A DNA stretch of 64,000 nucleotides. Source: Nitrospiria bacterium. GTDB lineage: Bacteria; Nitrospirota; RBG-16-64-22. Under the pieces are notes generated by a model. That model searched no databases, was not told the origin of the DNA, and saw only the letters and a program-made list of their open reading frames with translations. Positions within the stretch are counted from its first letter, which is position 1. Each line of letters opens with the position of its first letter. This document shows, piece by piece, positions 1 through 64,000 of the stretch. Location: the NCBI GenBank assembly GCA_919903025.1, contig CAKKSE010000008.1:16334-80333 (forward strand), in the 5' to 3' direction. The translations under genes and the position numbers were made by a program.

Positions 1-1
1 C

Positions 2-1171
2 TTTCCCTTTCTCGAATTCGAAGAGCAGAAGGACCTCCTCTCCCGCTTCACCGAGCAGAACCTCAAGGAGATCATCGTCGAGATGTCGCCGGACGACCGG
101 ACTGACCTTCTGGACGAGCTCCCCGCCGGCGTCGTGAAGAGACTCCTCGTCCTCCTCGATCCCGCCGAGCGGGCCGTGGCGAACGAATTGCTCAACTACC
201 CCGAGTCATCGGCCGGACGCCTCATGACGCCGGAGTTCGTGGACTTGAACGCCGACATGACGGTGGACGAGGCCATCGAGCGGATCCGCAAGACGGGCCC
301 GGACAAGGAGACGATCTACTACGCCTACGTAACCGACGCCACGCGCACCCTCAAGGGGATGGTCTCCCTCCGAACGCTCCTTCTGGCCAAGCCCGGCACG
401 CGGATCGAGGAGATCATGAAGGAGGAGCCGATCCGCGTCCAGACGGCCGACGACCAGGAGAGCGTGGCCCACGTCATTCGGAAATACGACCTGCTGGCCG
501 TCCCGGTCGTGGACCGGGAAGAGCGGCTCGTCGGGATCGTCACGGTCGACGACGTGGTGGACGTCATCGCGGACGAAGCCACGGAAGACATTCAGAAGAT
601 GGGCGCGATCGAAGCGGCCGAGGAGGGATACTTCCAGACGGGATTCCTCTCCCTCGCCCGGCGCCGGATCCTCTGGCTCATGATCCTGCTCGTAACGGCG
701 ACGCTCTCGGGAAGCATCTTGGAGCACTACACGGCCGCGCTCCAGACAGCCGTCATCCTCGTATTCTTCATTCCGATGCTCATGAACACGGGCGGCAGTA
801 CGGGCACGCAGAGCGCCACGCTCATCATCCGCGGACTCGCCATGGGCGAGATCGACGTCCGGCAGGTCGGCCGCGTTCTATGGCGGGAGTCGCTCATGGG
901 AATTGTCCTGGGAAGCGCCATCGGCGTTTTGGGGTTCCTCCGCGCCATGTTCGTCCCCGGGAGCGACCCCCAGGTCTGGCTCACGGTCGGCCTCACGCTC
1001 ATCGTGACCGTCACGACAGCAAACCTCATCGGCGCCCTCCTTCCCATCGCGGCCAAGCTGCTCCGCGCCGATCCCGCGATCATGGCCGGCCCGTTCATCG
1101 CGACGATCATGGACGCCACGACTCTCCTCATTTACTTCGAGATCGCCCGCCGGCTCCTGGGAATCGGGTAG
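2..1171 (+). CDS. mgtE: Mg2+ transporter MgtE (5'-partial; reading frame is open to the window edge)
   Basis: N-terminal MgtE_N-like acidic helix, tandem CBS domains, and a C-terminal MgtE membrane domain including GGSTGTQSATL. No stop codon upstream in frame. Confidence 0.85.
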   Translation, partial: FPFLEFEEQKDLLSRFTEQNLKEIIVEMSPDDRTDLLDELPAGVVKRLLVLLDPAERAVANELLNYPESSAGRLMTPEFVDLNADMTVDEAIERIRKTGPDKETIYYAYVTDATRTLKGMVSLRTLLLAKPGTRIEEIMKEEPIRVQTADDQESVAHVIRKYDLLAVPVVDREERLVGIVTVDDVVDVIADEATEDIQKMGAIEAAEEGYFQTGFLSLARRRILWLMILLVTATLSGSILEHYTAALQTAVILVFFIPMLMNTGGSTGTQSATLIIRGLAMGEIDVRQVGRVLWRESLMGIVLGSAIGVLGFLRAMFVPGSDPQVWLTVGLTLIVTVTTANLIGALLPIAAKLLRADPAIMAGPFIATIMDATTLLIYFEIARRLLGIG

Positions 1172-1181
1172 GGACGCTCTG

Positions 1182-1529
1182 ATGCCGAACGACGAGATCC
1201 TCGAATCTCTCCTCGCCTTCCGCCGGGAGCGGGACTGGGAGAAGTTCCACACGCCGAAGGACCTGGCGATCTCGATCGTCCTGGAAGCGGCCGAGCTTCT
1301 CGAGGAGTTCCAGTGGAAAAGCCCGGAAGAAGTCGCCCGGCACTTGTCGAATGAAGGAAAGGACCGCGTCGCCGAAGAGCTGGCCGACCTCGCCATCTAC
1401 ATCAAGCTGATGGCCCATGACCTTGAGATCGACCTGGACTCGGCCGTCCGCGCCAAGATCGAGAAAAATCGCGCGAAGTACCCGGTCGGAAAGTCCCGCG
1501 GCACAGCGAAGAAGTACACGGATCTGTAG
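1182..1529 (+). CDS. MazG-like nucleotide pyrophosphohydrolase (small, single domain)
   Basis: 115 aa with the EExxE...EELADL pattern typical of the MazG/NTP-PPase all-alpha fold. The start is 11 nt after the mgtE stop. Confidence 0.55.
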   Translation: MPNDEILESLLAFRRERDWEKFHTPKDLAISIVLEAAELLEEFQWKSPEEVARHLSNEGKDRVAEELADLAIYIKLMAHDLEIDLDSAVRAKIEKNRAKYPVGKSRGTAKKYTDL

Positions 1530-1556
1530 CCGGCCGCCTTTCTCCCCCTCTCGCCG

Positions 1557-1593
1557 TTGACACGTCCTGGCGCGGCATGCTAGGTAGCATGCC
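1557..1593 (+). promoter_or_regulatory. TTGACA -35-like hexamer followed by a perfect 20-bp palindrome GGCATGCTAGGTAGCATGCC (operator-like), upstream of the small RHH-like ORF
   Basis: Read directly: TTGACA at 1557-1562, inverted repeat at 1574-1593, AGGAGG ribosome-binding site at 1610-1615, ATG at 1621. Confidence 0.4.
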
Positions 1594-1620
1594 GTGAAGA
1601 TTGCTCGATAGGAGGCCAAA

Positions 1621-1923
1621 ATGGCCGCGCAGCGCAAAGCCCAAATTGTTTTTCCCGACGATCTCCTGCACGCAGTGGACCGCCTGGTGGGCAGGCGGAA
1701 GCGAAGCGAGTTCGTCGTCTCGGCAACGCTGGAAAAGCTCGTGCGCATCCGGTTTCAGGACGTTCTCAAGAAGACCGCTGGAGCGTGGTCCGTGGCAAGG
1801 CACCCGGAGACACACACAGATGACCCTCACCCGCTGGCTCAAGCGGACGCGAAGGGCGGCCTACTGATAGAGGACGCCGAGGCGAACCGCCGCTCTCCGC
1901 AAGGGGGTGTCCGTCGTCCATAG
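1621..1923 (+). CDS. Small ribbon-helix-helix/CopG-like DNA-binding protein (orphan antitoxin-like), weak call
   Basis: N-terminal sequence AQIVFPDDLLHAVDRLVGRRKRSEFVVSATLEKL resembles RHH antitoxins. Strong ribosome-binding site. The 3' end overlaps convergent vapC by 63 nt. Confidence 0.35.
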   Translation: MAAQRKAQIVFPDDLLHAVDRLVGRRKRSEFVVSATLEKLVRIRFQDVLKKTAGAWSVARHPETHTDDPHPLAQADAKGGLLIEDAEANRRSPQGGVRRP

Positions 1924-2220
1924 CTGAACGTTCGTCAGCAAGGCGGAGGCAAGCAGATGAGCGTCGACAAGACCAACCCCCGTTCCCATCAACCGTCTGG
2001 TCTCGATGAAGCTGAGGAGCTCGTCGTTCTCCACCGCCTTGGCCCGCGGGAGGGCCTGGAGAAGAGAAAGAACCTCGTTTCTGTTGCGCAGATGTCCGAG
2101 GGAAATTTCGCCAACGACGGACGGATGACAGAGTACCGCCCCGTCCAACAGCAATTCCCGCAAATGGACGTTTCCCTCCCGAAGGTGAGAAATCCAGATC
2201 GAGGTGTCGACCAGCACCAT
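1861..2220 (-). CDS. vapC: PIN-domain toxin VapC
   Basis: MVLVDTSIWI...D...acidic residues typical of the PIN fold. Start lies 3 nt downstream of the vapB stop. Confidence 0.8.
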   Translation of the reverse strand: MVLVDTSIWISHLREGNVHLRELLLDGAVLCHPSVVGEISLGHLRNRNEVLSLLQALPRAKAVENDELLSFIETRRLMGTGVGLVDAHLLASALLTNVQLWTTDTPLRRAAVRLGVLYQ

Positions 2221-2222
2221 CT

Positions 2223-2420
2223 TCAGCGCTTTGCGGCCCGTCTTCTCCGGACCGGCAGAAGGCGCTTTTCCGTCCCGCCGAGGTCAGCGAGTCGTCTGCC
2301 GCTTTCCCGGGCGATCAATGCCTCCAGCCCCATCTTCACGAGAGCGGTCTTCTCAGATACTCCGGTCAGCCTGGATGCTCTTGTCAGGACCTTCTCGTCG
2401 ATGTTCAGCGTCGTTCTCAT
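2223..2420 (-). CDS. vapB: VapB-type antitoxin (65 aa)
   Basis: MRTTLNIDEKVLTRASRLTGVSEKTALVKMGLEAL... is a classic VapB/MazE-like N-terminus. I trimmed the frame from the longer 189-aa ORF to the internal ATG at 2418-2420. Confidence 0.7.
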   Translation of the reverse strand: MRTTLNIDEKVLTRASRLTGVSEKTALVKMGLEALIARESGRRLADLGGTEKRLLPVRRRRAAKR

Positions 2421-2452
2421 GCATATTAGTATGCATGGCTCGTATGCGTTCG

Positions 2453-5152
2453 TCAAGCCCTCCCCAGCCACCCCTTCCGCACGGCGAGTTTCGCCGCTTC
2501 GAGAACCGGAAAGATCGTGAGCGCCGCCGCGACGGGCACAACGAGATCCGCCGGAGACAGACTCGCCGTCTGGAACACGTCGCGGAGCCCGGGCGCGTAG
2601 ACCACGGCCGCGAGAAGGGCGATCTCCCAAGCGATCGCGATGTTCAGCCACCGGTTCGACCAGAACCCCGAGCCAAAGATGGAATGGCGGTCCGAGCGAA
2701 AGTTGTACGCCTTGCCGAATTCGATCAGGATGAGCGTCACGAAGACCGTTCCCATCGCCCGCTGAACGCTTGCGCCCGTGGAGAGAAGCCACGCGAAGAG
2801 ACCCATGTTCACGCCCGCCGACCAGAGACCGCCGACGGCCATGAGGGCCACGACCGGCCGTGTGAAGATGCCTTGGCGCGGGTCGCGCGGGGGGCGTTCC
2901 ATGAGGTCCTTTTCCGGCGGATCGAAGGCGAGGGCCAGCGCCGGAAGACCGTCCGTGGCGAGGTTGACGTAGAGGATCTGGACGGCCGAGAGGGGCAGAG
3001 GGTAGCCGAGAAGCGTGGCGGACGCCATCAGAACGATCTCGCCCACGTTCGCGGACAGGAGGTACATCAGGTACTTCTTGATGTTCCCGAAGATCCCCCG
3101 CCCTTCCTCCACGGCCGCGACGATGGACGCGAAGTTATCGTCGGTGAGCGTCATGGCCGCCGCCTCGCGCGAGACGTCCGTCCCCGTGATCCCCATCGCG
3201 ATCCCGATGTCGGCCTTCTTGAGGGCCGGGGCGTCATTGACGCCGTCGCCCGTCATGGCGACGACGTGGCCCCTTCCCTGGAACGCCTCCACGACCATCA
3301 GCTTGTGGGCGGGAGAGACCCGGGCATAGACGCGGATCTCCTCGACGACCCTCGCGTGCTCTTCCGCGCCCATCGCATCGAGGTCCGCCCCGGTCATCAC
3401 CCGCCCGTCCTTGAGGAGTCCGATCTCCCGGGCAACCGCCTCGGCGGTGAAGCGGTGATCGCCCGTGATCATGACCGGGAGGATCCCCGCCGCTTCGCAT
3501 TTCCGGATCGCCTCCGGGACCTCCTCGCGCGGCGCGTCATAGATGCCGACGAGACCCAGGAGCGTCATTCCCCGCTCGCCTTCTTCGGCCGAGTAGGCCT
3601 CGGGCAGGGCCCGGTCCGCAAGGGCGAGCACGCGAAGGCCCCGGCCGGCCAGTCTTCGCGCCTCGTCGAGGATCCTCTCGCGCGCGGGGGGATCGAGGAG
3701 GGTTTCTCCTGACGGTGTCGCGCGCCGCTCGCAGGCGGCGAGGATCACCTCCGGCGCTCCTTTGGAGCAGGCGAAGAGACCGTCCGGCCCGCGGTGGAAC
3801 GTGGTCATCCGCTTCCGCTCGGAGGAAAACGGAGCCTCGCCGATTCGTGGAGCTTCGTTCTCCAGGGAGGCTTTCTCCATTCCCGCCTTCGCCGCCGCGA
3901 CCACGAGGGCCCCTTCCGTCGGATCTCCCGCGATTTGCCACCCCGCCTCCCCCCTCCGCAAGCGGGAGTCATTACAGAGGGCGCCCGCCCTCAGCAGACG
4001 AACCAGATCGGACCAGAGCGAATCCGTCGTCCCGACGGGAATCCCGCCCCGCTGAAGGCCGCCTTCCGGCTCGTATCCCGAGCCCGTCACGTCGATCTCC
4101 TCTCCGGCCAAAACGATTCGCCGGACGGTCATCTCGTCCTTCGTGAGCGTTCCAGTCTTGTCCGTGCAGATCACGGACGTGGAGCCGAGCGTCTCGACGG
4201 CCGGGAGGCGCCGGACGAGCGCGTTTCGCCTGACCATCCTCCGGACGCCCAGGGCGAGCGACACGGTCACAACGGCCGGCAGGGCCTCCGGAACGACGGC
4301 CACGGCCAGGGCGATCCCCCAGACGAACATCTGGAAAAGCGGCTCGCCCCTCAGGAGTCCCGCGCCGACGATCAGGGCCACGACAACGAGCCCGGCCTGG
4401 ACGAGCCGTTTGCCGACGCGGTCCAGCTCCTTCTGGAGCGGCGTCCTCCCCCGCTCGACGGTCTGAAGCATTCCGGCGATCTTCCCGAACTCCGTCGTCA
4501 TGCCCGTCTGAACGACGACCCCGCGCCCCCGCCCGTACGTCAAGGCCGTTCCCGCGTAGAGCATGTTCCGCCTGTCTCCCAGGGAGGCTCCGGCCTCGGA
4601 GACGAGCGAAGCGTCCTTCTCCACGGGCATCGATTCGCCCGTCAGGACCGCCTCCATCGCCTGAAGGTTGACCGCCTCGATCAGCCGCGCGTCGGCCCCC
4701 ACCTTGTCGCCCGTATGCAGGACGAGGAGGTCGCCCGGAACCAAGTCCCGTGCGGGAACCTGCCTCTCCTCGCCGTCCCGAAGGACGGTCGCCGCAGGCG
4801 CGGCGAGAGCCCGGAGCGCCTCGACGGCCCGTTCGGCCCGGTACTCCTGAATAAACCCCATGACGACGGCGAGGAGAACGATCGCCCCGATGACGACAGC
4901 CTCGGCGGCGTGACCCATCAAGGCCGAGAGCGCAACGGCGACAAGGAGGACGGCGAGAAGGACGTTCTTGAACTGGTTGAAGAAGATGGAGAGAGGCGAG
5001 ACGCCAGCGGTTTCTTTGAGCTCGTTCGGGCCGTACTCAGCCAGCCGCCTCAGGGCCTCCTGCTCGGAGAGACCGCCGGCGGAGGAACCGACCTCCCGCA
5101 AGACGTCCTCGGCGGCGAGGGAATGCCATGGAATGGTCTGTAGGCGATTCAT
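2453..5152 (-). CDS. P-type cation-transporting ATPase (P2-type, Ca2+/Mg2+-like)
   Basis: 899 aa with DKTGTLT phosphorylation motif, TGES, GDGVNDAPAL hinge and 10 predicted TM segments. Confidence 0.9.
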   Translation of the reverse strand: MNRLQTIPWHSLAAEDVLREVGSSAGGLSEQEALRRLAEYGPNELKETAGVSPLSIFFNQFKNVLLAVLLVAVALSALMGHAAEAVVIGAIVLLAVVMGFIQEYRAERAVEALRALAAPAATVLRDGEERQVPARDLVPGDLLVLHTGDKVGADARLIEAVNLQAMEAVLTGESMPVEKDASLVSEAGASLGDRRNMLYAGTALTYGRGRGVVVQTGMTTEFGKIAGMLQTVERGRTPLQKELDRVGKRLVQAGLVVVALIVGAGLLRGEPLFQMFVWGIALAVAVVPEALPAVVTVSLALGVRRMVRRNALVRRLPAVETLGSTSVICTDKTGTLTKDEMTVRRIVLAGEEIDVTGSGYEPEGGLQRGGIPVGTTDSLWSDLVRLLRAGALCNDSRLRRGEAGWQIAGDPTEGALVVAAAKAGMEKASLENEAPRIGEAPFSSERKRMTTFHRGPDGLFACSKGAPEVILAACERRATPSGETLLDPPARERILDEARRLAGRGLRVLALADRALPEAYSAEEGERGMTLLGLVGIYDAPREEVPEAIRKCEAAGILPVMITGDHRFTAEAVAREIGLLKDGRVMTGADLDAMGAEEHARVVEEIRVYARVSPAHKLMVVEAFQGRGHVVAMTGDGVNDAPALKKADIGIAMGITGTDVSREAAAMTLTDDNFASIVAAVEEGRGIFGNIKKYLMYLLSANVGEIVLMASATLLGYPLPLSAVQILYVNLATDGLPALALAFDPPEKDLMERPPRDPRQGIFTRPVVALMAVGGLWSAGVNMGLFAWLLSTGASVQRAMGTVFVTLILIEFGKAYNFRSDRHSIFGSGFWSNRWLNIAIAWEIALLAAVVYAPGLRDVFQTASLSPADLVVPVAAALTIFPVLEAAKLAVRKGWLGRA

Positions 5153-5169
5153 GGGCGGTGTCGAAGGAA

Positions 5170-5610
5170 CTAAAGCAGGCCCCTTTTCATGGCGCTCAAG
5201 AACGCCTCCGGCCCGAGAACCAGGATCCCCTCATATTCGCGGACATCCAGGAGATGGGCATCGCGGCTCACTATGTAGCGCGCGCCCGTCTTCAGCGCGA
5301 GATGGAAGAACTTGTCGTCGTCCGGGTCAGCCGGCACGATCCTCTCGCGGCCGCGGCTGTCGCCGAGATGGGAGCTCTCCTTGAGGAGCCCGATGAAGGC
5401 CTCGATTCTGTTGGCCGACCAGCCGAGAAGCGTACGTATTCTGGGATAGGAGAGAACGCGGCGGACTTCGGCCAGGATCTCGTTCGACAGCACCAGTTCG
5501 TATCTTGCCTCCCCTTCGAGTCCCGACGCCTTCAGGATCTCGAAGGACGGCCCCGTCGGGCCAAGAAGCGCCGAGACGATCTGGTTCGTATCCAGAACGA
5601 CCCGAATCAT
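5170..5610 (-). CDS. PIN-domain toxin (PIN_3 family)
   Basis: MIRVVLDTNQIVSALL...RDAHLL pattern. Overlaps the upstream antitoxin by 4 nt. Confidence 0.75.
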   Translation of the reverse strand: MIRVVLDTNQIVSALLGPTGPSFEILKASGLEGEARYELVLSNEILAEVRRVLSYPRIRTLLGWSANRIEAFIGLLKESSHLGDSRGRERIVPADPDDDKFFHLALKTGARYIVSRDAHLLDVREYEGILVLGPEAFLSAMKRGLL

Positions 5611-5888
5611 CCTGGCCGAGCGCGACGCCTCGCCCAGCGAACCGCCTGGTCAATCAGGCGCTCGATCTCCTCCGCCTTCTTCCCCTTGTTCCTTTCGTGG
5701 ACGTCCTCGATGATGGCCAACAGCGCCTTCTTCGACGCCTCGTGTCTCTCGAGAATCTCGATGGGAACGATCGCGGCGGCCGGCTTCCCCTTCTTGCTGA
5801 TGACGTAGTGGTCTCCCCGAAGACGAGCGCCATCCACCAGGTCTCCCAGCCTCTTCCGCGCATTCTCGACCGTCACGCTTCGGCTCAT
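5607..5888 (-). CDS. Phd/YefM-family antitoxin
   Basis: SVTVENARKRLGDLVDGARLRGDHYVISKKGKPAAAIVPIEILE is a typical Phd/YefM N-terminus. Start set at the internal Met (cat at 5886-5888). Confidence 0.7.
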   Translation of the reverse strand: MSRSVTVENARKRLGDLVDGARLRGDHYVISKKGKPAAAIVPIEILERHEASKKALLAIIEDVHERNKGKKAEEIERLIDQAVRWARRRARPG

Positions 5889-5979
5889 GGCTTCCTCCTG
5901 ATCCTTACAGAACTTACTAACAATGATAATTCCTGAGGGCAAGAAAGTAAAGCTCTCCCGTGGAGCGAGGAGGCCCTGA

Positions 5980-6993
5980 TCACCGCCCGCCTCTCTCCAG
6001 GATGTAGACCCCATAGGCGTTGAGAAAGTAGATCGCGAAGATCGCAGCGGCGACCCAGCTCAGGCGCAAGCCCCGCTTCGTCTCCGGCTGATAGAAGAGG
6101 GCCAGGATGGCGATCCCGCTCATAATGATCGCGGAGAGGGCCGGAAGGAAATGCGTGCGGGAGACATGCGCGAGAATGGGGCCAGGGGTGTAGAGGAGAT
6201 CATTCACGGCCAAGATGGCTAGGTTGAAGAGGTTGCTCCCCAGGAGTCCCCCAATGGCAAGGTCGATGGCGCCCATCCTCAGCGCCGCGAGCGAAGTCAC
6301 AACTTCCGGCAGCGTGGTGGCCATAGCAATGAGGAGCGTTCCTACGAACGTCTGCCCCCACCCCGTGGCCTCGGCTAGGTCCTCACCGACAAACGGCAGC
6401 CAAGCGGCCGCGGCGATGATCGCGGTCGCGTTCAGGGCAAACCCCCGGTAGGCTCTCGCCGAAGAGAACTCTTCGTACTCGCGGACCGCCTTCAGTTCTT
6501 CCCGAATCTTCCTCCGTTCGAACCGGAAGATCACCCGCATCCCGATGACGTAGAAAACGAGGAGGAGCGGTGTATACAGCCCGACCCAGGAGAGCCGAAG
6601 AGGAACTCCCATTCCGCTCATGAGGAGACCGACGGCCGCGATGCCCAGCATGACGACGCCGAACCCCGCCGCAAGAATATGCCCCTGCTCCGCCCGGGAG
6701 AGGACGGCGCCCGGGCGGTAGAGCAGGTCCAGTACGGCAATGACCGTCAGGTTGATCATGCAGGCGCCCAGCACATCCCCGACGGCGATGTCGGGCAAAT
6801 CCGCCGCCGTCACGGCACTTGCCCCCGTGATCAACTCCGGGAGAGATGTGACGGAGGCCATCAGGACGACGCCGATCCACGTCCGGCCCATTCCCGTCTT
6901 CTCGGCGATGATGTCCCCGTACCGCGTCAGGCGCACTCCCGCCGCGAGGATCAACAGCATGCACGCCGCGAATTGAAGCCAGATGGACAGCAT
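5980..6993 (-). CDS. CaCA-family cation/Ca2+ antiporter (YrbG-like)
   Basis: Two alpha-repeat regions (GxSxPE..., GNLLGSNLFN) and about 10 TM segments. Confidence 0.75.
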   Translation of the reverse strand: MLSIWLQFAACMLLILAAGVRLTRYGDIIAEKTGMGRTWIGVVLMASVTSLPELITGASAVTAADLPDIAVGDVLGACMINLTVIAVLDLLYRPGAVLSRAEQGHILAAGFGVVMLGIAAVGLLMSGMGVPLRLSWVGLYTPLLLVFYVIGMRVIFRFERRKIREELKAVREYEEFSSARAYRGFALNATAIIAAAAWLPFVGEDLAEATGWGQTFVGTLLIAMATTLPEVVTSLAALRMGAIDLAIGGLLGSNLFNLAILAVNDLLYTPGPILAHVSRTHFLPALSAIIMSGIAILALFYQPETKRGLRLSWVAAAIFAIYFLNAYGVYILERGGR

Positions 6994-7012
6994 GGTCTCC
7001 GGCTGAACGGGC

Positions 7013-8296
7013 TCAGGCGTACCTGAGCCACCAGTAGAGACTGGCGATCGCGATCGAGAACAGCATCAGCGGAAACGCCAACAGCATGAACGGGAGGAAC
7101 CGGATCGGCTGGCCCGCCCGCTCGGCGAACCCGGCGACGATCAGGTTGGCCGAGGCGCCGATGATCGAGCCGTTGCCGCCGAGGCAGGCCCCGAGCGCGA
7201 GCGCCCACCAGAGGGGGCGGATGGCCTCATCGCCTCCGAACGAGGGCCCCATGCCCTTGATAATCGGGATCATCGTCGCCACGAAGGGAATGTTATCCAC
7301 CAAGGCGGAGAAGACGGCCGAGCCCCACATGATGACCATCCCCGCCAGGAAGAGGTTTCCCCTCGTGAGGTCGGCCAGTTGGCCGGCCAGGATGTTGAGA
7401 AGCCCCGCCTTCTCCAGGCCGTGGACGAGCATGAACAAACCGACGAAGAAGAAGATCGTCACCCACTCGACCTCGCCGAACGTGTGGTGAAAATCCTTGC
7501 CGGACCACCAGAGGAGAACCACGGCGCCCGTCAAGGCGATGATGGCCGGCTCCAGGTGGAGGGAATGCGCCATCGTGAAGCCCGCGATCACTCCCGCGAG
7601 CACGGCCATCGACTTCCACAGGAGGACCCGGTCGCTGATGGCGTCCCCCTCCCGGAACTCCATGATCCGCTCCCGATCCTCCTCTGCAACCTTCATCTTG
7701 CGCCCCCAGATAAGGTAGAGGGGAAGAAGCGTGGCAAGAAAGATGACGACCGTCACGGGCGCAAGATGGATCACAAAGTCCATGAACGACAGCCCGGCGG
7801 CCGAGCCGATCAGGATGTTAGGCGGATCGCCGACGAGCGTCGCCGTCCCACCGATATTGCAGGCAAAGATCTGCGCGAACAGGAACGGGTAGGCCGAAAC
7901 CTTCAGGGCATCGGCGATCAGCATCGTCACGGGCGCCACGAGAAGGACCGTCGTCACGTTGTCCAGCAGGGCCGAGAGTACGGCCGTGACGACGGCCAAT
8001 ACGACCAGGATCGGCCACGGCCGCCCGCCCACCTTCTTGGCCGACCAGATGGCGAGGAACTGGAACACCCCCGACTTCTGGGTGATCGCCACGATCACCA
8101 TCATCCCCACGAGGAGGAAGATCGTGTTCAGGTCGATCCCTTTGAACGCGTCGGCCTGCGACTGGATGCCCGCGAAGATCATGATCGCGGCGCCCAGGAG
8201 CGCGATCACGGCGCGGTTGACCTTCTCCGTCATGATAGCGATGTACGTGGCGATGAAGATGCCCGTGGCAACGACGAGCGCGGCGGTTCCCGTCAC
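7013..8296 (-). CDS. ArsB/NhaD-superfamily anion permease (CitMHS/YbiR-like)
   Basis: 427 aa polytopic protein with IGGTATLVGDPPNILIG and duplicated halves. Confidence 0.65.
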   Translation of the reverse strand: MTGTAALVVATGIFIATYIAIMTEKVNRAVIALLGAAIMIFAGIQSQADAFKGIDLNTIFLLVGMMVIVAITQKSGVFQFLAIWSAKKVGGRPWPILVVLAVVTAVLSALLDNVTTVLLVAPVTMLIADALKVSAYPFLFAQIFACNIGGTATLVGDPPNILIGSAAGLSFMDFVIHLAPVTVVIFLATLLPLYLIWGRKMKVAEEDRERIMEFREGDAISDRVLLWKSMAVLAGVIAGFTMAHSLHLEPAIIALTGAVVLLWWSGKDFHHTFGEVEWVTIFFFVGLFMLVHGLEKAGLLNILAGQLADLTRGNLFLAGMVIMWGSAVFSALVDNIPFVATMIPIIKGMGPSFGGDEAIRPLWWALALGACLGGNGSIIGASANLIVAGFAERAGQPIRFLPFMLLAFPLMLFSIAIASLYWWLRYA

Positions 8297-8757
8297 TTCG
8301 CAGCTCCGCCGTACGGGATTTCCCGGAGGGAATCCATCTGCTTGAGGATGTCCCAGATGCCGATCACGCCCAGGATCCGGCCATCGCCGTCCACCACCGC
8401 CGCGTTGTGCGCCCGGTGCCCGCGGCGGAAGAGGAGCGTTGCCGCCTCCAGGACGGACGTCTCCGGCGACACGCGCTCGAAATCGGTCGTCATGACATCG
8501 CTCACAGGCTTTTCCCCCATCTCTTCGAGCCGTTGATAGGTCGTCGAGAGGTCCGGGGCGAACGACACGTCCTTCAAGTCCCCCGATACGATGTAGGATG
8601 GAAGGGCCTGGCGGAGCAGGTCGAAGGTAGAAAGCATCCCCACGACCCGCCCGGCATCGTCCACGACCGGGAGGTCGTGGAGACGGTGGGCCGCCACAAC
8701 CTTGAGAGCGTCGCGAACCATCTGGTTTCGATCGAGGACGACGACGCTGGATGTCAT
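8293..8757 (-). CDS. CBS-pair domain protein
   Basis: Two CBS motifs (MTSSVVVL..., VMTTDFERVSPETS...). The ORF extends to 8877, but the Met at 8755-8757 matches the usual CBS-pair start. Confidence 0.65.
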   Translation of the reverse strand: MTSSVVVLDRNQMVRDALKVVAAHRLHDLPVVDDAGRVVGMLSTFDLLRQALPSYIVSGDLKDVSFAPDLSTTYQRLEEMGEKPVSDVMTTDFERVSPETSVLEAATLLFRRGHRAHNAAVVDGDGRILGVIGIWDILKQMDSLREIPYGGAAK

Positions 8758-8890
8758 GATGTCACGGGCTTTCACGGCTGCTCCTTTCGTTCGGTAACGG
8801 ACGGCTGGCTCATCGACGGCGGAGCGGGACTTCTCCCCCGCCGCGACTACCGTAACCGGGCCGGAAGTCCGGGGCAAGTGAAATCGGTTT

Positions 8891-10108
8891 TCAGGACCGG
8901 GGGAAACGCACCCAGACGGCGAGCCCGATGAGCGCCGCCGCCGCGGACAACGCGAACAGCATCGGCGCGCCGGCCGATTCGTAGAAGAACCCGTTCACCA
9001 CCTGCCCCACGCCGATCCCAATGCCGAAGGAGAGGCTTCCGTAGACGACCTGCCCCATCGTCCGGAGACGCTCGGGGACGATCCGGTAAACGTGAAGAAT
9101 CGAGGCAACATGGAACGCACCGAAGGAGAAAGCGTGAAGCGTCTGGGCGAGGAAGAGGAGCGGCAATGAGAGCGTCGAGGCCGTGAGCGCCCAGCGGGCG
9201 GCCGCCAGGGCGAGCGAGGCACCGAGAACGGCCCGAACGCCGAGTCGGTCGATCATCCAGCCCGAAGCGAACATCACGAGGATCTCCGCCGCGACGCCCG
9301 TCCCCCAGAGAAGCCCGACGACAGACTTGGAGAACCCCACGCCGTCCAGGTAGATCGTGAAGAACCCGTAGTACGTCCCGTGGGAGAGCTGCATGAGCAA
9401 TCCCGCGATCACGATCCGGCGGTAGGCGGGATCCGCCAAGAGGCCTCGGAGGCCGTCCCCCCCGTCTTGCGGCGGCGCGTCCCCCCGGGGCGTGACGAAC
9501 GTCAACAGAAGGTTCGAGAGAAGGATGGCCGTCAGGATCGGGACGACGGCATCGGTTGAGCGCAGATCGATGGCGATTCCCGTCGCGACAACAAGAACGA
9601 TGAACCCAATCGACCCCCAGAGGCGGACGCGCCCGTAGTCGCTTCCCGACCGGTCGAGGCTCTCCAGGACGGTCACCTCGACGAGCGGATGGTGCGCCGT
9701 CCAGAATGCGGCGAACACGAGGAGGACTGCGGCCATCGCCGCAAAGCCCGACGGGAGGGCCAGCATCGCCCCCGCCGCGAGGGCCCCGGCCGCCGCAACG
9801 AGGGCGAGTCCTTTCCGGTTCGCCCTTCGGTCGGCCGCCCGCGCCCAGAAGGGCGGGATAATCGTCTTGCAGACGGGGATGATCGCGGCCAGAAGGCCGA
9901 TCTCGGCCGCCGAGAATCCCCTTCGCGCGAGGAAGAGATTGAAGTACGGAAGCAGGACACCGAGCGCGGCGAAGACAGAGAAGTAAAAGGCGCGGAGGAC
10001 CAGGATGTCTCGCGCGTCCGAAGTGGATGTGACCGGCTCTTGCACCGCCGCAAGATACGGCGGCGGACGGAAGAGTGTCAATCGAAGAACCCCAATTACC
10101 GAGAGCAA
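8891..10108 (-). CDS. MFS transporter
   Basis: 12-TM profile with MFS signature loops (GxxxDRxGRR-like). Confidence 0.75.
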   Translation of the reverse strand: MLSVIGVLRLTLFRPPPYLAAVQEPVTSTSDARDILVLRAFYFSVFAALGVLLPYFNLFLARRGFSAAEIGLLAAIIPVCKTIIPPFWARAADRRANRKGLALVAAAGALAAGAMLALPSGFAAMAAVLLVFAAFWTAHHPLVEVTVLESLDRSGSDYGRVRLWGSIGFIVLVVATGIAIDLRSTDAVVPILTAILLSNLLLTFVTPRGDAPPQDGGDGLRGLLADPAYRRIVIAGLLMQLSHGTYYGFFTIYLDGVGFSKSVVGLLWGTGVAAEILVMFASGWMIDRLGVRAVLGASLALAAARWALTASTLSLPLLFLAQTLHAFSFGAFHVASILHVYRIVPERLRTMGQVVYGSLSFGIGIGVGQVVNGFFYESAGAPMLFALSAAAALIGLAVWVRFPRS

Positions 10109-10329
10109 TCCTTGGGGAGTGGATCGGCCGCTATTCCGGCTGTTTTCAGAGATCGCCCGTCCTGCCGCCCTCCAAAACGCACTACGCCCAGAACAACATC
10201 AAGATCCCTCTCCGAGCCCCAATCAAGCCGGGACTCATCCGACACGCACAGACTCTTTGCGGAGCACAAAGGTCTTCATGTTTTAGAAGGACACGCGGTC
10301 ATGGGCCGGTTATGGGCCGGCTGAGGAAA

Positions 10330-10377
10330 TTGCTAATAATGGGTTGAGCGATAAATCGCTCAACCCATTATTAGCAA
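10330..10377 (-). terminator. Perfect 23-bp AT-rich inverted repeat (hairpin with a 2-nt loop) immediately 3' of tRNA-Met
   Basis: TTGCTAATAATGGGTTGAGCGAT-AA-ATCGCTCAACCCATTATTAGCAA read directly. No clean U-tract. Confidence 0.45.
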
Positions 10378-10383
10378 ATTTAA

Positions 10384-10460
10384 TGGTAGCGGGGGCAGGA
10401 TTTGAACCTGCGGCCTTTGGGTTATGAGCCCAACGAGCTACCGGACTGCTCCACCCCGCG
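10384..10460 (-). tRNA. tRNA-Met (CAU anticodon; initiator-like 5' CGCGGGG acceptor)
   Basis: Reverse complement reads CGCGGGGTGGAGCAGTCCGGTAGCTCGTTGGGCTCATAACCCAAAGGCCGCAGGTTCAAATCCTGCCCCCGCTACCA. Cloverleaf is canonical and CCA is encoded. Confidence 0.85.
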
Positions 10461-10499
10461 TCAGGGAAGTGATCTTATACCCGAACGACCCGCCGGGTG

Positions 10500-11882
10500 T
10501 CAAGCCTCGTCGCGAACTTCGCTGTCGATTTCGATCCCGAGCGCCTTAATCTTCCTGTGCAGGTTGCTCCGCTCGATCTCCAGCTCCTCGGCCGTGCGGG
10601 AGACGTTCCCTTTGTTCGCCTTGAGCCGGTCGAGGATGTAACTCCGCTCGAACTCGGCCCGGGCCTCGCGCAAGGGCCCAACGGTCGGAAGCGCCGCGGG
10701 TGCCTGGGATCGGCCCCCCTCCTGTTCGACCAGAGGCGGAAGGTCGGACTCCCGAATCTCCGACTCCGGCGCCATGATGACGAGCCGCTCGACAAGGTTC
10801 TTGAGCTCCCGCACGTTCCCCGGCCAGCGATGCGCCGCGAGCTTCTTGAGCGCCTCCGGCGAGACCGTCTTCGGGCGCTTTCCGTAGTCTTCCGAGAACG
10901 CCTTGAGAAAGGCGCTGACCAGAAGAGGGATGTCCTCGGCGCGATCCCGCAGAGGCGGAACGTGGATGGGAACGACGGCGAGGCGGAAGTAGAGGTCGTC
11001 CCGGAATCGGCCCGCCGCGATCTCGGCCTGGAGGTCCTTGTTGGACGCGGCGATGACGCGGACGTCGACCCGCATCGTCTGCGTCCCGCCGACCCGCTCG
11101 AACGTCTGCTGCTCGAGGACGCGAAGCACTTTCGCCTGCGTGGCGAGGCTCATGTCGGCCACCTCGTCTAGGAAGATCGTCCCGCCGTCGGCCAGCTCGA
11201 ACTTGCCGGGTTTAGCCCCCGTGGCCCCGGTGAAAGCCCCCTTTTCGTGCCCGAAGAGCTCGCTCTCGATCAAGTCTTGAGGGATGGCCGCGCAGTTTAC
11301 TTCCACGAACGGGCGGCCGGCCCGGTCGGAGGCGGCGTGAATGGCGCGGGCGACGAGCTCTTTCCCCGTCCCGCTCTCGCCGGAGATGAGGACGCGTCCC
11401 CGCGACGGCCCGGCCGTCGCGATCTGCCGCTTGAGATCCTCCATCGCCGCGCCCCCGCCGACCATCTCGCAACGGGAGTCCACTTTCCGGCGGAGAGCGC
11501 GGTTCTCCGAGAGGAGGCGGGACTCGGAGGCGGCGTGCTGGATCAGGAGGACGATCTTCTCGTACGAGAGAGGTTTTTCGAGGAAGTCGTACGCCCCGAG
11601 CTTGGTCGCCCGGACGGCCGTCTCGATCGTCCCGTGGCCGGACATCATGATGACGGGAACGTCGGGGTACGACTCGCGGATCCGCTTCAGGGCCTCCATC
11701 CCGTCCATGCCGGGCATCCAGATGTCGAGGAGGACGGCCTGGGGCTGTTCCTCGCGGAGGATCGCGAGGGCCGCCGTTCCAGAATCGGCCGTGCGGACCC
11801 GGTACCCTTCGTCGCCCAGGACTCCCCTCAGGGATTCAAGGATGCTCGCTTCGTCGTCAACGACCAGAATCGTCTCGGGCAC
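10500..11882 (-). CDS. ntrX: Sigma-54-dependent response regulator (NtrC/NtrX family)
   Basis: REC domain (D52-like), AAA+ sigma-54 activator core (GESGTGKE, GAFTGA) and a C-terminal Fis-type HTH. Confidence 0.85.
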   Translation of the reverse strand: MPETILVVDDEASILESLRGVLGDEGYRVRTADSGTAALAILREEQPQAVLLDIWMPGMDGMEALKRIRESYPDVPVIMMSGHGTIETAVRATKLGAYDFLEKPLSYEKIVLLIQHAASESRLLSENRALRRKVDSRCEMVGGGAAMEDLKRQIATAGPSRGRVLISGESGTGKELVARAIHAASDRAGRPFVEVNCAAIPQDLIESELFGHEKGAFTGATGAKPGKFELADGGTIFLDEVADMSLATQAKVLRVLEQQTFERVGGTQTMRVDVRVIAASNKDLQAEIAAGRFRDDLYFRLAVVPIHVPPLRDRAEDIPLLVSAFLKAFSEDYGKRPKTVSPEALKKLAAHRWPGNVRELKNLVERLVIMAPESEIRESDLPPLVEQEGGRSQAPAALPTVGPLREARAEFERSYILDRLKANKGNVSRTAEELEIERSNLHRKIKALGIEIDSEVRDEA

Positions 11883-11955
11883 GAAACCTCCTTATTCAGG
11901 CCGTTCGGTTGATGGGTAGATAGGAAAAGCCCAAACCACAAGCTCTTGTCGATCT

Positions 11956-11992
11956 GCAATTTTCAATTTTCAATTTCCAATTTTCAATTCTT
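11956..11992. repeat. AT-rich heptad tandem repeat (AATTTTC)n, copy A
   Basis: CAATTTTCAATTTTCAATTTCCAATTTTCAATTC between the ntrY stop and the ntrX start. Confidence 0.6.
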
Positions 11993-12014
11993 GGCATCCA
12001 CCCATCCGCCCAGG

Positions 12015-14219
12015 TCACGCCGCCTTGAGCGGCAGGTCGATCATGAACGTCGTCCCTTGGGGCTCGCCCCGGCCCACGCGGATCTGCCCGGCGTGCTCGC
12101 TCACGATCCGGTTCACGATCGCGAGGCCCAAACCCGTCCCGGATTTCTTCCGCGAGAAGTACGGGAGGAATATCTTGTCCATCTCCTCGGCGGGGATCCC
12201 CGGCCCGTTGTCCGCGACCTCGATCGCGACCTTCCCCTCGGCCCGGTGGGCGCGCGTCCGGACAACGAGGCGCCCGCGCCCGTCCATGGCTTGGACGGCG
12301 TTCTCAAAGAGATTCACGAAGAGCCGCCGAAGCTGCTCCTTGTCGAACGAGAAGACCGTCACGCCCGGATCCAGCTCGGTCTCGATCACGATGTCCCGGT
12401 GGGCCGAGCGGTAGAGCGCCGCCACTTCGCCGATCAGGATGTTCAGGTCGTTCGGCTGGGGACGGGCCACGGGGAAGCGAGCGAACTGGGAGAACTCGTC
12501 CACGAGCCTCTTGAGATCGTCCACTTGCTGGACGATCGTCCGCGTGCATTCCTCGAGGATGGAAGGGAAGTCGCCGGCCCCTTCCGCGAACCGCCGGCGC
12601 AGACGCTGGGCCGAGAGCCGGATCGGCGTGAGCGGGTTCTTGATCTCGTGGGCGATCCGCCGGGCCACCTCCTCCCACGTGGCAGTCTTCTGGGCCTTGA
12701 TGAGCTCGGTGAGGTCCTCGAAGAGAACCAGGAACCCCAGCGGCTCGCCCTTGGAATCGACCAGCCGGGAGACGGCCATGTGAAGATGGAGGCCCCGTCC
12801 GCCGATCGTCAGGGTCAGGTTCTTCTCAACCGTCCGCCTTCCCCCCTCCGAGAGCGACCGGACCAGATCGAGAACGGGCCGGAAGCCCCCCTCCGAAAGA
12901 ACCTCCCGGTACGGCCGGCCGACGATCTGGGCGGGGTCGATCCCGAGGATCTCTCCTGCCGCCCGGTTGAATGTCGTCACCTTGTTCGTGATGTCGACCG
13001 ACACGACGCCCGCCGCGACGTTCTCGAGGATCGTCTCGGTGTAGGCCCGCCGGGCGTCGATCTCCATCGCCGAGACTTGGAGCGACCGGTACGCGGCGTC
13101 GAGCCGCTGTCGCCCCGTCCGAATGTCCTCGGTCATCTTGTTGAAGGAGTCGACGAGCGTGCCGATCTCGTCGGCCGCGGTCGCCTCCACCTTGACGTCG
13201 AGGTCCCCCTGCGAAACGCGGTGCGTGGCCTCGGCGAGCTTCTGGATCGGGATCGTGATTCCCTTCGACAGGTAGAGGCCGTACCAGATCGCGATGAACA
13301 GGATCGCCAGCGTGATGAGGAGGAAGGTGAGGAAATAGCTCGCCTTGATGGGCGTCCGGTACGCCTGGAGCTGGCGGTACTCGTCGTACGCCGTGGAGAT
13401 GGAACCCAGCTTGGAGACGAGGGCCGGAGGGAAGTAGACGTCGATGATGACGATTCCCGGGATCCGCCCGCCCTTCGCCGGGATGGGAACGACGGCCCGG
13501 ACGATTTCGCCGGCGGGAGTCGCGACGATGTCCGAGACCGCCTCCCCCCGGAAGCCGCTCTCGACGGACTCGGGCGCCGGGGGACGAACGGCCTCTTCGG
13601 GAATGTCGGAGGCGGCTACCTTGAGGCGGGAGAGCGTGGGGCTCGTCCGGACCTCGATCCGGGCCATGTTCTCGTCGCGGAGCTTCCGGGACAGGAGGGC
13701 CGAGAGCCTCCCTTCGGCGCCCAAGGCGAGGAGCTCCTCCCGCGTGATTTCGTCCGCGATCCGGCTCCCGGCCCCCGCCGCCCGCTTCCGGGCCTCCTCG
13801 TAGTAGAGGGAGTGGGCCAGCTCGACGGCGTCGCGGAGCGACCGCTCGACGGGAGGGGAGAACCAGTTGTTCACGATGGCATTGATCATCCCCGTCCCCA
13901 CTATGAAGAGCCCGGAGGTCGGGATCAGGATGAGGACGACGAACGTGAGGACGAGCTTGGTCCGGAACTTCGAGCCCAGGACGTCCTGCCGCCGCTCGTA
14001 GTAGAGCTTGACCACGTTCCGCCCGACGAAGATCCCGAGGGCCAGGAGCAGGACGATGTTGATGTTGAGGAGGGTGAAGACGATGATCGTGTCGCCGAGC
14101 GAGCGCTCCGGAACGCCCTGGGCCAGGAGCTCGATCCCGGTGGCGACGACGGAGACGACGAAGAGCAGGAGGAGGACGCGGATCGTCCGCGTGTTTTTTG
14201 CCTTCCGCTCCTCGAACAT
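12015..14219 (-). CDS. ntrY: Sensor histidine kinase, NtrY-like (TM-HAMP-PAS-HisKA-HATPase)
   Basis: N-terminal multi-TM region, HAMP, PAS, H-box (HEIKNPL), and N/G1/G2 boxes. Start trimmed to the Met at 14217-14219 (MFEERKAKNT...). Confidence 0.8.
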   Translation of the reverse strand: MFEERKAKNTRTIRVLLLLFVVSVVATGIELLAQGVPERSLGDTIIVFTLLNINIVLLLALGIFVGRNVVKLYYERRQDVLGSKFRTKLVLTFVVLILIPTSGLFIVGTGMINAIVNNWFSPPVERSLRDAVELAHSLYYEEARKRAAGAGSRIADEITREELLALGAEGRLSALLSRKLRDENMARIEVRTSPTLSRLKVAASDIPEEAVRPPAPESVESGFRGEAVSDIVATPAGEIVRAVVPIPAKGGRIPGIVIIDVYFPPALVSKLGSISTAYDEYRQLQAYRTPIKASYFLTFLLITLAILFIAIWYGLYLSKGITIPIQKLAEATHRVSQGDLDVKVEATAADEIGTLVDSFNKMTEDIRTGRQRLDAAYRSLQVSAMEIDARRAYTETILENVAAGVVSVDITNKVTTFNRAAGEILGIDPAQIVGRPYREVLSEGGFRPVLDLVRSLSEGGRRTVEKNLTLTIGGRGLHLHMAVSRLVDSKGEPLGFLVLFEDLTELIKAQKTATWEEVARRIAHEIKNPLTPIRLSAQRLRRRFAEGAGDFPSILEECTRTIVQQVDDLKRLVDEFSQFARFPVARPQPNDLNILIGEVAALYRSAHRDIVIETELDPGVTVFSFDKEQLRRLFVNLFENAVQAMDGRGRLVVRTRAHRAEGKVAIEVADNGPGIPAEEMDKIFLPYFSRKKSGTGLGLAIVNRIVSEHAGQIRVGRGEPQGTTFMIDLPLKAA

Positions 14220-14254
14220 CTCGGCCGGGCTCTTGGATGGAGAAGGAATCGTCG

Positions 14255-14920
14255 TCACGGCGTCTCCCGGCGGAGGGCGACAGCCAGCGGGCCCGGGGAG
14301 CCCGGGGAGAAGGACCCGGGCCCCCGGAACGATTGCGTCCCCTCCTTGAGCGTGAACTCGGGCGACGTCTTCCACGACGTGGAGAAGTCGTTGAACGAGA
14401 CGAAGAAGAGGATCGTCTCCAGGATGGCCGGAACGTTCGGCGTCCGCGACTCGGCCTTGAGCTGGATGTAGTACGGCTCGTTGGGCGCGAGGACCGAGCG
14501 GGGCGCCACGACGACGGACGCGAGCCGGCTCGTCCACACGAGCATCGGTGAAAACTCAGCGAAACTCTTCTCCTCGGAGCGCTCCCCGTCGCTCGCCCGG
14601 ACGGCGTAGAGCTTCTTGACCGAGTCGTACTTCACCTGCCGGAGGATCGTCCGCTGGGCGATGAATTCATCCGGCCACCAGTTGTACGACCGGTAGAGGT
14701 TGAGCGTATAGCGGAACTCCTTCGAGAAGCCGTTCTTGAGCGCCTCTTCGATCGCGGACGCGAACGGCCCCGTGAGCACCGCCGAGACGGCGACGCCCGA
14801 CGGCCCGATCGTCACGACGACGTTCGAGATCTGCTCGCCCTTCGCGAGCGCCGAGGCTGGAAAGAAGGGAACGAGGAGGGCGGAAACGGCAATCAAGAGG
14901 AGCGATCGAATTTTCGTCAT
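14255..14920 (-). CDS. Secreted DUF4390-like protein (commonly encoded upstream of ntrY)
   Basis: Signal peptide followed by a roughly 190-aa domain. Positionally conserved with NtrYX in several lineages. Confidence 0.45.
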   Translation of the reverse strand: MTKIRSLLLIAVSALLVPFFPASALAKGEQISNVVVTIGPSGVAVSAVLTGPFASAIEEALKNGFSKEFRYTLNLYRSYNWWPDEFIAQRTILRQVKYDSVKKLYAVRASDGERSEEKSFAEFSPMLVWTSRLASVVVAPRSVLAPNEPYYIQLKAESRTPNVPAILETILFFVSFNDFSTSWKTSPEFTLKEGTQSFRGPGSFSPGSPGPLAVALRRETP

Positions 14921-15073
14921 CCGTCCGGAACCGGTGATGGAAACGGGGAACCGACTGACCTAATTTTGCAACACTAGCACCCGATCAGCCGGTGTGTCAA
15001 GGGGCTATTTGTGTAAGTATTTGATTCTTCAATATTTTTCTTCTTCCCCGCTTCCCCTTCCCGTTTCCCCGTT

Positions 15074-16117
15074 TCAGTCCTTTCCCCGCCTCTTCGGATC
15101 CATGTGATCGCGGAGAGCGTCGCCCAGGAAGTTGAAAGCCATCACGGTGAGGAAGATAAGGAGCCCCGGGATGAGAAGCCACTGGAACCTGAGGAGGTAT
15201 TCCACGTTCTGCGCCTCGGCGAGAAGAAGTCCCCAGGAGGAATCCGGGTCCTTGATCCCCAGACCAAGGAAGGACAGGGCGCTCTCGCCCAGGATGTAGC
15301 CGGGGATCGAGAGCGTCGCCGAGACGACGGCGTAATTGAACGTCGAGGGGACGACGTGGCGGACGAGAACCCGGGCGCCCGAGGCGCCCATCGCCCGGGC
15401 GGCCAGGACGTACTCGCGCTCCCGCTCGGAGAGGACGAGACCGCGGACGATCCGGGCGAGCCCCGCCCATCCGATGAACGAGAGGATGGCGACGATCAGC
15501 AGGTAGGTGAGCGACGACGGAAGCGTCGCCGGGATGATCACGGCCAGGGCCAAGAGGAAGTAGAACGTGGGGAGAGACATGAGGATCTCCGTCGCGCGCA
15601 TGATGACGAAGTCCGTCCGTCCCCCGACGTACCCGGAGAATGCCCCGATCAGGATCCCCAGCGTGTAGCTGATTGCGACGCCCACGAGGCCGATGGAGAG
15701 GGAGATCCGGCCTCCATACACGAGGCGCGAGAAGAAATCGCGCCCCAGAGCGTCAGTCCCGAGGAGGAAGAGGCGGGCGTCCGGGTCGGCCGTCGTGAGG
15801 ACCTTGCCGCGCTTGAAGAACGAAAGGCGGATCCGCTCCTCCGTCTCTTCGTACCGGCGCTTCCGGATGTCGGCAAGCTTCGTCTTGTGGACGTAGAGGG
15901 GCCCCTCCGACCACTCGCCCGGGGGCGCGAGATGGACGCGCATCGGCGGATGGTGCGGGTGGCGGCGGTTCTGCGCCGCCGGATCGTACGGCGCGGCGAC
16001 CGGCGCGAAGAGAGCCGCCAGCGCAAAGGCGGCGAGAAGCGCGAGACTAACGCGCGCCGGCCAGCCGGCGGATATCCAGAAGTCAGTCATCTTTCCCGAC
16101 CGGTGATCGTTTCTCAA
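15074..16117 (-). CDS. ABC transporter permease, OppC/DppC family (binding-protein-dependent inner-membrane component)
   Basis: EAA-loop region and 6 TM segments. Long N-terminal extension as in YejE/OppC. Confidence 0.8.
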   Translation of the reverse strand: MRNDHRSGKMTDFWISAGWPARVSLALLAAFALAALFAPVAAPYDPAAQNRRHPHHPPMRVHLAPPGEWSEGPLYVHKTKLADIRKRRYEETEERIRLSFFKRGKVLTTADPDARLFLLGTDALGRDFFSRLVYGGRISLSIGLVGVAISYTLGILIGAFSGYVGGRTDFVIMRATEILMSLPTFYFLLALAVIIPATLPSSLTYLLIVAILSFIGWAGLARIVRGLVLSEREREYVLAARAMGASGARVLVRHVVPSTFNYAVVSATLSIPGYILGESALSFLGLGIKDPDSSWGLLLAEAQNVEYLLRFQWLLIPGLLIFLTVMAFNFLGDALRDHMDPKRRGKD

Positions 16118-16206
16118 ACACTCACGGCCCGCCTATTACACACTTATGCTCCCTCCTCCCGCTTCACATCCCGACAACGGTGCACCCGGGCGACAACCAC
16201 CCTTCT

Positions 16207-16497
16207 TCAAGCAGCCTTGGCCTTTGCGATCCGGAGTCTCACCATGAGACCGATCTGGGCCAGCATGGCAATGAGCGTGTCGACGCTGAAGACGTCGATT
16301 TTTCCGCGCATCAAGTCGCTGATCCGAGGCTGAGTGACGCCCAGACTCTTGGCGGCCTCGGCCTGGGTCATGCCCTTGCGGCGGATGTATTTCTCGATCT
16401 CGGCCATCAGCTCGGCTCGAACACGCAGGTTCTCCGCCTCTTCGCGCTCGAACCCAAGATCCTTGAAAACGTTCCCGGATGACCTCGTCATCTTCAT
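16207..16497 (-). CDS. higA: HigA-like Xre-HTH antitoxin
   Basis: GMTQAEAAKSLGVTQPRISDLMRGK is a Cro/C1-type HTH. Start at the internal Met gives an ATGA overlap with the upstream toxin. Confidence 0.7.
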   Translation of the reverse strand: MKMTRSSGNVFKDLGFEREEAENLRVRAELMAEIEKYIRRKGMTQAEAAKSLGVTQPRISDLMRGKIDVFSVDTLIAMLAQIGLMVRLRIAKAKAA

Positions 16498-16835
16498 GTT
16501 TTCTCCTTTCTCCATTTCAACAGACGCCAGAAGCGTTCGGCCGCAAGATCGATGTCGTGCTTGGGCGTTTTCCTGGTCTTCTTGCCGAAGGCATGCAGAA
16601 CGTAAACGGCCTCTTCGAACTTGGCCACGTAGAGGACCCGAACCTCGCTCCCCGCGTGCACCCGGATTTCCCGAACGCCTGGGCCGACGGCCGGCATCGG
16701 CTTCCAGTCGGTCGGTTCATCTCCGGCCTGAACTTTGAAGAGCTGATACCCGGCATCCTTCCGCGCGTCGGGCGGAAAATCTCTCAGATCGTCGAGCGTT
16801 GTCGCCACCCATACCAGCGGCTTCATGATATACAA
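16494..16835 (-). CDS. higB: HigB/RelE-superfamily toxin (Gp49-like)
   Basis: 113 aa in toxin-first order, as in HigBA. AT-rich promoter directly upstream (16840-16880). Confidence 0.7.
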   Translation of the reverse strand: MYIMKPLVWVATTLDDLRDFPPDARKDAGYQLFKVQAGDEPTDWKPMPAVGPGVREIRVHAGSEVRVLYVAKFEEAVYVLHAFGKKTRKTPKHDIDLAAERFWRLLKWRKEKT

Positions 16836-16975
16836 ATACTTATATATATGTCAATGAATCCGCCGTCAAGTCTCGGCGGGTCCGGTGACCCGCCCTACGA
16901 AATTCGTCCGCTCACCCGACCGTAGGGCGGCACACCGTGCCCGCCCAACACCATGCGCGCCGCCCGGCCGCCGCC

Positions 16976-17941
16976 TCACTCATACCGAATCCTCGGGTCG
17001 GCGAACTTGAGGGCGATGTCGGCCAGAAGATTGCCGACAATCAACAACACCGCGCCGATCAGGATCGAGCCCATGAGGAGGAAGAGGTCCTGGGAGAGGA
17101 CGGCCTGGAGCATCAGGTTTCCCATCCCTTGCAGGTGAAGGACCGCCTCCACCAGCGCCGCGCCGCCGAAGAGAGCGCCCAACTCGTACCCCGCGATCGT
17201 GATGAACGGGTTGATCGCATTCCGGAGGATGTGCTTGTAGACGACGGTCCGCTCCGGGAGCCCCTTCGCGCGGGCCGTCCGGACGTAGTCCGCGTTCATG
17301 ATCTCCATCACGTTCCCGCGCATGAGGCGCATGAGTCCCGCCACACCCGAAGTCCCCAGGACGACGACGGGCAGGATGAGGTGATGCACCCGGTCCCAGA
17401 TCTTCTCGAAGAACGAAAGCGTGTCGTAGTTCGGCGAGAACGAGCCGCCCGTCGGGAACCACCCCGTCTGGAGGGCAAAGATGAGAAGGAGGAGAGCGAA
17501 GAAGAAGGATGGGATCGACATCCCCATGAAGGCGAAGAACGAGAGGAGCCGGTCGGCCCACGTCCCAGGCCGGAGGGCCATGAAGAGGCCCAGGGGGACC
17601 GCAAGCCCCCAGGAAACGACCATCGCCGCGGCCGAGAGGATCACCGTGTTGGGGAGGAAGCGGCCGATCAGGGAGAGGACGTCCACGTGGTAGAAGATGC
17701 TCTCGCCGAAGTCGAGATGGAGCACCCGCCAGAGCCAGAGAAAATAGCGGATGACGAGCGGCTTGTCGAACCCGTACTTGGCCTCCATCGCCTGGAGCGT
17801 CTCGGGCGAGAACTGGGGGTTCATCTTGAGGGAAGTGAAAAAGTCGCCCGGCGCGAGATCCACAACAACGAACGAGATGAACGTGATCCCGATGATGAGC
17901 GGGACCGCGTTGACCAGGCGCCTTAGAACGTACCGGCCCAT
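16976..17941 (-). CDS. ABC transporter permease, OppB/DppB family
   Basis: N-terminal MGRYVLRRLVNAVPLIIGITFISF is a classic OppB start. EAA loop present. Confidence 0.8.
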   Translation of the reverse strand: MGRYVLRRLVNAVPLIIGITFISFVVVDLAPGDFFTSLKMNPQFSPETLQAMEAKYGFDKPLVIRYFLWLWRVLHLDFGESIFYHVDVLSLIGRFLPNTVILSAAAMVVSWGLAVPLGLFMALRPGTWADRLLSFFAFMGMSIPSFFFALLLLIFALQTGWFPTGGSFSPNYDTLSFFEKIWDRVHHLILPVVVLGTSGVAGLMRLMRGNVMEIMNADYVRTARAKGLPERTVVYKHILRNAINPFITIAGYELGALFGGAALVEAVLHLQGMGNLMLQAVLSQDLFLLMGSILIGAVLLIVGNLLADIALKFADPRIRYE

Positions 17942-17986
17942 CTCACATCACCCCAACGCTGCGGAGCCGCGCCCGGACAGACGCGG

Positions 17987-19471
17987 CTACTCCTCTCTCA
18001 GGCTGTAGGCAAAATCGTTGTAAGCCATGAGCGTGATGATCGTTGATATCCTCACCCTTCTGTCGAACACCCACGGCAGGATCTTGAAGATGAACTTGAT
18101 CCGCTCCAGGTCGCGCGTCAGAAGATACGTCATCAGCCTCGCGGCAAAGAGCACCCTGTATTTCGCCTTGATCGGATTTCTCCTGTTCTGCTCCCGCCAG
18201 AAGTCCTTCTCCCAGAAATACTTGAGTTTCCTGTAGATGGACGCGAACGAATAGACCTCTCTCCACACGCGGACAAAGCCCTTCTTGAGTTCGGCGGGCG
18301 TCATGTTTCTTGGCTTGAAAACGACCGTCTTGGAATCGTATCGGTCCCAGTCCTTGTGCAACAGCCGGCCTTCCTTCTCCATCCTGTCGAAGAGGCCGGT
18401 GCCGGGGAACGGCGTCAGGATGCTGACGAGCGCGAAGAGCACGTTGTTGCCGTTGATGAACTCGGCCAGTCCGCGAAACGTCTCCTGGGTGTCGTTGTCA
18501 TGGCCCACGATGAAAGCGCCTTGAACGAGAATGCCGTGGGAATGGATCTTCCCGATCGCTTCGCTGAAGTCCTGCCTCAGATTTATCTTCTTGTTCATCT
18601 GCCTCAGGGTGTCGGGGGTGATGGATTCGAAGCCGATGAGGATCCCGCCGCACCCGCTCTTCGCCATGAGACCCAGAATCTCGTCGTTCCGGGCCACGTT
18701 CAGGCTCGCCTGGCACGACCAGCTCACGTCCAAGGGAGCCAGTTCCTCAAGAAACGCCTTCGCGTACCTTCTGTCCGCGACAAGGTTGTCGTCGGCGAAG
18801 AAGATCGCCTTCTTCCTCTCGAGGATGCCGTCCAGCTGAGTCTCACGGATATCGTTCATCACCTGCTCCAGGGAGCGGTGCCGGATCCGGGTCCCGTCGA
18901 ACGCGTGGACCGAGCAGAAATCGCAGAAGAACGGACATCCCTTTGTCGTCTGGACGATGTGCAGAAGGTACCTGTCGTTCTTGAGGAGGCGCCGGTCGGG
19001 CATCGGGCATTCCGCGAGATTGGGGTGGCCTGGGCTTCTGTAGATCGGCTTGAGCCGGTTGTTCCTGAAATCCTCCAGCAGATCCCCCCAGACCCCTTCC
19101 GCCTCGCCGATCACGACGCTGTCCGCGTGCCGGCACGCCTCCTCCGGGAGCATGGAGGCGTGAATCCCTCCCAGGACCACCTTGACGCCCCGCGCGCGGA
19201 ATTGCGATGCAATCTCGTACGCCCGCTTCGCGAACATCGTGCGAACGCTGATGCCGACGAGGTCCGCCGGCGCGTCGAAATCGATCGGCTCCACGTTCTC
19301 GTCCACGACCGTGACGTCGACGTCCGGCGGGGTGAGCGCCGCCAGCGTGGGAATGGCCAGGAGGTAGCCCGAGTACGCCTTCGAGAATATGAACCGGGCC
19401 ACGTACCTGTAGTCGTAGATGTTCTTTTCGTTGTCCGTTCCCTGCCGTGGGGTAATCAGCGTCAGTCTCAT
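17987..19471 (-). CDS. B12-binding radical SAM protein (class B) with a C-terminal DUF4070-like extension
   Basis: N-terminal cobalamin-binding Rossmann region, CPFFCDFC (CxxxCxxC) radical-SAM cluster motif, and a C-terminal roughly 100-aa basic/aromatic domain. Its start codon shares a nucleotide with the upstream substrate-binding-protein (SBP) stop. Confidence 0.8.
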   Translation of the reverse strand: MRLTLITPRQGTDNEKNIYDYRYVARFIFSKAYSGYLLAIPTLAALTPPDVDVTVVDENVEPIDFDAPADLVGISVRTMFAKRAYEIASQFRARGVKVVLGGIHASMLPEEACRHADSVVIGEAEGVWGDLLEDFRNNRLKPIYRSPGHPNLAECPMPDRRLLKNDRYLLHIVQTTKGCPFFCDFCSVHAFDGTRIRHRSLEQVMNDIRETQLDGILERKKAIFFADDNLVADRRYAKAFLEELAPLDVSWSCQASLNVARNDEILGLMAKSGCGGILIGFESITPDTLRQMNKKINLRQDFSEAIGKIHSHGILVQGAFIVGHDNDTQETFRGLAEFINGNNVLFALVSILTPFPGTGLFDRMEKEGRLLHKDWDRYDSKTVVFKPRNMTPAELKKGFVRVWREVYSFASIYRKLKYFWEKDFWREQNRRNPIKAKYRVLFAARLMTYLLTRDLERIKFIFKILPWVFDRRVRISTIITLMAYNDFAYSLREE

Positions 19472-21201
19472 CAGTACGCGAGCCTCATCTTATCCGGGTC
19501 GGGCGTCCCCCAGATCGTGGGATTGTACCCGAGCACGCGGTTCTTGTGGGCGACGAAGACCGACTCCCGGGCCGTGAGGATCACCGGAAGCTCTTCGTGC
19601 AGGATCTCCTGGATTCTTTTGTAGTACTGCGGCCTCTTCTTCGGGTCGAGCTCCCGCGCCCCGAGGTCGATCAGCCTGTCGATCTCCGCCTCCCACGCCG
19701 TCTCAGGCTTGGCCTGCCGCGGGTTCCACATGTGGAGATGGCCGCTCGACTTGTAGAAGGTCGAGCCCCAGTGCGGCTCCAGCCCCCCCGTCAGGCCGAT
19801 CAGGATCGCGTCCCACTCGAAGTTGCTGTCGAGCTTCTCGACAAGCGTATTGAATTCGAGCGGCTTGTAGTTGACCTTGAGCCCGAGCTTCTTCCAGTCC
19901 TCGAGGACGATCGCCGCGATCCGTTCGCGCGTCCGGTTCCCCTGGTTCGTGTAGAGGTCGAACGAGACGGGATTCCCGTTCGGGTCCTCGCGGATCTTGT
20001 CCCCGTCGCGGTCCCGGTACCCGGCCTCGTCGAGAAGTCTCTCCGCCTTCTTGAGATCGTACTCGTAGTCCTTGATGGCGGCGTTGTGGAACCTCTTGAC
20101 CTCTGGAGAGATGTCAGCCACAGCCGGCTCGCCGTACCCGCGGAACGCGTTGAAGACGATCGTCTCCTTGTCCACGGCGTGGGCCAGCGCCCGGAGGAAC
20201 CTCTTGTCCGTGAACCAGTCGAGGCGCGGATCGCGCTTCCCGCCCTTCACGTAGTGCCGGGGGTTCCGGTTGAAGGCGATGAACGGCGTCCCCGTGGAAA
20301 GCCCCAGCTCCTTCAGCGTCCAGTCCCTCGCCCGGGCCTTCCCGCGAATGGTCTCGACCATGTCGGCCGAGGGGCCGTAGATGTCCGTGTCCCCCGCGTC
20401 GAACTTGACGTAGGCCGTGTTGATGTCCTTCACGATCAGGAGGACGCGCCGCTTGACGTACGGAAGCCGCTCTCCCTTCTCGTCCGTCCGCCAGTAGCGG
20501 GGATTGACCTCGTACAGGACGTGCTGGGCGGGAACGTACTTCGTGATGAGGTACGGCCCCGTTCCGGCAAGCTCTTCCGGGGGCGTGTTGATGTTCCAGG
20601 CCGAGTCGAACTTCCCGGCGTCCAGCGCCGCTTCGAGCTTGTGCCTCGGCAGAATATCCACCTGCACGATGTCGAGGAACGGCGCGAAGGGAAAGGGAAG
20701 CGTGAACGTGACCGTGTGCCGATCGGCCGCCTTCACGATCATCTTCCCCCCCTCGATCATCCAGGCGTCCCGGATCGAGGAAGCGACCTTGGGGTCGTAG
20801 ATCGCCCGCGCCGTGAAGACGACGTCCTCGGCCGTGAACGGCACGCCGTCGCTCCAGAGAACGTCCTTGCGGAGCCTGAAGGTCCACGTCCGGCCGTCGG
20901 GCGAGACGGACCACGACTCCGCCAGGACGGGCTCGAAGTCGGTCGTGACGGGATCGCGCCGGATGAGCCCCTCGAAGAGGATCCCCGCGACGGCCGACGA
21001 CGACGTCTCCTTCGAGACGATCATGTTGAAGGTCTTGGGGTCCCCCAGCGTGTCGGTCGTGAGCGTGGGCGGAAGCTCCACCCGCTCCGCCTTGCCCGAG
21101 CAGGCGAGAAGAAGGGCAAACAGCGGAATGTAAGCGAACCGGGGAACGATCGTAATTCTGCGCACGGCGCGCATAATACCATAGTGAGAGCGCATTGCCA
21201 C
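19471..21201 (-). CDS. ABC transporter substrate-binding lipoprotein, family 5 (oligopeptide/dipeptide/nickel type)
   Basis: Lipobox LLLACSG and an SBP_bac_5 domain over about 520 aa. The start could be one of several N-terminal Mets. Confidence 0.8.
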   Translation of the reverse strand: MAMRSHYGIMRAVRRITIVPRFAYIPLFALLLACSGKAERVELPPTLTTDTLGDPKTFNMIVSKETSSSAVAGILFEGLIRRDPVTTDFEPVLAESWSVSPDGRTWTFRLRKDVLWSDGVPFTAEDVVFTARAIYDPKVASSIRDAWMIEGGKMIVKAADRHTVTFTLPFPFAPFLDIVQVDILPRHKLEAALDAGKFDSAWNINTPPEELAGTGPYLITKYVPAQHVLYEVNPRYWRTDEKGERLPYVKRRVLLIVKDINTAYVKFDAGDTDIYGPSADMVETIRGKARARDWTLKELGLSTGTPFIAFNRNPRHYVKGGKRDPRLDWFTDKRFLRALAHAVDKETIVFNAFRGYGEPAVADISPEVKRFHNAAIKDYEYDLKKAERLLDEAGYRDRDGDKIREDPNGNPVSFDLYTNQGNRTRERIAAIVLEDWKKLGLKVNYKPLEFNTLVEKLDSNFEWDAILIGLTGGLEPHWGSTFYKSSGHLHMWNPRQAKPETAWEAEIDRLIDLGARELDPKKRPQYYKRIQEILHEELPVILTARESVFVAHKNRVLGYNPTIWGTPDPDKMRLAY

Positions 21202-21344
21202 CCACGGCCGTTCACCACGGCCGTTCGATTCTGCATTCCCTTCACCCCCACCCTGGCCCTTGTATCTTGTCCAAGGGGGTCTGGGTCATAGACAATGGAA
21301 CCGTTCTTTAGCCAAGGCGTGGCAGATCGTCCTTGCCCCCCCCC

Positions 21345-21424
21345 GTCAAGGGGGAGGAAATTCCTGAAGCACCGACTTGCTCTTTTCCTCCCCCCTTGAG
21401 GGGGAGGAATAAGGTGGGGGGGGG
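21345..21424. repeat. G-rich hairpin element (CCTCCCCC-loop-GGGGGAGG family), two adjacent units
   Basis: CAAGGGGGAGGAAA ... TTTCCTCCCCCCTTGAGGGGGAGGAA read directly in the divergent promoter region. Confidence 0.5.
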
Positions 21425-21458
21425 TGATTCACCTTTTTCTGTGCTATACTTCCCGCCC

Positions 21459-22937
21459 ATGTCATCCCCGCGAACGTTCAAACTCCTGTACAAGATCGTC
21501 GGCCTCGTCATCATTATTGTGGCCGCCATCGCCGCGGCCTCCTACGCCGTCTCCGCCACCCGGGAAGAGAGGATCAAGCGGGAGGAGCAGGAGCTCCAGA
21601 TGTACAAGATGGCGAACATCATCGCCTCCCTCAAACTCATCGAGCCGGTCACCGGCCGGAACATCGACTGGGGAATCTACCAGAAGTTCGTGGACATCAC
21701 TGGAAGCCTCGACCCGGACATCGTTGCGATCGCCGTCATGGACGGGGCGAACAGCATCAAGGCCTACTGGGCGGAAGAAAACCGGTTCAAGACCGCGAAC
21801 CCCCAGGCCGCCCTGGACTTGAAGAGCGCCCTCCGCTCCGCCGTCGCCCAGGGAAAGCTCCGCTCCCGGGAAGGGGACCTCGTGACGGTGGACTCTCCGA
21901 TCGCGGTGGACAACCGCCCCGTCGCGCTCATCCGGATCGTCTTCTCCCAGACGCGCATGAAGGAAGACGTCGCGCGGAACAGGCGGACCAGCCTCAACAT
22001 CGCGCTCGGCGTCCTGGGACTCGGCATCTTGGGCGGAATCGTCCTGGCGCGCGGCGTGACGCGACCGCTCGAAAACCTCGCCGGCAAGATGCAGAAGGTC
22101 GCCGCGGGCGACTTCTCGGAACGGATGACGTCTTTCCCGCGGGACGAGGTGGGGATGCTCGCCCGCACGTTCAACGGAATGGTCGACGGGCTCGTCGAGC
22201 GGGACCGGATCAAGGCCGAGCGGGACCGGCTGGAAGTGGAGAAAGCGCGCTACCGCGATACCCTCCAGCGGTACGTCTCCCGCCAGGTGGCGGATCGGAT
22301 CCTGAGCGAGCACGGGACGCCCTTCCTCAAGGGAGAACGGCGGGACGTGACTATCCTCTTCTCGGACATCCGCGGCTTCACGCGGATGTCCGAGCGGATG
22401 CAGCCCGAAGAGGTCGTCCTGCTGTTGAACGAATACTTCTCGCTCATGATCGACATCGTCTTCAAGTACGACGGGATGCTCGACAAATTTATCGGGGACT
22501 GCGTGATGGCCGTCTTCGGCGCGCCGGAAGGGCACCCGGACGACGCCATCAGGGCCGTCCGGACGGCCCTGGAGATGAGGGACGCGGTCCGCCGGTTCAA
22601 CGACCGCCGCGCCAAGGAGGGTAAGGAGATGATCCAGGCCGGGATCGGGATCAACTCCGGCCAGGCCGTGGCGGGGAGCATCGGCTCCCTGGAGCGGATG
22701 GAGTACACGGTCATCGGCGACAACGTGAACCTGGCGAGCCGCCTCACGTCGAGCGCCGTGAGCGGGCAGATCCTGATCAGCGAGCAGACGTACAGGAAGG
22801 TCGGGAATTACGTCCGGGCGGCGAAGCTCCCGTCGATCCAGGTCAAGGGGAAGGAAGCGCTCGTGGACATTTACGAAATCGAGGACCTCGCGGCGGCCGA
22901 GACCGTCGCGATGCCCGGAGGAGGTCAGCGACAATGA
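21459..22937 (+). CDS. Membrane adenylate/guanylate cyclase with HAMP domain (class III CHD)
   Basis: One TM segment, a periplasmic-type region, a second TM segment, HAMP, then CHD with FSDIRGFT...GDCVMAVFG...NLASRL metal and substrate residues. Start trimmed to the Met at 21459. Confidence 0.8.
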   Translation: MSSPRTFKLLYKIVGLVIIIVAAIAAASYAVSATREERIKREEQELQMYKMANIIASLKLIEPVTGRNIDWGIYQKFVDITGSLDPDIVAIAVMDGANSIKAYWAEENRFKTANPQAALDLKSALRSAVAQGKLRSREGDLVTVDSPIAVDNRPVALIRIVFSQTRMKEDVARNRRTSLNIALGVLGLGILGGIVLARGVTRPLENLAGKMQKVAAGDFSERMTSFPRDEVGMLARTFNGMVDGLVERDRIKAERDRLEVEKARYRDTLQRYVSRQVADRILSEHGTPFLKGERRDVTILFSDIRGFTRMSERMQPEEVVLLLNEYFSLMIDIVFKYDGMLDKFIGDCVMAVFGAPEGHPDDAIRAVRTALEMRDAVRRFNDRRAKEGKEMIQAGIGINSGQAVAGSIGSLERMEYTVIGDNVNLASRLTSSAVSGQILISEQTYRKVGNYVRAAKLPSIQVKGKEALVDIYEIEDLAAAETVAMPGGGQRQ

Positions 22938-23866
22938 TGCGTTGGATGGGCGTGATCGCCGTATCGGCCGGACTGGTCTTTTCCCAGGGATGCGGGAAAA
23001 AAGAGGAAGACAAGAAGATCACGATCGAGTTCAACGTGAAGAAAGAGGAGGCCCAACCTCCCGAGAAAGCGGAGGAGAAAAAGGTCGCCGCCGCACCCGC
23101 TCCGACCGTGCCTTCGGGGCCTGCCCCGACTGTGCCTTCGGGGCCGGCTCCCGCTCCCCAGCCTCCGCCGGTCGCGCCTCCCAAGGCCGAAGTGAGAGAG
23201 GCGCCGCCGTCTCCGGCCGCGGCGCCCAAGACCGAGCCAAGACCCGAACCCAGGCCCGAAAAGAAGAAAGAAGAAGGACGGGTCGCCGCCATCGCGCCCA
23301 AGGCGCCGCCGCCGCCCAGGCCCAAGCCTGTCAACCTTCCGGACGATTTCCTCAACAAGGAAGTCTACGTCCGCACAACCCTCCACGCCTTGAAGAACAA
23401 GCTTTTCTGGCAGAATTTCCTGTCGGGCACGCCGATCGTCCCGGGAACGCCCGCGACGATCACGCTTGTGAAGGGAGGCGCGGCGGTCGTCACGATCAAC
23501 GGCGTCCCGCACAAGTTCGCCTTCTCGGGACACAAGGCGGAGCCCCGGCCGGCCGTAATGCTCTCGAAGTTCTTCTCCCCCGCCGACCCGGCGAAAGTCC
23601 TAACGCCCGAGGACCTCAGGGCGTCCCGGGAGCCCGAGGCCAGGCCCGGCATGTCGAAGACAGCCGTCCTCGCTCTCTACGGCGTACCGTACGCCGTGGG
23701 CGCGAACGAGAACCCCACGGGGATGCTGGCCCTCGACGAGATCCACAAGGACACCCGGTGGGTCTATCTCGTGACGAAGAAGGAGAAGCTCGTCATTGTC
23801 TTCAGCAACGGCAGGGTCTCCGGAGTGCAGAAGGGGAGCCCGAAGGGACGAGTCGAAGCGCCGTGA
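22934..23866 (+). CDS. Lipoprotein with Pro/Ala-rich linker (paralog 1)
   Basis: Lipobox FSQGC, repeated PAPTVPSGPAP units, and a C-terminal globular domain. ATGA overlap with the cyclase stop. Confidence 0.55.
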   Translation: MMRWMGVIAVSAGLVFSQGCGKKEEDKKITIEFNVKKEEAQPPEKAEEKKVAAAPAPTVPSGPAPTVPSGPAPAPQPPPVAPPKAEVREAPPSPAAAPKTEPRPEPRPEKKKEEGRVAAIAPKAPPPPRPKPVNLPDDFLNKEVYVRTTLHALKNKLFWQNFLSGTPIVPGTPATITLVKGGAAVVTINGVPHKFAFSGHKAEPRPAVMLSKFFSPADPAKVLTPEDLRASREPEARPGMSKTAVLALYGVPYAVGANENPTGMLALDEIHKDTRWVYLVTKKEKLVIVFSNGRVSGVQKGSPKGRVEAP

Positions 23867-24588
23867 AGAGCGGCCGCTTTATCGCCCCTCTTCTCCTTCT
23901 CGCCCTCGCCTCCTTCCCCGCCTGCGGCGAGAAGAAGGAAGAGGACAAGAAGATCACGATTCAGTTCAACGTCTCGAAGGAGACGGAGGAGAAGAAGAGC
24001 GAGACGGCCCCCGGGGCGCCGCAGAAGCCGCCCGCTCAGGCGGGAGCGCAAACTGCGCTCGCCCCGGCGGAACGCAAGGTTTCCCCCCAGCCCCCCGCTG
24101 TGCGGGGCGCCAAAGCAGCCGCCCGCGCGCCCCTGCCGCCTGAGGCCCCTGAAGCCAATGAAGTCAAAGAAAAGATCGAGGCCGCGAAGCGCGCTCTCGA
24201 TCAGCGGCAGGCGGCCGAGGCGATCCGGCTCCTGAACGAAGCCAAGCGGCTAGCCCCCGATCATCCCCGTCTTTACCCGATGCTCGCCCGCGCCCACCAG
24301 ATGAACCGGGACCGGGAAGGAGCGCGGGCCGCAATCCAGGAAGGCCTCGTTCGGAACCCGGACAACGCGCTCCTTCTCTATCTGCGCGGGTTCCTTTACC
24401 ATCGGGAAGGAAACGCCCATCTCGCCCGGCAGGACCTTCGACGGGCGCTTGAGATCGACCCGAACCTTCCGATGGCTCAGCGGGCCCGCCAGACGCTCCA
24501 GGATATCGAGGAAGGCAAGCCGCCCCGCCGTCCGGCCGCCCGCAGGCAAGGCCCCGGGGGAGGCCCGCCCGGAGTTGACGACTTCTGA
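23863..24588 (+). CDS. Lipoprotein with TPR-like repeats (paralog 2; GTG start overlapping the previous stop)
   Basis: MKSGRFIAPLLLLALASFPAC lipobox. Shares the CG(E)KKEEDKKITI(E/Q)FNV N-terminus with paralog 1. C-terminal TPR-like helices. Confidence 0.5.
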   Translation: MKSGRFIAPLLLLALASFPACGEKKEEDKKITIQFNVSKETEEKKSETAPGAPQKPPAQAGAQTALAPAERKVSPQPPAVRGAKAAARAPLPPEAPEANEVKEKIEAAKRALDQRQAAEAIRLLNEAKRLAPDHPRLYPMLARAHQMNRDREGARAAIQEGLVRNPDNALLLYLRGFLYHREGNAHLARQDLRRALEIDPNLPMAQRARQTLQDIEEGKPPRRPAARRQGPGGGPPGVDDF

Positions 24589-24654
24589 AGCCCCGGGTAA
24601 GATGGGTTTTGCCTTTGCCGGGCGCTTGGCCCGGCCTTCCACGGAGACGCCGCA

Positions 24655-25029
24655 ATGCCGTCGACCGCGAATATCCTTGTCATCGAGGATGAAGAACCGA
24701 TGCGGGCTCTTCTTTCCGCGGAGCTTGCCGACGAGGGATACGACGTCGCAACGGCCGCCAGCGGCGAGGAAGGCCTTGCCTTGTTCGACGCGAGGCGTCC
24801 AGACCTCGTCATCCTGGACATCAAGATGGCGGGGATCGGCGGCATGAAGACGCTCGAGCTTCTCCGCGAGCGGACGCTGGACGTCCCGGTCCTTCTCTTC
24901 ACGGCATATCCTGAATACAAGCAGGACTTCAACGCCTGGGCGTCCGACGACTACGTCGTGAAATCCTCGGACATGGCCCCGCTCAAGGAGAAGATCCGCT
25001 TCCATCTGAACGCCCGGAGGACTCGTTGA
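24655..25029 (+). CDS. Single-domain response regulator (CheY-like receiver)
   Basis: DD...D(57-like)...T...K receiver residues. 124 aa. Confidence 0.8.
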   Translation: MPSTANILVIEDEEPMRALLSAELADEGYDVATAASGEEGLALFDARRPDLVILDIKMAGIGGMKTLELLRERTLDVPVLLFTAYPEYKQDFNAWASDDYVVKSSDMAPLKEKIRFHLNARRTR

Positions 25030-26336
25030 CCGACCCGTCCGGGGGAAGCGCCGATCTCTCCGCCGCCCGCTTGGGCGAGCTCTGGCGGACGATCGAGGAC
25101 CTCAAGCGCCAGATCCGCGAGCGGGACGAGCTTCTCGCCGAATACCGCAAGGCCCTCGAAACCCACCTGGCCCCCCCCCGCCCGTACCAGATCGTGACGG
25201 CCAAGGAGAAGGTGGACCGTTCCATCGCCATCCTGAACACGCTCTACCACGTGAACGGCGGGTACACCTCGGCCATGTCCGGGCCGTACCGGGCGCTCTG
25301 GCTCCGGGACACGCTCTACTGCGCGATCGCCCGCGAGTACGTGGGCGACTTCGAGAGCATCAAGAAGACGTACGGCTTGGCCTTCGACATCTTTCACAAG
25401 TCCGGCGACAAGATATCGAGCTGTATCGACGATCCGCCGACGGCGAAGACCGACTTTCTCCACGCCCGCTACAATCCCCACACCCTCCAGGAGTTTCCCG
25501 AGGAGTGGGGCCACAACCAGCTCGACATCTTCGGCCTCTTTCTCTACAAGGTGGGGGATCTGCGGCAGAAGGGGATCGTCGTCTACCGCGACTACAAGGA
25601 CCTGAAGCTGGCCCAGGACCTCGTCTGGTATCTCTTCTCGCTGGACTGGGACAAGGCCCCCGATTTCGGCGTATGGGAAGAAGGGCCGGAGGTCCACGCG
25701 TCGAGCGTCGGGGCCGTCCTGGCCGGGCTCCGCGCGGCCCGGGAGCACATCGCCGAGATCCGCGTTCCCGGCCGCTTCCTCGCCGCTGGGCGCGAGGCCT
25801 TGGGCCGCCTTCTCCCGCGGGAAAGCGAGTCGCGGCCGTATGACCTGGCCCAGCTCTCCCTTCTCTGGCCGTACCGCGTCGTCTCGCCCGAGCAGAGGGA
25901 GCAGATCCTGTCGAACATCGAGACTCACCTCGTCCGCGAACGGGGGGTCATCCGCTACCCCGGGGACCGTTACTACAACGCCGATCCGAGCCGCCCCGAC
26001 GGAAATGAAGCGGCCTGGCCGATGGGCTTCTCGTGGCTCTCGATCGTGTACACCAAGATCGCCGAGGAAGACCTCGCCGCGGGACGCCGTTCCGACGTCA
26101 TCGCGTCATTCAAGAAAGCACACCACTACATCAAGAGGACCGAGTCAGCCATGGTGGACGGAGGGGCGATCCCCGAGCTCTACGTGGGCGACAAACCGAA
26201 TCCGAACACGCCGCTCACCTGGGCGCAGGCGATGTACATTGTGGCCGTCCAATCCCTGGAAAACCTCAAGCTTTCCCTGGACCGCGTCGAAATGGGAAGT
26301 GTGGCCGCGGAAATGGAGAGGGAAGGCGCGGGCTAA
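25026..26336 (+). CDS. Glycoside hydrolase family 15-like protein (glucoamylase/trehalase/phosphorylase-kinase-type (alpha/alpha)6 barrel) with an N-terminal coiled coil
   Basis: GH15-type motifs (LWLRDT, WEEGPEVHASSVG, W...E catalytic-region pattern). ATGA overlap with the upstream response regulator. Confidence 0.65.
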   Translation: MTDPSGGSADLSAARLGELWRTIEDLKRQIRERDELLAEYRKALETHLAPPRPYQIVTAKEKVDRSIAILNTLYHVNGGYTSAMSGPYRALWLRDTLYCAIAREYVGDFESIKKTYGLAFDIFHKSGDKISSCIDDPPTAKTDFLHARYNPHTLQEFPEEWGHNQLDIFGLFLYKVGDLRQKGIVVYRDYKDLKLAQDLVWYLFSLDWDKAPDFGVWEEGPEVHASSVGAVLAGLRAAREHIAEIRVPGRFLAAGREALGRLLPRESESRPYDLAQLSLLWPYRVVSPEQREQILSNIETHLVRERGVIRYPGDRYYNADPSRPDGNEAAWPMGFSWLSIVYTKIAEEDLAAGRRSDVIASFKKAHHYIKRTESAMVDGGAIPELYVGDKPNPNTPLTWAQAMYIVAVQSLENLKLSLDRVEMGSVAAEMEREGAG

Positions 26337-26344
26337 AGACGGTA

Positions 26345-26388
26345 TTGAAAATTGTAAATTTCAAATTGAAAATTTTCAATTTTCAATG
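26345..26388. repeat. AT-rich heptad repeat, copy B (palindromic arrangement GAAAATT...AATTTTC)
   Basis: TTGAAAATTGTAAATTTCAAATTGAAAATTTTCAATTTTCAATG between two convergent genes. Confidence 0.6.
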
Positions 26389-26408
26389 CCCTGCCAATGA
26401 CCTGGCGC

Positions 26409-26933
26409 CTACGTCCTCAGCGCCAGCTCGACAATGAGGACGACGAGAGTTCCGAGGACGAGGTTGACGCGGACGAGCGCGGTGAGACTCTTCAGATGGG
26501 CCGGGATCTCCGCGTACCGCACGCTCCCTGGCTGTTCCAAGCGGGCGAGATCGGACGCGGCGGCGTAGTGGCGGAAGACGATCCGGAGGAAGACGAGAAC
26601 CATCGCGAGCGTGACCGCGAACTTCGCCGTCATGAGAATCCCGTACCGGCTCCCGGCGAGGCTTGGCGACACGCCGAGCCGGGCGAAATAGAAGTAGGCG
26701 CCCGTCGCCGCGAGGACCGCGATGCTTGACCCGGCCAGGATGAAGAACCGCCGAAGGACCGGAACGATGAGCGGGATTCGCTCCTCGATCGGGCGGGTGA
26801 CGAGAACCGGGTGCAAGGCCAGGATGGCGAAGACCATGCCCCCAAGCCACGTCACGGCGGCAAGAACATGAAGAACGTGGAGCAGGGCATCGATCGTCAC
26901 CATGCGGATCCTCCGGAAGACGTCCGCGATCAT
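26409..26933 (-). CDS. Small polytopic membrane protein (CopD-like/DUF-type), function unknown
   Basis: About 5 TM helices. The N-terminal 57 codons of the longer ORF look non-coding, so the start is trimmed to an internal Met. Confidence 0.4.
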   Translation of the reverse strand: MIADVFRRIRMVTIDALLHVLHVLAAVTWLGGMVFAILALHPVLVTRPIEERIPLIVPVLRRFFILAGSSIAVLAATGAYFYFARLGVSPSLAGSRYGILMTAKFAVTLAMVLVFLRIVFRHYAAASDLARLEQPGSVRYAEIPAHLKSLTALVRVNLVLGTLVVLIVELALRT

Positions 26934-26987
26934 ATCCGGCGGGGGGCCGCGGCGTCCAGCGCCTGCTGAACCGAAGGAGAAGAACTC

Positions 26988-28250
26988 ATGGCGGAAGGAA
27001 TAAGCGGTTTCGTCGTCGTCGGCGTCATTCTGGCCGGCTCGATCGCAGCCTTCGTCATCGGCGCGATCATCGGCCGAAAAAAGGGCGCGGCCGAAGTCGA
27101 GCAATCCTTTAACCAGAACATCAAGCAGGTCGAGGCCCGCCTAGCCTCCGAGGGTTCTTTCCGGAAGGCGCTCCAGAACGAGATCGACTGGCTCAAAAAG
27201 GAGAACGAGCGGTACATCCACCTGTTCGTTACGTTCCCCGAGGCCGTCAAGCGCCTCAACTCCACCCAGTCGGTGGACGAAGTCTCCTCGGCCGTCGTCC
27301 GCCTGGCGAAGATGCTCATCGACGCGGACGAGATCAGCCTCTTCTTCTACAAGGAGGCCGAGAACGAGCTCCGCATCGCCCTGGCCTTCGGGATCAAGCG
27401 CGAGCAGGCCGAGGGGCTCCGCGTGCCGTTCGGCGAGGGGATGATCGGGACGGCGGCCGAGACCCGCGTCCTCCTCTCCGAGAACGAATACCGGACCAAC
27501 CCCGAATACGTCGAAAAGAGGGCCCGCGCGCGGGAGACGCGGATCGTGTCCACCTACGCCGCGCCGATCGTCTGCAAGGAAAAGCTCTACGGCGTCCTCA
27601 ACATCGGGAACATCAAGAACCGCACGGGAAACGAGCGGAAATTCCTGGCCATGATCTCCGACCTGGCCGCCGTCTCGCTGGAGAACGCCCTCACGCTCTC
27701 GGGGACGAGAACGGAGGCGACGACCGATCCCCTCACGAGCCTCTACAACCGGCGTTACTTCCAGGAGCGCCTCGTCGAGGAAGTCCAGCGCTCCCGGACG
27801 TACAACGTCCCTCTTTCCGTCTTCATGATGGACATCGACAACTTCAAGCACTACAACGACAACAACGGCCACCCGGAGGGCGACAGGCTCCTCAAGGCGG
27901 TCTCCAAGCTCATCCGGGACAACACGCGCAAGACCTCCATCGTCGCCCGCTACGGCGGCGAGGAGTTCATCGTCCTTCTTCCCGACACTCCCAAGGAAGG
28001 CGCCATGGCCTACGCGGAGAAGATGCGATCGCTCATCTCGGGGACGGAGTTCCCGCACGGCGACAACCAGCCGCTCAGGTGCATCTCGGTCTCCGGGGGC
28101 GTCGCCACGTTTCCCTTCGACGGGGACTCGGGCGACGAGATCGTCCGCCGCGCCGACGAGGGGCTCTACCAGAGCAAGGAGCGGGGGAGGAACCGCGTCA
28201 CCCCCTACGAGCCGCCCGCCTTCCACAAGATGACCCTGCCGGGAGACTGA
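26988..28250 (+). CDS. GAF-GGDEF diguanylate cyclase (membrane-anchored)
   Basis: N-terminal TM segment, coiled coil, GAF domain and a GGDEF domain with an intact RYGGEEF active site. Confidence 0.85.
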   Translation: MAEGISGFVVVGVILAGSIAAFVIGAIIGRKKGAAEVEQSFNQNIKQVEARLASEGSFRKALQNEIDWLKKENERYIHLFVTFPEAVKRLNSTQSVDEVSSAVVRLAKMLIDADEISLFFYKEAENELRIALAFGIKREQAEGLRVPFGEGMIGTAAETRVLLSENEYRTNPEYVEKRARARETRIVSTYAAPIVCKEKLYGVLNIGNIKNRTGNERKFLAMISDLAAVSLENALTLSGTRTEATTDPLTSLYNRRYFQERLVEEVQRSRTYNVPLSVFMMDIDNFKHYNDNNGHPEGDRLLKAVSKLIRDNTRKTSIVARYGGEEFIVLLPDTPKEGAMAYAEKMRSLISGTEFPHGDNQPLRCISVSGGVATFPFDGDSGDEIVRRADEGLYQSKERGRNRVTPYEPPAFHKMTLPGD

Positions 28251-28251
28251 C

Positions 28252-28635
28252 TTGACGAGAGAGAAGTTCGAGCGCCTCGTCGCGGAGGCCCTGGACGGCC
28301 TCCCCCTCAAGTTCCGCGAGAAGATGGCCAACATCGCCGTCACCGTCGAGAGCTGGCCCTCTCACGAGGACCTGGAATCGGTCGGCCTCGACCCGGAAGA
28401 AGACGCCCTCTACGGCCTCTACCACGGCGTCCCCCTTCCCGAGCGTGAATTCAACTACGGAAACACCCTCCCCGACCGGATTGTCCTGTACCAGGACGTG
28501 ATCGAAGAGGACGCCGCGGACGAGGACGAAATCCGCGAGATCGTCCAGGAGACCGTCGTCCACGAAGTCGGCCATTACTTCGGCCTCTCGGACGAGGAGA
28601 TGGAGGAATGGGAGGCGGGGGGGTGGAGGGAATAG
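28252..28635 (+). CDS. Zincin-like metallopeptidase-family protein (PF06262-like), TTG start
   Basis: HEVGHYFG is an HExxH motif. Acidic C-terminus. 127 aa. Confidence 0.55.
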   Translation: MTREKFERLVAEALDGLPLKFREKMANIAVTVESWPSHEDLESVGLDPEEDALYGLYHGVPLPEREFNYGNTLPDRIVLYQDVIEEDAADEDEIREIVQETVVHEVGHYFGLSDEEMEEWEAGGWRE

Positions 28636-28706
28636 AGAGAACGTACGATCCGGGCATCCACCGCTTCAACAGTACCCAGTTCGCTACCCAATTGGGCCGG
28701 TATTAC

Positions 28707-29759
28707 CTATTTCCGCCATCTCTGCGTCTTCCGCCACGCCGCGCTCTGTCCGCGTCCAAGGCACTCGATGCGGCCGTCCGATTTCAGGTTTTTCAAAACG
28801 CGCCGGATCAAGTCGATGCTCACGCCCGGACATAGCCTCTGAATCTCCGCCACACGAAAGGCATCGGACATTTCGTCAATCGCACGGGCCACAAGCTCCG
28901 ACTTTTCTCCCTTGGGGCTCTTGACCTGCCCCATGCGTTCCTCGAATTCCAGGTAAGCGGTCTTGAGGATGTAAAGAAGGTAATTCACATACGGCCAAGG
29001 ATCATTCTTCCCTTCATGCCATTTCGTGGAACTCTGCTCAAGCGTCTCGTAATAGCGTTCTTTATTCTGCTCGATGAGGCGTTCCAGACTGATATACCGG
29101 CCGACTTCATATCCGAGGTGATGGCATTGGAGCAGGAGCAACAGCCGCGACACCCGGCCATTGCCGTCCCTGAACGGATGAATACAGAGAAAATCCAGAT
29201 TGAACGCGGCCATCGCGATCAACGGGTGAATCTTGCGCTCCTCAAGGCTCGCGTCCCAGAGCACGGCTAAAGTCTTCATGGCACCGGGGGTTTTCGCGGC
29301 CGGCAAGGTCTTGAAACGGATGCGGGATGTGCCGTCCGGACGCTTTTCGATGATATCCCCGTCTTTTTCCTTGTACTTGCCGGCATCCCAGATTTCCCCG
29401 CGAGCCAGCCGGTGCAAACGCAGGATCGTCTCTTCGGTAATCGGAAGCCTCGGCCCTTTCTCATGGATCAGGGCCAGCGCTTCCCGATAACCATGCACTT
29501 CCTCTTCGTTCCGGTCTCGGAGAAGTGGCCTGCCGAAAACGAGCGTCTCGATGCGCGCCCTCTCCACCTCCACCCCCTCGATCCGGTTCGACGAAACCGT
29601 GCTCTCGATCAACGCGTGCTCGCGCAACACCTTCAAGCGCTGGGGTGATTGCCGCGTGAACAACTCCTGTTTGCCGCGCGCCTCGCCGAGATCGGTGAGA
29701 TACCACGAGGTTGTTACCGGAATGCTCTCGTGCTTCGCCAAGAGCTGGCGCAATGTCAT
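28707..29759 (-). CDS. Fic family protein (class II; N-terminal inhibitory SxxxEG helix) with a C-terminal wHTH
   Basis: HPFRDGNGRVSR Fic motif. TVSSNRIEGVEV is the inhibitory motif. Start trimmed to the Met at 29757-29759. Confidence 0.8.
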   Translation of the reverse strand: MTLRQLLAKHESIPVTTSWYLTDLGEARGKQELFTRQSPQRLKVLREHALIESTVSSNRIEGVEVERARIETLVFGRPLLRDRNEEEVHGYREALALIHEKGPRLPITEETILRLHRLARGEIWDAGKYKEKDGDIIEKRPDGTSRIRFKTLPAAKTPGAMKTLAVLWDASLEERKIHPLIAMAAFNLDFLCIHPFRDGNGRVSRLLLLLQCHHLGYEVGRYISLERLIEQNKERYYETLEQSSTKWHEGKNDPWPYVNYLLYILKTAYLEFEERMGQVKSPKGEKSELVARAIDEMSDAFRVAEIQRLCPGVSIDLIRRVLKNLKSDGRIECLGRGQSAAWRKTQRWRK

Positions 29760-29971
29760 CACGGTTCTCGCTCTCCAATGGGCTGTTGTAGCGCGGATTC
29801 TATCATCTTTTCGCATCTGTACAACGGAACTCGGAAATCGTCGAGGAGAACCGCATGGGCGGCAACAATCCCGGCCCGTAAGTTCTTACAGACTTATGAC
29901 AGGGGTCACTACGAGGTGGAAGGAGTCTCGGCGGGTGTGATATAAAGGCCGCTCGTTCGGATTCAGCTTCT

Positions 29972-30070
29972 GGGAGCGGCTCGGTCACTGGTGGACCGCT
30001 AGGTCTTCAAAACCCATGTGGGGTGCTGAGAGGCGCTCCAGGTGGGTTCGATTCCCACACGCTCCCGCCA
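29972..30070 (+). tRNA. tRNA-like gene with selenocysteine-tRNA architecture (UCA anticodon, long extra arm), a candidate selC or a pseudo-tRNA
   Basis: Hand-folded from the sequence. The 7-bp acceptor GGGAGCG/CGCTCCC is followed by a G8·A mismatch abutting the T-stem, giving 8/5 geometry. The D-stem is CGGTC/GACCG. The anticodon arm has loop CTTCAAA, identical to the E. coli tRNA-Sec loop. The extra arm is an 8-bp stem (3 G·U pairs) with a GAGA tetraloop. The T-arm is GTGGG-TTCGATT-CCCAC, with G73 and an encoded CCA. Total length is 99 nt. Confidence 0.45.
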
Positions 30071-30399
30071 GATTCTCTTTGTTTCCAGGGTCGCCCCCAC
30101 TGGTCAACGCCATCAATCGTTCGCTTCCATCGTCTTTTCGCCCCCGCCGCCCTCTTTCGCACCAGATGAGGAACGCTGACGGCTTTGCAGAACGAGCGTC
30201 CAGCAGACCGTCGGCTTCCACTCCTCAGGGGCTCCGCCGGCCTTCCGATCCTCTCTCAGGATCTTGCGGAGTTCCCGCCAGTCCTCCCGCGTCCACCTGT
30301 ACCCCTCGCTCCGGTCTTCGCTCCGTGTATTCCCGTTCCGGCACATGCCCTATCCCCCCTTGCGAACCGGCCGCCCAAGACGGGTAACACAGGGTCCGT

Positions 30400-32619
30400 C
30401 TACTCAAACTCGATCTTTACATCGTTGGAGAGGTTCAGATCGGCCAGAATCTGCTGAAGTTCGGTCTGCAGGGACCGGGCCGAATCTGCGCTGGTGGTCA
30501 CCGAGAACTCTACACCGATACGCAGATCGGAGCCCGATCTGAGCTTCGGAATGATCTTGGTTCCCAGCCTGTTCCAGTGCTCCGGAGGGATCGTGCCGAC
30601 CACTCTGAGCGTCCGCGTTTCCTGAGCAGGTCCCTTTGTAATGCCGGGAAGCGACGTGAGTATTTCCGGTTCCGCCTCGGGTAGACGTTCCGGCCCTTTC
30701 ACGACGACCCCAACCTTCAACGCCTCGGCCCTCGCCTTCGTCAGGAGGAAGACCCCGCTGTCGAACACAATCTCCTCCGGCGCGACAACCTCCTTAAACC
30801 AGACCCTCTCGTATTCTCCATCCGTCCTCAATCCCGACGCCAGGCCCAAGCTTCCCTTGTCCACGAACTCAGAGATCTTGCTCCTCAAGACCTGTTCGGG
30901 ATCCACGAGACGGGTCAGCGCCCCGGTCAGAAAACTCTGGCGGAGGCTCGCCAGCGGCCAGGCACTGGTTTCCTTGAAAGCGGGCGGCCAGTTCCGCTCT
31001 ATGCAGCCGGCTCCCACGGATTCGTTTAGAAGCGAGTATGACTTGAGAGCGGAGATAATCCGGCCGGCCAGCGTCTCACTGGCGCTCGCGTGTCCCGCAC
31101 CGAGGTCAATGATTTTGAGCCCGCTTGCTTCACCAGGATCCGCAAGCGCCACGCACCGATAGCTGGCCCATACTTCGGCCTTTGCGGACTCCTCGGCGTC
31201 CCTGACGCGCGTGTGCAGTTCAAGCCGGTCGGACCGGTCGAAGTCGCCGCCCAGGATGCCTTCATCCACGTCTCTTTTCACGCGCCTCCAAGCGAGCCAT
31301 GTCTCGACCTTCTCGCGGAGGTCCCGGCCGGGCTTCTTGACGCACCAGACGAGCGCCGCTGGATACAGCCGGTCGGAAGACCCCCGCCTCTTCGTCCACT
31401 CAAGAACCCTCTTTGGCACGTCCCCTTTCGCTTCCCACTCGATCTCCGGAGACGTAACCACGAGTGTCAGCCTGGGGGAATCCTGGATTTCAGACGCATC
31501 CGCCGGAAAGGGGGCCCAGGAGATGCTTCGCCCCCGGTCGAATTCGACTTTGACAACCAACTCCATGGCAGGCCGGATTTCGTTCTCCTCGTCAAGAGAG
31601 GCCCGTCTGTCGCTCACGACCTTCTTCAAAGTCGGCAGGTAGCCGATCCGAAAGCCATCGGTTCCCGCCTTCCGTACGTAGTAGGCTTTCGACTCGAGCG
31701 CCAGGGCGGCAGTGTCGATGGATGTCGTGTCGGTCCCTGGCTCGCCCAGGGCGAACCTCAGCTCCGGGAGATGTGCGACCCGGTCCAGTTGTCCCCCGGA
31801 CGATTCGAAGAGAATGGCTGTCGCTACCCGCCTATGAATGCCGCGCAGCAACCCCTTGGCATCCGCATCGAGCACGCGGGTATGCGCGTTGGCGCCGGCA
31901 ATGTCGGTATCGATCGCGGCGACCAGGCGGGATTCTCCCAGTTGACCGAGCACGATGCTTCGGAACTCCGGTACTTCGAGCGGCGCCGAGCCGAGAGTAA
32001 TTAGCGGCTCTGTTCTTGCCTTCTGGAAGCCTTCCCGCCAGTCGCAATGCACATAGATGCTTCCATCATCCGCCAACAAATCACGCATCAACACCAATCT
32101 CTCGTAGATCATGGCTATAAAGGAATCTGCGCCCTTCCCCCACGTATCGCGGTAGGCGAGTTCTTCGAGAATGCTCGGCTTCTTGGTAAAGGTGTCGTCG
32201 CCAATTTCGATGTCCATCGAGAAGTCCGCGCCCACGTCGAACGGCGGATCGATGTAGATCAGCTTGATGCCGCCCTGCTTCTCGATTTCCTCATGCAACG
32301 GACCATTCTTGAGGCTGGCGAGAATCAGCTTGTTGTCGCCCCAGATCAGCTTGTTGGTCCAGCCCTTGAGCTGCCGCCCACTGGCGGGGTCGAACAGGTC
32401 GCCCTGAATCTTTACGTCCTTCTCCGCCCGCGGCTCGTCCACCTGCTCGATAGTCTGAAACGGCAGCACCACATTGCAGACCCCATTCGTTTTGCCGTTC
32501 CATACCAACTCCACCTCGCGCTTCTCCTCGAACAATAGAAAGCGGTACTTCTCCGGCAGCGGCTTGCCGGCCTCCAGCAGTTTCACAATGTCGCGGATTT
32601 CGTTGTCGGTTAGCTTCAT
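30400..32619 (-). CDS. Mod-like N6-adenine DNA methyltransferase-domain protein with a roughly 480-aa uncharacterised C-terminal region (canonical FxGxGTT motif I not evident)
   Basis: N-terminal 200 aa include NKLIWGDNKLILASL and GGIKLIYIDPPF (motif IV, DPPY-type), then SIYVHCDWR. This matches the beta-class Mod/N6_N4_Mtase order. The start overlaps the stop of the upstream ATPase (ATGA). Confidence 0.6.
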   Translation of the reverse strand: MKLTDNEIRDIVKLLEAGKPLPEKYRFLLFEEKREVELVWNGKTNGVCNVVLPFQTIEQVDEPRAEKDVKIQGDLFDPASGRQLKGWTNKLIWGDNKLILASLKNGPLHEEIEKQGGIKLIYIDPPFDVGADFSMDIEIGDDTFTKKPSILEELAYRDTWGKGADSFIAMIYERLVLMRDLLADDGSIYVHCDWREGFQKARTEPLITLGSAPLEVPEFRSIVLGQLGESRLVAAIDTDIAGANAHTRVLDADAKGLLRGIHRRVATAILFESSGGQLDRVAHLPELRFALGEPGTDTTSIDTAALALESKAYYVRKAGTDGFRIGYLPTLKKVVSDRRASLDEENEIRPAMELVVKVEFDRGRSISWAPFPADASEIQDSPRLTLVVTSPEIEWEAKGDVPKRVLEWTKRRGSSDRLYPAALVWCVKKPGRDLREKVETWLAWRRVKRDVDEGILGGDFDRSDRLELHTRVRDAEESAKAEVWASYRCVALADPGEASGLKIIDLGAGHASASETLAGRIISALKSYSLLNESVGAGCIERNWPPAFKETSAWPLASLRQSFLTGALTRLVDPEQVLRSKISEFVDKGSLGLASGLRTDGEYERVWFKEVVAPEEIVFDSGVFLLTKARAEALKVGVVVKGPERLPEAEPEILTSLPGITKGPAQETRTLRVVGTIPPEHWNRLGTKIIPKLRSGSDLRIGVEFSVTTSADSARSLQTELQQILADLNLSNDVKIEFE

Positions 32620-35297
32620 GATCCACCCACCAAATGCGCAGCTTGTGTGTTCTTCTTCAGATGCGCATGCTGCTCTTGTGCTTTTTCCGCCTTATCTTTC
32701 TGCTTGCTCAAAAAATCCTTGAACGACTCAAGATCGGCGGTCATCTCTTTGGTCGTTGGTAATGATGTATTCGCGGCAACGGCGTGGTCATGCAAGTCAA
32801 CAATTGACGATGCGCGCGTCATTCCGGCGAACACCGATTCGACCGACTCAAAATCTACGCGAACACCGGTTAAGCTCTGTGTCTTAATCTCGTTTTCCAA
32901 TCTCTGTAACACTTTATTAAACAGGATCTCCTCCACCGAGCGCTCCCACGTTGAACGCAGTAGTACGTAGTACTCACGATTCAGCTTCCTGTAATCGTCA
33001 GGGTTGCCAGCGGTTTCTGCTGCTTTTGCGTCCGCAAGCAGTTTATCCAGGTGATGTACGCGCAGCGCCACTTTGGAGCCAGACCATGGCAGAAAGCGGG
33101 TAACGATTCCGGTGGCGTTACCAAGCGCCTCAATGTTCTGCGGCGAAATCTCGGTGCCCTGATGGTCGGCGTCGGCTTCCTCCCACAAATCGCGAAGGAA
33201 GACGAGATCGTGCGTGAAGATGATGACTTGCCTTGTCCTTGCCTCTTTGACTAAAAGCCGGACAACACCACCGCGGATGCGGTGGTCGAGGGAGGTTACC
33301 GGATCATCCAGGATGATTCCGCAATTATCGTCATTCGCACTCAGTTCAGCCAGAAAGCAGGCGAGCGAGATGGCTGTCCGCTCGCCTTCACTAAATACCG
33401 CCTCGGGATTGCCCAGCGTGGCTCCTTCGATGGTTACCTTGTGGAGAACCTTGCCTTTGCCGCCCGGTTGCCGTTCGACGCCGAGCCGAGCTCTATCCAG
33501 GCCGATGTCTTTGAGATTATTAAGCATCTGGGTCTTGAACGCGTCGGTAACGAGTCGTTGCTGGAGTTCGCCCGCTTTCAGGGCAATCTTGTTCGTCGTG
33601 ATCTTGTCAGCCGCCGCTTTTTCAGCTTCGGCCAGCTTCAGGCTGCGCAAATGAGCGAGGACTGAAGCGAGATTTTGATTCAATTTAAGGCGGGCCTTGA
33701 GTTCGGCTATTTCCGCTTCGAGTAGCCGTATTTGCTCAGTTACTTTGGCATCATCGGCAAGCTCCTTGAGCCGTTCCCCAATGGCTTTGATCTCCGCGTC
33801 ACAGGCCTGCGCTGGTGACATTGGCTCAGGCGGCAGTTCTTCCCATTGGCGGGATTTGGCCGCTTCTTCGATGGCGGTAAGTCTGTTTGTTGCGGCTGGA
33901 AAGAAAACCTTGAGTTCTTCGAAGATTGTCGAACCGGCCGCCTTCAAAGAATCCTCAAGAACTTCGATTTCCTTCGGCATACCGTGCGGCAGTTCTGCCA
34001 ATGCCTTCCGCTCCGCTTCAGCATTTAGGGCTGCTGCATCGCGCTTGCTTGATACATCGTCCTGAATGAACTTCCAAAACCCTTCCAGCCGGAGCCGCGC
34101 TGCCTCATCAAGCGGTTGCAGGCAGAGCACGCATTTGGCGCCTTCTTGACTGGCTGGGAAGGGTTGGCCTGGGTATGCTACCTGCGTCGAATACTTCTCT
34201 GCGGCCATTAGTAGCTCGCGCCACACGTCACCGCCGACATCTTTCATTTCGAGGCCGCCGAACGTGGCCTTCGCGGCGACTTCAACGGCCTGCTCGCACT
34301 TCTGCAACTCGGCGATCTTGCCATTTATCTCGGTGACCCGGGCTGCTGAGATACCGTTCAGCATCGAGGATACGCTGGACTTGATTGTTTCCAGCCGTTT
34401 CTTCTGCGCGAGAAGCGAAGCTCGCAGAACCTGCGGTGAATTGGCCTTGAGTTGGGATAGTTCCTGTTCCTTGGCCTTGAGAGTCTCAGTATTTTGTTCT
34501 GTCCACTCGGCCCGTTTCTTTACATCGTCTTCCGATGTGCGCGCACCGATTGCCCCGATGAATTTGCCCGTAGCCGTGGTGTCCACAAGATGACTGAGCG
34601 CGTCCGGTTTCGGCGCATGCTGGGTAGCAAGGTCTTGAAGGCGTTTCTTGACCTCGGCAGTAATGTCGCCAAGCCCCCTGATGATGTCGAAACCATAGGG
34701 CAGGAAACTCAGCTCGTTGCTGCCCGTAATGTAGATGCGCGCGCACTTGGAATCGAACACCGCGAAGCGGCTGAGGCCGCTGGACGAGGGCGAGCCGTCA
34801 ATCCATTTTTCGTCGCGGACTTTGCCGGTCTCTTCGATCTCAAAAATTGCGGATGCGGGCCCCGTTTTCGCTGAAGCGTAGACATTGGGCAAGATGTCAT
34901 CGACCACACGCGCATGAAACGCCTTTTTCATCACACGGGCGTAACCAGACTTGCCGGACGCATTGTGGCCGTAGATCACGGTAAGCTGTTTGCCGATGGG
35001 CAGGCGCTGACCGTCTTTTAGCGCATTCACGTTTTCCAGGTCGCGCACCCCGACAAGGGCCAGTTTCTGACCAGGCACTGGTGGCGGAGGCAGGTCAGCG
35101 TTTTTCAACATCAGGTCGCCGAGAGGTGCAGCCGCCTTCTTTAGCCCGTGCTCGACAAGCGCGATATCGAATATTTCGTCTCTGTCTTTCTGCGGCAGTG
35201 AGCCACTTTTGGCGAACATCCGACGAATCGCCTCGTTTTGCCAAGGGGCCAAGTCCTTCGACAAGCTCAACAGTTCGGAAAATATATTGTTCGCCAT
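32616..35297 (-). CDS. AAA_13-family ABC-type ATPase, RloC-like (putative anticodon nuclease with a Rad50-like coiled coil and CxxC zinc hook)
   Basis: Walker A GHNASGKS. A roughly 400-aa coiled-coil insert containing KCVLCLQPL (CxxC). Then the signature, Walker B and D-loop (ILDDPVTSLD) and an H-loop (FTHD). The C-terminal roughly 200 aa are a non-ATPase domain, as in PrrC/RloC anticodon nucleases. Confidence 0.55.
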   Translation of the reverse strand: MANNIFSELLSLSKDLAPWQNEAIRRMFAKSGSLPQKDRDEIFDIALVEHGLKKAAAPLGDLMLKNADLPPPPVPGQKLALVGVRDLENVNALKDGQRLPIGKQLTVIYGHNASGKSGYARVMKKAFHARVVDDILPNVYASAKTGPASAIFEIEETGKVRDEKWIDGSPSSSGLSRFAVFDSKCARIYITGSNELSFLPYGFDIIRGLGDITAEVKKRLQDLATQHAPKPDALSHLVDTTATGKFIGAIGARTSEDDVKKRAEWTEQNTETLKAKEQELSQLKANSPQVLRASLLAQKKRLETIKSSVSSMLNGISAARVTEINGKIAELQKCEQAVEVAAKATFGGLEMKDVGGDVWRELLMAAEKYSTQVAYPGQPFPASQEGAKCVLCLQPLDEAARLRLEGFWKFIQDDVSSKRDAAALNAEAERKALAELPHGMPKEIEVLEDSLKAAGSTIFEELKVFFPAATNRLTAIEEAAKSRQWEELPPEPMSPAQACDAEIKAIGERLKELADDAKVTEQIRLLEAEIAELKARLKLNQNLASVLAHLRSLKLAEAEKAAADKITTNKIALKAGELQQRLVTDAFKTQMLNNLKDIGLDRARLGVERQPGGKGKVLHKVTIEGATLGNPEAVFSEGERTAISLACFLAELSANDDNCGIILDDPVTSLDHRIRGGVVRLLVKEARTRQVIIFTHDLVFLRDLWEEADADHQGTEISPQNIEALGNATGIVTRFLPWSGSKVALRVHHLDKLLADAKAAETAGNPDDYRKLNREYYVLLRSTWERSVEEILFNKVLQRLENEIKTQSLTGVRVDFESVESVFAGMTRASSIVDLHDHAVAANTSLPTTKEMTADLESFKDFLSKQKDKAEKAQEQHAHLKKNTQAAHLVGGS

Positions 35298-35377
35298 AGG
35301 AAACGCTGCTGGTTAGTAGTGCGTAAGCCTACAATCGCGGAATCTTCCGATGTTTTCGATACTGATAAATTTCTCAA

Positions 35378-36676
35378 TCATGGCTCACCGCTCTTGTCCG
35401 GCACCGCGTCTATGGGAGTAGATGCCTCAAGTGCCTTCATTTCCAGACCTTCGATCTCCTGCAACGACTTGCCCGCGATGCCTTGCAGGTCCCCATACAT
35501 TCCGACGGTTGACTGCATGACGCGGTCGATCTGCTCCTCGCGCTTGGCCCACTGCTTGGTGATCGCCTTCCTCTCCTTGTCGAGGTCTTCCTGCATGTTG
35601 GAAAACGCTTCGACGATGGCTTCCACCCTCTGGCGGAAGCGCGGGCCGGTGAGGTACTGGTAGATCATTTCCGTTTTTGTTTGCTGGCCTTCGGATGCCT
35701 GCCGCGCTATGGTGATTTCCAGCAACGACTGGCGAAGGATTACCGCCACCGGCAATGCAACGCGGGGGTGTGTTACCCAGACGCCCTCAACCATCTCGAA
35801 GGTTTCAACCCCTTTCGGCAAACTCTGGCTTACAATCACGGCGATTTCAGCTTTTGCGGTGCGTTGGTCTTCCCGCAATTTGGTCAGCCATGCGTCGCTC
35901 CAGTTTTTGGTGCGCTTGGACTCCCACAGGATGGTGCCGCTGGCCTGGCCGCCCGAGCCGACAACACGGTGCACCACATCCCCGCCGTATTCGCCCTTGG
36001 GCACGGGCTCGATAACATCGAAAGGGAATTTAGTGCGCAACAGACTTTCTAGTTCCAGTTCCTGCACTTCGCCCTGCAATTGCTGCGAGCCTTGTTCAGC
36101 CTTGCGTTTCAGGTCTTCAATCTGTTTCTGCATCGCGGCGATGATCTGTTCTTTCTCCATCACCTTAAGCTTCTGTTCGTCTTCGACCTCCTTGCGCGCC
36201 TGGACACGGGTAGCGGCAAGCCCTTCCTGAATCCGCTTCTCGATGGTCAGTTCTATTTCACGTCGGGCATCATCAAGCTCGCGCTGTTTGCGGATCAGGT
36301 CAGCCTGTGCCTTCTGCGCCTCGGCGAGTTTCACGTCCCGTTGTTTCAGCACTTCTTGCAGATCGGCAAGCTCCTTGCTCTTCTGATCCAGATCGTTCGC
36401 CAGCGCTAATTTGGCTTTCTTGGCTTCCTCCGCGGCGATCTTGGCGCGTTCCTGCCGAACCTTCTCGGCGACCTGATCGTCGATGGTGTCTTTCGCCTTG
36501 GTGAGTGCTTCTTCACGCTCACGGAGCGACGATTCGCGGCTGGCAATGTCAGCGTCTTTCTTTGCCAGGCGCTGCTCATAGTCACGGCGAGTGGATTCAA
36601 TGAGTGGCGCCGCCAGTGATTCCGTGAGTTTGATCTCGGTTTTGCACTGCGGGCAGACAATAGTTGGTTCTGTCAT
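35378..36676 (-). CDS. DUF2130-family protein (N-terminal CPxC zinc ribbon, long coiled coil, conserved C-terminal domain)
   Basis: MTEPTIVCPQCKTEI..., then KE-rich coiled coil, then a C-terminal globular domain of about 200 aa. Own AT-rich promoter region at 36680-36750. Confidence 0.55.
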   Translation of the reverse strand: MTEPTIVCPQCKTEIKLTESLAAPLIESTRRDYEQRLAKKDADIASRESSLREREEALTKAKDTIDDQVAEKVRQERAKIAAEEAKKAKLALANDLDQKSKELADLQEVLKQRDVKLAEAQKAQADLIRKQRELDDARREIELTIEKRIQEGLAATRVQARKEVEDEQKLKVMEKEQIIAAMQKQIEDLKRKAEQGSQQLQGEVQELELESLLRTKFPFDVIEPVPKGEYGGDVVHRVVGSGGQASGTILWESKRTKNWSDAWLTKLREDQRTAKAEIAVIVSQSLPKGVETFEMVEGVWVTHPRVALPVAVILRQSLLEITIARQASEGQQTKTEMIYQYLTGPRFRQRVEAIVEAFSNMQEDLDKERKAITKQWAKREEQIDRVMQSTVGMYGDLQGIAGKSLQEIEGLEMKALEASTPIDAVPDKSGEP

Positions 36677-36755
36677 CGACCTCTCCTTAACTCACTGAAA
36701 TTCGCTTTCCGAAATCAATTCCGGGAATCTTATAAAATTCTTCCTGACTCGGCGG

Positions 36756-37100
36756 TTACCTGTATTCGATACAAATTGCTATCCCCGCCACGATCTCCTC
36801 CATCAGCGGTTCGGGGAGCTGCCCCAGCTTCTTGACCAAACGGGTTTGGTCAACGGAACGGACCTGGAACGTATCCGCCCCCGACTTCTTGGTGAGGCCG
36901 TTCTGTTTGTCAGGTTCAAGGTAAATCATCCACGGGTAGCCGGCATATGGCGGTTTCCAGTCCGTGATGGGGACGATGATCTTCAAAGGCAGTTTGCCAA
37001 TGCTGTTGGAACTCACCACGACGGCGGGCCGGGTCTTCTTGATTTCCTGTCCAATGGTCGGATCGAGATTGACCAGCCACACCTCTCCACGGTCAATCAT
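36756..37100 (-). CDS. MazF/PemK/Kid-family toxin (mRNA interferase)
   Basis: GEVWLVNLDPTIGQEIKKTRPAVVVSSNSIGKLP is the PemK signature. Overlaps the upstream gene by a few codons. Confidence 0.75.
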   Translation of the reverse strand: MIDRGEVWLVNLDPTIGQEIKKTRPAVVVSSNSIGKLPLKIIVPITDWKPPYAGYPWMIYLEPDKQNGLTKKSGADTFQVRSVDQTRLVKKLGQLPEPLMEEIVAGIAICIEYR

Positions 37101-38295
37101 TGACCGCCCCGTCAAGTTCGGTGAAGGCGGTCAGCTCTTTGTCTGTTTCGTACTCGTGCACCGCGCGTTCCGCCGCCGCTTCGAGCAGTGTGCGGCGTTC
37201 GTCCAGCGACAGCGCGGCGATCTTCTTGGCCTTGGTCATTTCTCCCTCCTTACCGTTCAGCGATACTACGCCGGGATTCAATTCCTCGGCTCGCTCACGG
37301 GAGATAATGCCTTCCGCCATCGCTCGCAGCACGAGCTGTTTGAAGCGTAGCGGCTGTTCCGGTGCGACTTGCTTGCCGGGCTCGTGCTTGTGCCATCTAC
37401 GTTTGCGAAAAATGACCACGGTGTTCTTGTACCAGCTTGGCGTGATAATCCCGAGGTCCTTTGCGCGCCGCAACCAGGCCTGCATGCTCAAGCCGTATTT
37501 GTGTTTTAGCAGCAGCAGTTCATCGAACTCGATACGGCTTCGAGACCTACCAAGCTCCATGTATGCCGCTTCATCCGGCACCAAGAAGGCCGCGGCAAAG
37601 CGATGAGCGATATCCTCGTCTTCTTTCGGTTGTTTCTGCTTTATTACCAAATGCCCAAGTTCGTGGGTGAGATTGAACCGCTGACGATCTCCGGACATGG
37701 CGGCATTGGTGACAAGTACCGGAACCTTTCCCCCGTCGTCACCGAGAACCGTCGCCCAGGCTGAATGGCCGTCGAATCGCTCATCGGCATCCAGCGCCAA
37801 TACCGCGGCGGCGTGGTCTTCGAGTGTTTCGGCTAGATTCTCGATGGGGTCCAGACCGATTTTCCAAACCTCTCTAAGCTCTTTGGCGATTTTCTCTGCA
37901 TCGTCCACAGACTTCGCTTGTCGGGGTTTCGGAATGCCGGCCGCCGCGCGCCATTCGAGTTTCCTGTCGGCGGGGAACAGGGCGGCCAACCAACAATAGT
38001 GTTCGAGGTGATCGGAGATCTGTACTTGCAGCCGACTGGCCTCGGCCTTGGGCAAGCGGCTGTGTTTGCGGTAGGCGATGAACTCCACCTTGACCTTCGG
38101 TTCCTGCATGAAGTAGCTCGTCTTGACGCGCAGCGCATCAGCCAGACGCACGAGCACTTCCGGGCCTGGAACGCTCTTGCCGGTTTCGTACTTGGAAATG
38201 GCCTGCTTCGTGAGGAAGTGGTCCATCTTGGCTACCAGCGCGTCCATGGACAAACCTGCACCGAGCCTGGCCTGTTTCAACCGTTCGCCTATCAT
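37093..38295 (-). CDS. Xre-family HTH fused to an ImmA/IrrE (COG2856, M78) zinc peptidase domain, with a short C-terminal tail; predicted antitoxin/regulator partner of the MazF-like toxin
   Basis: N-terminal HTH_3 (LSMDALVAKMDHFLTKQAISKYETGK). Central HELGH (HExxH) with the downstream E typical of ImmA/IrrE. The last roughly 50 aa are charged/helical and overlap the toxin start. Confidence 0.7.
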   Translation of the reverse strand: MIGERLKQARLGAGLSMDALVAKMDHFLTKQAISKYETGKSVPGPEVLVRLADALRVKTSYFMQEPKVKVEFIAYRKHSRLPKAEASRLQVQISDHLEHYCWLAALFPADRKLEWRAAAGIPKPRQAKSVDDAEKIAKELREVWKIGLDPIENLAETLEDHAAAVLALDADERFDGHSAWATVLGDDGGKVPVLVTNAAMSGDRQRFNLTHELGHLVIKQKQPKEDEDIAHRFAAAFLVPDEAAYMELGRSRSRIEFDELLLLKHKYGLSMQAWLRRAKDLGIITPSWYKNTVVIFRKRRWHKHEPGKQVAPEQPLRFKQLVLRAMAEGIISRERAEELNPGVVSLNGKEGEMTKAKKIAALSLDERRTLLEAAAERAVHEYETDKELTAFTELDGAVND

Positions 38296-38307
38296 TCGAC
38301 CTCCGGT

Positions 38308-38390
38308 AGGTTGACGGAAAGGATTAGATTGACGAATTCGTCAACAGTTGACAGAATAACAAATAAGTTCCGTATTGTCAACCCATTGTC
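38308..38390. promoter_or_regulatory. Divergent promoter/operator region: perfect 16-bp palindrome TTGACGAATTCGTCAA plus inverted GTTGACA...TGTCAAC half-sites
   Basis: Read directly: palindrome at 38329-38344, GTTGACA at 38347-38353, TGTCAAC at 38376-38382, a further TTGAC at 38311. AT-rich. Confidence 0.5.
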
Positions 38391-38393
38391 GAG

Positions 38394-38576
38394 GTGGTCC
38401 ACATGGCAAAGAACCCACCACCCCGCGATAACCATCGCAAAGGCGCCGTTACCGGCCGTTCGCAGACTTACAACCCCAAGACCGACTCTTGGGTAAAGCG
38501 CGATACCGAAACCGGTCGGTTTATGGACCAGAAGTCCGATGACAAACCGTTCAAGGGCGTACGGAAAGAGAAATAG
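38394..38576 (+). CDS. Small basic hypothetical protein (60 aa)
   Basis: ORF lies immediately downstream of the operator region. Lys/Arg-rich. No recognisable family. Confidence 0.25.
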   Translation: MVHMAKNPPPRDNHRKGAVTGRSQTYNPKTDSWVKRDTETGRFMDQKSDDKPFKGVRKEK

Positions 38577-38627
38577 GATTTCGCACAAGCAGCCCCCCCG
38601 GACAAGTTCTCTCCCGGCCTCATGGTT

Positions 38628-38773
38628 GCCTGCGCGCCGCGCGCAAGCAGGCCGGTGATGATCCCGGGGTCTTCTTGCTTGCAGGCGCATGGTGGCGAGC
38701 GAAGCGAGCCACGATGCGCTTTACCCTGAAAGGGAGTCTGCCGGAGCGCCCGCCTGCGCGCCGCGCGCAGGCT
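38628..38773. repeat. Two copies of a GC-rich palindromic element GCCTGCGCGCCGCGCGCAGGC (REP-like, or bidirectional terminator hairpins)
   Basis: Copy 1 at 38628-38652 (with an AAGC insertion). Copy 2 at 38753-38773 is a perfect 21-bp palindrome. Confidence 0.45.
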
Positions 38774-38905
38774 GGGGGGGTTGCGGGGTTGTCGGTGGGC
38801 AGTGTCCGCGTCCGGCTCACGGCTCGCACCGCTAAAGAAAGTTCGAGCCTCGGTTAAGATGGTCCCGCCAGAGTCGTTGGGAGGAAGCGGTCAGGGTCCG
38901 CCCCG

Positions 38906-40156
38906 TCAGCCGGTGGGCGTTGCGGGTTGAGGCTCTTTGGCCGACTCGGGCTCCGGCTCCTTGTATTTCTCGTAGACCTCGAGTATCTCGTCTACCCCCT
39001 CGAAGAAAGCGTCCACGCAAACCGGGTCGAACTGCTTGCCGCGCTCCTGTCTCACCCACTCGATCACGTGGTCGAGGCTCATGGGGGGCTTGTAACAGCG
39101 GCGGGACGAGAGCGCGTCGAACACGTCGGCCAGGGAGACGACCCGCCCTTCCAGCGGAATCCGGTCGCCCCGCAGGCCGTAGGGGTACCCGGTGCCGTCG
39201 TAGTGCTCGTGGTGCGAGAGGGCCACGGACTTGGCCACGCGGATGAGGTCCGAGTCCGGGTTCCCGAGGATGTCGGCGCCGATGATCGTGTGGCCCTCCA
39301 TCACCTTCCGCTCGTCCTGCGTGAGCGGCCCCGGCTTCATGAGGATCGAATCGGGGACGCCGAGCTTCCCCACGTCGTGCATCGGCGAAGCGTAGAGGAG
39401 CAGGTCAATCTCTCCCTTGCTCCACCCCATGGCCTTCGAGATCAGGGCCGAGTACCGGCTCATCCTCTGGATGTGGTAGTAGGTGTCCCGGTCCCGGTAT
39501 TCGGCCGCGACCGACAGCCGTAGGATCGAGTCGAAGTGGGCCTTCTTGATCTGCGCCGTGAGATGGGCGTTCTTGAGAGCCACGGCGGCCTGGGACGCTA
39601 GGGATAGGACCAGTTCCTCGACCATCCCGGAGAACGCGACGGGCTTCCCGTGGGCGTCGAGCGCGTTGATGAGCTGGAGGACGCCGATCACCGTGTCCTG
39701 CGGGTCCTTGAGCGGCACGACCATGAGCGAGCGCGTCCTGTACATGTACCGCTCGTCGAACTCCTTGTTGAAGTGGTAAGGCTCCGAAGCGGGAATCTTG
39801 TAGGCGTCGCGGATGTTGAGTATCTGGCCGGTCGAAGCGACGTAGCCGGCGAGGCTCTGGTGGGAGATGGGGATCGTCCGGTTGAGGTATGGGTTCTTTT
39901 GAACGGCGCCGGCCTGGCGCTTCATGATCGTGTCGTTCTGAGACACGACGAACCGGAGGAGGCCGTCCTCGACGACATAGAGGCTTCCTGCGTCGGACCG
40001 CGTGAACCGTCTCGCTTCGGTGACGATCTGCTCGAGGAGAACGTCAAGATCGTGCTCGCTCGTGAGGGCGATGCCGATCTTGAGCAGATTGGAGATGAGC
40101 TGTTCGGTCCTTGAAGGGGCCATCGTCTTCTGAGAAATCCCCGCCGACACCGGCAT
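38906..40156 (-). CDS. GAF-domain HD-GYP phosphodiesterase
   Basis: GAF N-terminal domain. HD domain with HD...HHEHYDGTGYP (HD-GYP signature). Confidence 0.85.
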   Translation of the reverse strand: MPVSAGISQKTMAPSRTEQLISNLLKIGIALTSEHDLDVLLEQIVTEARRFTRSDAGSLYVVEDGLLRFVVSQNDTIMKRQAGAVQKNPYLNRTIPISHQSLAGYVASTGQILNIRDAYKIPASEPYHFNKEFDERYMYRTRSLMVVPLKDPQDTVIGVLQLINALDAHGKPVAFSGMVEELVLSLASQAAVALKNAHLTAQIKKAHFDSILRLSVAAEYRDRDTYYHIQRMSRYSALISKAMGWSKGEIDLLLYASPMHDVGKLGVPDSILMKPGPLTQDERKVMEGHTIIGADILGNPDSDLIRVAKSVALSHHEHYDGTGYPYGLRGDRIPLEGRVVSLADVFDALSSRRCYKPPMSLDHVIEWVRQERGKQFDPVCVDAFFEGVDEILEVYEKYKEPEPESAKEPQPATPTG

Positions 40157-40423
40157 CGTAAACCTCCAGACCTAGATTATACCAGAGGAATCCTCCCTTT
40201 CAAGAGCCCTGAATGGTTTTCCACAGTTTCTACATATTGTGTTCACAGCCCGTCGTCATCCTCCCGCTGGCCCTCGCCGATCCCCGGCCCCGAATCCTCC
40301 TTGACCCTCTTCTCGGGCCTCCCCTATAATCCGCGCGCTGACTGGAGTCCCCGGCCGCGAGCCCCTCTCCGCCGCCATCATTCCCAGCCATCATTCCAAG
40401 GACGAGCCGCCACACTGTTCCCA

Positions 40424-41872
40424 ATGAGCGCCCTTTCCGAACCTTCCGACGATTTCTTCGCCAGCCGGTACGCCCTTTCCGGGACCGACCTGGATCGAGT
40501 CCTGACCCGCGTCCTGGGTCGCTCGGTGGACTACGCCGATCTCTACTTCGAATACACAGAGAGCGAATCGGCTTCCCTCGAAGAGAGCATGGTCAAGAGA
40601 GCGGGGAGGAGCGTCAGCCAGGGCGTCGGCGTCCGGGCGACGGCCGGCGAGAAGACCGGCTACGCCTACTCGGACGACATCACGCTCGAGCGCCTGGCGG
40701 ACGCTGCCACCGCGGCCCGCGCGATCGCCGAAGGGACCGGCTCCGTCGTTCCCGCCCGCGTGGGGTCGCCTCGCCCTCCCGCCCGCAATCTCTACCCGGT
40801 CGAGCGGTACGCCGGAGAGATCCCCTTGAGCGAGAAGATCGATCTCCTGGCCGAGGTCGACCGGATCGCCCGGGCGGTCGATCCGCGGATCCGGAACGTG
40901 ATCGCCTCCTTCTCCTGCTCAAAGAAGCGGTTTCTCGTCGTCACGTCCGAGGGGGTCATCGTCGAAGACACTCAGCCGCTCGTCCGGCTCAACGTAGCCT
41001 GCATCGCCGAGGACGGGGGGAACCGTCAGTCCGGATCGTACGGGGGCGGGGGGAGGGCCGGTCTTGACTTCGTTCTCGGGGACCGCCTGTTCGAATTCTA
41101 CGCAAGAGAGGCCGCCCGCCAGGCCATTCTCAACCTCTCGGCCGTCGACGCGCCCGCCGGCGCGATGGACGTAGTCCTCGGCCCCGGCTGGCCGGGGATT
41201 CTCCTCCACGAGGCCGTGGGCCACGGCCTGGAAGGCGACTTCAACCGCAAGGGAACGTCGGCTTTCAGCGGGCGGCTCGGTCAGAAGGTCGCTTCCGACC
41301 TCTGCACGGTCGTGGACGACGGGACGATCCCCGGCCGGCGCGGGTCGATCAACGTGGACGACGAGGGGACGCCCTCGTCGAGAACCGTCCTGATCGAGAA
41401 GGGGATCCTCCGGGCCTACCTGCAGGATCGTCTGAACGCGAGGCTCATGAAGATGCCTCTCACGGGAAACGGCCGGCGCGAGTCGTACGGCCACCATCCC
41501 ATGCCGCGGATGACCAACACCTTCATGCTGGCCGGCGGGGACGACCCGGAGGAGATCATCCGGAGCGTCGGCAGGGGACTCTACGCGGTTGCGTTCGGGG
41601 GCGGACAGGTTGACATCACGAACGGGAAGTTCGTCTTCTCCGCCTCGGAAGCGTACATGATCGAGAACGGCCGCGTCACGGCCCCGGTCAAGGGGGCGAC
41701 GCTCATCGGAAACGGGCCGGACGTCCTCACGCGCGTCTCCCGCGTGGGGAACGACCTGAAGCTCGACGCCGGGATCGGGACGTGCGGCAAGGACGGCCAG
41801 TCCGTCCCGGTCGGCGTGGGCCTCCCCACGATCCGGATCGACGGGATGACCGTCGGGGGAACGAGGCCATGA
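40424..41872 (+). CDS. tldD: TldD-family metalloprotease
   Basis: TldD/PmbA fold motifs (HEAVGHGLEGD) and about 480 aa. Start trimmed to the Met at 40424. Confidence 0.85.
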   Translation: MSALSEPSDDFFASRYALSGTDLDRVLTRVLGRSVDYADLYFEYTESESASLEESMVKRAGRSVSQGVGVRATAGEKTGYAYSDDITLERLADAATAARAIAEGTGSVVPARVGSPRPPARNLYPVERYAGEIPLSEKIDLLAEVDRIARAVDPRIRNVIASFSCSKKRFLVVTSEGVIVEDTQPLVRLNVACIAEDGGNRQSGSYGGGGRAGLDFVLGDRLFEFYAREAARQAILNLSAVDAPAGAMDVVLGPGWPGILLHEAVGHGLEGDFNRKGTSAFSGRLGQKVASDLCTVVDDGTIPGRRGSINVDDEGTPSSRTVLIEKGILRAYLQDRLNARLMKMPLTGNGRRESYGHHPMPRMTNTFMLAGGDDPEEIIRSVGRGLYAVAFGGGQVDITNGKFVFSASEAYMIENGRVTAPVKGATLIGNGPDVLTRVSRVGNDLKLDAGIGTCGKDGQSVPVGVGLPTIRIDGMTVGGTRP

Positions 41873-43215
41873 CGTTCGACATGAACCGCGCCCACTACCT
41901 CCTCGCGCGCGCGAAACGGCTGGGCGCCACGTCTGCCGACCTCCTCTTCGCCGAAGGAGAAGCCTTCACGGCGAGCGTCCGGCTGGGGCAGGTCGAGAAG
42001 ATCAAGGACGCGCGGGAGAAGGTCGTGGGCATGCGGATCTTCGTCGGCCGCCGTCAGGCCATGAGCGCGACATCCGACCTGGCCGACGCCTCGCTGGACG
42101 GGCTGGTCGAGGACACGCTCGCGATGGCCCGCGTCACGGCCGACGATCCCGACGCCGGCCTCCCCGAACGGGAGGAGTTCCGGCTGGACCTTCCCGACCT
42201 CGGCCTGTGGGAGCCGGAGCCGGTCGATCTGACGCTCGACCGGCGGATCGATCTGGCCCGAGAGACCGAAGCCGCCGCCCTCTCGTCGGACGCAAGGCTT
42301 ACGAACTCGGACGGCGCGGAATTCGGGTCCTCCTCTTCCCGGATCCTTTTCGCGAACAGCCACGGCTTCCGCGGCGAGTACGCCGGAGCGACGTACGGAC
42401 TCTCGGTCGTGCCGATCGCCGCCGAGAACGGATCGATGCAGCGCGACCACTGGTACTCCGTCAAGCGCCGCTTCGCCCTGCTCGACTCCCCGGAATCGAT
42501 CGGAAAGGAAGCCGCCCGGCGGACGCTGAGGCGTCTTGGAGCGAGACGGGTCAAAACCCAGCGCGTCCCCGTCGTCTTCGATCCGGAGGTGTCGGCCGGT
42601 CTCATCGGCCAGTTGGCCGGCGCCGTCTCGGGGTACGCAATCTACAAGGGGGCATCGTTTCTCGTGAACCGGCTGGGCGAGGCGATCGCCGCCCCGGGCG
42701 TCACGATCATCGACGACGGAACGATCCCGGCCGGCCTCGGATCGAAGCCGTTCGATGGCGAGGGCCTCCCGACCCGGCGGACTGTCGTCGTGGAGAACGG
42801 CGTCCTCAAGAGTTATCTCCTCGACACGTACTCGGCGCGAAAGCTCTCGCTCCGATCCACGGGAAACGCGACGCGGGGACCAGCCGACGCCCCGACCGTC
42901 TCGCCGACCAATTTCTACCTCGAAGCCGGCGCGGTGTCTCCCGAAGAGATCGTCCGCGAGATTCCGGACGGCTTCTACGTCACGGAGCTGATCGGCTTCG
43001 GCGTGAACCTCGTGAACGGCGACTACTCGCGCGGCGCCGTGGGCCTCTGGATCTCCGGCGGGGAGCTCGCCTATCCCGTCGAGGAAGTGACCATCGCCGG
43101 GAACCTGAAGGAGATGCTGGGGTCGATCACGCGGATCGGGAACGACCTCGTCTTCCGCGGCCGGATCGCGGCCCCGACGATTCGAATCGACGGCTTGACG
43201 GTGGCCGGAGCGTAG
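41869..43215 (+). CDS. pmbA: PmbA/TldE-family protein
   Basis: Paralogous to the upstream TldD. ATGA overlap. About 450 aa. Confidence 0.85.
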   Translation: MTFDMNRAHYLLARAKRLGATSADLLFAEGEAFTASVRLGQVEKIKDAREKVVGMRIFVGRRQAMSATSDLADASLDGLVEDTLAMARVTADDPDAGLPEREEFRLDLPDLGLWEPEPVDLTLDRRIDLARETEAAALSSDARLTNSDGAEFGSSSSRILFANSHGFRGEYAGATYGLSVVPIAAENGSMQRDHWYSVKRRFALLDSPESIGKEAARRTLRRLGARRVKTQRVPVVFDPEVSAGLIGQLAGAVSGYAIYKGASFLVNRLGEAIAAPGVTIIDDGTIPAGLGSKPFDGEGLPTRRTVVVENGVLKSYLLDTYSARKLSLRSTGNATRGPADAPTVSPTNFYLEAGAVSPEEIVREIPDGFYVTELIGFGVNLVNGDYSRGAVGLWISGGELAYPVEEVTIAGNLKEMLGSITRIGNDLVFRGRIAAPTIRIDGLTVAGA

Positions 43216-44082
43216 ATGACCGAATCGCGCGAACTCAAGGTGGCGCTTGAGGCGGCCGATTCGGCGGGCGAGATCGTCCGCGGCTTCTACCGTCAGCGCT
43301 TCGACGTCTGGCAGAAGAGCAAGGACCAGCCGGTCACGGACGCGGATCTCGCCGCGGACAAGACCCTCAAGAGCGTCCTTCTTGGGGCCTTCCCCAACGA
43401 CGGGTGGCTCTCGGAGGAAACGGCCGATTCCCCCGAGCGCCTCTCGGTCCGGCGGCTCTGGGTCGTCGATCCGATCGACGGGACGAAGGAGTTCATCCGG
43501 GGCATTCCGGAGTTCTCGATCTCCATCGCCCTCGTGGAGGACGGACAGCCGATCGTCGGCGTCATCCAGAACCCGGTCACGGGCGAGACGTTCTCGGCAG
43601 CCCGCGGAAAAGGAGCGTCGCTGAACGGGCAGACAATCCGCGCGACGAAGACGCGGCGCTTCGCGGACGCGCTCATCATGACGAGCCACCGGGAGGTGAA
43701 GGCCAAGCGCATCTCGGCCGTGAAGGAAGAAGTCCGGGTCAAAGCGGTGGGGAGCACGGCCTACAAGATCGCCCTCGTCGCCGCCGGCCGGTGCGACCTC
43801 ATGGTCTCGTTCAAGCCGAAGAACGAGTGGGACGTGGCCGCGGGCGTCCTGATCGTCGAGGAAGCCGGAGGCCGCGTGACGGACCACGAGGGGAACGCGT
43901 TCCAGTTCAACCAGCCCGACACCATCCGCCCCAACCTCCTCGCCACGAACGGCCTCCTCCACGCCGCCGCCCTGCGGTTCATCCGGGACGTCAACCGACG
44001 AATCGATCTCGGCGTCACGAAGCCGGTTCAGCGTCCGTGCCGGCTTAAGCGGCCTTGCCGCCGCGTTTCTTCGCCTCCATAA
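43216..44082 (+). CDS. Inositol monophosphatase / 3'(2'),5'-bisphosphate nucleotidase (CysQ-like)
   Basis: IMPase motifs WVVDPIDGTKEF and a metal-binding DxE region. The C-terminal 30 aa may be a frame run-on. Confidence 0.75.
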   Translation: MTESRELKVALEAADSAGEIVRGFYRQRFDVWQKSKDQPVTDADLAADKTLKSVLLGAFPNDGWLSEETADSPERLSVRRLWVVDPIDGTKEFIRGIPEFSISIALVEDGQPIVGVIQNPVTGETFSAARGKGASLNGQTIRATKTRRFADALIMTSHREVKAKRISAVKEEVRVKAVGSTAYKIALVAAGRCDLMVSFKPKNEWDVAAGVLIVEEAGGRVTDHEGNAFQFNQPDTIRPNLLATNGLLHAAALRFIRDVNRRIDLGVTKPVQRPCRLKRPCRRVSSPP

Positions 44083-44320
44083 AGGCGCGGAGAAGCCGAT
44101 TGACGCGGGTCTGGTAGCCCCGGCCCTGGGCCCTGAACCAGTGGAGGACGTCCTTGTCGATTCGGATCGTGACGGTCTCCTTTTTCTTCGGCCACTCGAC
44201 GACAGCCTTCGTAAAGAACGAATCGTCAAGCGGAGGAATGTCGGAGTAGTCGATATCCCCGTCACTCATCGCGTCGAGTCTCTTCAAGTCGCTCTTGATA
44301 GATTTTCCTTTCGCGCGCAT
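44045..44320 (-). CDS. brnA: BrnA antitoxin (RHH/CopG-like, DUF-type)
   Basis: LKRLDAMSDGDIDYSDIPPLDDSFF is the conserved BrnA N-terminus. Downstream of brnT. Confidence 0.7.
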   Translation of the reverse strand: MRAKGKSIKSDLKRLDAMSDGDIDYSDIPPLDDSFFTKAVVEWPKKKETVTIRIDKDVLHWFRAQGRGYQTRVNRLLRAFMEAKKRGGKAA

Positions 44321-44552
44321 TGGCTTTCCTCATCGAAATGCCCCGCGTGGCATTGCCCCGCGGAGTATGGACCACGACGACGACACGGCCGGCCAGTGCT
44401 CCCAAGGAAATGAGACGCTCTTCGCCGTAGTCCGCCCGGTTATCCTCGAAGGTAACAGTGGGGCCGGCTAAGACGATGTCCGCGTCCTCGAAGCTCAGGC
44501 CGTGCTTCTTGAGATTCGCCCGGTTCTTCTTCTCGTCCCATCCTATTCTCAC
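44262..44552 (-). CDS. brnT: BrnT toxin (DUF497 ribonuclease), GTG start
   Basis: (M)RIGWDEKKNRANLKKHGLSFEDA...VVVVVHTPRG is the BrnT signature. Start set at the GTG at 44550-44552. Tandem TGTAAATA direct repeats lie upstream at 44564-44583. Confidence 0.7.
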   Translation of the reverse strand: MRIGWDEKKNRANLKKHGLSFEDADIVLAGPTVTFEDNRADYGEERLISLGALAGRVVVVVHTPRGNATRGISMRKANARERKIYQERLEETRRDE

Positions 44553-44625
44553 CGTAACGCAACTGTAAATACATTTGTAAATAACTGCAAGTTCTTCGGC
44601 CCCCAGCCCGGCCTGCCCGCCGGAA

Positions 44626-45420
44626 TCACCGCTGCGCCTTCTCCACCCGCACGACGTACCGATCATTCTTGAAAGCGAGGACCCGCGATTCGAACCTCTC
44701 CGCAAGGGCCGGTTCAACCTTCAGGCGGCGGAGAATGGCGAGATGGGCGTCGAACTCCTTTTCGCCTTGGGCCGCCGTTACGAGGACGCCGCCCGGCGTG
44801 AGGATCTTGAGGGCGTGGGCGAAGAAGGCCAAGGGATGAAGACGGTCGAGCGGCAGACCCCAGGCGAGGTGGGGAGTTTTCGTCACGAACGGGAAGAGGG
44901 CCGTGACGAGGTCCGCCGGGCCGGGCGCATCGAGAAAGTCCCCGGCAACGAACCGGGTCCCGGGCAGGAACGAGGCGTATCCGCGAGCGTGGTCGGCGCG
45001 GGAGCGGAGGTCGGTGTAGACACGGTAGGCGTCAATCTCGTATCCTGTCAGGGTAATCTTTCGCGTCCCGTGGATACGGAAGCGCTCCAGGAACCGGAAC
45101 AGGCCGAAGGCATAGAAGAAATTCTTGCACCCCGCGTCGATCCCGATTGCGGCCTCCCCATAGTTCCCCGTCCATCCCCGGTGGGCCGCCTCCAGGAGGT
45201 CCAGGAGATAGAGGTTCTCCAGGTAGGTCCTGAGGCGGGAGCGGGCCTTGAGGGGCGCCAGATCGTACCGGCCTTCCAGGTCGCGGATCCGGTCGGACGC
45301 CGGATGGTCGCGGAGAGAATCCTTCGGCTCGTTCCGCTCGACGAACGGCCCCCTCTGCCAGCGGACCTTTTGGCGAAGGCGGAAGAAGAAAGCGTTTCGG
45401 GCGGAGCGGATGGAGATCAT
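44626..45420 (-). CDS. Class I SAM-dependent methyltransferase-like protein (weak call)
   Basis: Roughly 265-aa ORF with IGIDAGCKNFFYAFGL (motif I-like) and plausible codon usage. The N-terminal extension of the longer ORF is antisense to mtgA. Its start overlaps the mtgA start by 11 nt. Confidence 0.4.
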   Translation of the reverse strand: MISIRSARNAFFFRLRQKVRWQRGPFVERNEPKDSLRDHPASDRIRDLEGRYDLAPLKARSRLRTYLENLYLLDLLEAAHRGWTGNYGEAAIGIDAGCKNFFYAFGLFRFLERFRIHGTRKITLTGYEIDAYRVYTDLRSRADHARGYASFLPGTRFVAGDFLDAPGPADLVTALFPFVTKTPHLAWGLPLDRLHPLAFFAHALKILTPGGVLVTAAQGEKEFDAHLAILRRLKVEPALAERFESRVLAFKNDRYVVRVEKAQR

Positions 45421-46189
45421 GATCGGAATGCTATCCAAACGGATGAACAGCCGCAAGAAACGGTTTGTGTACGCCGGGATCGGCCTCGGCGCCGGCCTTG
45501 TCCTGGCCCTGGGAGCCTTTGTCCTGACTCTGCCGGACGTGTCCGCGCTCGCCGGAACGAACCCGAGGACGACGGCGCTCATGGAGCAACGGGCCTCCGA
45601 GGCAAAGGCGAAGGGAAACAGCCGTGCCAGCCGCCGCGACTGGGTGCCGCTCAATCGGATCGCCCCGCACGCCGTCCTCGCAGTCGTCACGATGGAGGAC
45701 GACCGGTTCTGGCGGCACGAGGGGTTCGACTTCGTGGAGATGAAGGAGGCCGTGCAGAAGAACTGGGAGAAGAAAAGCTGGCGCCGCGGCGCATCGACGA
45801 TCACCCAACAGCTCGCGAAGAACCTCTACTTCGGGACGGAGAAGAACCTCTGGCGGAAAGTCCGCGAAGCGGCGACGGCCTGGAAGATAGAGCGGGCGCT
45901 GTCCAAGCGGCGGATCCTCGAGATCTATATGAACGTCGTCGAATGGGGAAACGGGATCTACGGCATCGAGGCCGCGTCACGGCACTATTTCGGAAAGAGC
46001 CCGGCGGACCTGTCGGTCGACGAGGCCGTCCGCCTCGCCGTCGTTCTTCCAAGCCCGAGGCGGTACGATCCCCGCGGATCGTCCGCGTTCGTCGAGAACC
46101 GGCGGTCTGTACTGCTGGAACGTCTCGCCCGAAAGGGCGTCCAGACCGAAGCGGAACTCGCGTTTGGAACGCCGGGGTCTTCACTTTGA
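45410..46189 (+). CDS. mtgA: Monofunctional biosynthetic peptidoglycan transglycosylase
   Basis: TM anchor followed by a GT51 domain (EDxRFxxHxG, STITQQL, RKxxE motifs). About 260 aa. Confidence 0.8.
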
Positions 46190-46220
46190 AATTTTCAATT
46201 TTCAATTTTCAATTTACAAT
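46186..46220. repeat. AT-rich heptad repeat, copy C
   Basis: TTGAAATTTTCAATTTTCAATTTTCAATTTACAAT, 13-47 nt upstream of the ABC-F start. Confidence 0.6.
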
Positions 46221-46232
46221 CCGGCTCTCATC

Positions 46233-48236
46233 ATGATCTCAATCCAGAATCTCCAGAAATCGTTCGGCGGCCGGGTCCTCTTCCGTGACGCCTCGCTCCG
46301 GATCGGCGCCCGGGACCGCGTGGCCCTCGTCGGGCCGAACGGCGCGGGAAAGACGACGCTGTTCGAGATGGTCGCCGGGAACGAACCGCGGGACGGCGGC
46401 GAGATCGTTATCGCCCGCGGCGTCACGGTGGGTTACCTTCCCCAGGAGATCCTTCCCCAGGGGAGCCGGGACGTCCTCAAGGAAGTCCTATCCGTCGCGG
46501 GCGACATCACGAGCATCGAGCACCGGCTGAAAGCCCTGGAAGCCGACATGGCCGAGGCGCCTCCCGAAGAAGCCGAGCGCCTCGCCCACGAGCACGGCGA
46601 GCTCATGCACCACTTCGAGCGGATGGGCGGATACATGATCGAGAACGAGGCCAAGCGCATTCTCACCGGCCTCGCCTTCCGGGAGACCGACCTCTCGCGC
46701 AGCGTGGAGACGTTCTCCGGCGGCTGGCGGATGCGGATCGCCCTGGCCAAGCTCCTCCTGGTCAACCCGGACCTCCTCCTCCTGGACGAGCCGACGAACC
46801 ATCTCGACCTTCTTTCCGTCATCTGGCTCGAGGGGTTCCTCCGCGCGTACGAAGGAGCGATCGCCGTCATCTCCCACGACCGCCAGTTTCTGAACAACCT
46901 CTGCACCGGCGTGGTGGAAATCGAGGGCGGGAGGCTCGCGGCCTACGTGGGAAACTACGAGGCCTTTACGGCGGCCAAGGCGGAGGGCCGGGCAATCCTC
47001 GAAGCGACGGCCAAGAACCAGCAAAAGAAGATCGCCGAGACCGAGAAGTTCATCGAGCGGTTCCGGTACAAGGCGACGAAAGCCCGGCAGGTCCAGAGCC
47101 GGATCAAGATGCTCGCAAAGGTGGACCGCGTCGCCCTTTCCGAGGAGCGGAAGAAGGTCCGCTTCCATTTCCCCGATCCGCCCCGGTCGGGGGAAGACGT
47201 GCTGGTTCTCTCCGGGGTCTCCAAGTCCTACGGCGGGAAGACCGTCTACCAGGACCTCGATCTCACCGTGCGTCGCGGGCAGAAGATCGCCTTGGTCGGG
47301 CCGAACGGCGCCGGCAAGTCCACCCTGCTCAAGATCCTGGCGGGCGTCCTGCCGTTCGAGACGGGCGAGCGGCGCGTGGGCCACAACGTGGAGACCGCCT
47401 ACTACGCCCAGCATCAGCTCGAGGCGCTCGAGCCCCGGCGGACGATCCTCGCGGAGATGCAGAACCACTGCCCGGAAGATTCCCAGGAGCGCCTCCGGAC
47501 CCTTCTCGGCGCGTTCCTCTTCACGGGAGACGACGTCGACAAGAAGATCTCCGTCCTCTCGGGCGGCGAGAAGGCGCGCGTCGCCCTCGCCAAGATGCTC
47601 GTCCGCCCGGCGAACTTCCTCTGCCTCGACGAACCCACGAACCACCTGGACATCCCTTCCCGCGACATTCTCGAATCGGCCCTCTCCAGCTTCGCCGGGA
47701 CTGTCGTCTTCATCACGCACGACCGGCACCTGATCCGCGCCATCGCCAACGGGATCGTCGAGATCGACGGCGGGCGCGCGTCGATCTATCCCGGCGATTA
47801 CGACTACTATCTGTACAAGAAGGGTGTATCAACCACGACCGCCTCGCGCGAATCGAGCGTGCCCACACCCCCTCCTCCCCTCCCCCCGCCCGCGGTGGGA
47901 GGGCCAGGGTGGGGGGCGGTCGCGTCCGGCCCGAAGACCCGTGACATGAAGAAAGCCGAGGCCGAAGCGCGGAACGCCCGGTACAAAGCGACGAACAGCG
48001 TGAAGAACCGGGTCAAAAAGGTGGAGGAATCGCTGAACAAAGCGCTGATCCGGAAGGAAGAGATCGAGCGTCAACTTGCCGATCCGGCGTTCTACGAGAA
48101 GAAGGAATCCTTCTTCGAGCTTCTCTCCGAGCACGGGAAGCTCAAGAAAGAGGTAGAGCGGTTCACGGCCGAGTGGGAGAAACTCTCCGCGCAACTGGAA
48201 GAAGCCGAGCAGGCCCTCGCCGAAACGGGGACCTGA
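46233..48236 (+). CDS. ABC-F family ATPase (two ABC domains, no TMD; Uup/EttA-like) with a C-terminal coiled coil
   Basis: Two Walker A motifs ([18 protein letters not shown]), two LSGG signatures and a C-terminal KE-rich coiled coil. The linker between ABC2 and the coiled coil contains a Pro/Gly-rich segment encoded by a G-rich repeat element. Confidence 0.85.
47868..47919. repeat. G-rich element (CCCTCCCC...GGGAGGGCCAGGGTGGGGG) embedded in-frame in the ABC-F coding sequence
   Basis: The 19-nt string GGGAGGGCCAGGGTGGGGG also occurs at about 55199-55218 in intergenic DNA. Here it encodes [18 protein letters not shown]. Confidence 0.5.
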
Positions 48237-49081
48237 TGAACAGCCGTCCGCCGGTCGCGCTTCTCGTTCTCCGGCTCCTTCCCCTGCGGCTCGTCTCCCG
48301 GCTGGCCGGCTGGCTGGCCGACAGGCGCCTCCCTCCTTCGATCCTCAAGCCGCTCATCAATTGGTACGCAAACCATTATGACGTGGACATGGACGAGGCG
48401 GTCGAGCCGCCGGGCGGATTCGGCACGTTCAACGAGTTCTTTGTCCGCCCCCTCAAGGAGGGCGCTCGGCCCGTCGATCCGTCTCCCGACGCCGTCGTCT
48501 CGCCCGTGGACGGCCGGCTCGTCATGACCGGAACGATCGAGGATGGGCGTCTCATCCAGGCGAAAGGCCTCGACTACTCAACCGTGGATCTTCTGGGCTC
48601 GCGGGAGGCCGCGGCATTGTTCGCGGGAGGGGGGTATGCGACCCTCTATCTCTCCCCCCGCGACTACCACCGAATCCACGCGCCCGTCGCCGGAAGGGTC
48701 GCAAGCGTCCGCCGCCGCCGCGGCCGCCTTCTTCCGGTGAATGATCTTTCAGTCCCGTTCGTAAAGGACCTCTTCGCCACGAACGAGCGGGTGATCGTGT
48801 CCATGGAGACGGAAGCCGGGCCAGTGGCCGTCGTGATGGTGGGGGCAACCAACGTGGGCCGGATCTCGCTGGCGTTCGAGGTTGCACCGGCGCAACGGCG
48901 GACGGACTGGGACTGGACGCCGGAACGCGACATCCGCCTCGCCAAGGGCGAGGAGCTGGGCCGCTTCGAGCTGGGCTCCACGGTGATCCTCCTCTTTGGA
49001 CAAGAGCGCGTGGCCCTCGATCCGTTCGCCGTGGGCGCCAGCGTCCAGATGGGCTCCCGCCTGGGACAAATCGTCCCGTAG
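48236..49081 (+). CDS. psd: Phosphatidylserine decarboxylase proenzyme
   Basis: PSD family motifs (FNEFF, LSPRDYHR, GST cleavage-site region near the C-terminus). ATG overlaps the ABC-F stop. Confidence 0.8.
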   Translation: MNSRPPVALLVLRLLPLRLVSRLAGWLADRRLPPSILKPLINWYANHYDVDMDEAVEPPGGFGTFNEFFVRPLKEGARPVDPSPDAVVSPVDGRLVMTGTIEDGRLIQAKGLDYSTVDLLGSREAAALFAGGGYATLYLSPRDYHRIHAPVAGRVASVRRRRGRLLPVNDLSVPFVKDLFATNERVIVSMETEAGPVAVVMVGATNVGRISLAFEVAPAQRRTDWDWTPERDIRLAKGEELGRFELGSTVILLFGQERVALDPFAVGASVQMGSRLGQIVP

Positions 49082-49222
49082 GGGTCGCACGGCCGCGCGC
49101 CCCTGCGCATCGAGGGTCGAGATCGCCGAATCGGCTTTCCCAGCCCGCTTTTCGCCGGCGCCTGGAAGGCGATGCCGCCTCGTTTGACACACGGACCCAA
49201 AAAGGGTACAAACGCACCCAAT

Positions 49223-49657
49223 ATGGGTGCGGAGATCGCCCCAGCTAGCCCCACCGACCTGAACGATGTTCTCGCGCTCCTGGCGGGCACCTCTCTCCCC
49301 ACGGACGGAGTCGCGGAATACTTTCGGCACTTCGTGGCGGCTCGGGTGGAGGACCGCGTCGTGGGCTCCGTCGGGATGGAGCCGTATGGGCCCAGCGCCC
49401 TCCTTCGTTCGCTGGTCGTGGCCCCGGATCTGAGGAATCAGGGAATAGGCCAGGCTCTCGCCAAGGAGCTCATCGCCAGGCTGCGCCAACAAGGAACCCG
49501 GCAGGTCTTCCTCCTGACGGAAACGACACTCACCTTCTTCGAGCGCCTCGGCTTTCGTCGTATCCCCCGAAGCGAAGCGGACCCGGCTGTCCAGCAGTCC
49601 GTCGAGTTTCGCTCAGCCTTTTGCGAGTCCGCCGCCTGCATGCAACTCGACCTCTGA
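49223..49657 (+). CDS. GNAT-family N-acetyltransferase
   Basis: Acetyl-CoA-binding motif RNQGIGQALAKEL (Q/RxxGxG/A). About 145 aa. Confidence 0.7.
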   Translation: MGAEIAPASPTDLNDVLALLAGTSLPTDGVAEYFRHFVAARVEDRVVGSVGMEPYGPSALLRSLVVAPDLRNQGIGQALAKELIARLRQQGTRQVFLLTETTLTFFERLGFRRIPRSEADPAVQQSVEFRSAFCESAACMQLDL

Positions 49658-49723
49658 CCAATCTTGCCCCGGGCGCGCGCTGGCGGCTTGGCTGACCGCG
49701 ACCCGCATCCCATGGGATCGGAC

Positions 49724-49772
49724 TTGACACAACCACGCCAATTCCGTATTGTCATACCAACCGGTAGGTATG
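49724..49772 (+). promoter_or_regulatory. Sigma-70-like promoter (TTGACA-17-TATTGT) with an imperfect palindrome CATACCAACCGGTAGGTATG overlapping the tetR start (likely TetR operator)
   Basis: Read directly: -35 at 49724-49729, -10 at 49747-49752, palindrome at 49753-49772. Confidence 0.45.
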
Positions 49773-50381
49773 CAAATGAGGAAACCACAGCCTGACTCCC
49801 CAACAAAGCGGAAACTCCTGGCGGCCGCCCAGAACCTTATGCTGGCCAAGGGATTCACCGCTACAACCGTGGATGATGTCTGTGAGTCAGCGAGGCTCAC
49901 GAAAGGAAGCTTCTTTCACTACTTCGAAACAAAAGAAGCCTTGGGGAAAGCCGTGCTGGACCGGTATGTCTCGACGATGTTTCAGGCCATCCAGGACGCG
50001 CCGTTCCTGAAAAAGGATGACCCCCTTCAGCGGATCTATGGCTACGTGGATTTCCTGATAGAGATGTCCCGGAACCCCGCCAAGCAAAGCGGCTGCCTGC
50101 TCGGGACCTTCTCGCAGGAGCTTTCTGACACCCATCCCGGCATCCGGAAGACTTGTGCCCAGCATTTCGCCCGTTGGGCCGAGGCCCTCCGGCTGGACAT
50201 CGCGTCCGCGAAGGCCAAGCACGCCGGAAGGAAACGCTGGGACCCCGCGGCACTGGCCGAGCACATCATCATAGTCGTGGAGGGATCCCTTATCCTGGCG
50301 AGGGCAAACCAGAACTACGGAGTCGTTGAAAGGAACCTGAAACAACTCAAGCAGTACATGAACGGTCTCTTTGGCAGATGA
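49770..50381 (+). CDS. TetR-family transcriptional regulator
   Basis: N-terminal TetR HTH (TTVDDVCESARLTKGSFFHYFETKEAL). The ORF also allows a TTG start at 49749. Confidence 0.8.
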   Translation: MQMRKPQPDSPTKRKLLAAAQNLMLAKGFTATTVDDVCESARLTKGSFFHYFETKEALGKAVLDRYVSTMFQAIQDAPFLKKDDPLQRIYGYVDFLIEMSRNPAKQSGCLLGTFSQELSDTHPGIRKTCAQHFARWAEALRLDIASAKAKHAGRKRWDPAALAEHIIIVVEGSLILARANQNYGVVERNLKQLKQYMNGLFGR

Positions 50382-50398
50382 CAAGGGAGGGAAACGCC

Positions 50399-51283
50399 AT
50401 GTACGTCGTTATCGGGGCAACGGGTAACACGGGAAGAGCGGTCGCCGAGACCCTGCTGGCCAGCGGCAAGAAGGTCAGAGTCGTCGGGCGGAGCGCCGAG
50501 CGGCTGAAACCTCTCATCAAAAAGGGCGCCGAACCGTTCGTCGGCTCCGTGGACGATCCGTCCGCGATGGCTCGCGCCTTCCAGGGAGCAAAGGCCGTCT
50601 ATGCCATGGTCCCGCCGAACTATACCGCGGAGAACCCGCGGGCAGACCAGAACAAGATTGGCGACGCCCTCGCAAGGGCCCTCGCCGAGGCGCGCGTCAC
50701 GCACGTCGTCAACCTGAGCAGCCTGGGCGCCCATCTCTCGAATGGGGCCGGCCCCATCAGCGGGCTCCACGACGTCGAAAAACGGCTCAGCACCCTGAGC
50801 GGCGCCCACATCGTCCACCTTCGGCCGGCCTACTTCATGGAGAACTTCCTCTTGAACATTCCCCTCATCAAAGGCCAGGGGATCAACGGGAGCCCGATGC
50901 GGCCCGACATCCCCATGCCAATGATCGCGACGCAGGACATCGCAACCGAGGCCGTTCGGCTCCTCCTGGACCTTGGCTTCTCCGGGAAGACGACGCGCGA
51001 ATTGATGGGGCCAAGAGACCTGAGCATGGTAGAAGCCACCCGCATCATCGGCTCCGCGATCGGCAAGCCGGATCTTCCCTATGTTCAATTTCCTTACGAG
51101 CAGGCCGAGAAGGCGATGGCCGGGATGGGGCTGTCGGCAGGGATGGCGCAGGCCATGACGGAGATGTACCGCGGCTTCAACGAGGGGGCCATAAGGTCCG
51201 CCGAGGGGCGATCAACCCGGAACACGACTGCGACCTCTCTTGAGGAGTTCGCCAAGCGCTTTGCAGCCGCATACGCCGCCTAG
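50399..51283 (+). CDS. NmrA-like NAD(P)H-binding protein (atypical SDR)
   Basis: GATGNTG Rossmann motif at the N-terminus. About 295 aa. Strong GGGAGG ribosome-binding site. Confidence 0.7.
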   Translation: MYVVIGATGNTGRAVAETLLASGKKVRVVGRSAERLKPLIKKGAEPFVGSVDDPSAMARAFQGAKAVYAMVPPNYTAENPRADQNKIGDALARALAEARVTHVVNLSSLGAHLSNGAGPISGLHDVEKRLSTLSGAHIVHLRPAYFMENFLLNIPLIKGQGINGSPMRPDIPMPMIATQDIATEAVRLLLDLGFSGKTTRELMGPRDLSMVEATRIIGSAIGKPDLPYVQFPYEQAEKAMAGMGLSAGMAQAMTEMYRGFNEGAIRSAEGRSTRNTTATSLEEFAKRFAAAYAA

Positions 51284-51430
51284 CGGTGTGTCCCACAAGC
51301 AGCTTTGCAGGCCGTTCGCGGTAAGTCCCGCCATCCGCCTTCAAGAAGAGCCGGAAACGCCGTTGATTTCCCCGCCGCTTCCGGTACAATACCGGCTCGC
51401 TCCAACCCTTCCAGGAGGTTTCGCGTGAAG

Positions 51431-52795
51431 ATGGCCTCAACCCCCGACGAGCGAAGAGCGGCGGCCGATCCCGTCTCCGCTTTTCTCGATCGCATCGCAA
51501 CCAGGCAAGCCCGCGTCGGAGTCGTCGGCCTGGGATACGTCGGCCTTCCCCTCGTCCTTCGGTTCGCCGAAGAGGGGTTCGAAGTCCTCGGCTTCGACGT
51601 GGACCCCCGCAAGGTCGAGGCATTGAACGCCGGCCGCTCCTACATCCACCACATCAAGGCGGAGACTGTCTCCGCCGCGCGCTTCCGTCCGGCCAAGCCG
51701 CTCGCCGCCACGGCCGACTTCGACCGGCTCTCCGAAGCCGACGCGATCATCGTCTGCGTCCCGACGCCGCTCGACGACCACCGGGAGCCAGACCTTCGCT
51801 ACATCGACCAGACGGCCGAATCGATCGCGCGCGTCCTCCGGCCGGGCCAGCTCGTCGTCCTCGAGAGCACGACTTATCCCGGGACGACGGATGAACGCCT
51901 CCTCACGCGCTTCTCGGCCGGGGGAATGCAGGTGGGCCGAGATTTCTTCCTGGCGTTCTCGCCCGAGCGGGAGGACCCGGGAAACCCGAAGTTCTCCACG
52001 CGCACGATCCCGAAGGTGGTGGGCGGGACGACGCCCGCGTGCCGCGAGGCCGCCGTCGCCCTGTACCAGTCAGTGATCGACAAGGTGGTCCCCGTCTCCT
52101 CGACGCGGGCGGCCGAGCTCACGAAACTCCTCGAGAACATCTATCGAAGCGTCAACATCGCCCTGGTCAACGAGCTCAAGGTCCTCTGCGACAGGATGGG
52201 GCTCGACATCTGGGAGGTCATCGATGCGGCCAAGACCAAGCCGTTCGGCTTCACGCCGTTTTACCCCGGCCCCGGCCTGGGCGGCCACTGCATCCCGATC
52301 GATCCGTTCTATCTCACGTGGAAGGCGCGGGAGTACGACTTCGCGACGCGGTTCATCGAGCTGGCCGGAGAGATCAACGCCGGGATGCCCGAATACGTCG
52401 TCCGGCGGATCGTGGACGCCCTCTCCGACAAGGGGAAGGGAATCCGCGGAGCGAAGATTCTGGTCCTGGGCGTGGCCTATAAGAAGGACGTGGACGACCA
52501 GCGGGAATCTCCCTCGCTCAAGCTGATCGAACTTCTCAAGGGACGAGGCGCGGAGGTCTCCTACCACGACCCTTACGTCCCCGTCTGCCGCGGACACCGG
52601 CACTATCCGGACCTGGAACTCAAATCGGTCCCCATGACGGACGAGTTCCTCCGGTCGGTCGACTGCGTCCTGATCGCCACGGACCACTCGAACGTGGACT
52701 ACGGCCGCGTCGTGGCCCTGGCCCCCCTCGTCGTCGACACCCGGAACGCCGCCAAGAACGTTCAGCACGGCCGGGAAAAGATCGTCAAGGCCTGA
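51431..52795 (+). CDS. Nucleotide-sugar dehydrogenase (UDP-GlcNAc/UDP-ManNAc 6-dehydrogenase, WbpO/TviB/WecC-like)
   Basis: GxGYVG NAD-binding motif, catalytic Cys region (GGHCIPIDP). About 455 aa. Confidence 0.8.
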   Translation: MASTPDERRAAADPVSAFLDRIATRQARVGVVGLGYVGLPLVLRFAEEGFEVLGFDVDPRKVEALNAGRSYIHHIKAETVSAARFRPAKPLAATADFDRLSEADAIIVCVPTPLDDHREPDLRYIDQTAESIARVLRPGQLVVLESTTYPGTTDERLLTRFSAGGMQVGRDFFLAFSPEREDPGNPKFSTRTIPKVVGGTTPACREAAVALYQSVIDKVVPVSSTRAAELTKLLENIYRSVNIALVNELKVLCDRMGLDIWEVIDAAKTKPFGFTPFYPGPGLGGHCIPIDPFYLTWKAREYDFATRFIELAGEINAGMPEYVVRRIVDALSDKGKGIRGAKILVLGVAYKKDVDDQRESPSLKLIELLKGRGAEVSYHDPYVPVCRGHRHYPDLELKSVPMTDEFLRSVDCVLIATDHSNVDYGRVVALAPLVVDTRNAAKNVQHGREKIVKA

Positions 52796-52798
52796 CCC

Positions 52799-53755
52799 GT
52801 GAACGTCCTCGTCACCGGCGGAGCCGGGTTCATCGGATCCAACCTCGTCCTCGCCCTGCTCGACCGGGGCGACCGTGTCCGCGTCCTGGACAACTTCGCC
52901 ACGGGGAGCAGGGACAACCTCGACGGGATCGAACCGGACCGCGCCGACCGCCTCGACGTCGTTGAGGGAGATATCCGCGATCAGGCCGCCTGCCGCGAGG
53001 CCTGCCGCGGCGTCGAGGTCGTCTATCATCAGGCGGCCCTGGGCTCCGTCCCCCGCTCGATCGAGGACCCGTCGACGACCGACGCCGTCAACATTCACGG
53101 CACGGTCAACATCTTCTCGGCTGGCCGCGAGGCCGGCGTTCGCCGGATCGTCTATGCGTCGTCCTCCTCGGTTTACGGAGACGAGCCGACTCTCCCCAAG
53201 GTCGAGGGCCGGATCGGCCGGCCGCTCTCGCCGTACGCTCTGACAAAGCTCACCAACGAGCGGTACGCCGACCTCTTCGCGTCCCTGTACGGAATGACGC
53301 TCGTTGGACTCCGGTACTTCAACATCTTCGGTCCCCGCCAGAGCCCGGACGGACCCTACGCCGCCGTGATTCCCCGCTTCATCCAGGCGCTTCTCTCGAA
53401 GAAAGCGGCGACGATCAACGGCGACGGCGAACAGAGCCGCGACTTCACGTACGTCGCCAACGCCGTCCAGGCGAACATCAAGGCGGCGGACGCGGGACTC
53501 CCGGCCGGCCACCATGTCTTCAACGTGGCCTGCGGCGAACGGTTCACGCTCAATGAGCTTCACCGGGTCCTGGCCGGCATGGTGGAGTCGCCCGTTCCTC
53601 CAATCCACGGTCCCGCCAGACCGGGGGACGTCCGGCACTCCCTCGCCGACATCATGGCGATTCAAGAGCGGCTCGGATACGCCCCGGAAACCGACATGGA
53701 AGCAGGCCTCCGCCGGACGCTTGATTGGTTTCGGATGGGGTCGCGGCCCGCCTGA
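52799..53755 (+). CDS. NAD-dependent epimerase/dehydratase (UDP-GlcNAc(A) 4-epimerase, WbpP/TviC-like), GTG start
   Basis: GGAGFIGS, YxxxK (YALTK) and an extended-SDR fold. Adjacent to the dehydrogenase, as in UDP-GalNAcA pathways. Confidence 0.8.
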   Translation: MNVLVTGGAGFIGSNLVLALLDRGDRVRVLDNFATGSRDNLDGIEPDRADRLDVVEGDIRDQAACREACRGVEVVYHQAALGSVPRSIEDPSTTDAVNIHGTVNIFSAGREAGVRRIVYASSSSVYGDEPTLPKVEGRIGRPLSPYALTKLTNERYADLFASLYGMTLVGLRYFNIFGPRQSPDGPYAAVIPRFIQALLSKKAATINGDGEQSRDFTYVANAVQANIKAADAGLPAGHHVFNVACGERFTLNELHRVLAGMVESPVPPIHGPARPGDVRHSLADIMAIQERLGYAPETDMEAGLRRTLDWFRMGSRPA

Positions 53756-53803
53756 TTCGCCGAGTGAATCGCCTCAAACGGTTGCGTGAGGAGGATATGA
53801 ACC

Positions 53804-54283
53804 ATGGAGACCTGCCCGGAATGTCTGTCCCCCGTCCCGGGCGAGGCATCCGTGTGTGCCGCCTGTGGGAGACGGATCAAGGGAAAGCAATGCCCAGAGT
53901 GCGGCGAACTGTCAAGGGCGGTCGCCAAGAAGTGCCAGTACTGTGGGCACAGCTTTGCGCGTGAGGAGAAGGTCGCGAGATTCGAACCTTATAGAACGAA
54001 GGCCTCCCTCCTCCCCACGCTCCTCCTTCGCGGCCGCTTGATCCCGCAAGAAATTCAGTTAACCCCTGACAAGATCGTTATCCGGAGCTGGGGCTTCTTC
54101 TGGCTCAGCCGCACCGACGAAGAAAGCCCCTGGGAAAAGATCGCGGGGTATCACTACCATTCCGGGTGGTTCTGGGATGGCGTCGAAATCCAGACCCGAG
54201 GCCAAAGAGCAAGCATCATAACTTGCTTGCCAAAACCAAGCGCGGCTCACATCAAGCGAATTTTGGAGCAAATGAAAGAGTAA
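53804..54283 (+). CDS. Double zinc-ribbon protein with a C-terminal bacterial PH-like domain
   Basis: CPEC...CAACG...CPECG...CQYCG (two C4 ribbons), then a roughly 90-aa bPH-like region. Confidence 0.5.
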   Translation: METCPECLSPVPGEASVCAACGRRIKGKQCPECGELSRAVAKKCQYCGHSFAREEKVARFEPYRTKASLLPTLLLRGRLIPQEIQLTPDKIVIRSWGFFWLSRTDEESPWEKIAGYHYHSGWFWDGVEIQTRGQRASIITCLPKPSAAHIKRILEQMKE

Positions 54284-54723
54284 AAACCCTCTCTAAACTA
54301 CGCGTCTACCTTCCGCAACTCTCAGGGGTCCACTGCAAGCCGCTCGACCCCGAAAGGGAGAGGAGGGCAGGCACGGTGTGCTTGCCCTACGGTGGCTTTT
54401 CGTAGGGCGGGTCACTGAACCCGCCTGAATTGATGCCCCGTGTTCTCCTCCCCCCCCCTAGACGGCCTGCCGGTCACCCGTAGACGACAGGGAGTCGACT
54501 GAAAGAGACCCAAGGATTCCGTCTCTCCGCCGCTGGACACTCTGGAACCACGACGTAACTCGCCGTTTTCATTGAGTATTCATCCAGTCGCTCTTTTCGG
54601 TCCGACCGCTCCCGTTATTGGAACATGGGTTGCATATCAGTTCATCCGGCCGTCGTCAAAGGGGATCGCGGCTCCTTGAAACGCAACTCAAGCCTCCGGC
54701 GCGGGCCGGAAGAACAAGGAGAA

Positions 54724-54921
54724 ATGACGATGACCCTCCTCGACAACATCGCCGAAGTCCACCTGGACGGTCTCGAAGCCGTGGTTGACATCGCAAAGAA
54801 CGACCCCGAATTCCTGAGCCAGCTCCGGCGGGACCCGGCTGAGGCCGTTCGAAAGGTCGGGATCGTTCTCTCCGACTTCGAATGGAGAATCATCCGCACG
54901 GCCGCCCGCCACATCGTTTGA
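54724..54921 (+). CDS. Small acidic protein (65 aa) with faint resemblance to NHLP/Nif11-type leader-like helices; function unknown
   Basis: AAGGAG ribosome-binding site 7 nt upstream. LSQLRRDPAEAVRKVGIVLSDFE resembles the DPxxAxxxxGxxL pattern of that family. Confidence 0.3.
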   Translation: MTMTLLDNIAEVHLDGLEAVVDIAKNDPEFLSQLRRDPAEAVRKVGIVLSDFEWRIIRTAARHIV

Positions 54922-55087
54922 TCGAAGGCAAGACGGATCGAGCCCAAACCGCCACGGACGGCATCATCCACGACTTCCCCCGCCAGCCGGAAATCCCTCC
55001 GCTCTCAGGGTGTTGAAAAAGTGGTCCTTCCGGCTTTCCTGTGGGTATCCCCCGCATGTTGTGGTCTCGGGATGTCCGCGTTTTTTC

Positions 55088-55222
55088 CCCCCCACCTTGA
55101 TCCTCCCCCGCAAGGGGGGAGGAGAGCGTGAGGCGGAAACGCCGCTTTTCCAAGGAGGTGGAGGAAGCCCTCAGAAAACAATCCCCTCCCCCTGGACGGG
55201 GGAGGGCCAGGGTGGGGGTGGT
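55088..55222. repeat. Two G-rich hairpin units (TCCTCCCCC-GCAA-GGGGGGAGGA and CCCCTCCCCC-TGGAC-GGGGGAGGG) plus the shared GGGAGGGCCAGGGTGGGGG segment
   Basis: Read directly in the 500-bp intergenic region upstream of the addB-like gene. Confidence 0.5.
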
Positions 55223-55460
55223 CGAGCGGGGCAACGCTTCCCCCAAGATATGGGCCACACCCACACAAAACCCGGATGCGCCGAAAAAGTATCTCACCCC
55301 AGCATCTCCTGGATTCCCGCTTTCGCGGGAATGGCGTGGAAGGGTGCGCGGGAGGTTTTTCAACAAGCTCCTATTGTTCGATCAGCCCCAATCTGATATT
55401 GATTGACCGGCGCATCCGGGAGTGACCCCATCTGTCACGGACGTCTGCTACCCTTTCACC

Positions 55461-58400
55461 ATGCCGATCGCCGTCCACACATTCTCGTACGCCGACTCCG
55501 GCGCCCTAGACCGCCTTCTTGCCCCGTGGGTGGCTGAGGCCGCCCGCCGCGGGCGGCCGTTCCGGTTCGACGACCGGATCGTTCTCGTGCCCTCCTCGCG
55601 GGCGGGCCGATTCGTCCGCGGGCGGATCGCCGTTCACGTCGCGCGAGCCGCGCAAGGCCAATCCGCGGCGTTCCTGCCTCCTCCGACGTGGACCTTCCGC
55701 CAGCTCGTCCGGGAGATCCTCCGGCCTGAGGAGGTCCCCGTCGTGGAGGAACTGGAGGAGGGAGTCCTTCTTGGAGGTCTCCTCAACGAGATGGGCGATC
55801 TCCCCGTCCTGGAGCCGCTCCGCGGACCTGACGGGAGCTTTTCCACCGGCCTCGTCTCGCACATTCTTAAGTTCTTCCGGGAGATCCGGGACTACGACGC
55901 GCCGCTTCCTCTGACGCCGCGGGTCGACGCAATCCGCAATCATCTCGGGCTGGTCCGGGAAACGGCCGAGGCCCTGGACGCCGTTCTCGACCGCTACGTC
56001 GGCCTCCTGGACCGGCTGAACGTTTGGGACGAGGCGGGTCTCCGCTACAGGGCACTGGAACGGCTCGCCGGGCCTGAAAACGATGCCCCGGCCTTTCTCG
56101 ACAACGTCCGGGAGATCGCGGCCTGGGGGTTCGAGGACATGGGCGCCCGGGAGCGGGACATCCTCCACCGCTTGTCCGAGCGCGTGCCGGTGACGGCCCA
56201 CGTCCCTTTCGTTCCGGCCTGCGGCGGATACGCCTCTTCCGGCCGCCTCGCCCGGCAATTGGGCGGGACGGAATCCCCGGAAGACGCATCCGCCGAGCCC
56301 TCGCTCGACGCGTTCATGTTTAACCGGGCGACGCCCGAGGAGCGCTCTGCCCTGGCCGGGCGGATCGTTCTCGCGCACACGATCACGCTCACGCCCGTTC
56401 CGAGTCCGGAGGCCGAAGTCACGGCCATCGCCCGGATCGTCAAGCAGGGCGCTCTGAACGGAGAAATCCCGGATCTCTCGCGCGTCCTCGTGACGTTCTT
56501 CGGGTCGGACCGCTACATCCCGCTCGTGGAGGAGATCTTTCCCCGGTACGGGATTCCGGCGAACATCGCGCCCGGGAAACGCGCGCCGCGGGTCCCGCCG
56601 ATTCAGGCCGTCATGGCACTCCTGGACGCCGCCATCGAGGCTTCGCCCGCCGCCGTCGCGCGCCTTCTCTCGACTCCCTATCTCTCCTTCCTCTCCGCCG
56701 AGGCGCATTCCCTTCTCCTCTCCCTCGCCCGGACGAATCCGCCGGCCGCGTCGAGGGAGGAATGGCTCTCCCTCGTCGACGAGACGCTTTCGGCCCAACG
56801 AAGTGAGCGGACGAATGAAGGAGACGCGAGCGGCGAGCCGCCCCGCGGAAAGGACGAAGAGCTCCGGCGGAGCGTGTCGGCCCTTTTCGATCGTCTCGAC
56901 CGGATAGCGAGGGCGTCCGGCTGGGAGGACGGAAGACAGGCGCTGTGGGAAGCTCTCGCCGCCGGAGGGTTCCGCGGGAACCTGAAGACGGAAGAAGACC
57001 ACCATGGGGTAAGACGGCTCTTCGAAATCTGGCACAGGCTCCAGTCGGCGGCTGGCGCAATGTCGAAGCTCTGCGGTCAGGCCGGCCCCCCGGGTCTCCG
57101 GGAGATCGCCGATCATCTCCGCCGGACCCTGGGCGGAGAGGCGGTTCGCGTCGCCGGCGATGGGGCGGCCGCCGTCCAGGTCCTCGATCCGATGGAGGCG
57201 CGGGGGATCGATTTCGATCTCGTCTGCGTGGGCGGGCTGACGATCGACGGCCTTCCCGGGAACGCGCCGACGAACATCTTCTTCGGCGGATGGGTCCGCG
57301 AACAGCTTGGGCTTCCCTCGGCCCGCCAGCGCGTCGAGGCCCGGCGGCAGGATTTCCTCCGCCTCCTCCATGCGGGGCGACGGGCCTGTCACCTCGTCTA
57401 TCCTCTCGAGGTGAACAACCGGCCCGTGGAGCGGTCACCATTCCTGTCCGAATTGGACGAGCTGGTCGAGATCGGACGGATCGTCAGCGTTCCGCCGAAA
57501 CAGACGGGTCCTCCCCTCTCGAAGGAAGAATGGGACCAAGCCGCGTTCGGTCAGGGGTCTCTCCCAGCCGGCGCGGCGCCGAGCACGGGCGATCTCCCGG
57601 AGATCGCGGAATCGTTCCGGTCGGCGATCGCCCAAGGCGCGGGGATCCGCGGCGGAACTCCCGGATACGGCGGGAACCTGACCGGGACGCCAGCCGCGCC
57701 CGTCATCCGGGACCGATTCGCCGACCGGATTTTTTCCGTTTCGGAAATCGAAAGCTGTCTCGAATGCGGGTACAGGTACTTCCTCCTCAAAGTCCTGGGC
57801 CTCCCCGCGCCCCTCCCCGGCCCCGACCAGGCGGAGGCGATCCTCCGGGGCAAGGCGTACCACGAGATCCTGGCCGCTTTCTACGGGGAATGGAAACGGC
57901 CGATCGCGGAAGGGGAGAAGGACGCGGCGTTGGCGCGGATGACGGAGATCGCGAAGGGCGTCTTTGCGCGCGAGGGGCTCGACGTCGAGGCAAGGCGGGC
58001 GCTGGCCTACGACGGCGTCCTCTCCTCCTGGATCGACGCCGAAGCGGAGGGCGGGTGGCCGGCCGAAGAGGTCTTCTCCGAGCAGACCGTGGAGGGAACG
58101 CTTGCCTCCGAAGACGGAGACGCGCGGTTCCGGGCGCGGATCGACCGGATCGACCGGATCGGATCCGATGCAGCCATCCTCGACTACAAAACGGGTTCGA
58201 GCCTTCCGACGCAGACGAGCGTCCGGGAGGGACGATCGCTCCAGCTTCCGCTTTACGCGCTTCTCCTCGAGCGGAGCGGCAAAGGGACCCGAGTGACGCG
58301 GATGGGTTACGCATCCGTGCGTCCGAAGCCAAAGGCGGGCATCACGCCGATCCTTCTGCGTGAGAGCGGGAAGACCGCGGACCGCCCCGCGGCCCGCACG

Positions 58401-58619
58401 AAGGCCTGGGCCGCGGACGAAGAGTTCGACGCCGTCCTGAATCTCGCCGCCGGCAGGGCCGTCGATGTCGTCCGCGCCGTCCGGGACGGCTTCTTTCCCC
58501 GCGCGGACGACCCGCGTGCGTGCAAGACCTGCGGTCTCTCCGACGTCTGCCGGAACCATCTGCTGTCGGAGGACACGGATGACGCCCCAAACAGGGGGGA
58601 GAATCAAGATGGCGGCTGA
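55461..58619 (+). CDS. addB: AddB-like PD-(D/E)XK nuclease subunit (degenerate helicase-like N-terminus, C-terminal RecB-type nuclease with Cys cluster)
   Basis: C-terminal ILDYKTG...LQLPLYALL nuclease motif and CKTCGLSDVC. No Walker A, as in alphaproteobacterial-type AddB. Stop overlaps the addA start. Confidence 0.7.
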   Translation: MPIAVHTFSYADSGALDRLLAPWVAEAARRGRPFRFDDRIVLVPSSRAGRFVRGRIAVHVARAAQGQSAAFLPPPTWTFRQLVREILRPEEVPVVEELEEGVLLGGLLNEMGDLPVLEPLRGPDGSFSTGLVSHILKFFREIRDYDAPLPLTPRVDAIRNHLGLVRETAEALDAVLDRYVGLLDRLNVWDEAGLRYRALERLAGPENDAPAFLDNVREIAAWGFEDMGARERDILHRLSERVPVTAHVPFVPACGGYASSGRLARQLGGTESPEDASAEPSLDAFMFNRATPEERSALAGRIVLAHTITLTPVPSPEAEVTAIARIVKQGALNGEIPDLSRVLVTFFGSDRYIPLVEEIFPRYGIPANIAPGKRAPRVPPIQAVMALLDAAIEASPAAVARLLSTPYLSFLSAEAHSLLLSLARTNPPAASREEWLSLVDETLSAQRSERTNEGDASGEPPRGKDEELRRSVSALFDRLDRIARASGWEDGRQALWEALAAGGFRGNLKTEEDHHGVRRLFEIWHRLQSAAGAMSKLCGQAGPPGLREIADHLRRTLGGEAVRVAGDGAAAVQVLDPMEARGIDFDLVCVGGLTIDGLPGNAPTNIFFGGWVREQLGLPSARQRVEARRQDFLRLLHAGRRACHLVYPLEVNNRPVERSPFLSELDELVEIGRIVSVPPKQTGPPLSKEEWDQAAFGQGSLPAGAAPSTGDLPEIAESFRSAIAQGAGIRGGTPGYGGNLTGTPAAPVIRDRFADRIFSVSEIESCLECGYRYFLLKVLGLPAPLPGPDQAEAILRGKAYHEILAAFYGEWKRPIAEGEKDAALARMTEIAKGVFAREGLDVEARRALAYDGVLSSWIDAEAEGGWPAEEVFSEQTVEGTLASEDGDARFRARIDRIDRIGSDAAILDYKTGSSLPTQTSVREGRSLQLPLYALLLERSGKGTRVTRMGYASVRPKPKAGITPILLRESGKTADRPAARTKAWAADEEFDAVLNLAAGRAVDVVRAVRDGFFPRADDPRACKTCGLSDVCRNHLLSEDTDDAPNRGENQDGG

Positions 58620-61600
58620 AATGATCCGCGATATCCGCCGTCACGTCATGATCCACGCCCCGGCCGGGTCGGGAAAGACCCACGCCCTCGTCACGCGGAC
58701 GCTCGCCCTGCTCGCCGCGGGAGAGACCCCGGAAGGGATCGTCGCCGTAACGTTTACGGACAAGGCGGCGCTGGAAATGCGGGAGCGGATTGTCCGGGGA
58801 CTCGCCCGTCCGGACCAAGCCGGATTCCCGGGCGCCGAGGAGAAGGACCGGCTTCGGTCGCTCTGGATGGAGGTCCGCGACGAGCCGCGGCGGCTCCGCG
58901 TGAGCACGATCCACGCCTTCTGCGGCGACGTCCTCCGCCGGTTCCCGATCGCCGTCGGCCTCGATCCGGACTTTTCCGTCCTCGACCCGCACGACCAGGC
59001 GTACCTCAGGGCGCGCGCCGTGGAGGAGTCTGTCTCCGTGTGGAGGCGGGGCCGCGGGACGGAGGCGGGCGAGAGGTTCCGAGAGACCGCGGGCGCGGCC
59101 GGAGGGATCCGCGCCCTGACGAAGATGCTGGTGGAGATGCTCGCGGGTCGAAAGCGGCTGGGAGACGTCATCAGGCGGTGGGCGGGGGACGGCGCGATCG
59201 ACCCGGACGAATACGCCGAGGAGTACGCCCGCGGCATGAAGATCGCCTGGACGCGCGTCTGGCTGGGAGGAGGAGGAGAGACCCTGCGGGAAAGACTGAT
59301 CGAGTTCTGCTCTGTCATGAAGGGCCACCCGACGGCGAACAAAGAGTACGCGCTCGAAACACTCACCGCCCGAGTCCACGCGGACGATTTCGGGACGACC
59401 GACGACATCGTCTCGCTCACGCTGGGATTCCTCACGAAGAAGGGCGAACCCCGCAAGGCATTCCGCATCGCGAAGAAGGAGATGAACGGCATTGACCGTG
59501 CCCTCTACGAATCGCTCCACGCTACGGTCGCCGGTCTCCTTGCCCCGCTCGCCGGCGAAGCGATGAGCCACCCGCCCGTCGAAACCGCGCGCCGGGCCGC
59601 CCGCGCGTGGGCTTCGTGCCTGGCCCTCTACGTCGAGGTCGAGCGGAGATACGACAATCTCAAGAGACAGCACGGGGGGATCGACTTCGACGACCTGGAG
59701 ATTCTGGCCTTGGGCCTCCTGACCGGCCAGGCGGCCGAGCGCGCGAGAGGCGACGCCGGGTTCCACCCGATGGACGCCCTCCTGGCCCTCGACAACCGCG
59801 TCCGCCACCTCCTGATCGACGAGTTCCAGGACACGAGCGGCCTCCAGTGGGAGATCGTGAAACCCCTCGTCTCGGAATGGCTCTCCGGAGAGGGATCGTC
59901 CGACACGCCCAGGACGTTCTTCGCCGTGGGAGATCCGAACCAGTCGATCTACCTCTTTCGAGACGCCGAAGTGACGCTCATGAGGTCCGTCCGGCGGAAG
60001 ATCGAGGACCTGCCGGAGGAAAACCGGGCCCTCGTCCCCTTTGAGACAAACCGCCGCTCAACCCGTGCGATCGTCGCGTTCGCGAACCACGTCTTTCCCC
60101 CCCTCCTCAAGGGCGATTACACGACTTCCCTCGGCACGCGCCTGGAAGAGGGCTCGGTGTCGATCCGGCTGGTCCTGGGAAAGGACCCGGGGCGGATCCT
60201 GGAGGCAAGGCTCGTGGCGGAAACGCTCCGGTCGGCCGAGGGACTCCCGGTCTTCGACAGAGACGCCAGGGACCCGCGCCCCGCCTCCTGGGGGGACATG
60301 GCCGTCCTCCTCCGCACCCGGACTTCCCTCGAAGTCTACTGCGACGCCTTCCGGACAGCGGGCGTTCCCTACGTCGTCATCGGCGGGCTGGGATTCTTCG
60401 ACCGCCCGGAGGTGCGGGACGTCCTGAACCTCTTCGCCCTCTTGATCGACGAGAACGACGACCTGGCCCTCGCCGCGTGGCTCACCTCGCCGGGGGCCGG
60501 TCTCTCCGACCTCGACCTCTTTGGCGTCGCGTCAGCCGAAGGAACGACCCTTCGCAGCCGCCTGAGGCGTCTGGCGTCCGCCGACCCCCGGCTCGGTCGG
60601 GTTAGCAGCGCGCTCGACCGCTGGTCGGCCTGGGCGGGCCGGGTCTCGATGGCCGAGATTTTGCGCCGCGTCTTCGAGGAGACGGCGTTCCGCGAAACGA
60701 CAGCCGCCCTGCTCGGACCGCCGGCCCGGGCGAACTTGGCGAAGCTCCACGAAATGGTCCGCGCCGTCGAGGCGCGCGGCTGGTCGGCCCCGGCCGACGT
60801 CCTCCACCGCCTCCAGACCCTTCGCGTCCACGGCGGAGACGAGGCCCAGGCCGACCTCCCGATGGAAGAAGCGAACGGATTGGGAAAAGCCCGTCATGGG
60901 TCGGTCCGGATCATGACCGTCCATGCCGCCAAGGGTCTCGAATTCCCGATCGTTATCGTCCCCATGCTGGGGAAACCGCATCCCCAGGACAAGCGTTCCG
61001 TCGCTGTCGAGGGAGGTTTCGCGGGCATCGATCTCCCCGGCGCCGCAAAGGGAGACCGCAATCCGTTCGCCTGGTTCCGCGCCCGGTACAATGAGAAGAG
61101 ACTCGCGGAAGAGAAGCGCCTCCTGTACGTCGCCGCGACTCGCGCCCGCGATCACCTCTTCCTGGCGGGAGGCGTTTCCGTAAAGGGAGAGACCGGACGG
61201 ACGATCGAATGGCCAAAAGCCGACTCCTCGTGGCTCGGCCTCATCGCCTCCACCGCGCTGATTCCCGAAGCGCCCGTCCCCGACCCGGCCGATGTATTGG
61301 AGATGCGGTTTAGATCTGCATCTTCCCCCGAAGTCATATTCCACGCGGCTGTGGACCCGTCCGCCTCCCTCCCCGACACGTCGGGGCGAGAGGAAACGGT
61401 CTCCGCGCGGAGTTACCCCGCCACGGAGGGCCTGGCGCAGGTCCGGCCGGCCGGACCGGTCTTCGTATCGGACGGCAAGAATCCCGATGAGGACGAAAGG
61501 CCCTTATCCTCGGCGCCGTGGGAGCCCGCGGTCGATCTGGCGCGGGAGAAAGGAACGCTCGTTCACCGGGCCCTCGACATTCTCGCGCGGGGCGGAGAAC

Positions 61601-62028
61601 CGGCCTGGGACCGCTGGAAGGACCGGATCGCCGCGGCCGCGCCCGAGATCGACGAGGCCGGCATTCAAAACGAGATCGGGAGAGTCCGCGAACACGTGGA
61701 ACGGGCCGTGTCGTCGCCCGGCGTTTCGTGGGCGGCGGGAAGGGAGGGATTGGTCGGGTCCGAGATCGACATCATCGTCGCCGAGAAGGAGAAGGCTCTC
61801 GCCGTTCGCCTCGATCGGCTATACTTGCGGGATGGGGTCTATCATATCGTCGACATCAAGACCGGCCGGGCCGACACGCCGGAGGAGACCGCCGCCCAGG
61901 TCGAGAAGTACCGTCCCCAAATGGCAATGTACGCAAGAGCCGTGAGACTCCTCTACGGGCCGGATGCGGCCGTCCGGACGTGGCTGTTGTTCACGGGCGC
62001 CCCGAAGGTTGTGGAAGTAGAAAATTGA
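58609..62028 (+). CDS. addA: AddA-like UvrD/Rep superfamily-1 helicase–nuclease
   Basis: Walker A APAGSGKTH, helicase motifs through VI, and a C-terminal PD-(D/E)XK nuclease (IVDIKTG). About 1140 aa. Confidence 0.8.
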   Translation: MAAEMIRDIRRHVMIHAPAGSGKTHALVTRTLALLAAGETPEGIVAVTFTDKAALEMRERIVRGLARPDQAGFPGAEEKDRLRSLWMEVRDEPRRLRVSTIHAFCGDVLRRFPIAVGLDPDFSVLDPHDQAYLRARAVEESVSVWRRGRGTEAGERFRETAGAAGGIRALTKMLVEMLAGRKRLGDVIRRWAGDGAIDPDEYAEEYARGMKIAWTRVWLGGGGETLRERLIEFCSVMKGHPTANKEYALETLTARVHADDFGTTDDIVSLTLGFLTKKGEPRKAFRIAKKEMNGIDRALYESLHATVAGLLAPLAGEAMSHPPVETARRAARAWASCLALYVEVERRYDNLKRQHGGIDFDDLEILALGLLTGQAAERARGDAGFHPMDALLALDNRVRHLLIDEFQDTSGLQWEIVKPLVSEWLSGEGSSDTPRTFFAVGDPNQSIYLFRDAEVTLMRSVRRKIEDLPEENRALVPFETNRRSTRAIVAFANHVFPPLLKGDYTTSLGTRLEEGSVSIRLVLGKDPGRILEARLVAETLRSAEGLPVFDRDARDPRPASWGDMAVLLRTRTSLEVYCDAFRTAGVPYVVIGGLGFFDRPEVRDVLNLFALLIDENDDLALAAWLTSPGAGLSDLDLFGVASAEGTTLRSRLRRLASADPRLGRVSSALDRWSAWAGRVSMAEILRRVFEETAFRETTAALLGPPARANLAKLHEMVRAVEARGWSAPADVLHRLQTLRVHGGDEAQADLPMEEANGLGKARHGSVRIMTVHAAKGLEFPIVIVPMLGKPHPQDKRSVAVEGGFAGIDLPGAAKGDRNPFAWFRARYNEKRLAEEKRLLYVAATRARDHLFLAGGVSVKGETGRTIEWPKADSSWLGLIASTALIPEAPVPDPADVLEMRFRSASSPEVIFHAAVDPSASLPDTSGREETVSARSYPATEGLAQVRPAGPVFVSDGKNPDEDERPLSSAPWEPAVDLAREKGTLVHRALDILARGGEPAWDRWKDRIAAAAPEIDEAGIQNEIGRVREHVERAVSSPGVSWAAGREGLVGSEIDIIVAEKEKALAVRLDRLYLRDGVYHIVDIKTGRADTPEETAAQVEKYRPQMAMYARAVRLLYGPDAAVRTWLLFTGAPKVVEVEN

Positions 62029-62072
62029 TAATTGAAAATTCTCAATTGAAGATTTGAAATTGAAGATCGAGA
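62019..62072. repeat. AT-rich heptad repeat, copy D (reverse orientation: GAAAATT units)
   Basis: GAAAATTGATAATTGAAAATTCTCAATTGAAGATTTGAAATTGAAG between the addA stop and the psuG start. Confidence 0.6.
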
Positions 62073-62080
62073 GACAAGAC

Positions 62081-63007
62081 ATGCGGACTGAAGGCGGAAT
62101 GTCGCAAGATTTCATTGTCTCGCCGGAAATCAAGGACGCCCTCGCCTCCGGGGCGGGCGTCGTCGCTCTGGAATCCTCCGTCATCGCCCACGGTCTCCCG
62201 TCGCCCGTGAACAGGACAGCGGCCCTGGAGATGGAACGGGCCGTCCGGTCGGCGGGGGCCGTCCCCGCGACGATCGCCGTCATGGACGGATCGGTTCGAA
62301 TCGGCCTCAATGCGTCCGAGATCGACCGCCTCTCCGACGGCGAAGGGATCGGCAAGGCCGGCGCGCGCGACATCCCATTCCTCGTCGCGTCAAATGGAAC
62401 GGCTGGGACGACGGTGTCGGGGACAATCCGGATCGCGGCCCTGGCCGGCATCCGGATCGCGGCCACGGGCGGGATCGGCGGCGTGCACCGCGGCGCGGAT
62501 AGTACGTTCGACGTCTCGGCCGATCTCCGCGAGATCTCCCGGACATCCGTCGCCGTCGTCTGCTCGGGGGCGAAAGGCATTCTCGATCTGGCCAAGACCG
62601 TCGAGATGATCGAAAGCCTGGGCGTACCGGTCGCGGGATACCGGACCGGCTTCTTTCCAGCCTTCTACGCCGTCAGCTCCGGCCTCAGGCTCGAACACCG
62701 GATCGAGACGCCGGACGAAGCCGCCCGGCTGGTAATGGAGTCCGCCCGTCTCGGGCTTGGAGGCCCGCTCATCGTCCAGCCGATTCCGGAGGACAAGGGG
62801 CTCGATCCCGCGTGGCTGGAGGAGACGATCGGCGAAGCGCTTCTCTACGCCGAGAGGGAAGGGATCCGCGGAAACGCCGTCACGCCGTTCCTCCTCCGCG
62901 CCGTCGCCGAGGCCACAGGCGGAGCCTCCATCGAAGCCAACCTCGCCCTCCTGATCTCCAACGCCCGCACAGCCGCCGAAATCGCCGTGAAGCTGGCAAC
63001 AGCATGA
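62081..63007 (+). CDS. psuG: Pseudouridine-5'-phosphate glycosidase
   Basis: VALESSVIAHGLP...GGIGGVHRG...VCSGAKGILD PsuG (IndA-like) motifs. Alternative start at 62099. Confidence 0.75.
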   Translation: MRTEGGMSQDFIVSPEIKDALASGAGVVALESSVIAHGLPSPVNRTAALEMERAVRSAGAVPATIAVMDGSVRIGLNASEIDRLSDGEGIGKAGARDIPFLVASNGTAGTTVSGTIRIAALAGIRIAATGGIGGVHRGADSTFDVSADLREISRTSVAVVCSGAKGILDLAKTVEMIESLGVPVAGYRTGFFPAFYAVSSGLRLEHRIETPDEAARLVMESARLGLGGPLIVQPIPEDKGLDPAWLEETIGEALLYAEREGIRGNAVTPFLLRAVAEATGGASIEANLALLISNARTAAEIAVKLATA

Positions 63008-63283
63008 GGGGAGACTGTGTCCGAAGGGGCGAGGATCGAGGAACGCTTGCGGTTCAGTCGCCGCGCGGGCTGAAGATCTCTTCCAGCATGAACCGGGCGC
63101 GGGGAGGAACTTGCGCTTCCGGATAGACCTCTTGGACAGCCTCCATGGCCTCGCCGGCGCTCCTGATTCCGACGTGCGCCAGGAGAAAGCGGATGTCGTC
63201 GGATGCCGCGTGCGGAGAGCCGCTCCGCCAGGGCCGTCAAACAGCGAACAATCTCGGAACGGTCCAAGGATTCGCCCGCCCGC

Positions 63284-63670
63284 TCAACAACGCTTGAGTT
63301 CGGTATCGTCCACGAAAATGCCCCGCCGCCTGAAGGACGCGGGGCTCTGGACGAGGGCGATCGCGTGCAGGCTCTTGAACGTCGTCGGGAACCACCAGCG
63401 GTCCAGGAACCGTTCGGGCTCGGAGGCCCAGGAAGGAACCGAGAGACCGTAGTGGAAAGCCAGGTGCTCCGCAAGAGCCCCCAAATAGGCGTCGAGCCGC
63501 GGATCGGCAACCCCCTCCGGTCGTTCCAGAATCATCCGAAAGCGCCGAGCGTCATCGGCGGCGTAGAAATCATCCAGGAATTCACGGATGCAGAGCCAGG
63601 GTTCTTCCCCCTCTTTCATGCGTTCCGCGGTTCTTCTGAGAGAAAGCAGTTTGTAGTCAACAACCGCCAC
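63284..63670 (-). CDS. Hypothetical protein (128 aa)
   Basis: Compact ORF with genome-typical codon usage and an upstream Shine-Dalgarno-like AGGAA. No recognisable motif. Confidence 0.3.
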   Translation of the reverse strand: MAVVDYKLLSLRRTAERMKEGEEPWLCIREFLDDFYAADDARRFRMILERPEGVADPRLDAYLGALAEHLAFHYGLSVPSWASEPERFLDRWWFPTTFKSLHAIALVQSPASFRRRGIFVDDTELKRC

Positions 63671-63771
63671 GATATTCCTCCGCGCAAGCGAAAGATAGCA
63701 CCAAGACGCTCTTCCGGCAAGGTTGAAGCGGCCCTCTCGCCCCTCGCTGGACCGCTTTGAAGCAAGCTGCG

Positions 63772-64000
63772 GCTATCCCTCCCCCGCCAGCGCTTCGGCC
63801 TCAGCGACCAGCTCCTCGATGAACGTCAGGCCCGTGTCCCAGAAGCCGGGGGCCAGGGTGTCGATCCCGAGCCGGGCGAGGAGGTTCTTCGGGGAATCCG
63901 ACCCGCCCGCGGCCAGGAGATCGATGTACTTCGGCACGAACGATTCCCCTTCCCGCTTGTATGTCTGGTAGAGAGAGAGGACGAGAAGCTCGGCGAAGGC
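63772..64000 (-). CDS. M3-family oligoendopeptidase (PepF-like), C-terminal fragment; the gene continues beyond the window
   Basis: The reverse-strand translation ...YKREGESFVPKYIDLLAAGGSDSPKNLLARLGIDTLAPGFWDTGLTFIEELVAEAEALAGEG* matches the conserved PepF C-terminus. Confidence 0.6.

Follow-up and report, generated by a model that had tools for sequence, protein, structure and literature searches.

The four AT-rich arrays found in the window, that is, the whole 64-kb stretch of DNA analyzed here, are copies of a dispersed heptanucleotide tandem repeat family with the unit AATTTTC, which belongs to the known class of bacterial intergenic 7-nt simple-sequence repeats. We are highly confident that these arrays form a heptanucleotide family with a positional rule at gene boundaries: an array whose coding strand reads (GAAAATT)n, hereafter G-sense, begins at the upstream gene's stop codon or no more than a few bases from it, while one that reads (AATTTTC)n, or C-sense, ends ~5–20 nt ahead of the downstream start codon. 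The rule is obeyed at all four sites of the window. No earlier description of the AATTTTC unit was found in the literature on bacterial heptanucleotide repeats.

Four heptad arrays in a GC-rich window

The window has a GC content of 63.5%, and the four arrays are the longest among its 11 AT-rich islands. Using a two-unit probe with at most 2 mismatches, we obtained 12 matches across the 64 kb, every one within the four array sites, against 0.09 expected, and this number was reached in none of 100 dinucleotide-preserving shuffles. TRF reported the same four sites as the only period-7 arrays of at least 4 copies in the window, the 7-nt unit running head to tail with 4.4–6.4 copies at each of them. 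These results confirm the preliminary description of four nonrandom heptad arrays, at nearly the same coordinates, as well as its statement that they are not CRISPR arrays, their units being 7 nt long and contiguous while CRISPR repeats measure at least 23 nt and are split by unique spacers. Its remark that a 7-bp period does not match the DNA helix was not borne out: three units span 21 bp, or two helical turns, so that the period is not simply out of helical phase.

At site 1 (positions 11957–11992; 4.7 copies, 92% matches in TRF), genes are encoded on the minus strand and AATTTTC lies on the plus strand, the coding-strand G-reading being AAGAATT GAAAATT GGAAATT GAAAATT GAAAATT G. The array occupies part of the 132-nt spacer between an ntrY-like and an ntrX-like gene, 22 nt past the ntrY-like stop codon (12015–12017) and 74 nt from the ntrX-like GTG (11880–11882), which has its own AAGGAGG Shine–Dalgarno (SD) sequence; such a distance from a start with a strong SD counts against a functional role. 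Site 2 (26344–26388) is an inverted pair belonging to no single strand, in which GAAAATT-type units are directly followed by AATTTTC units, with no GC-rich sequence at the center of the palindrome and with outer arms ATTGAAAATTG and CAATTTTCAAT that pair. It takes up the greater part of the 72 nt that separate the convergent stop codons of a GH15-like gene (26334–26336, plus strand) and a CopD-like gene (26409–26411, minus strand), and its hairpin gives z = −4.4 on one strand and −3.9 on the other, in agreement with the palindrome between convergent stops noted previously.

Site 3 (46190–46220, plus strand; 4.4 copies, 95% matches in TRF) had been placed upstream of an ABC-F gene, which is correct and incomplete: on the sense strand, three AATTTTC units and one AATTTAC directly follow the TGA of a co-directional transglycosylase gene (mtgA; 46187–46189), so that the array occupies the 43-nt spacer up to a gap of 12 nt, devoid of an SD motif, before the ABC-F ATG (46233–46235). 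Site 4 (62020–62067, plus strand) is a degenerate GAAAATT array of 6.4 copies with 63% matches in TRF, whose sense-strand G-reading is GAAAATT GATAATT GAAAATT CTCAATT GAAGATT TGAAATT GAAGAT. Its reported proximity to the psuG start holds, since it ends 13 nt before the psuG ATG (62081–62083) in a spacer of 52 nt; as a correction to the earlier description, the TGA of the AddA-like gene (62026–62028) falls within the array. Three arrays are thus near starts, as described before, at 74, 12 and 13 nt, and three of the four sites are spacers of co-directional genes that are probably co-transcribed. The spacers of sites 3 and 4 show no excess of folding stability over shuffled sequences (z = −0.9 and +0.8).

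Spread and turnover of the family

The AATTTTC unit is present in more than 120 reference genomes of at least 10 phyla, in addition to Nitrospirota, its hosts including GC-rich Nitrospirota and Acidobacteriota, and further array sites occur on contigs related to the window. Carriers in culture include Pinibacter aurantiacus MAH-26, Prevotella sp. ne3005, Parabacteroides sp. PH5-46 and Trichormus sp. NMC-1. Common variants are AATTTCC, AATTTAC and AATTCTC, and variant units are shared between arrays at different sites in 35% of same-locus pairs compared with 9% of pairs between loci. A period of 7 dominates the surveyed carrier loci, with 263 arrays against at most 25 for any other period. With gene boundaries taken from a codon-usage gene caller, which mis-called 2–3 of ~55 genes in the window, the single arrays that fall inside genes number just 8 of 149 (11 of 141 when arrays are defined by TRF), ~92–95% being intergenic. 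The arrays are thus not spread at random over coding and noncoding DNA, the second outcome that the preliminary description had named as counting against it. Searching the window with Rfam 15 at gathering score returned one tRNA and one tRNA-Sec, and no match at the arrays.

Comparison of orthologous spacers points to turnover in 7-nt steps, as expected of slippage. At site 1, relatives carry 5 units, ~8 units or no array; the array is wholly absent from a close relative that shares 96% NtrX identity with a sister carrying it, which implies that at least some copies are dispensable, as the site 1 array is in L219/L220. Site 3, by contrast, is kept in the same place and orientation in relatives with 84–86% identical ABC-F proteins, in spacers of 43 and 58 nt with unit substitutions, and the retained array always lies 12 nt before an ATG lacking an SD. 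In one relative, two extra C-sense arrays have been gained 6 nt ahead of the ATG of psd. In deep relatives, the spacers measure a few nucleotides and carry no array.

Part of this record fits a functionless slippage repeat, whose 7-nt units would be favored by the polymerase, tolerated in AT-richer spacers and left to drift in length; its position would then be explained by purifying selection acting on coding regions and by the loss of native stop codons where an array that stops all frames lies just downstream. We regard this as a real possibility, though not a probable one. Besides the turnover at site 1, the array-free spacers of deep relatives and the lack of an Rfam match, it is supported by the observation that carrier loci have ~6 times more non-family heptamer arrays per kilobase than control loci, and by viral contigs, in which arrays are as frequent for control heptamers of matched composition as for AATTTTC. 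The accessible text of a survey of such repeats also reports that heptamer repeats are over-represented across bacteria and proposes slippage as the explanation (PMC4692102). Against it stand the retention of site 3 and the composition of GC-rich contigs, in which the heptads that occur are those with an AATT core: contigs of at least 50% GC hold far more AATTTTC than non-AATT controls. Nor was length variation seen at the population level, the arrays being identical in the 3–7 contigs per site from independent samples, which are consensus assemblies rather than reads.

A phase-variable contingency repeat was considered and rejected on this constancy of copy number in consensus assemblies and on the nature of the genes flanking the four sites (ntrYX-like, GH15, CopD, mtgA, ABC-F, addA and psuG), which are not surface, restriction or virulence switches.

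Polarity at gene boundaries and its possible meaning

Among the survey arrays, the polarity rule is followed by 64 and broken by 19 (p = 7e-7), and by 69 and 19, respectively, when arrays are defined independently by TRF (p = 8e-8). It is weaker in genomes below 45% GC (16:11) and absent from the other heptamer arrays of the same loci (9:7 and 20:20), a family-specific bias that slippage alone does not predict. G-sense arrays lie at a median of 2 nt from the upstream stop codon, which is inside the array in 21 of 44 cases, and at a median of 77 nt upstream of starts; C-sense arrays lie at a median of 18 nt from the start, and inverted pairs at 1.5 nt on the stop side and 7.5 nt on the start side. 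Array ends at stops and near starts thus far exceed random placement within spacers, which again argues against slippage and answers, with a strong bias in both position and orientation, the question of positional bias raised by the preliminary description. Single G-sense arrays outnumber single C-sense arrays in co-directional spacers (44 vs. 24). For this commoner class no benefit other than backup stops is obvious, which counts against a functional role.

Since stop and start codons are defined by translation alone, the tightness of the arrays to them was counted in favor of a translation-linked role, and our best guess, a tentative one made from sequence features, is that the arrays act as a translation-linked spacer at cistron boundaries. 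Replication slippage would create the arrays and resize them in 7-nt steps, copying or homogenization would spread them within one genome, and their persistence at cistron boundaries would be due to their properties in mRNA. The cyclic triplets of AATTTTC include no stop codon and no ATG, GTG or TTG, while those of GAAAATT include TGA and TTG, a tandem array having TGA in all three frames. A transcribed (AAUUUUC)n, pyrimidine-rich, free of G, of stops and of AUG, GUG and UUG, and with little structure, could thus offer the 30S subunit a place to land just ahead of a start codon within an otherwise GC-rich and structure-prone transcript, via binding of the ribosomal protein S1 or cold-shock-protein type. 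Among the functions suggested before, an A/U-rich ribosome standby site is accordingly the one that best fits (AATTTTC)n arrays ending ~5–20 nt before starts. (GAAAAUU)n would put UGA in three frames right where the upstream gene ends, with an open stretch after it. Where both arms are present, they could pair as an AU helix of 20–30 bp. Such a helix would either seal convergent transcripts at their 3′ ends or tie a cistron's stop to the start that follows, such that translating the first cistron opens the second. Against this model, SD motifs downstream of C-sense arrays are not significantly depleted, being present in 3 of 12 cases with a background of 34% (p = 0.75), and in the examples from Bacillota a clear SD still separates the array from the start.

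A bolder version of this model is an unlikely one in our estimate: the family would be a cross-phylum, orientation-dependent cis element of mRNA that serves as a mark of cistron boundaries and is recognized by a near-universal single-strand-binding protein with a footprint of ~7 nt, either a cold-shock-domain protein or S1. Ribosomes would be loaded on SD-poor starts by the U-rich reading, with which its complement at the stop codon would base-pair so that translation is coupled or gated. If true, the excess of heptamer repeats long noted in the spacers of bacteria would find a functional explanation.

Inverted pairs bear on two further explanations. They are arranged G-then-C in 21 cases and C-then-G in 1, fill their spacer and form a long AU hairpin; their centers are unique in sequence and in length (6–149 nt), and matching between the two arms of a pair is only a trend (p = 0.09). 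Their orientation, together with centers that in many cases are GC-rich stem-loops between AAAA and TTTT (L056, L028, L067 and L081), would suit intrinsic, often bidirectional terminators or 3′-end stabilizers, in which the heptads extend the A-tract and the U-tract; single arrays would be decayed halves or would stand beside a GC hairpin, as they do in Tidjanibacter, L037 and L104, where (AATTTTC)n is immediately preceded by a strong GC hairpin. Site 2, with its stable fold between convergent genes, agrees with this reading. However, a scan for GC stem-loops followed by a T/U run found no terminator-like site at the four sites of the window, and when all single arrays are taken together, the 45 nt on the hairpin side fold with −8.3 kcal/mol, a slight gain over the −6.5 kcal/mol of the opposite side. 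Moreover, the excess of G-sense over C-sense singles in co-directional spacers is the opposite of what a U-tract predicts, and pairs filling such spacers would leave no space for the promoter of the next gene, so that we consider a terminator role improbable.

The fixed orientation of pairs would also be expected if the pair were a mobile unit of the REPIN or MITE type, with a transposase acting in trans and singles as decayed remnants. Consistent with mobility, arrays of the same locus share variant flavors, L225 has made a new acquisition at a gene junction, and L026 carries two similar array–palindrome–array elements. Yet pair centers differing in both sequence and length do not behave as copies of a master element, target-site duplications were not seen, and presence across phyla would require many compatible transposases, all of which make mobility very improbable.

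The preliminary description had also proposed that the arrays are double-stranded binding sites for a regulator or nucleoid-associated protein, and heptads are a known format for such sites: the omega repressor binds 7-bp operator heptads, a precedent for this reading. According to the accessible part of the source, the TTTTGAT heptads of ctxAB likewise recruit regulators (10.1101/2021.05.14.444153). The 7-bp periodicity and the AATT core with its narrow minor groove would suit a DNA-binding protein, and the sharing of variant flavors within a genome is expected if a factor acting in trans evolves together with its arrays. However, three of the window's four sites are tiny spacers in probable operons in which a promoter will not fit, the at least 10 phyla that carry AATTTTC share no candidate factor, and the arrays keep to stop and start codons, features that a protein binding to DNA has no means of sensing. 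We therefore give this putative role little credence. UP-element-like enhancement, suggested at the same time, was rejected for sites 3 and 4: such an AT-rich block lies at about −40 to −60, above a core promoter, and with spacers that start at the previous stop and array-to-start gaps of 12–13 nt, a core promoter does not fit.

The arrays might instead be promoters themselves, expressing the downstream gene from a transcript with a short leader or none. A consensus scan found 4 promoter-like sites in three of the four arrays (sites 1–3), against 0.1 expected per region, and in the Nitrospirota lineage all 5 of 5 start-proximal arrays end in TACAAT, 6–12 nt before the ATG; the median of 77 nt between G-sense arrays and starts is also a plausible 5′-UTR length. 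The match to consensus, however, follows automatically from the repeat: as 6 + 17 = 23, which is 2 modulo 7, any array of at least 5 units contains TTGAAA-N17-GAAAAT, and the AATTTAC variant gives TTTxCA-N17-TACAAT. In addition, TANNNT is not enriched at start-adjacent ends (6 of 24) relative to stop-adjacent ends (7 of 41; p = 0.53), inverted pairs would amount to face-to-face promoters 20–40 nt apart, and the start of G-readings at stop codons is left unexplained. The abundance of arrays in Bacteroidota, a phylum with another promoter consensus, also counts against built-in promoters. Such a function is thus quite unlikely.

Relation to known repeats

The CodY box of Bacillota, AATTTTCWGAAAATT, is built from AATTTTC and its complement, as the 15-bp palindrome AATTTTC-W-GAAAATT. 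It was rejected as an explanation: the box is everted, C-then-G with a 1-nt spacer, an arrangement almost absent here (1 vs. 21), and the host of the window is labeled Nitrospirota, while CodY is not known outside Bacillota. REP and REPIN elements of Proteobacteria are short, dispersed and intergenic, often located just past stop codons inside operons; they form inverted doublets with long hairpins, leave single copies as remnants and have a genome-specific sequence flavor. REPs are imperfect, species-specific palindromes mobilized by RAYT transposases, whereas AATTTTC arrays are tandem 7-nt repeats rather than palindromes, and their pair centers are unique.

T-rich heptamer arrays are also known at single loci. 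As far as the accessible texts describe them, the 7-bp repeats of hmw1A/hmw2A in Haemophilus influenzae and the TTTTGAT heptads of ctxAB in Vibrio cholerae lie between the promoter region and the start, tune expression by copy number and are hypervariable contingency or regulator-binding arrays at virulence genes (PMC12721329, PMC8262952, 10.1101/2021.05.14.444153). The AATTTTC arrays, by contrast, are dispersed, without copy-number variation in the population, flanked by housekeeping genes and present at stop codons as well.

Closer to our family are the STRR of heterocystous cyanobacteria and the GGGAATC and GGGGAYT repeats of Xanthomonas and Nostoc, which the accessible text of Rehm 2015 (PMC4692102) describes as ~100 or more copies per genome with no established function. 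They share with AATTTTC the dispersed intergenic arrays of one 7-nt unit, the variation of the same spacer in length and sequence between close relatives, and some inverted pairs between convergent genes (PMC4692102). They differ in that their units are G-rich, with G-quadruplex potential, or mixed, while AATTTTC is AT-rich, and in that each is limited to one genus or group, while AATTTTC recurs in many phyla; that text also reports no polarity rule at gene boundaries (PMC4692102).

The TAACTGA direct repeats of marine Beggiatoaceae, some Cyanobacteria and Bacteroidetes, for which binding of S1, Csp or CsrA has been proposed and whose function is otherwise without explanation, resemble the AATTTTC family in most respects (MacGregor 2015, PMC4679880). 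Both form tandem 7-nt sets of ~2–6 units, occasionally tens, that are overwhelmingly intergenic and lie a few nucleotides from starts, those of TAACTGA mostly without SD; in both, one orientation provides stops in three frames and often overlaps the upstream stop, distribution across phyla is patchy, strains differ by 7-nt indels and other heptamer arrays co-occur (PMC4679880). The two differ in polarity, as AATTTTC places its stop-containing reading at stops and its stop-free reading before starts, whereas TAACTGA has its stop-containing “forward” reading before starts (PMC4679880). Finally, inverted pairs are common in the AATTTTC family, while one indirect repeat is reported for TAACTGA, and the hosts of AATTTTC, unlike those of TAACTGA, include GC-rich Nitrospirota and Acidobacteriota (PMC4679880).

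Heptad arrays and their gene context

The preliminary description placed AT-rich arrays of the unit AATTTTC (complement GAAAATT) at four positions in the window, and Tandem Repeats Finder detected period 7 at each of them: site 1 (11957-11989, 4.7 copies, 92% matches), site 2 (26344-26387, two overlapping rows), site 3 (46190-46220, 4.4 copies, 95% matches) and site 4 (62020-62064, 6.4 copies, 63% matches). A two-unit probe allowing at most two mismatches gave 12 matches in the window, every one within these sites, compared with 0.09 expected, and none of 100 dinucleotide-preserving shuffles reached 12. AATTTTC is the sole unit forming heptamer arrays within the window, where GC content is 63.5% and the four sites are the longest AT-rich islands. 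The arrays are a real, non-random feature. Rfam gave no match at any of them, and a literature search for the unit, as string or word, found no paper describing it.

The gene names proposed from the sequence agreed with Pfam, which identified an NtrY-like kinase, an NtrX-like sigma-54 activator, GH15-like and CopD-like proteins, an ABC-F ATPase, AddB/AddA-like nuclease-helicases and PsuG; a monofunctional transglycosylase gene (45443-46189) was added, as called on further contigs of this organism. Site 1 lies in the 132-nt ntrY-ntrX spacer, 22 nt past the stop and 74 nt ahead of a start with an AAGGAGG motif of its own. Site 2 is, as described earlier, a palindrome between convergent stops, the pair nearly filling a 72-nt spacer. 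At site 3, the 31-nt array occupies most of the 43-nt spacer from the transglycosylase TGA to the ABC-F ATG, a spacer without a Shine-Dalgarno (SD) motif. At site 4, in a 52-nt spacer, the AddA-like stop codon falls within the array and psuG starts 13 nt past it. In coding-strand orientation, the arrays of sites 1 and 4 are (GAAAATT)n, hereafter G-sense, and that of site 3 is (AATTTTC)n, hereafter C-sense; on both strands of site 2, GAAAATT is followed by AATTTTC.

Two other features of the window deserve mention. In the region 28707-38295, a tRNA-Sec gene (29972-30066, +; Rfam RF01852, 70 bits), with a Fic gene just ahead of it, is followed by a low-GC island (54-57% vs 63.5%). Among the island's products are a DNA methylase-like protein, an AAA_13 ATPase, a DUF2130 protein and a protein combining HTH and IrrE/M78 peptidase domains; the whole looks like an integrated island or a defence cluster at tRNA-Sec. 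A BrnT/BrnA type II toxin-antitoxin pair (44045-44717, -) has an AT-rich island (44554-44597) inside the long, TTG-started brnT ORF, so that the true brnT start may be downstream; in related contigs brnT is called at 96 or 134 aa.

Orientation at stop and start codons

Genes in all surveyed loci were called with a self-trained dicodon model, each locus being left out of its own training. In the window this caller recovered most genes but set an antisense ORF over the AddB-like gene (55422-58619, +) and missed the CopD-like (26409-27104, -) and transglycosylase genes, and gene boundaries in the survey err by a few percent. Only 8 of 149 single arrays lay inside genes, which upholds the intergenic placement first proposed. 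The spacers that hold arrays are co-directional, convergent and divergent, so the arrays are not tied to one transcriptional geometry.

Orientation follows gene boundaries. In co-directional spacers, G-sense single arrays (n = 44) lie a median of 2 nt from the upstream stop, which falls within the array in 21 cases, and 77 nt from the downstream start; for C-sense single arrays (n = 24) the medians are 56 nt and 18 nt, and for inverted pairs (n = 10), which carry both arms in one spacer, 1.5 nt and 7.5 nt. All but one of 22 inverted pairs run G-then-C. Stated without reference to strand, the G-reading heads away from the nearest gene boundary. The lack of positional bias for which the preliminary description had allowed was not what we found: the polarity is 64:19 overall (p = 7e-7), 48:8 above 45% GC and 16:11 below, and it recurs in independently defined Tandem Repeats Finder arrays (69:19, p = 8e-8). 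No polarity is seen in the remaining heptamer arrays of these loci, whether they are sorted by stop content (9:7, a comparison with just 16 informative arrays), T-richness (20:20) or pyrimidine content (23:21), and we therefore rejected a generic stop-codon or T-richness logic for every heptamer array. A known artefact, the calling of TTG within G-sense arrays as a start, cannot have produced the rule since it acts against it.

The two readings differ in their triplets, as the sequence itself shows. Repeated GAAAATT yields the triplets GAA, AAA, AAA, AAT, ATT, TTG and TGA, and because 7 is coprime to 3, TGA appears in every frame within three units. Repeated AATTTTC yields AAT, ATT, TTT, TTT, TTC, TCA and CAA, among which neither a stop nor ATG, GTG or TTG occurs. 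In practical terms, gene callers can misplace starts and stops at arrays, as the G-reading offers TTG and TGA in all frames and the C-reading is open in all.

The most discriminating feature of the family is how closely it keeps to stop and start codons. Translation alone defines these positions, and promoters, terminators and DNA-binding proteins need not respect them within a few bases. Together with the codon content, the retention of site 3 among relatives, the family-specific polarity and the precedent of the TAACTGA repeats, this makes a translation-linked role our best single guess, albeit a tentative one that we hold at somewhat less than even chances. An array would act as a structure-poor, codon-safe spacer at the cistron boundary, the C-reading providing a U-rich landing pad ahead of starts and the G-reading all-frame stops at gene ends, and in inverted pairs the two readings would pair with each other. 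Several findings count against such a role: the SD test was non-significant, SD motifs are retained in Bacillota copies, site 1 is dispensable, and G-sense single arrays have no clear benefit. As that test was also underpowered, we do not claim that arrays replace the SD sequence. The earlier idea that the arrays are DNA-binding sites, for a regulator or nucleoid protein, is weaker and appears improbable, because the orientation rule at stop and start codons points to translation rather than to DNA binding.

Folding provides a further view of the spacers. Site 2 folds far better than shuffled sequences (z = -4.4 and -3.9), the spacers of sites 3 and 4 fold no better than theirs (z = -0.9 and +0.8), and the array of site 1 sits within the loop of a hairpin made by flanking sequence. 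Pairs in other genomes form AU-rich stems of 20-30 bp around unique centres of 6-149 nt. Many of these centres are shaped like a bidirectional intrinsic terminator, a GC-rich stem-loop between AAAA and TTTT. A strong GC hairpin also lies directly 5' of some single arrays (L037, L104 and several Tidjanibacter loci among those surveyed). Across all single arrays the difference in folding energy is weak, so the hairpin was rejected as a general feature and the terminator reading kept for a subset alone; a consensus scan found no terminators at the window sites. As an account of the whole family, a terminator or hairpin element is a poor prospect, though it is probably true of some pairs and is compatible with the translation model. 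Mirrored, compensatory variant units in the arms of pairs looked convincing by eye but gave p = 0.09 and are not relied on. In the Tidjanibacter MAGs L015, L050 and L057, several loci in several species-level genomes have one and the same GC hairpin (CTCCCCTAACTTAGGGGAG-like) just 5' of their heptad arrays, which suggests a composite, REP-like element of the genus.

The consensus scan also matched sigma-70-like TTGAAA-N17-GAAAAT or TACAAT in three arrays, as repeat arithmetic predicts. Built-in promoters would fit the conserved -10 that holds within the Nitrospirota lineage, but a general -10 enrichment is absent; the reading was rejected as a general one, and we consider it decidedly unlikely. 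That the arrays are mobile elements, likewise a weaker reading, seems very improbable.

Distribution and turnover

An exact three-unit search with one genome per species returned at least 120 loci, and the record titles of the matches listed cover at least ten phyla: Acidobacteriota (many of them Thermoanaerobaculia), Bacteroidota (Bacteroidales, Tidjanibacter, Prevotella, Saprospiraceae, Chitinophagaceae), Ignavibacteriota, Bacillota, Patescibacteria, Planctomycetota, Chloroflexota, Cyanobacteria, Pseudomonadota and Desulfobacterota among them. These matches span 32% to 68% GC, many loci hold several arrays, and cultured isolates, including Bacteroidota and Cyanobacteria, are among the carriers. 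A negative control of 441 kb, made up of loci picked solely for an NtrX homologue, contained no array of at least three units. In carrier loci, period 7 accounts for 263 arrays, compared with at most 25 for any other period; about half of the period-7 arrays consist of other units, at about six times the density of the control set, so the genomes of carriers are generally rich in heptamers. Among viral contigs, 39 loci hold three units of AATTTTC, and 56, 76 and 52 loci hold those of three composition-matched controls, indicating that AT-rich heptamers generally form arrays, and we rejected the view of AATTTTC as a unique array-forming unit. Of the viral loci, 44% of those with AATTTTC and 23% of those with TTAATTC, another unit with an AATT core, are at or above 50% GC, vs 5% and 10% of those with the two controls lacking that core. 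AATTTTC thus stands out only in contigs of at least 50% GC, and heptads with an AATT core are those that persist in GC-rich DNA.

Particular loci illustrate how arrays grow and what surrounds them. The longest array seen, 17 units in an Acidobacteria MAG (L077, 945-1063), runs from AATTTTC (x3) into AATTCTC (x14); here a variant unit has clearly been amplified within the array. In an Ignavibacteriaceae MAG (L009, 4120-4178), an 8-unit array of AATCTTC and AATTTTC ends 3 nt ahead of the 5' end of a putative tRNA gene (GGGCCCTTAGCTCAGCT...). Other low-complexity arrays directly adjoin heptads at L118 (2940-3055), L034 (4170-4240) and L116 (6410-6493), the neighbours being (GGGGGTGA)n in a Caldilineaceae MAG and, in Bacteroidales MAGs, CCCTCT-type runs, which suggests that these spacers gather repeats of several kinds.

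NCBI assigns a protein 100% identical to the window's NtrX to a Nitrospirota MAG, so that an origin in Thermoanaerobaculia, suggested at first by hits of the genome scan, is wrong. The population contigs derive from groundwater metagenomes. At the population level, 3-7 contigs per site from independent samples carry identical arrays at all four sites, and a hypermutable or phase-variable locus was rejected on this ground. One contig (L223, ERZ1286166 contig_5309) has the ntrY-ntrX spacer and array exactly as in the window, with fragmented gene calls and an NtrX product truncated at 402 aa, consistent with an error-prone long-read assembly of the window organism. Between relatives, site 1 varies. 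The window has 5 units; L222, whose NtrX is 89% identical to that of the window, has about 8, including GAGAATT three times and GGAAATT; L219 and L220 (NtrX 90% identical) lack heptads, and their spacer is 40 nt shorter. The 96% identity between L219 and L222 places the loss or gain of the array on a short branch. Metagenomic deep orthologues of the spacer, the closest 55-61% identical, are too distant to trace turnover, but they supplied the array-free 441-kb negative control. In L219 (9909-10000, GCA_040960375.1) and L220 (3349-3440, GCA_040960175.1), 8-mer arrays take the place of the heptads, with GGTGGCTA-like units to the left, CATCAACC-like units to the right and the two roughly inverted; in the window, these flanks survive as remnants (GGATGGGTGGAT / ATCTACCCATC) that pair around the heptads.

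Site 3 keeps its place and orientation in two relatives (ABC-F 86% and 84% identical), with units varying among AATTTTC, AATTTCC and AATTTAC and a length difference of two units; the array always ends in CAATTTACAAT, 12 nt ahead of an SD-less ATG. Downstream, L225 has gained two C-sense arrays 6 nt ahead of the psd ATG, a start that in the window and L224 overlaps the ABC-F stop (ATGA). L225 (9394-9600, Nitrospirae bacterium RBG_16_64_22) shows a tandem duplication of about 130 nt. The duplicated segment holds a C-sense heptad array, then 6 nt, then ~60 nt from the beginning of the psd coding sequence, so that a truncated pseudo-start lies upstream of the true one. Overall, variant units are common to 35% of array pairs from different sites within a locus vs 9% between loci (p = 1e-9).

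It is well supported that these arrays are a heptanucleotide simple sequence repeat (SSR) family, born and resized by slippage. A neutral repeat, that is, an SSR of this kind without function, accounts for the turnover and the general heptamer richness but leaves the family-specific polarity unexplained; on balance we regard the purely neutral reading as possible yet rather unlikely.

Relation to known heptamer repeats

Tandem heptamer repeats in bacterial spacers have been known from the work on cyanobacterial STRR onwards: PMC4692102 describes the STRR of Calothrix and GGGAATC in Xanthomonas, at ~185 copies per genome, and cites a 2007 survey in which heptamers are over-represented genome-wide among bacterial SSRs, with polymerase slippage as the proposed cause. 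TAACTGA repeats occur in Beggiatoaceae, Cyanobacteria and Bacteroidetes (PMC4679880). No heptamer repeat family has an established function (PMC4692102, PMC4679880), and the arrays described here are an additional family in this functionally unexplained class. What is new is the AATTTTC unit, its breadth over phyla and GC contents, and the orientation rule at stop and start codons. These results overturn nothing; they offer a clean and testable approach to a decades-old question about heptamer repeats. The rule is simple, statistically strong and testable by inversion constructs, the unit recurs in at least ten phyla that include cultured Bacteroidota and Cyanobacteria, where experiments are possible, and the arrays stand out in GC-rich genomes, in which they can readily be counted.

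The closest likeness is to TAACTGA (PMC4679880). Like AATTTTC, it is intergenic, provides all-frame stops in one orientation, overlaps upstream stop codons, lies just ahead of SD-less starts, differs by 7-nt indels between strains, and is spread patchily across phyla.

Follow-up and report, generated by a model that had tools for sequence, protein, structure and literature searches.

An ABC importer operon without ATPase genes, probably an ordinary one with two lineage-specific insertions, in a Nitrospirae-labelled bacterium

Results

Gene content of the importer operon

We analyzed a 64-kb stretch of DNA (hereafter, the window) and found six genes on its minus strand, all with strong Pfam support, in the order substrate-binding lipoprotein (SBP), B12-radical-SAM protein (rSAM), OppB-like permease, higB, higA and OppC-like permease (Table 1). 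DUF4390 and ntrY follow, as the initial annotation had described. Two start codons were revised: oppC starts at ATG 16090, replacing the TTG at 16117 read earlier, and higB at ATG 16826, replacing the TTG at 16835. The likely start of the SBP gene is ATG 21174. The same-lineage set used below consists of five contigs, namely the window and four others with 90–99% nucleotide identity (L005, L008, L009 and L121). L009 is 'Nitrospirae bacterium RBG_16_64_22' and is 90–92% identical to the window.

Table 1 Features of the operon and its flanks, with positions in the window
Feature	Position	Strand	Basis or remark
SBP_bac_5 substrate-binding lipoprotein (family-5)	19471..21201	-	PF00496, E 1e-82; 576-aa ORF
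B12-binding + Radical_SAM + DUF4070 gene (class B)	17987..19471	-	PF04055, PF13282, PF02310
GC-rich hairpin spacer, rSAM/oppB	17942..17986	-	Window; different form in L005
OppB-like permease	16976..17941	-	PF00528 + PF19300
Palindromic REP/MITE-like element, ~70 nt, oppB-higB spacer	16875..16945	-	Inverted repeat I1
Putative promoter/operator, AT-rich, just upstream of higB	16825..16869	-	TTGACA-18-TATCAT, 11/12
HigB-like toxin (Gp49, RelE/ParE superfamily), 110 aa	16494..16826	-	PF05973, E 1e-26
HigA-like antitoxin (HTH_37, XRE-type), 96 aa	16207..16497	-	PF13744, E 8e-25
OppC-like permease, 338 aa	15074..16090	-	PF00528 + PF12911
DUF4390 gene, downstream of oppC	14255-14920	-	
NtrY gene, downstream	12015 to about 14219	-	
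NtrX gene, downstream	10500-11882	-	
Divergent adenylate cyclase gene, other flank of the operon	21459-22937	+	

The SBP scored 278 bits against PF00496 (cut-off 32), and its LLAC lipobox contains a cysteine (Cys34 in the numbering of the 576-aa ORF) that is nearly invariant among 24 homologs. The two BPD_transp_1 proteins, one of the OppB and one of the OppC type, both carry EAA coupling loops, a motif whose definition is well established, and this places them in the PepT permease family. In the OppB-like protein the loop reads ADYVRTARAKGL...LRNA..P. These three genes form the core of the locus, an ABC importer of the peptide/opine/nickel class (PepT, Opp/Dpp/Nik-type).

None of the NCBIfam transporter equivalogs (Opp4A/B/C, NikA/B/C, DppA-C, GsiB-D, CntA/C) reached its cut-off with the SBP or the permeases. 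The best scores, given with their cut-offs, were 186/650 for Opp4A, 281/450 for Opp4B and 269/350 for Opp4C, and the nickel models NikA, NikB and NikC were also among the better matches, all below cut-off. When aligned to DppA (PDB 5f1q, 8z1z), the SBP has GLTGG opposite GWTGD and lacks the conserved DppA-type Asp that anchors the peptide alpha-amino group. At least 90% of family members share Gly472 of the SBP. Consequently, the earlier description of the importer as 'peptide-type' holds as a family label; as a ligand assignment it does not, given the missed equivalog cut-offs and the Gly aligned with that Asp.

A B12-radical-SAM gene between the binding protein and permease genes

The rSAM protein carries the cluster motif CPFFCDFC (CxxxCxxC) at residues 179–186 together with an N-terminal B12-binding domain, as expected for class B. 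PF04055 scored 63 bits. The PF02310 match was marginal, its 33.2 bits barely exceeding the cut-off of 32.1. No NCBIfam cut-off for a characterized B12-rSAM subfamily (HpnJ, BchE, MgmA, PhpK, HpnR, ApyD and others) was reached; all scores were 4–5 fold short, the best being HpnJ 112/578, BchE 98/481 and MgmA-type 83/360. The protein belongs to a large, uncharacterized family of ~490-aa proteins with DUF4070. The nearest solved structure is that of MgmA/QCMT, the MCR glutamine C-methyltransferase (PDB 9ccb), which shares the N-terminal B12-binding domain and the CxxxCxxC radical SAM core; however, the match to 9ccb has an E value of just 3e-16, and the subfamily scores lie far below their cut-offs.

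The initial annotation noted a nucleotide common to the SBP stop codon and the rSAM start codon, and it read this overlap as a sign of coupling between the two genes. The one-base overlap (TGATG) is real (TACTGATGAGA). However, in the nearest outgroup, L032 (SBP 68% identical, GC 0.655), the SBP is coupled directly to oppB by TACTGATGGGC, and that junction is also TGATG (TACTGATGGGCCGC). Thus, the overlap was inherited from an SBP/oppB junction and did not evolve for the rSAM gene. In L008 and L009, the SBP/rSAM junction is TAGCCATG instead of the one-base overlap. In the same two contigs the rSAM/oppB junction is TGAGATG, and the hairpin spacer found there in the window is absent; its sequence is unique in the window, and its fold is no better than those of shuffled sequences.

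Synteny restricts the SBP-rSAM linkage to the shallow lineage formed by the window and the four other contigs. About ten contigs carry rSAM orthologs at ~80% identity, and there the gene lies between proS and gltX (SurA-like, ProRS, DUF3343, a 51–53 aa CxxC ORF, rSAM, GluRS). Homologs at 55% identity stand alone in varying contexts. Next to SBP orthologs at 57–68% identity, oppB comes directly after the SBP gene. Outside the lineage, we compared about 20 rSAM loci and about 80 SBP loci. The pair was absent from all of them, and those rSAM loci contained no SBP or permease genes.

We asked how far these results bear on a functional link, in which an imported peptide, cofactor or metal complex would be modified or needed by the rSAM enzyme and the overlap would reflect selected co-translation. 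The real overlap and the retention of the rSAM gene under purifying selection in five same-lineage contigs are compatible with it, as is the fact that some family-5 systems import Ni/Co complexes, with NikA/B/C among the better, sub-cut-off matches. On the other hand, the pair is missing from the loci outside the lineage, the junction is ancestral and has been replaced in L008 and L009, the locus contains no Rfam element of any kind, cobalamin and NiCo riboswitches included, and there is no precursor-peptide-sized ORF or other maturation gene, the intergenic spacers being short. We consider this link improbable. The initial annotation hinted that a modified peptide or cofactor is taken up or processed here. 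This hint fails on the outcome that the annotation had itself named beforehand, since rSAM and SBP are unlinked in relatives outside the lineage. No result ties the functions of rSAM and the transporter together, and the genes are probably unrelated. Co-expression of rSAM with the operon could nonetheless be selected rather than accidental, given that in all five contigs the gene is tightly packed, with 0–2 nt on its upstream side and 1–55 nt on its downstream side, and evolves under purifying selection (dN/dS 0.11–0.18).

The operon lacks ATPase genes and is under purifying selection

A motif scan and tblastn with seven OppD/F proteins detected no OppD/F-type ATPase encoded in the 64-kb window, in agreement with the initial annotation, which saw none following the permease genes; the sole match was an ABC-F protein at about 46164–48236. 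As the operon lies mid-window, between the adenylate cyclase gene and DUF4390, the ATPase genes have not merely been lost to the window edge. The same ATPase-less layout is present in L005, L008, L009 and L121. The operons of more distant SBP orthologs (57–59% identity; L029, L030/L031/L037) likewise consist of SBP, oppB and oppC; the flanking genes lie on the opposite strand, and at least the nearest 6.7 kb contain no ATPase gene. Among 33 assessable loci of the SBP family, oppD/F follow oppC directly in 20 and ATPase genes are absent in 13, the ATPase-less state being scattered across the family tree. Some of these 13 loci have no toxin-antitoxin pair. Contrary to the earlier idea, the toxin-antitoxin insertion is neither the cause nor the site of the missing ATPases. 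The lack of ATPase genes predates the HigBA insertion, and linked ATPase genes were probably never present in this lineage.

Between the window and L005, L008 or L009, dN/dS was 0.03–0.25 for the operon genes and lowest in the permeases (OppB 0.04–0.16, OppC 0.03–0.06). These values show that the operon genes are functional, so that the ATPases are probably supplied in trans; a dependence on ATPases encoded elsewhere, proposed earlier, is supported by the missing ATPase genes and the strong purifying selection on the permeases. One could argue that the importer, having lost its ATPase genes, was further broken by insertions and no longer works, as the absent ATPase genes, the two foreign insertions within the operon and the spacers that differ among strains might suggest. 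We regard such decay as very unlikely, because every ORF is intact and full length relative to its homologs, SBP, OppB and OppC have dN/dS of 0.03–0.17 at dS 0.14–0.35, distant lineages retain the same three genes without ATPases, and the junctions remain tightly coupled.

Since DUF4390-NtrY-NtrX lies on the same strand about 150 nt after oppC in all same-lineage contigs, we also considered a non-transporting SBP-permease complex, acting independently of ATPases as a co-sensor for this two-component system. This is highly implausible: in other ATPase-less family members the neighboring genes are unrelated and lie on the opposite strand, both permeases retain their EAA-type loops, which make contact with nucleotide-binding domains, and DUF4390-NtrY-NtrX is set apart from the operon by a spacer and a promoter-like sequence.

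A HigBA cassette between the permease genes

The module between oppB and oppC has the toxin gene upstream of the antitoxin gene, and the higA start overlaps the higB stop (ATGA), which is the HigBA gene order. HigB has about 8000 homologs across phyla, the Gp49/HTH_37 cassette is ubiquitous, and unrelated toxin-antitoxin islands also carry this pair. Like HigBA type II modules such as that of S. pneumoniae (PDB 6af3), the pair matches the Pfam families and gives weak but specific PDB matches to HigB and HigA (for HigA, 2a6c and 6af3_B). However, our HigB, a predicted toxin, is remote in similarity from characterized HigB (E 0.0025), and the module is embedded in a transporter operon, not in a toxin-antitoxin island or prophage.

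HigBA is a presence/absence polymorphism. Three genomes carry it, including L005 and L008, while L009 and the outgroups L029, L030 and L032 have the operon without it. The oppB-oppC spacing is 885 nt in the window versus 34–73 nt in L009 (about 30–70 nt when L009 and outgroup L032, both without the pair, are taken together), which confirms the earlier claim of an insertion between the permease genes. GC3 is 0.72–0.79 in HigBA (0.72 in higB) against 0.88–0.91 in the neighboring genes. L009 lacks the cassette, although no relative is closer to HigBA-bearing L008 (95–96% nucleotide identity); this distribution requires either recombination or a gain that was later lost. In L008, HigB carries an in-frame deletion of 16 codons.

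Upstream of higB, the AT-rich segment conserved in all three HigBA-bearing genomes contains TTGACA-18-TATCAT (16854–16825), with a -10 box that overlaps the higB ATG. The AT-rich higBA promoter of the initial annotation thus stands as an 11/12 consensus match and as nothing beyond that. Our statements on promoters and read-through rest on consensus scans. Terminator-like matches were no commoner than in shuffled sequences, and neither the oppB-higB nor the higA-oppC interval contained an intrinsic terminator beyond chance. The REP/MITE-like element (RNA fold z = -3.2) has a second copy at 54365–54430 of the window and is strain-specific, being absent from L005 and L008. With this arrangement, read-through and/or the higBA promoter could still provide transcription of oppC.

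A further-reaching hypothesis would be that HigBA rewired the operon, so that the higBA promoter, repressed by HigA, drives most of the oppC expression and permease stoichiometry and transport come under toxin-antitoxin control. The conserved promoter-like sequence, the orientation of the cassette with the operon, the short higA-oppC spacer of L005 and L008 (just about 20 nt) and the strongly folding palindrome after oppB in the window strain would all fit. Against this, there is no terminator beyond chance at either boundary, L009 works without the cassette, and the HigB deletion in L008 suggests that the module is dispensable or decaying. We give this hypothesis little credence.

Discussion

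ATPase-less importers that borrow their energy supply have precedents. The ctaP-ctpP1-ctpP2 operon of Listeria, whose Ctp system is reported to be homologous to the Gsi glutathione importer of E. coli, lacks ATPases and uses OppDF (10.1101/2023.10.16.562582). In Borrelia burgdorferi, a single OppDF pair is shared by two permease pairs, OppB1C1 and OppB2C2, together with five OppA proteins (PMC5736914), and the multitask NBDs MsmX/MsmK energize sugar importers (PMC7658222). Our locus resembles Listeria Ctp in its SBP-permease-permease operon without dedicated ATPase genes, kept by selection, and it resembles Borrelia Opp and MsmX/MsmK in the principle of one ATPase pair or NBD serving several permease complexes encoded elsewhere. 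The carbohydrate importers served by MsmX/MsmK belong to a different family (CUT1). The operon studied here also differs from Listeria Ctp in carrying an rSAM gene and HigBA and in its host, an uncultured Nitrospirae-labelled lineage; moreover, supply in trans has been shown in Listeria and ATPase sharing was studied experimentally in Borrelia, whereas here we infer it. By analogy with Listeria Ctp and OppDF, the ATPases for these permeases probably come in trans, and the two nucleotide-binding subunits would be provided by another Opp/Dpp-type locus.

Our model suggests that a complete B12-radical-SAM ORF inserted exactly at the ancestral overlapping TGATG between the SBP gene and oppB, and would now use the operon's transcription and translational coupling. 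A self-contained HigB/HigA (Gp49/HTH_37) cassette with its promoter-like sequence would have entered the short oppB-oppC spacer in the orientation of the operon. We propose that these were two unrelated events within the shallow 'Nitrospirae bacterium RBG_16_64_22'-like lineage, and we are reasonably confident that the locus is an ordinary ABC importer operon of one SBP and two permeases that carries two lineage-specific insertions, rSAM and HigBA.

An ATPase-less importer operon with two insertions

Six minus-strand genes lie in 15074-21201, and Pfam matched the identity of each to that given in the initial annotation. The locus is an ordinary ATPase-less importer operon of the PepT family, of a known kind, with two independent lineage-restricted insertions. 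The first brought a class B radical SAM gene, as yet uncharacterised, into the ancestral stop/start junction between the binding-protein gene and oppB; the second brought a common HigBA-type toxin-antitoxin cassette into the permease spacer.

Features of the locus, its surroundings and related contigs
Feature	Coordinates	Strand	Evidence
Family-5 substrate-binding protein (SBP)	19471-21201	minus	Pfam PF00496, E 1e-82
B12-binding/Radical_SAM/DUF4070 protein (rSAM)	17987-19471	minus	Pfam
rSAM-oppB spacer	17942-17986
OppB-like permease	16976-17941	minus	Pfam
Gp49-family toxin (higB)	16494-16826	minus	Pfam
HTH_37 antitoxin (higA)	16207-16497	minus	Pfam
OppC-like permease	15074-16090	minus	Pfam
REP/MITE-like element, two copies	16875-16945; 54365-54430
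Palindromes and direct repeats	21331-21414
ORF beside the cyclase gene	22934-23866		no Pfam match
Segment differing in L121	23043-24627
tRNA-Sec	29972-30066		Rfam, 70 bits
Region with few high-GC3 ORFs	30400-38900
ABC-F ATPase	46164-48236
L005, rSAM-oppB spacer	1808-1862
L006, ProRS-to-GluRS cluster with rSAM	7829-12891
L008, HigB	5509-5790

The lipobox of the binding protein is LLAC, with a cysteine (Cys34) that is near-invariant across homologs, and the CPFFCDFC motif occupies residues 179-186 of the rSAM protein. The start codons of higB (ATG 16826) and oppC (ATG 16090) are small corrections to the earlier annotation, and higB and higA overlap by ATGA. Genes for DUF4390, NtrY and an NtrX-like sigma-54 activator follow oppC on the same strand, and a HAMP-adenylate cyclase gene (Pfam) lies upstream in divergent orientation. 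Between the cyclase and SBP genes, C/G runs are arranged in nested palindromes and direct repeats (for example TTCCTCCCCC-TCAA-GGGGGGAGGAA), which may have a regulatory or structural role. Beside the cyclase gene there is also a strain-level indel: L121, a contig 99% identical to the window, has about 100 nt where the window has about 1.6 kb covering part of an ORF and adjoining sequence.

Rfam at gathering cut-offs, run over all 64 kb, returned only tRNA-Sec and one other tRNA, neither in the locus. No cobalamin, NiCo or other Rfam element was found in 14800-21600 at E<=1, and no riboswitch precedes the operon. Matches to intrinsic terminators (8, vs 6.0 +/- 2.6 in shuffles) were absent from the gene junctions. 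In the region beyond tRNA-Sec, a 739-aa ORF matches a DNA methylase weakly and below the cut-off; this region may be an integrated island. Similarity between L121 and the window stops at about 30070, the final ~80 bases of that contig being different.

"Peptide-type" holds as a family label but not as a ligand assignment, as the binding protein reached no NCBIfam equivalog cut-off. Among its PDB relatives are proteins that bind peptides, nickel, heme or oligosaccharides. In an alignment to DppA, the aspartate of the GWTGD motif, which we take to be the anchor of the peptide alpha-amino group, is Gly (GLTGG).

The rSAM gene occupies an ancestral junction

The stop codon of the binding-protein gene and the start codon of rSAM have one base in common (TACTGATGAGA), from which the initial annotation had suspected coupling and the uptake of a modified peptide or cofactor. 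This overlap is real in the window, but it is not evidence of coupling. In L032, the nearest outgroup contig, of similar GC (0.655), the SBP end and oppB start read TACTGATGGGCCGC, with the same TGATG overlap; in L008 and L009, which belong to the same lineage as the window, the upstream edge of rSAM reads TAGCCATG and its downstream edge TGAGATG. These three junctions place the rSAM ORF exactly in the ancestral stop/start junction, with hardly any added sequence. The one-base overlap is, as judged from these sequences, inherited and predates rSAM, and it is not kept even inside the lineage (L008 and L009 have another sequence in its place). rSAM and oppB are one base apart in L008 and L009; in the window and L005 they are separated by a GC-rich hairpin spacer of 42-55 nt whose sequences differ. 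The rSAM-oppB and higA-oppC spacers fold no better than shuffles.

The SBP-rSAM arrangement was found only within the shallow lineage of the window, on L121 (99% identity), L005 (92-95% nucleotide identity), L008 ('Nitrospirae bacterium NC_groundwater_891') and L009 ('Nitrospirae bacterium RBG_16_64_22'; 90-93%). Among 80 metagenome loci of the SBP family, a single one carries rSAM, on the contig identical to L009, and in SBP orthologs at 57-68% identity (L029, L030/L031/L037 and L032) oppB comes directly next. The next rSAM relatives, at ~80% amino-acid identity, lie on about ten contigs of 41-45% GC from Deltaproteobacteria-labelled MAGs (L006; also L001-L004, L007 and L010-L015). Their gene order is SurA-like, ProRS, DUF3343/Se_S_carrier, a CxxC...CxxC ORF of 51-53 aa, rSAM and GluRS, with no transporter genes near rSAM. 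Homologs at 55% identity are stand-alone, in varying contexts. The family is very large and uncharacterised (~490 aa; >4000 matches at 54-57% identity), with matches in Deltaproteobacteria-, Nitrospirae- and Planctomycetes-labelled MAGs. Outside the lineage, rSAM and SBP are thus unlinked, the outcome that the initial annotation had itself set against its reading, and the comparative evidence does not support the suggested uptake of a modified peptide or cofactor.

The ProRS/GluRS cluster could be a lead to the real function of rSAM, whose substrate might, for example, be translation-related or a small zinc-ribbon protein; ProRS, GluRS, DUF3343 and the small CxxC ORF are all absent from the 64-kb window. 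Assignment to a known rSAM subfamily was rejected, since NCBIfam and PDB gave remote matches only, as was a RiPP cluster, for which a small precursor ORF, a protease and an exporter are all lacking and the spacers are too short. The GC content of rSAM (0.59) might suggest recent horizontal transfer, which is not indicated given its GC3 of 0.85 vs 0.88-0.91 in the neighbours; the low GC is thus mostly a matter of amino-acid composition. The 41-45% GC group, to which its 80% orthologs belong, may have been the donor in an older transfer, but this is unproven.

That rSAM was recruited for the cargo of the transporter, either to act on it or because the enzyme needs it (for instance C-/P-methylation of a small molecule taken up, or a supply linked to cobalt/corrinoid), seems to us highly improbable. 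What chance is left to a transporter-related role comes from the tight packing and the purifying selection on rSAM (dN/dS 0.11-0.18). Were the recruitment real, a new pathway combining uptake with modification would be seen emerging in this shallow lineage.

HigBA is an insertion polymorphism

HigBA had been described as inserted between the permease genes, and empty sites in relatives bear this out. The oppB-oppC spacer measures 885 nt in the window, about 730 in L005 and about 670 in L008, all with HigBA; without it, the spacer is 34-73 nt in L009, about 30 nt in L032 and 120-240 nt in the outgroup contigs L029 and L030. HigBA is therefore a genuine insertion polymorphism. L008 and L009 are mutually closest (95-96% nucleotide identity) yet differ in the cassette, which implies either one gain followed by loss in L009 or recombination.

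The cassette has a lower GC3 (0.72-0.79). Homologs of HigB from different phyla, at 60-68% identity, number in the thousands, and Gp49-HTH_37 pairs with the same overlap also occur in toxin-antitoxin islands of unrelated genomes. In L008, HigB has an in-frame 16-codon deletion (WVATTLDDLRDFPPDA) near the N-terminus, which may inactivate the toxin; HigA is intact. The AT-rich promoter attributed to HigBA corresponds to a conserved promoter-like sequence before the cassette (TTGACA-18-TATCAT, the -10 box overlapping the ATG), whose promoter role is putative. Since operon and cassette share one orientation and no terminator above the chance level lies between the genes, plausible routes to oppC transcription would be read-through, the higBA promoter, or both.

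The window has at least two copies of a ~70-nt palindrome resembling REP/MITE elements (GGGCGGGCACGGTGTGCC..CCCTACG ... CGTAGGGCGGGTCAC..CCCGCC). The one between oppB and higB folds strongly (z = -3.2) and is missing from the same spacer in L005 and L008.

Linked ATPase genes are missing in many family loci

Neither a Walker-A/signature scan nor tblastn with seven OppD/F proteins from related loci detected an OppD/F-type ATPase in the 64 kb. The sole ABC ATPase of the window is an ABC-F protein (Uup/EttA-like, ribosome-associated), not a transporter subunit. With both anatomy and ATPase absence recovered, the earlier observation is therefore confirmed.

The absence is not peculiar to this locus, and the toxin-antitoxin insertion did not cause it: in L009, HigBA and ATPase genes are both missing, and L029 and L030 carry three-gene operons with opposite-strand genes on both flanks. 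By tblastn with the seven queries, oppD/F lies directly 3' of oppC in 20 family loci and is absent within at least 2.5 kb in 13 (a Walker-A/LSGGQ regular expression gave 19 and 15, missing the OppD of one family locus, L039). The ATPase-less state is scattered across a neighbour-joining tree of binding proteins.

Decay of the transporter genes was ruled out, as SBP, OppB and OppC show dN/dS of 0.03-0.17 (dS 0.14-0.35; window vs L005, L008 and L009) and both permeases keep EAA-type coupling loops. Given this selection and these loops, the importer is most likely energised in trans by OppD/F-type ATPases of another locus. Such sharing has experimental precedents: the Listeria ctaP-ctpP1-ctpP2 operon is without ATPases and requires OppDF (10.1101/2023.10.16.562582), one OppDF pair is common to two permease pairs in Borrelia (PMC5736914), and multitask NBDs serve sugar importers (PMC7658222). 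Trans-energised PepT importers would be very common in this SBP family of uncultured bacteria (about 40% of loci).

Discussion

Beyond annotation hygiene, the significance of the locus is small: neither membership of an operon nor a stop/start overlap of one base is in itself evidence of functional coupling. The locus offers a clean natural example of two in-operon insertions, since one relative has an empty site in place of the toxin-antitoxin pair and the outgroup junctions are free of rSAM. That some two-fifths of the operons of this binding-protein family come without linked ATPase genes helps to infer transport capacity from fragments of uncultured Nitrospirae- and Deltaproteobacteria-labelled genomes.

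Follow-up and report, generated by a model that had tools for sequence, protein, structure and literature searches.

Two gene modules in a cyclase-lipoprotein-receiver-GH15 locus of a groundwater Nitrospirota bacterium: a proposed reading

In a groundwater Nitrospirota bacterium, the genes of a HAMP class III adenylate cyclase, two probable lipoproteins, a single-domain CheY-like receiver and a GH15-fold protein follow one another within a 64,000-nt stretch of DNA (the window). The reading preferred here, with middling confidence, is that the locus consists of two head-to-tail modules on one strand, the second of which is a receiver-controlled GH15 enzyme. The first module would comprise a membrane-bound HAMP class IIIb cyclase together with one or two lineage-specific lipoproteins, encoded by translationally coupled genes. 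The second would be an evolutionarily stable unit of the receiver followed by a cytoplasmic GH15 protein of the phosphorylase kinase (PhK) D1 type, likewise translationally coupled (TTGA).

The five genes are located on the plus strand at 21459-22937 (cyclase, 492 aa), 22934-23866 (lipoprotein 1, 310 aa), 23863-24588 (lipoprotein 2, 241 aa, GTG start), 24655-25029 (receiver, 124 aa) and 25026-26336 (GH15-fold protein, 436 aa). When genes are called independently on Hainich groundwater contigs, the identical five products with these same lengths result, which backs the five co-oriented genes as an earlier note on this DNA had placed them; the gene identities and the tight packing given there are correct as well. 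Three overlapping junctions had been listed, namely ATGA, GTGA and ATGA. The cyclase stop and the lipoprotein 1 start indeed overlap in ATGA and the two lipoprotein genes in GTGA; the third overlap, between receiver and GH15 genes, exists but is a 4-nt TTGA with a TTG start at 25026 and GGAGG 5 nt upstream. Lipoprotein 2 and the receiver are separated by a 66-bp gap that contains a promoter-like site. Four-base start/stop overlaps are frequent in bacterial operons and hence nothing unusual per se. No glycogen, trehalose or maltodextrin genes are found among the ORFs annotated across the 64 kb, and the description of the locus as not a standard carbohydrate operon therefore holds.

The claim that the five genes form one unit fails upon comparison with related loci. 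The complete block is found only in near-identical relatives (L001, L012 and L149-152), and the cyclase with its lipoprotein(s) is confined to near-identical relatives as well, one of which lacks lipoprotein 2. In L013 and L095, whose GH15 protein is 91% identical to that of the window, a 15-codon remnant is located where lipoprotein 2 stood. The L013 remnant results from a clean in-frame deletion that leaves MKTGPGGAPPGVDDF before the stop, i.e. the first 4 and the last 11 codons, and lipoprotein 2 thus appears to be dispensable in this sister species. The sister clade has the gene order OppC-receiver-GH15-EamA.

The receiver-GH15 pair is conserved more widely. Based on tblastn, the receiver gene is directly upstream of the GH15 gene on the same strand in 16 of the 17 Nitrospirota loci that were counted as distinct and had enough flank, down to 56-60% identity. 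The sole exception is the sister-clade locus L096, where a coiled-coil GH15 protein is preceded by an AtpI-like gene instead of the receiver. Of about 128 loci outside the Nitrospirota (Deltaproteobacteria, Myxococcota, Verrucomicrobiota and DPANN archaea), not one has the pair. The flanks differ by Nitrospirota lineage, with cyclase-lipoproteins and CopD in one and OppC and EamA in the other. Between lineages, the receivers are 48-60% and the GH15 proteins 56-60% identical, and both matrices diverge in parallel; within the sister clade the values are 61-74% and 68-78%, respectively.

The same loci outline the module boundary, as L013 loses lipoprotein 2 yet keeps the 110 bp in front of the receiver gene, with the promoter-like TTGACG-17-TAAGAT among them. 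This site, a consensus match obtained in a consensus scan, is located at 24575..24603 on the plus strand and reaches from the end of lipoprotein 2 into the 66-bp gap; both hexamers are unchanged in the window, L012 and L013, even with lipoprotein 2 deleted in the latter. Over the 110 bp, the window and L013 share 86% identity, compared to 34% and 55% for the two flanking intergenic regions, but with third-codon-position identity at 80-90% this value is only modestly higher. Expression of the second module would be driven by its own promoter-like element, with possible read-through.

In the translation, two predicted transmembrane segments of the cyclase flank a periplasmic region of ~140 aa that belongs to no recognizable family. 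HAMP (Pfam, 57 bits) comes next, followed by a class III catalytic domain (Guanylate_cyc, 119 bits) with a Lys/Thr specificity pair. This layout is common to class IIIb HAMP membrane cyclases with a catalytic domain of the P. aeruginosa CyaB type; the cyclase aligns to CyaB (3r5g) with an E-value of 4e-40 and shares the motifs DKF(I/V)GD and (Y)T(V/I)IG...NLASRL with it. An extended -10-like element, TGcTATACT (21442..21450, plus strand), was read 8 nt before the cyclase ATG (21459), no Shine-Dalgarno motif precedes this start codon in the sequence, and this arrangement recurs in L013 (TGCTATAAT, 8 nt, ATG). The position of the element suggests that the cyclase mRNA may be leaderless or near-leaderless.

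Lipoprotein 1 starts with a signal peptide and the lipobox FSQG-C, followed in the translation by the module KKEEDKKITIEFNV, a Pro/Ala-rich linker and a C-terminal domain of ~180 aa that is confined to this lineage. The repeats reported for the Pro/Ala-rich tail are real, the PAPTVPSG unit being found twice, and their number differs among relatives. Lipoprotein 1 has no match in Pfam or NCBIfam, its relatives form only 6 clusters (at least 86% identity, all Nitrospirota), and its AF2 model has a pLDDT of 35. Lipoprotein 2 has the lipobox ASFPA-C, atypical in its Pro at position -2, the N-terminal module of lipoprotein 1, and the TPR-like tail that had been noticed before, here identified as a C-terminal TPR domain (Pfam TPR_2, 39.6 bits). 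The near-identical mature N-terminus C-G-(E)-KKEEDKKITI(E/Q)FNV occurs within the window only in these two genes, as had been observed. They had also been called paralogous, which does not apply to their full length; the likeness comprises ~18 mature N-terminal residues and the low-complexity linker.

Most likely, the lipoproteins would assist the cyclase from the periplasm, as accessory proteins or co-sensors. YfiBNR, NlpE-Cpx and RcsF-Rcs are envelope sensors with accessory lipoproteins, and this analogy is a lead only. In the present locus, translational coupling links the lipoprotein genes to that of the sensor; in contrast to the known systems, neither the periplasmic part of the cyclase nor the domain of lipoprotein 1 matches a recognizable family.

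In a reading along the lines of the earlier note, all five genes act in one pathway: lipoproteins and cyclase would sense an envelope signal and act via cAMP and the receiver on the GH15 protein, which would mobilize a glucan or compatible solute. We consider this unlikely. It agrees with the co-orientation of all genes, the overlaps at three of four junctions and the plus-strand intergenic regions of the block, in which no convincing terminator is found between genes. In addition, 7 of the 8 sister-clade loci with sufficient flank encode a different class III cyclase (FHA-GAF-cyclase) 1-5 kb downstream of the receiver-GH15 pair, and in the metagenomic protein P0263 (contig L153) a class III cyclase domain and this type of GH15 are joined in one ORF. 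Cyclase genes are otherwise rare beside GH15 homologs (about 4 in 1.54 Mb). The sister-clade cyclases and the fusion lend some independent support to a cyclase-GH15 link and make a functional tie of this GH15 family to cAMP synthesis possible.

Against a single pathway stand the restriction of the block to near-identical genomes and the loss of lipoprotein 2 in L013, as well as L016, where the downstream cyclase is absent. The catalytic domains of the window cyclase and the sister-clade cyclase are 46-51% identical, which is no evidence of orthology because this domain has >5000 relatives in a very large subfamily, including hundreds at 48-60% identity, in many architectures. The P0263 fusion was seen just once, on a contig of 2 kb, and the general-acid Glu is no longer present in its GH15 domain. 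The wiring from cyclase through receiver to hydrolase also lacks mechanistic support: the cyclase has no phosphotransfer chemistry for the receiver, neither the receiver nor the GH15 protein matches a cNMP-binding, GAF or CRP-type domain in Pfam, and CRP-like sites do not occur above chance.

In the two-module reading, the receiver would be phosphorylated by an unlinked kinase and most likely control the GH15 enzyme by direct binding. The protein matches Response_reg (Pfam, 82 bits) without an output domain; the counterparts of CheY D12/D13/D57/T87/Y106/K109 are preserved in 9 orthologs, which points to a complete phospho-acceptor site. Like CheY-FliM, CpdR and DivK, it is a stand-alone receiver with an acidic pocket, a phospho-acceptor Asp and Thr/Tyr/Lys switch residues, and it likewise lacks any output domain for DNA binding or catalysis. 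It differs from these in that its Lys is followed by Ser or Thr instead of the usual Pro, that its conserved partner gene encodes a glycoside hydrolase, and that no cognate kinase is linked; the histidine kinase nearest to the pair is NtrY-like, located 7-9 kb upstream and accompanied by its own sigma-54 regulator. In the literature searched, no single-domain receiver with a glycoside hydrolase as conserved partner is described. The alpha4-beta5 face, with the unusual conserved motif TAYPE[FY]KxDFxxWxxDxY, and the clade-specific N-terminal coiled coil of the GH15 protein are candidate contact surfaces.

The GH15 protein (Glyco_hydro_15, 47.3 bits, cut-off 22) is cytoplasmic and combines an (alpha/alpha)6 barrel with a coiled-coil helix at its N-terminus (residues 13-47). 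Its reported likeness to phosphorylase kinase is real, domain D1 of PhK alpha/beta (PDB 8jfk, 8jfl, 8z5m) being the top match in both sequence and fold; among bacterial proteins, this glycosidase type is the nearest relative of that glucoamylase-like domain of the animal enzyme. In contrast to PhK alpha/beta, the window protein is prokaryotic, cytoplasmic and paired with a two-component receiver; its 436 aa hold only the D1-like barrel and the coiled coil, without D2-D5, the farnesylation CaaX motif, the gamma kinase or the calmodulin partner. Both catalytic residues asked for in the earlier note are present and conserved, with E218 (WEE) as predicted general acid and E384 (PELY) as predicted general base. 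E218 is aligned to Glu185 of PhK alpha and PELY corresponds to its LLPELY around Glu371 (PMC10978961). In the AF2 model, E218 and E384 are located in the alpha5-alpha6 and alpha11-alpha12 loops, where the GH15 catalytic Glu pair is required (PMC12446779). Across 32 sequences from several phyla, no variation is seen in WLRD 92-95, W217-E218-E219, R310-Y311 and P383-E384-L385.

A routine trehalase with unrelated neighbors in relatives would have spoken against the earlier proposal. Relatives from other phyla do have unrelated neighbors, and no carbohydrate gene is consistently near GH15 homologs in any phylum, but the protein is neither a routine trehalase nor a routine glucoamylase: NCBIfam amylase/glucosidase models score 16-34 bits against cut-offs >740 (TIGR01577, 33.5 bits, cut-off 820.7; TIGR01535, 16 bits, cut-off 741.9). 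The window protein has its catalytic fold and both catalytic Glu in common with bacterial GH15 glucoamylases, glucodextranases and trehalases (e.g. 1lf6, 1ulv), and its C-terminal part can be aligned to the ISEQ segment around the general base of 1lf6, whereas the N-terminal beta-sandwich domain of these enzymes is missing. The Kribbella flavida isomaltose glucohydrolase (PDB 5z3a), a bacterial GH15 enzyme with a catalytic domain only, is marginally similar (profile E 0.07, 18-20% identity) and has another genomic context and no known receiver partner.

Because the full inverting-glycosidase machinery is retained, the protein is taken as a probably active alpha-glucoside hydrolase on an intracellular substrate. 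Conserved residues are no proof of hydrolysis, since PhK alpha D1 has intact catalytic residues and undetectable activity on maltose, isomaltose and glycogen (PMC10978961). The GH15-fold protein could accordingly be a non-enzymatic sugar-binding sensor or scaffold, the role that PhK D1 seems to have, and together with the receiver report carbohydrate status to other targets, possibly the cyclase. Its closest solved relatives, the PhK alpha/beta D1 domains, are regulatory and gave no detectable hydrolase activity, and in P0263 and P0250 of the same family the general-acid Glu is replaced by Ser and Arg, respectively, so the fold is non-catalytic at least sometimes. This reading is nevertheless quite unlikely for the window protein, as both Glu and the GH15 signature residues are invariant in it and 31 relatives, as selection for catalysis predicts, and the family consists mostly of stand-alone proteins of ~400 aa in housekeeping contexts.

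It is also quite improbable that receiver and GH15 are merely co-transcribed, with the receiver acting elsewhere as a phosphate sink or as regulator of the OppC/EamA transporters: single-domain receivers often have distant targets, the sister-clade receiver gene is equally tight to OppC (1-nt overlap or gap in L003 and L093) and EamA follows GH15 in all sister loci, but in the window lineage OppC is on the opposite strand at a distance of 5-6 kb, the 64 kb contain no EamA gene, and GH15, kept with the 4-nt overlap, is the only partner that the receiver retained through both rearrangements.

An AT-rich palindromic repeat is located between the convergent GH15 and CopD genes (26341..26390). It is an inverted repeat with 21-nt arms that are 90% complementary, its hairpin has a folding energy of -22.1 kcal/mol (z = -3.9), and three further intergenic copies of the motif are found versus 0 expected by chance. 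Besides being a candidate bidirectional terminator, the repeat is one copy of a dispersed intergenic element.

The block under study comprises five co-oriented genes on the plus strand (21459-26336). Their coordinates and products were confirmed as the earlier note had described them, and independent gene calls on Hainich groundwater metagenome contigs give the same five products. The first gene (21459-22937) encodes a 492-aa protein with two predicted transmembrane segments, a HAMP domain and a class III cyclase domain (Pfam). It is followed by the genes of a probable lipoprotein of 310 aa without Pfam match (lipoprotein 1, 22934-23866), a probable lipoprotein of 241 aa with TPR repeats found by Pfam (lipoprotein 2, 23863-24588), a 124-aa receiver without output domain (24655-25029; Pfam) and a 436-aa protein of the GH15 fold (25026-26336; Pfam). 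From 5' to 3', adjacent genes overlap in ATGA and in GTGA, are separated by 66 bp, and overlap again in TTGA. The first two overlaps are those reported before; the third, previously read as another ATGA, involves a TTG start at 25026 that is preceded by GGAGG 5 nt upstream. A start at TTG 25074 is possible but disfavored by this GGAGG and by the independent gene calls. The overlaps favor co-transcription of all five genes.

Upstream of the cyclase gene, an extended -10-like element (TGcTATACT, window 21442-21461) is located 8 nt 5' of the ATG, without a Shine-Dalgarno sequence. The same geometry is found at the cyclase start of L013, the related locus of RBG_16_64_22 (TGCTATAAT), and the cyclase mRNA may be leaderless. 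The stretch 21331-21427 carries two tandem C-run/G-run hairpins, CCCCC-GTCAA-GGGGG and a perfect 10-bp stem (TTCCTCCCCC-CTTGA-GGGGGAGGAA), with a G9 run after it. In L013 these hairpins are not conserved, and GATTCACC-type repeats occupy their position. Matches to the cAMP-CRP consensus TGTGA-N6-TCACA occur at chance level, with none near 21200-21460 or 24500-24660, which argues against cAMP-CRP control of the block promoters. A search for structured RNAs between 20500 and 27500 returned a sub-threshold match to a miRNA model alone.

For comparison with relatives, 153 loci encoding members of the same GH15 family were collected and searched with the proteins of the window. The receiver gene is located directly 5' of the GH15 gene and on the same strand in all Nitrospirota loci with enough flanking sequence but one, L096, where an AtpI-like gene takes this position. 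After merging of duplicates, the pair is present in 16 of 17 distinct Nitrospirota loci (hand tally) and in none of the roughly 128 loci that come from other phyla. Between the two Nitrospirota lineages, i.e. the window with its near relatives and a sister clade, the receivers are 48-60% and the GH15 proteins 56-60% identical; within the sister clade the values are 61-74% and 68-78%, so that the two genes diverge in parallel. The flanks are specific to each lineage: cyclase and lipoprotein gene(s) upstream and CopD and GAF-GGDEF genes downstream in the window lineage, and the order OppC-receiver-GH15-EamA in the sister clade. The full five-gene set is found only in L001, L012 and L149-152, all close relatives of the window; L013/L095 (RBG_16_64_22) has four of the genes, and the sister clade has receiver and GH15 alone. 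The phylogenetic profile that had been proposed for the block thus shows a gene set and order that are not conserved beyond L001, L012 and L149-152. The earlier view of one wired five-gene unit is supported only in part.

The 110 bp before the receiver gene survive a deletion of lipoprotein 2 in L013: they are 86% identical between the window and L013, with TTGACG-17-TAAGAT invariant, whereas the intergenic regions on either side of the cluster reach only 34% and 55% identity. This promoter-like site suggests an additional internal transcription start before the receiver. Because the pair is conserved, its flanks are not, and the 110 bp outlast the deletion, receiver and GH15 protein probably form a conserved functional pair with its own promoter. 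Judged from the gene orders, the cyclase-lipoprotein module is a lineage-specific neighbor of this pair.

In the sister clade (L002, L003, L014-L016, L092-L094 and L097-L102), a lone OppC-type permease gene is tightly coupled 5' of the pair, without OppB, OppA, OppD or OppF genes nearby. An EamA permease gene follows downstream, in some genomes separated from the GH15 gene by toxin-antitoxin, HEPN/NTase or Schlafen-like inserts.

The receiver is a single domain (Pfam, 82.3 bits). Its residues were assigned by means of a CheY reference sequence. The acidic pair E11/D12, the phospho-acceptor Asp in LDIKM, the Thr in FTAY and the aromatic switch Tyr and the Lys in YVVK are kept in nine aligned orthologs, with Ser in place of Thr in one of the nine. 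The orthologs also share an unusual, conserved alpha4-beta5 stretch, TAYPE(F/Y)KxDFxxWxxDxY-VK(S/T), in which the switch Lys is followed by Ser or Thr instead of the usual Pro. No HisKA/HATPase gene is found in the block or directly adjacent in any related locus examined, and the receiver is therefore regarded as an orphan. The nearest histidine kinase gene is NtrY-like (12015-14537), lies 7-9 kb upstream and is paired with its own sigma-54 regulator. Compared with other CheY-like single-domain receivers, the protein itself is ordinary, whereas its GH15 partner is unusual.

The GH15 protein scores above the gathering score of Pfam PF00723 (47.3 versus 22 bits), with an aligned part limited to residues 84-287. 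With NCBIfam TIGR01577 (33.5 bits, cut-off 820.7) and TIGR01535 (16 bits, cut-off 741.9), its C-terminal third alone is aligned, and an N-terminal beta-sandwich domain is absent from the structural model. The glucoamylase and oligosaccharide-amylase equivalogs are thus missed by more than 700 bits, and the protein is not a routine member of the bacterial glucoamylase/trehalase equivalogs, a possibility that had been raised before. Its top matches by sequence and by fold are the glucoamylase-like D1 domains of phosphorylase kinase (PhK), with profile E values against the PDB of 4e-21 for the alpha and 1e-15 for the beta subunit, which bears out the previously noted resemblance to PhK. The nearest characterized enzyme is the Kribbella isomaltose glucohydrolase (E 0.07). 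PhK alpha and beta have five domains (D1-D5), comprise about 1000-1200 aa and form a complex with the gamma kinase and calmodulin (PMC10978961). The window protein of 436 aa, in contrast, has D1-like sequence only; as D2-D5 are absent, its homology is to a single domain, and it falls outside the PhK subunit family. Homologs in Nitrospirae MAG NC_groundwater_891 and RBG_16_64_22 are 94% and 91% identical to it, which assigns the window to an uncultured Nitrospirota lineage of groundwater.

The presence of catalytic residues, which the earlier note had left to be checked, was examined by aligning 32 members of the family, drawn from Nitrospirota, Deltaproteobacteria and others. Invariant positions are W92-L93-R94-D95, W217-E218-E219, R310-Y311, P383-E384-L385 and W399. 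E218 falls on the WEE of 5z3a and on Glu185 of PhK alpha when aligned, the general-acid position, and lies in the model between helices 190-205 and 225-241, i.e. in the alpha5-alpha6 loop that harbors the general-acid Glu of GH15 enzymes (PMC12446779). E384, part of a PELY motif, matches the LLPELY around Glu371 of PhK alpha, aligns with the ISEQ base region of 1lf6 and lies between helices 355-374 and 398-435 (alpha11-alpha12 loop). Both catalytic Glu residues are hence present, and in GH15-type loops. As a signal peptide is absent, the protein is a cytoplasmic, probably competent glycosidase of the PhK-D1 type: in sequence and model it is a homolog of PhK D1 that is predicted to work like a GH15 enzyme.

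The family to which it belongs, prokaryotic and PhK-D1-like, comprises about 915 representatives at 50% identity (profile search, E up to 0.001). Among the matches listed, no receiver-GH15 fusion was seen, and long N-terminal extensions consist of membrane segments or, once, of a cyclase domain. One subgroup (P0319, P0328, P0330, P0335, P0336, P0339, P0350, P0354 and P0371) has extensions of 130-290 aa, which are hydrophobic and membrane-like in the two sequences read (P0319 and P0330). The GH15 domain of this subgroup looks more PhK-like, with HWEE, PE(L/A)YY and a long insert before the base Glu. In deltaproteobacterial MAGs (L006-L011, L017-L070), the gene directly 5' of GH15 encodes a YegS/DAGK-type lipid kinase (35 loci) and the gene directly 3' a CDF cation-efflux protein (29 loci); these loci adjoin genes for fumarate reductase/succinate dehydrogenase and 2-oxoacid:ferredoxin oxidoreductase. 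A phosphoglucomutase-like gene is located 0.1-2.6 kb from GH15 in four Verrucomicrobia-type loci. Gene context in other phyla was also considered as a guide to the substrate and provided no consistent neighbor across clades.

The catalytic domain of the cyclase (Pfam, 119 bits) is best aligned with Cya2-derived structures and with P. aeruginosa CyaB. Compared to CyaB (3r5g), it has FSDIRGFT and, at the specificity positions, DKFIGD (Lys) and TVIGDNVNLASRL (Thr), as in CyaB; the guanylate cyclase Cya2 (2w01) has Glu and Gly where the window cyclase has Lys and Thr. The protein has the metal Asp pair, the transition-state Asn/Arg and the Lys and Thr specificity pair of adenylate-specific class III (IIIb) cyclases. 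As the specificity pair is that of CyaB, cAMP is the predicted product. With more than 5000 relatives, hundreds of them at 48-60% identity and in many architectures, the subfamily of this catalytic domain is very large.

Cyclase and lipoprotein 1 are confined to the window's own genus-level group among the loci and homologs searched. The lipoproteins had been called tandem paralogs. The near-identical mature N-terminus, CG(E)KKEEDKKITI(E/Q)FNV, holds, with about 80% DNA identity estimated by eye from the alignment; paralogy over the full length does not, as the similarity covers about 18 residues and a low-complexity linker. A lipobox, [LVI][ASTVI][GAS]-C, ends the signal peptide of lipoproteins. 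The VFSQG-C of lipoprotein 1 fits a relaxed PROSITE-type version of this rule, and the ASFPA-C of lipoprotein 2, with Pro at -2, is atypical, yet conserved in L012. For lipoprotein 1, Pfam and NCBIfam searches were without match, its C-terminal 180 aa recovered 6 homolog clusters only, all of the same genus-level group, and an AF2 model from 5 sequences reached a pLDDT of 35; by impression, the C-terminus may be BamE-like. In L013/L095, lipoprotein 2 is cut to a 15-codon ORF (MKTGPGGAPPGVDDF and stop, L013 9516-9563). As the remnant comprises the first four and the last eleven codons, the gene was lost by a clean in-frame deletion, whose junction coincides with a short GGCC microhomology. Lipoprotein 2 is dispensable.

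Taken together, a mechanism in two modules is proposed, which we consider about evenly balanced. The first module would be an envelope-sensing adenylate cyclase with the lipoproteins as putative accessory periplasmic components. The second would consist of the cytoplasmic PhK-D1-type GH15 hydrolase and the orphan receiver, which, once phosphorylated by a presumed kinase, would bind the GH15 protein directly and set its activity or oligomeric state. Conservation of the pair, its translational coupling and the competent motifs can be read directly from the sequences.

A single cAMP pathway formed by all five genes is one alternative, and a rather unlikely one. It draws on the cyclase in the gene string of the window lineage and on an FHA-GAF-cyclase gene located 1-5 kb 3' of the pair, after EamA and variable inserts, in 7 of 8 sister-clade loci with enough flank (it is absent from L016). 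Loci from other phyla have few cyclase genes close to a family member, about 4 in 1.54 Mb. One protein among the best 150 of the 915 representatives, P0263, is a fusion of a class III cyclase domain (residues 11-166) and a PhK-type GH15 domain (residues 194-546). However, the sister-clade loci count as roughly one observation because of their shared synteny, the fusion is a singleton, neither a cNMP-binding domain nor a CRP-like site is present, and phosphorylation of the receiver lies beyond cyclase chemistry. Orthology of the window cyclase to the FHA-GAF-cyclases (46-51% identity) was considered too and gains no evidence from this value, given the size of the subfamily. P0263 is encoded by a single 557-aa ORF at 96-1769 of L153 (ENA ERZ27315390 k141_72936), an AT-rich contig of 2 kb.

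The GH15 fold could also serve as a non-catalytic sensor. In the fusion protein P0263, the base Glu is kept (IPEVY) and Ser takes the place of the general-acid Glu (FWSETQE), which suggests ligand binding rather than hydrolysis by that domain. In addition, PhK alpha D1, the nearest solved relative, was without activity on maltose, isomaltose and glycogen in cryo-EM work of 2024 despite an apparently intact active site (PMC10978961). For the window protein, with E218 and E384 invariant, this reading is unlikely. That receiver and GH15 gene are merely co-transcribed, the receiver acting elsewhere, is improbable for a pair kept next to each other across both lineages, and would make the locus an ordinary mosaic of signaling genes in a groundwater Nitrospirota genome.

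A broader reading covers the family as a whole: prokaryotic PhK-D1-type GH15 proteins would be signaling-coupled sugar enzymes or sensors, in Nitrospirota under the direct control of a phosphorylated CheY-like protein, and functionally tied to cAMP synthesis by neighborhood (two lineages) or fusion (P0263). In this breadth the idea is quite improbable. If true, such proteins would be bacterial forerunners of the regulatory subunits of animal PhK, with their control by cAMP and phosphorylation, and a tractable model for the function of the PhK glucoamylase-like domain. These domains were reportedly recognized in 2003, and their function is said to have been a question since then. The window protein, from a small, compact prokaryotic family, is much closer to PhK D1 than to any characterized GH15 enzyme. 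Its catalytic residues are all retained, and it should be easy to express and to screen for substrates. In the literature, nothing was found that links GH15 or PhK-like bacterial proteins to response regulators, and nothing on the receiver-GH15 pair or a bacterial PhK-D1-type GH15 family. Control by the receiver, if true, would make the window protein the first glycoside hydrolase under a single-domain response regulator, as far as the literature found shows. The conserved cassette of receiver and PhK-like GH15, with a tentative tie to cyclases, is regarded as new, and the recurring proximity of class III cyclases and the one fusion hint that the PhK-D1-type fold links carbohydrate status and cyclic-nucleotide signaling.

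The window is rich in further signaling genes. A sigma-54 response regulator accompanies the NtrY-like HAMP-PAS histidine kinase (10500-14537, minus strand), a GAF-GGDEF diguanylate cyclase is encoded just 3' of the five-gene block (26988-28250, plus strand), and a GAF-HD (HD_5) protein at 38906-40156 (minus strand). On the minus strand at 15074-21201, an Opp-like ABC transporter string, in which no ATPase gene was seen, contains an unusually placed B12-binding radical SAM and DUF4070 gene (17987-19471) between an SBP_bac_5 gene (19471-21201, 1-nt overlap) and OppB-like/OppC-like permease genes. An AT-rich palindromic element (ATTGAAAATT..AATTTTCAAT; 10 matches versus 0 expected by chance) is dispersed over four sites (11959-11988, 26344-26387, 46191-46213 and 62031-62046) that look intergenic on a crude ORF map of this 64% GC genome. 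The copy 3' of the GH15 gene forms a hairpin of -22 kcal/mol, and the element could be REP-like or a bidirectional terminator. Between 30400 and 38300, GC content falls to 0.54-0.57, and minus-strand genes encode a DNA-methylase-like protein of 739 aa, an AAA_13/SMC_N ATPase (893 aa), a DUF2130 protein and an HTH and Peptidase_M78 (IrrE-like) regulator. A Fic gene (28707-29816) is located beside this region, which is probably a defense or mobile island.
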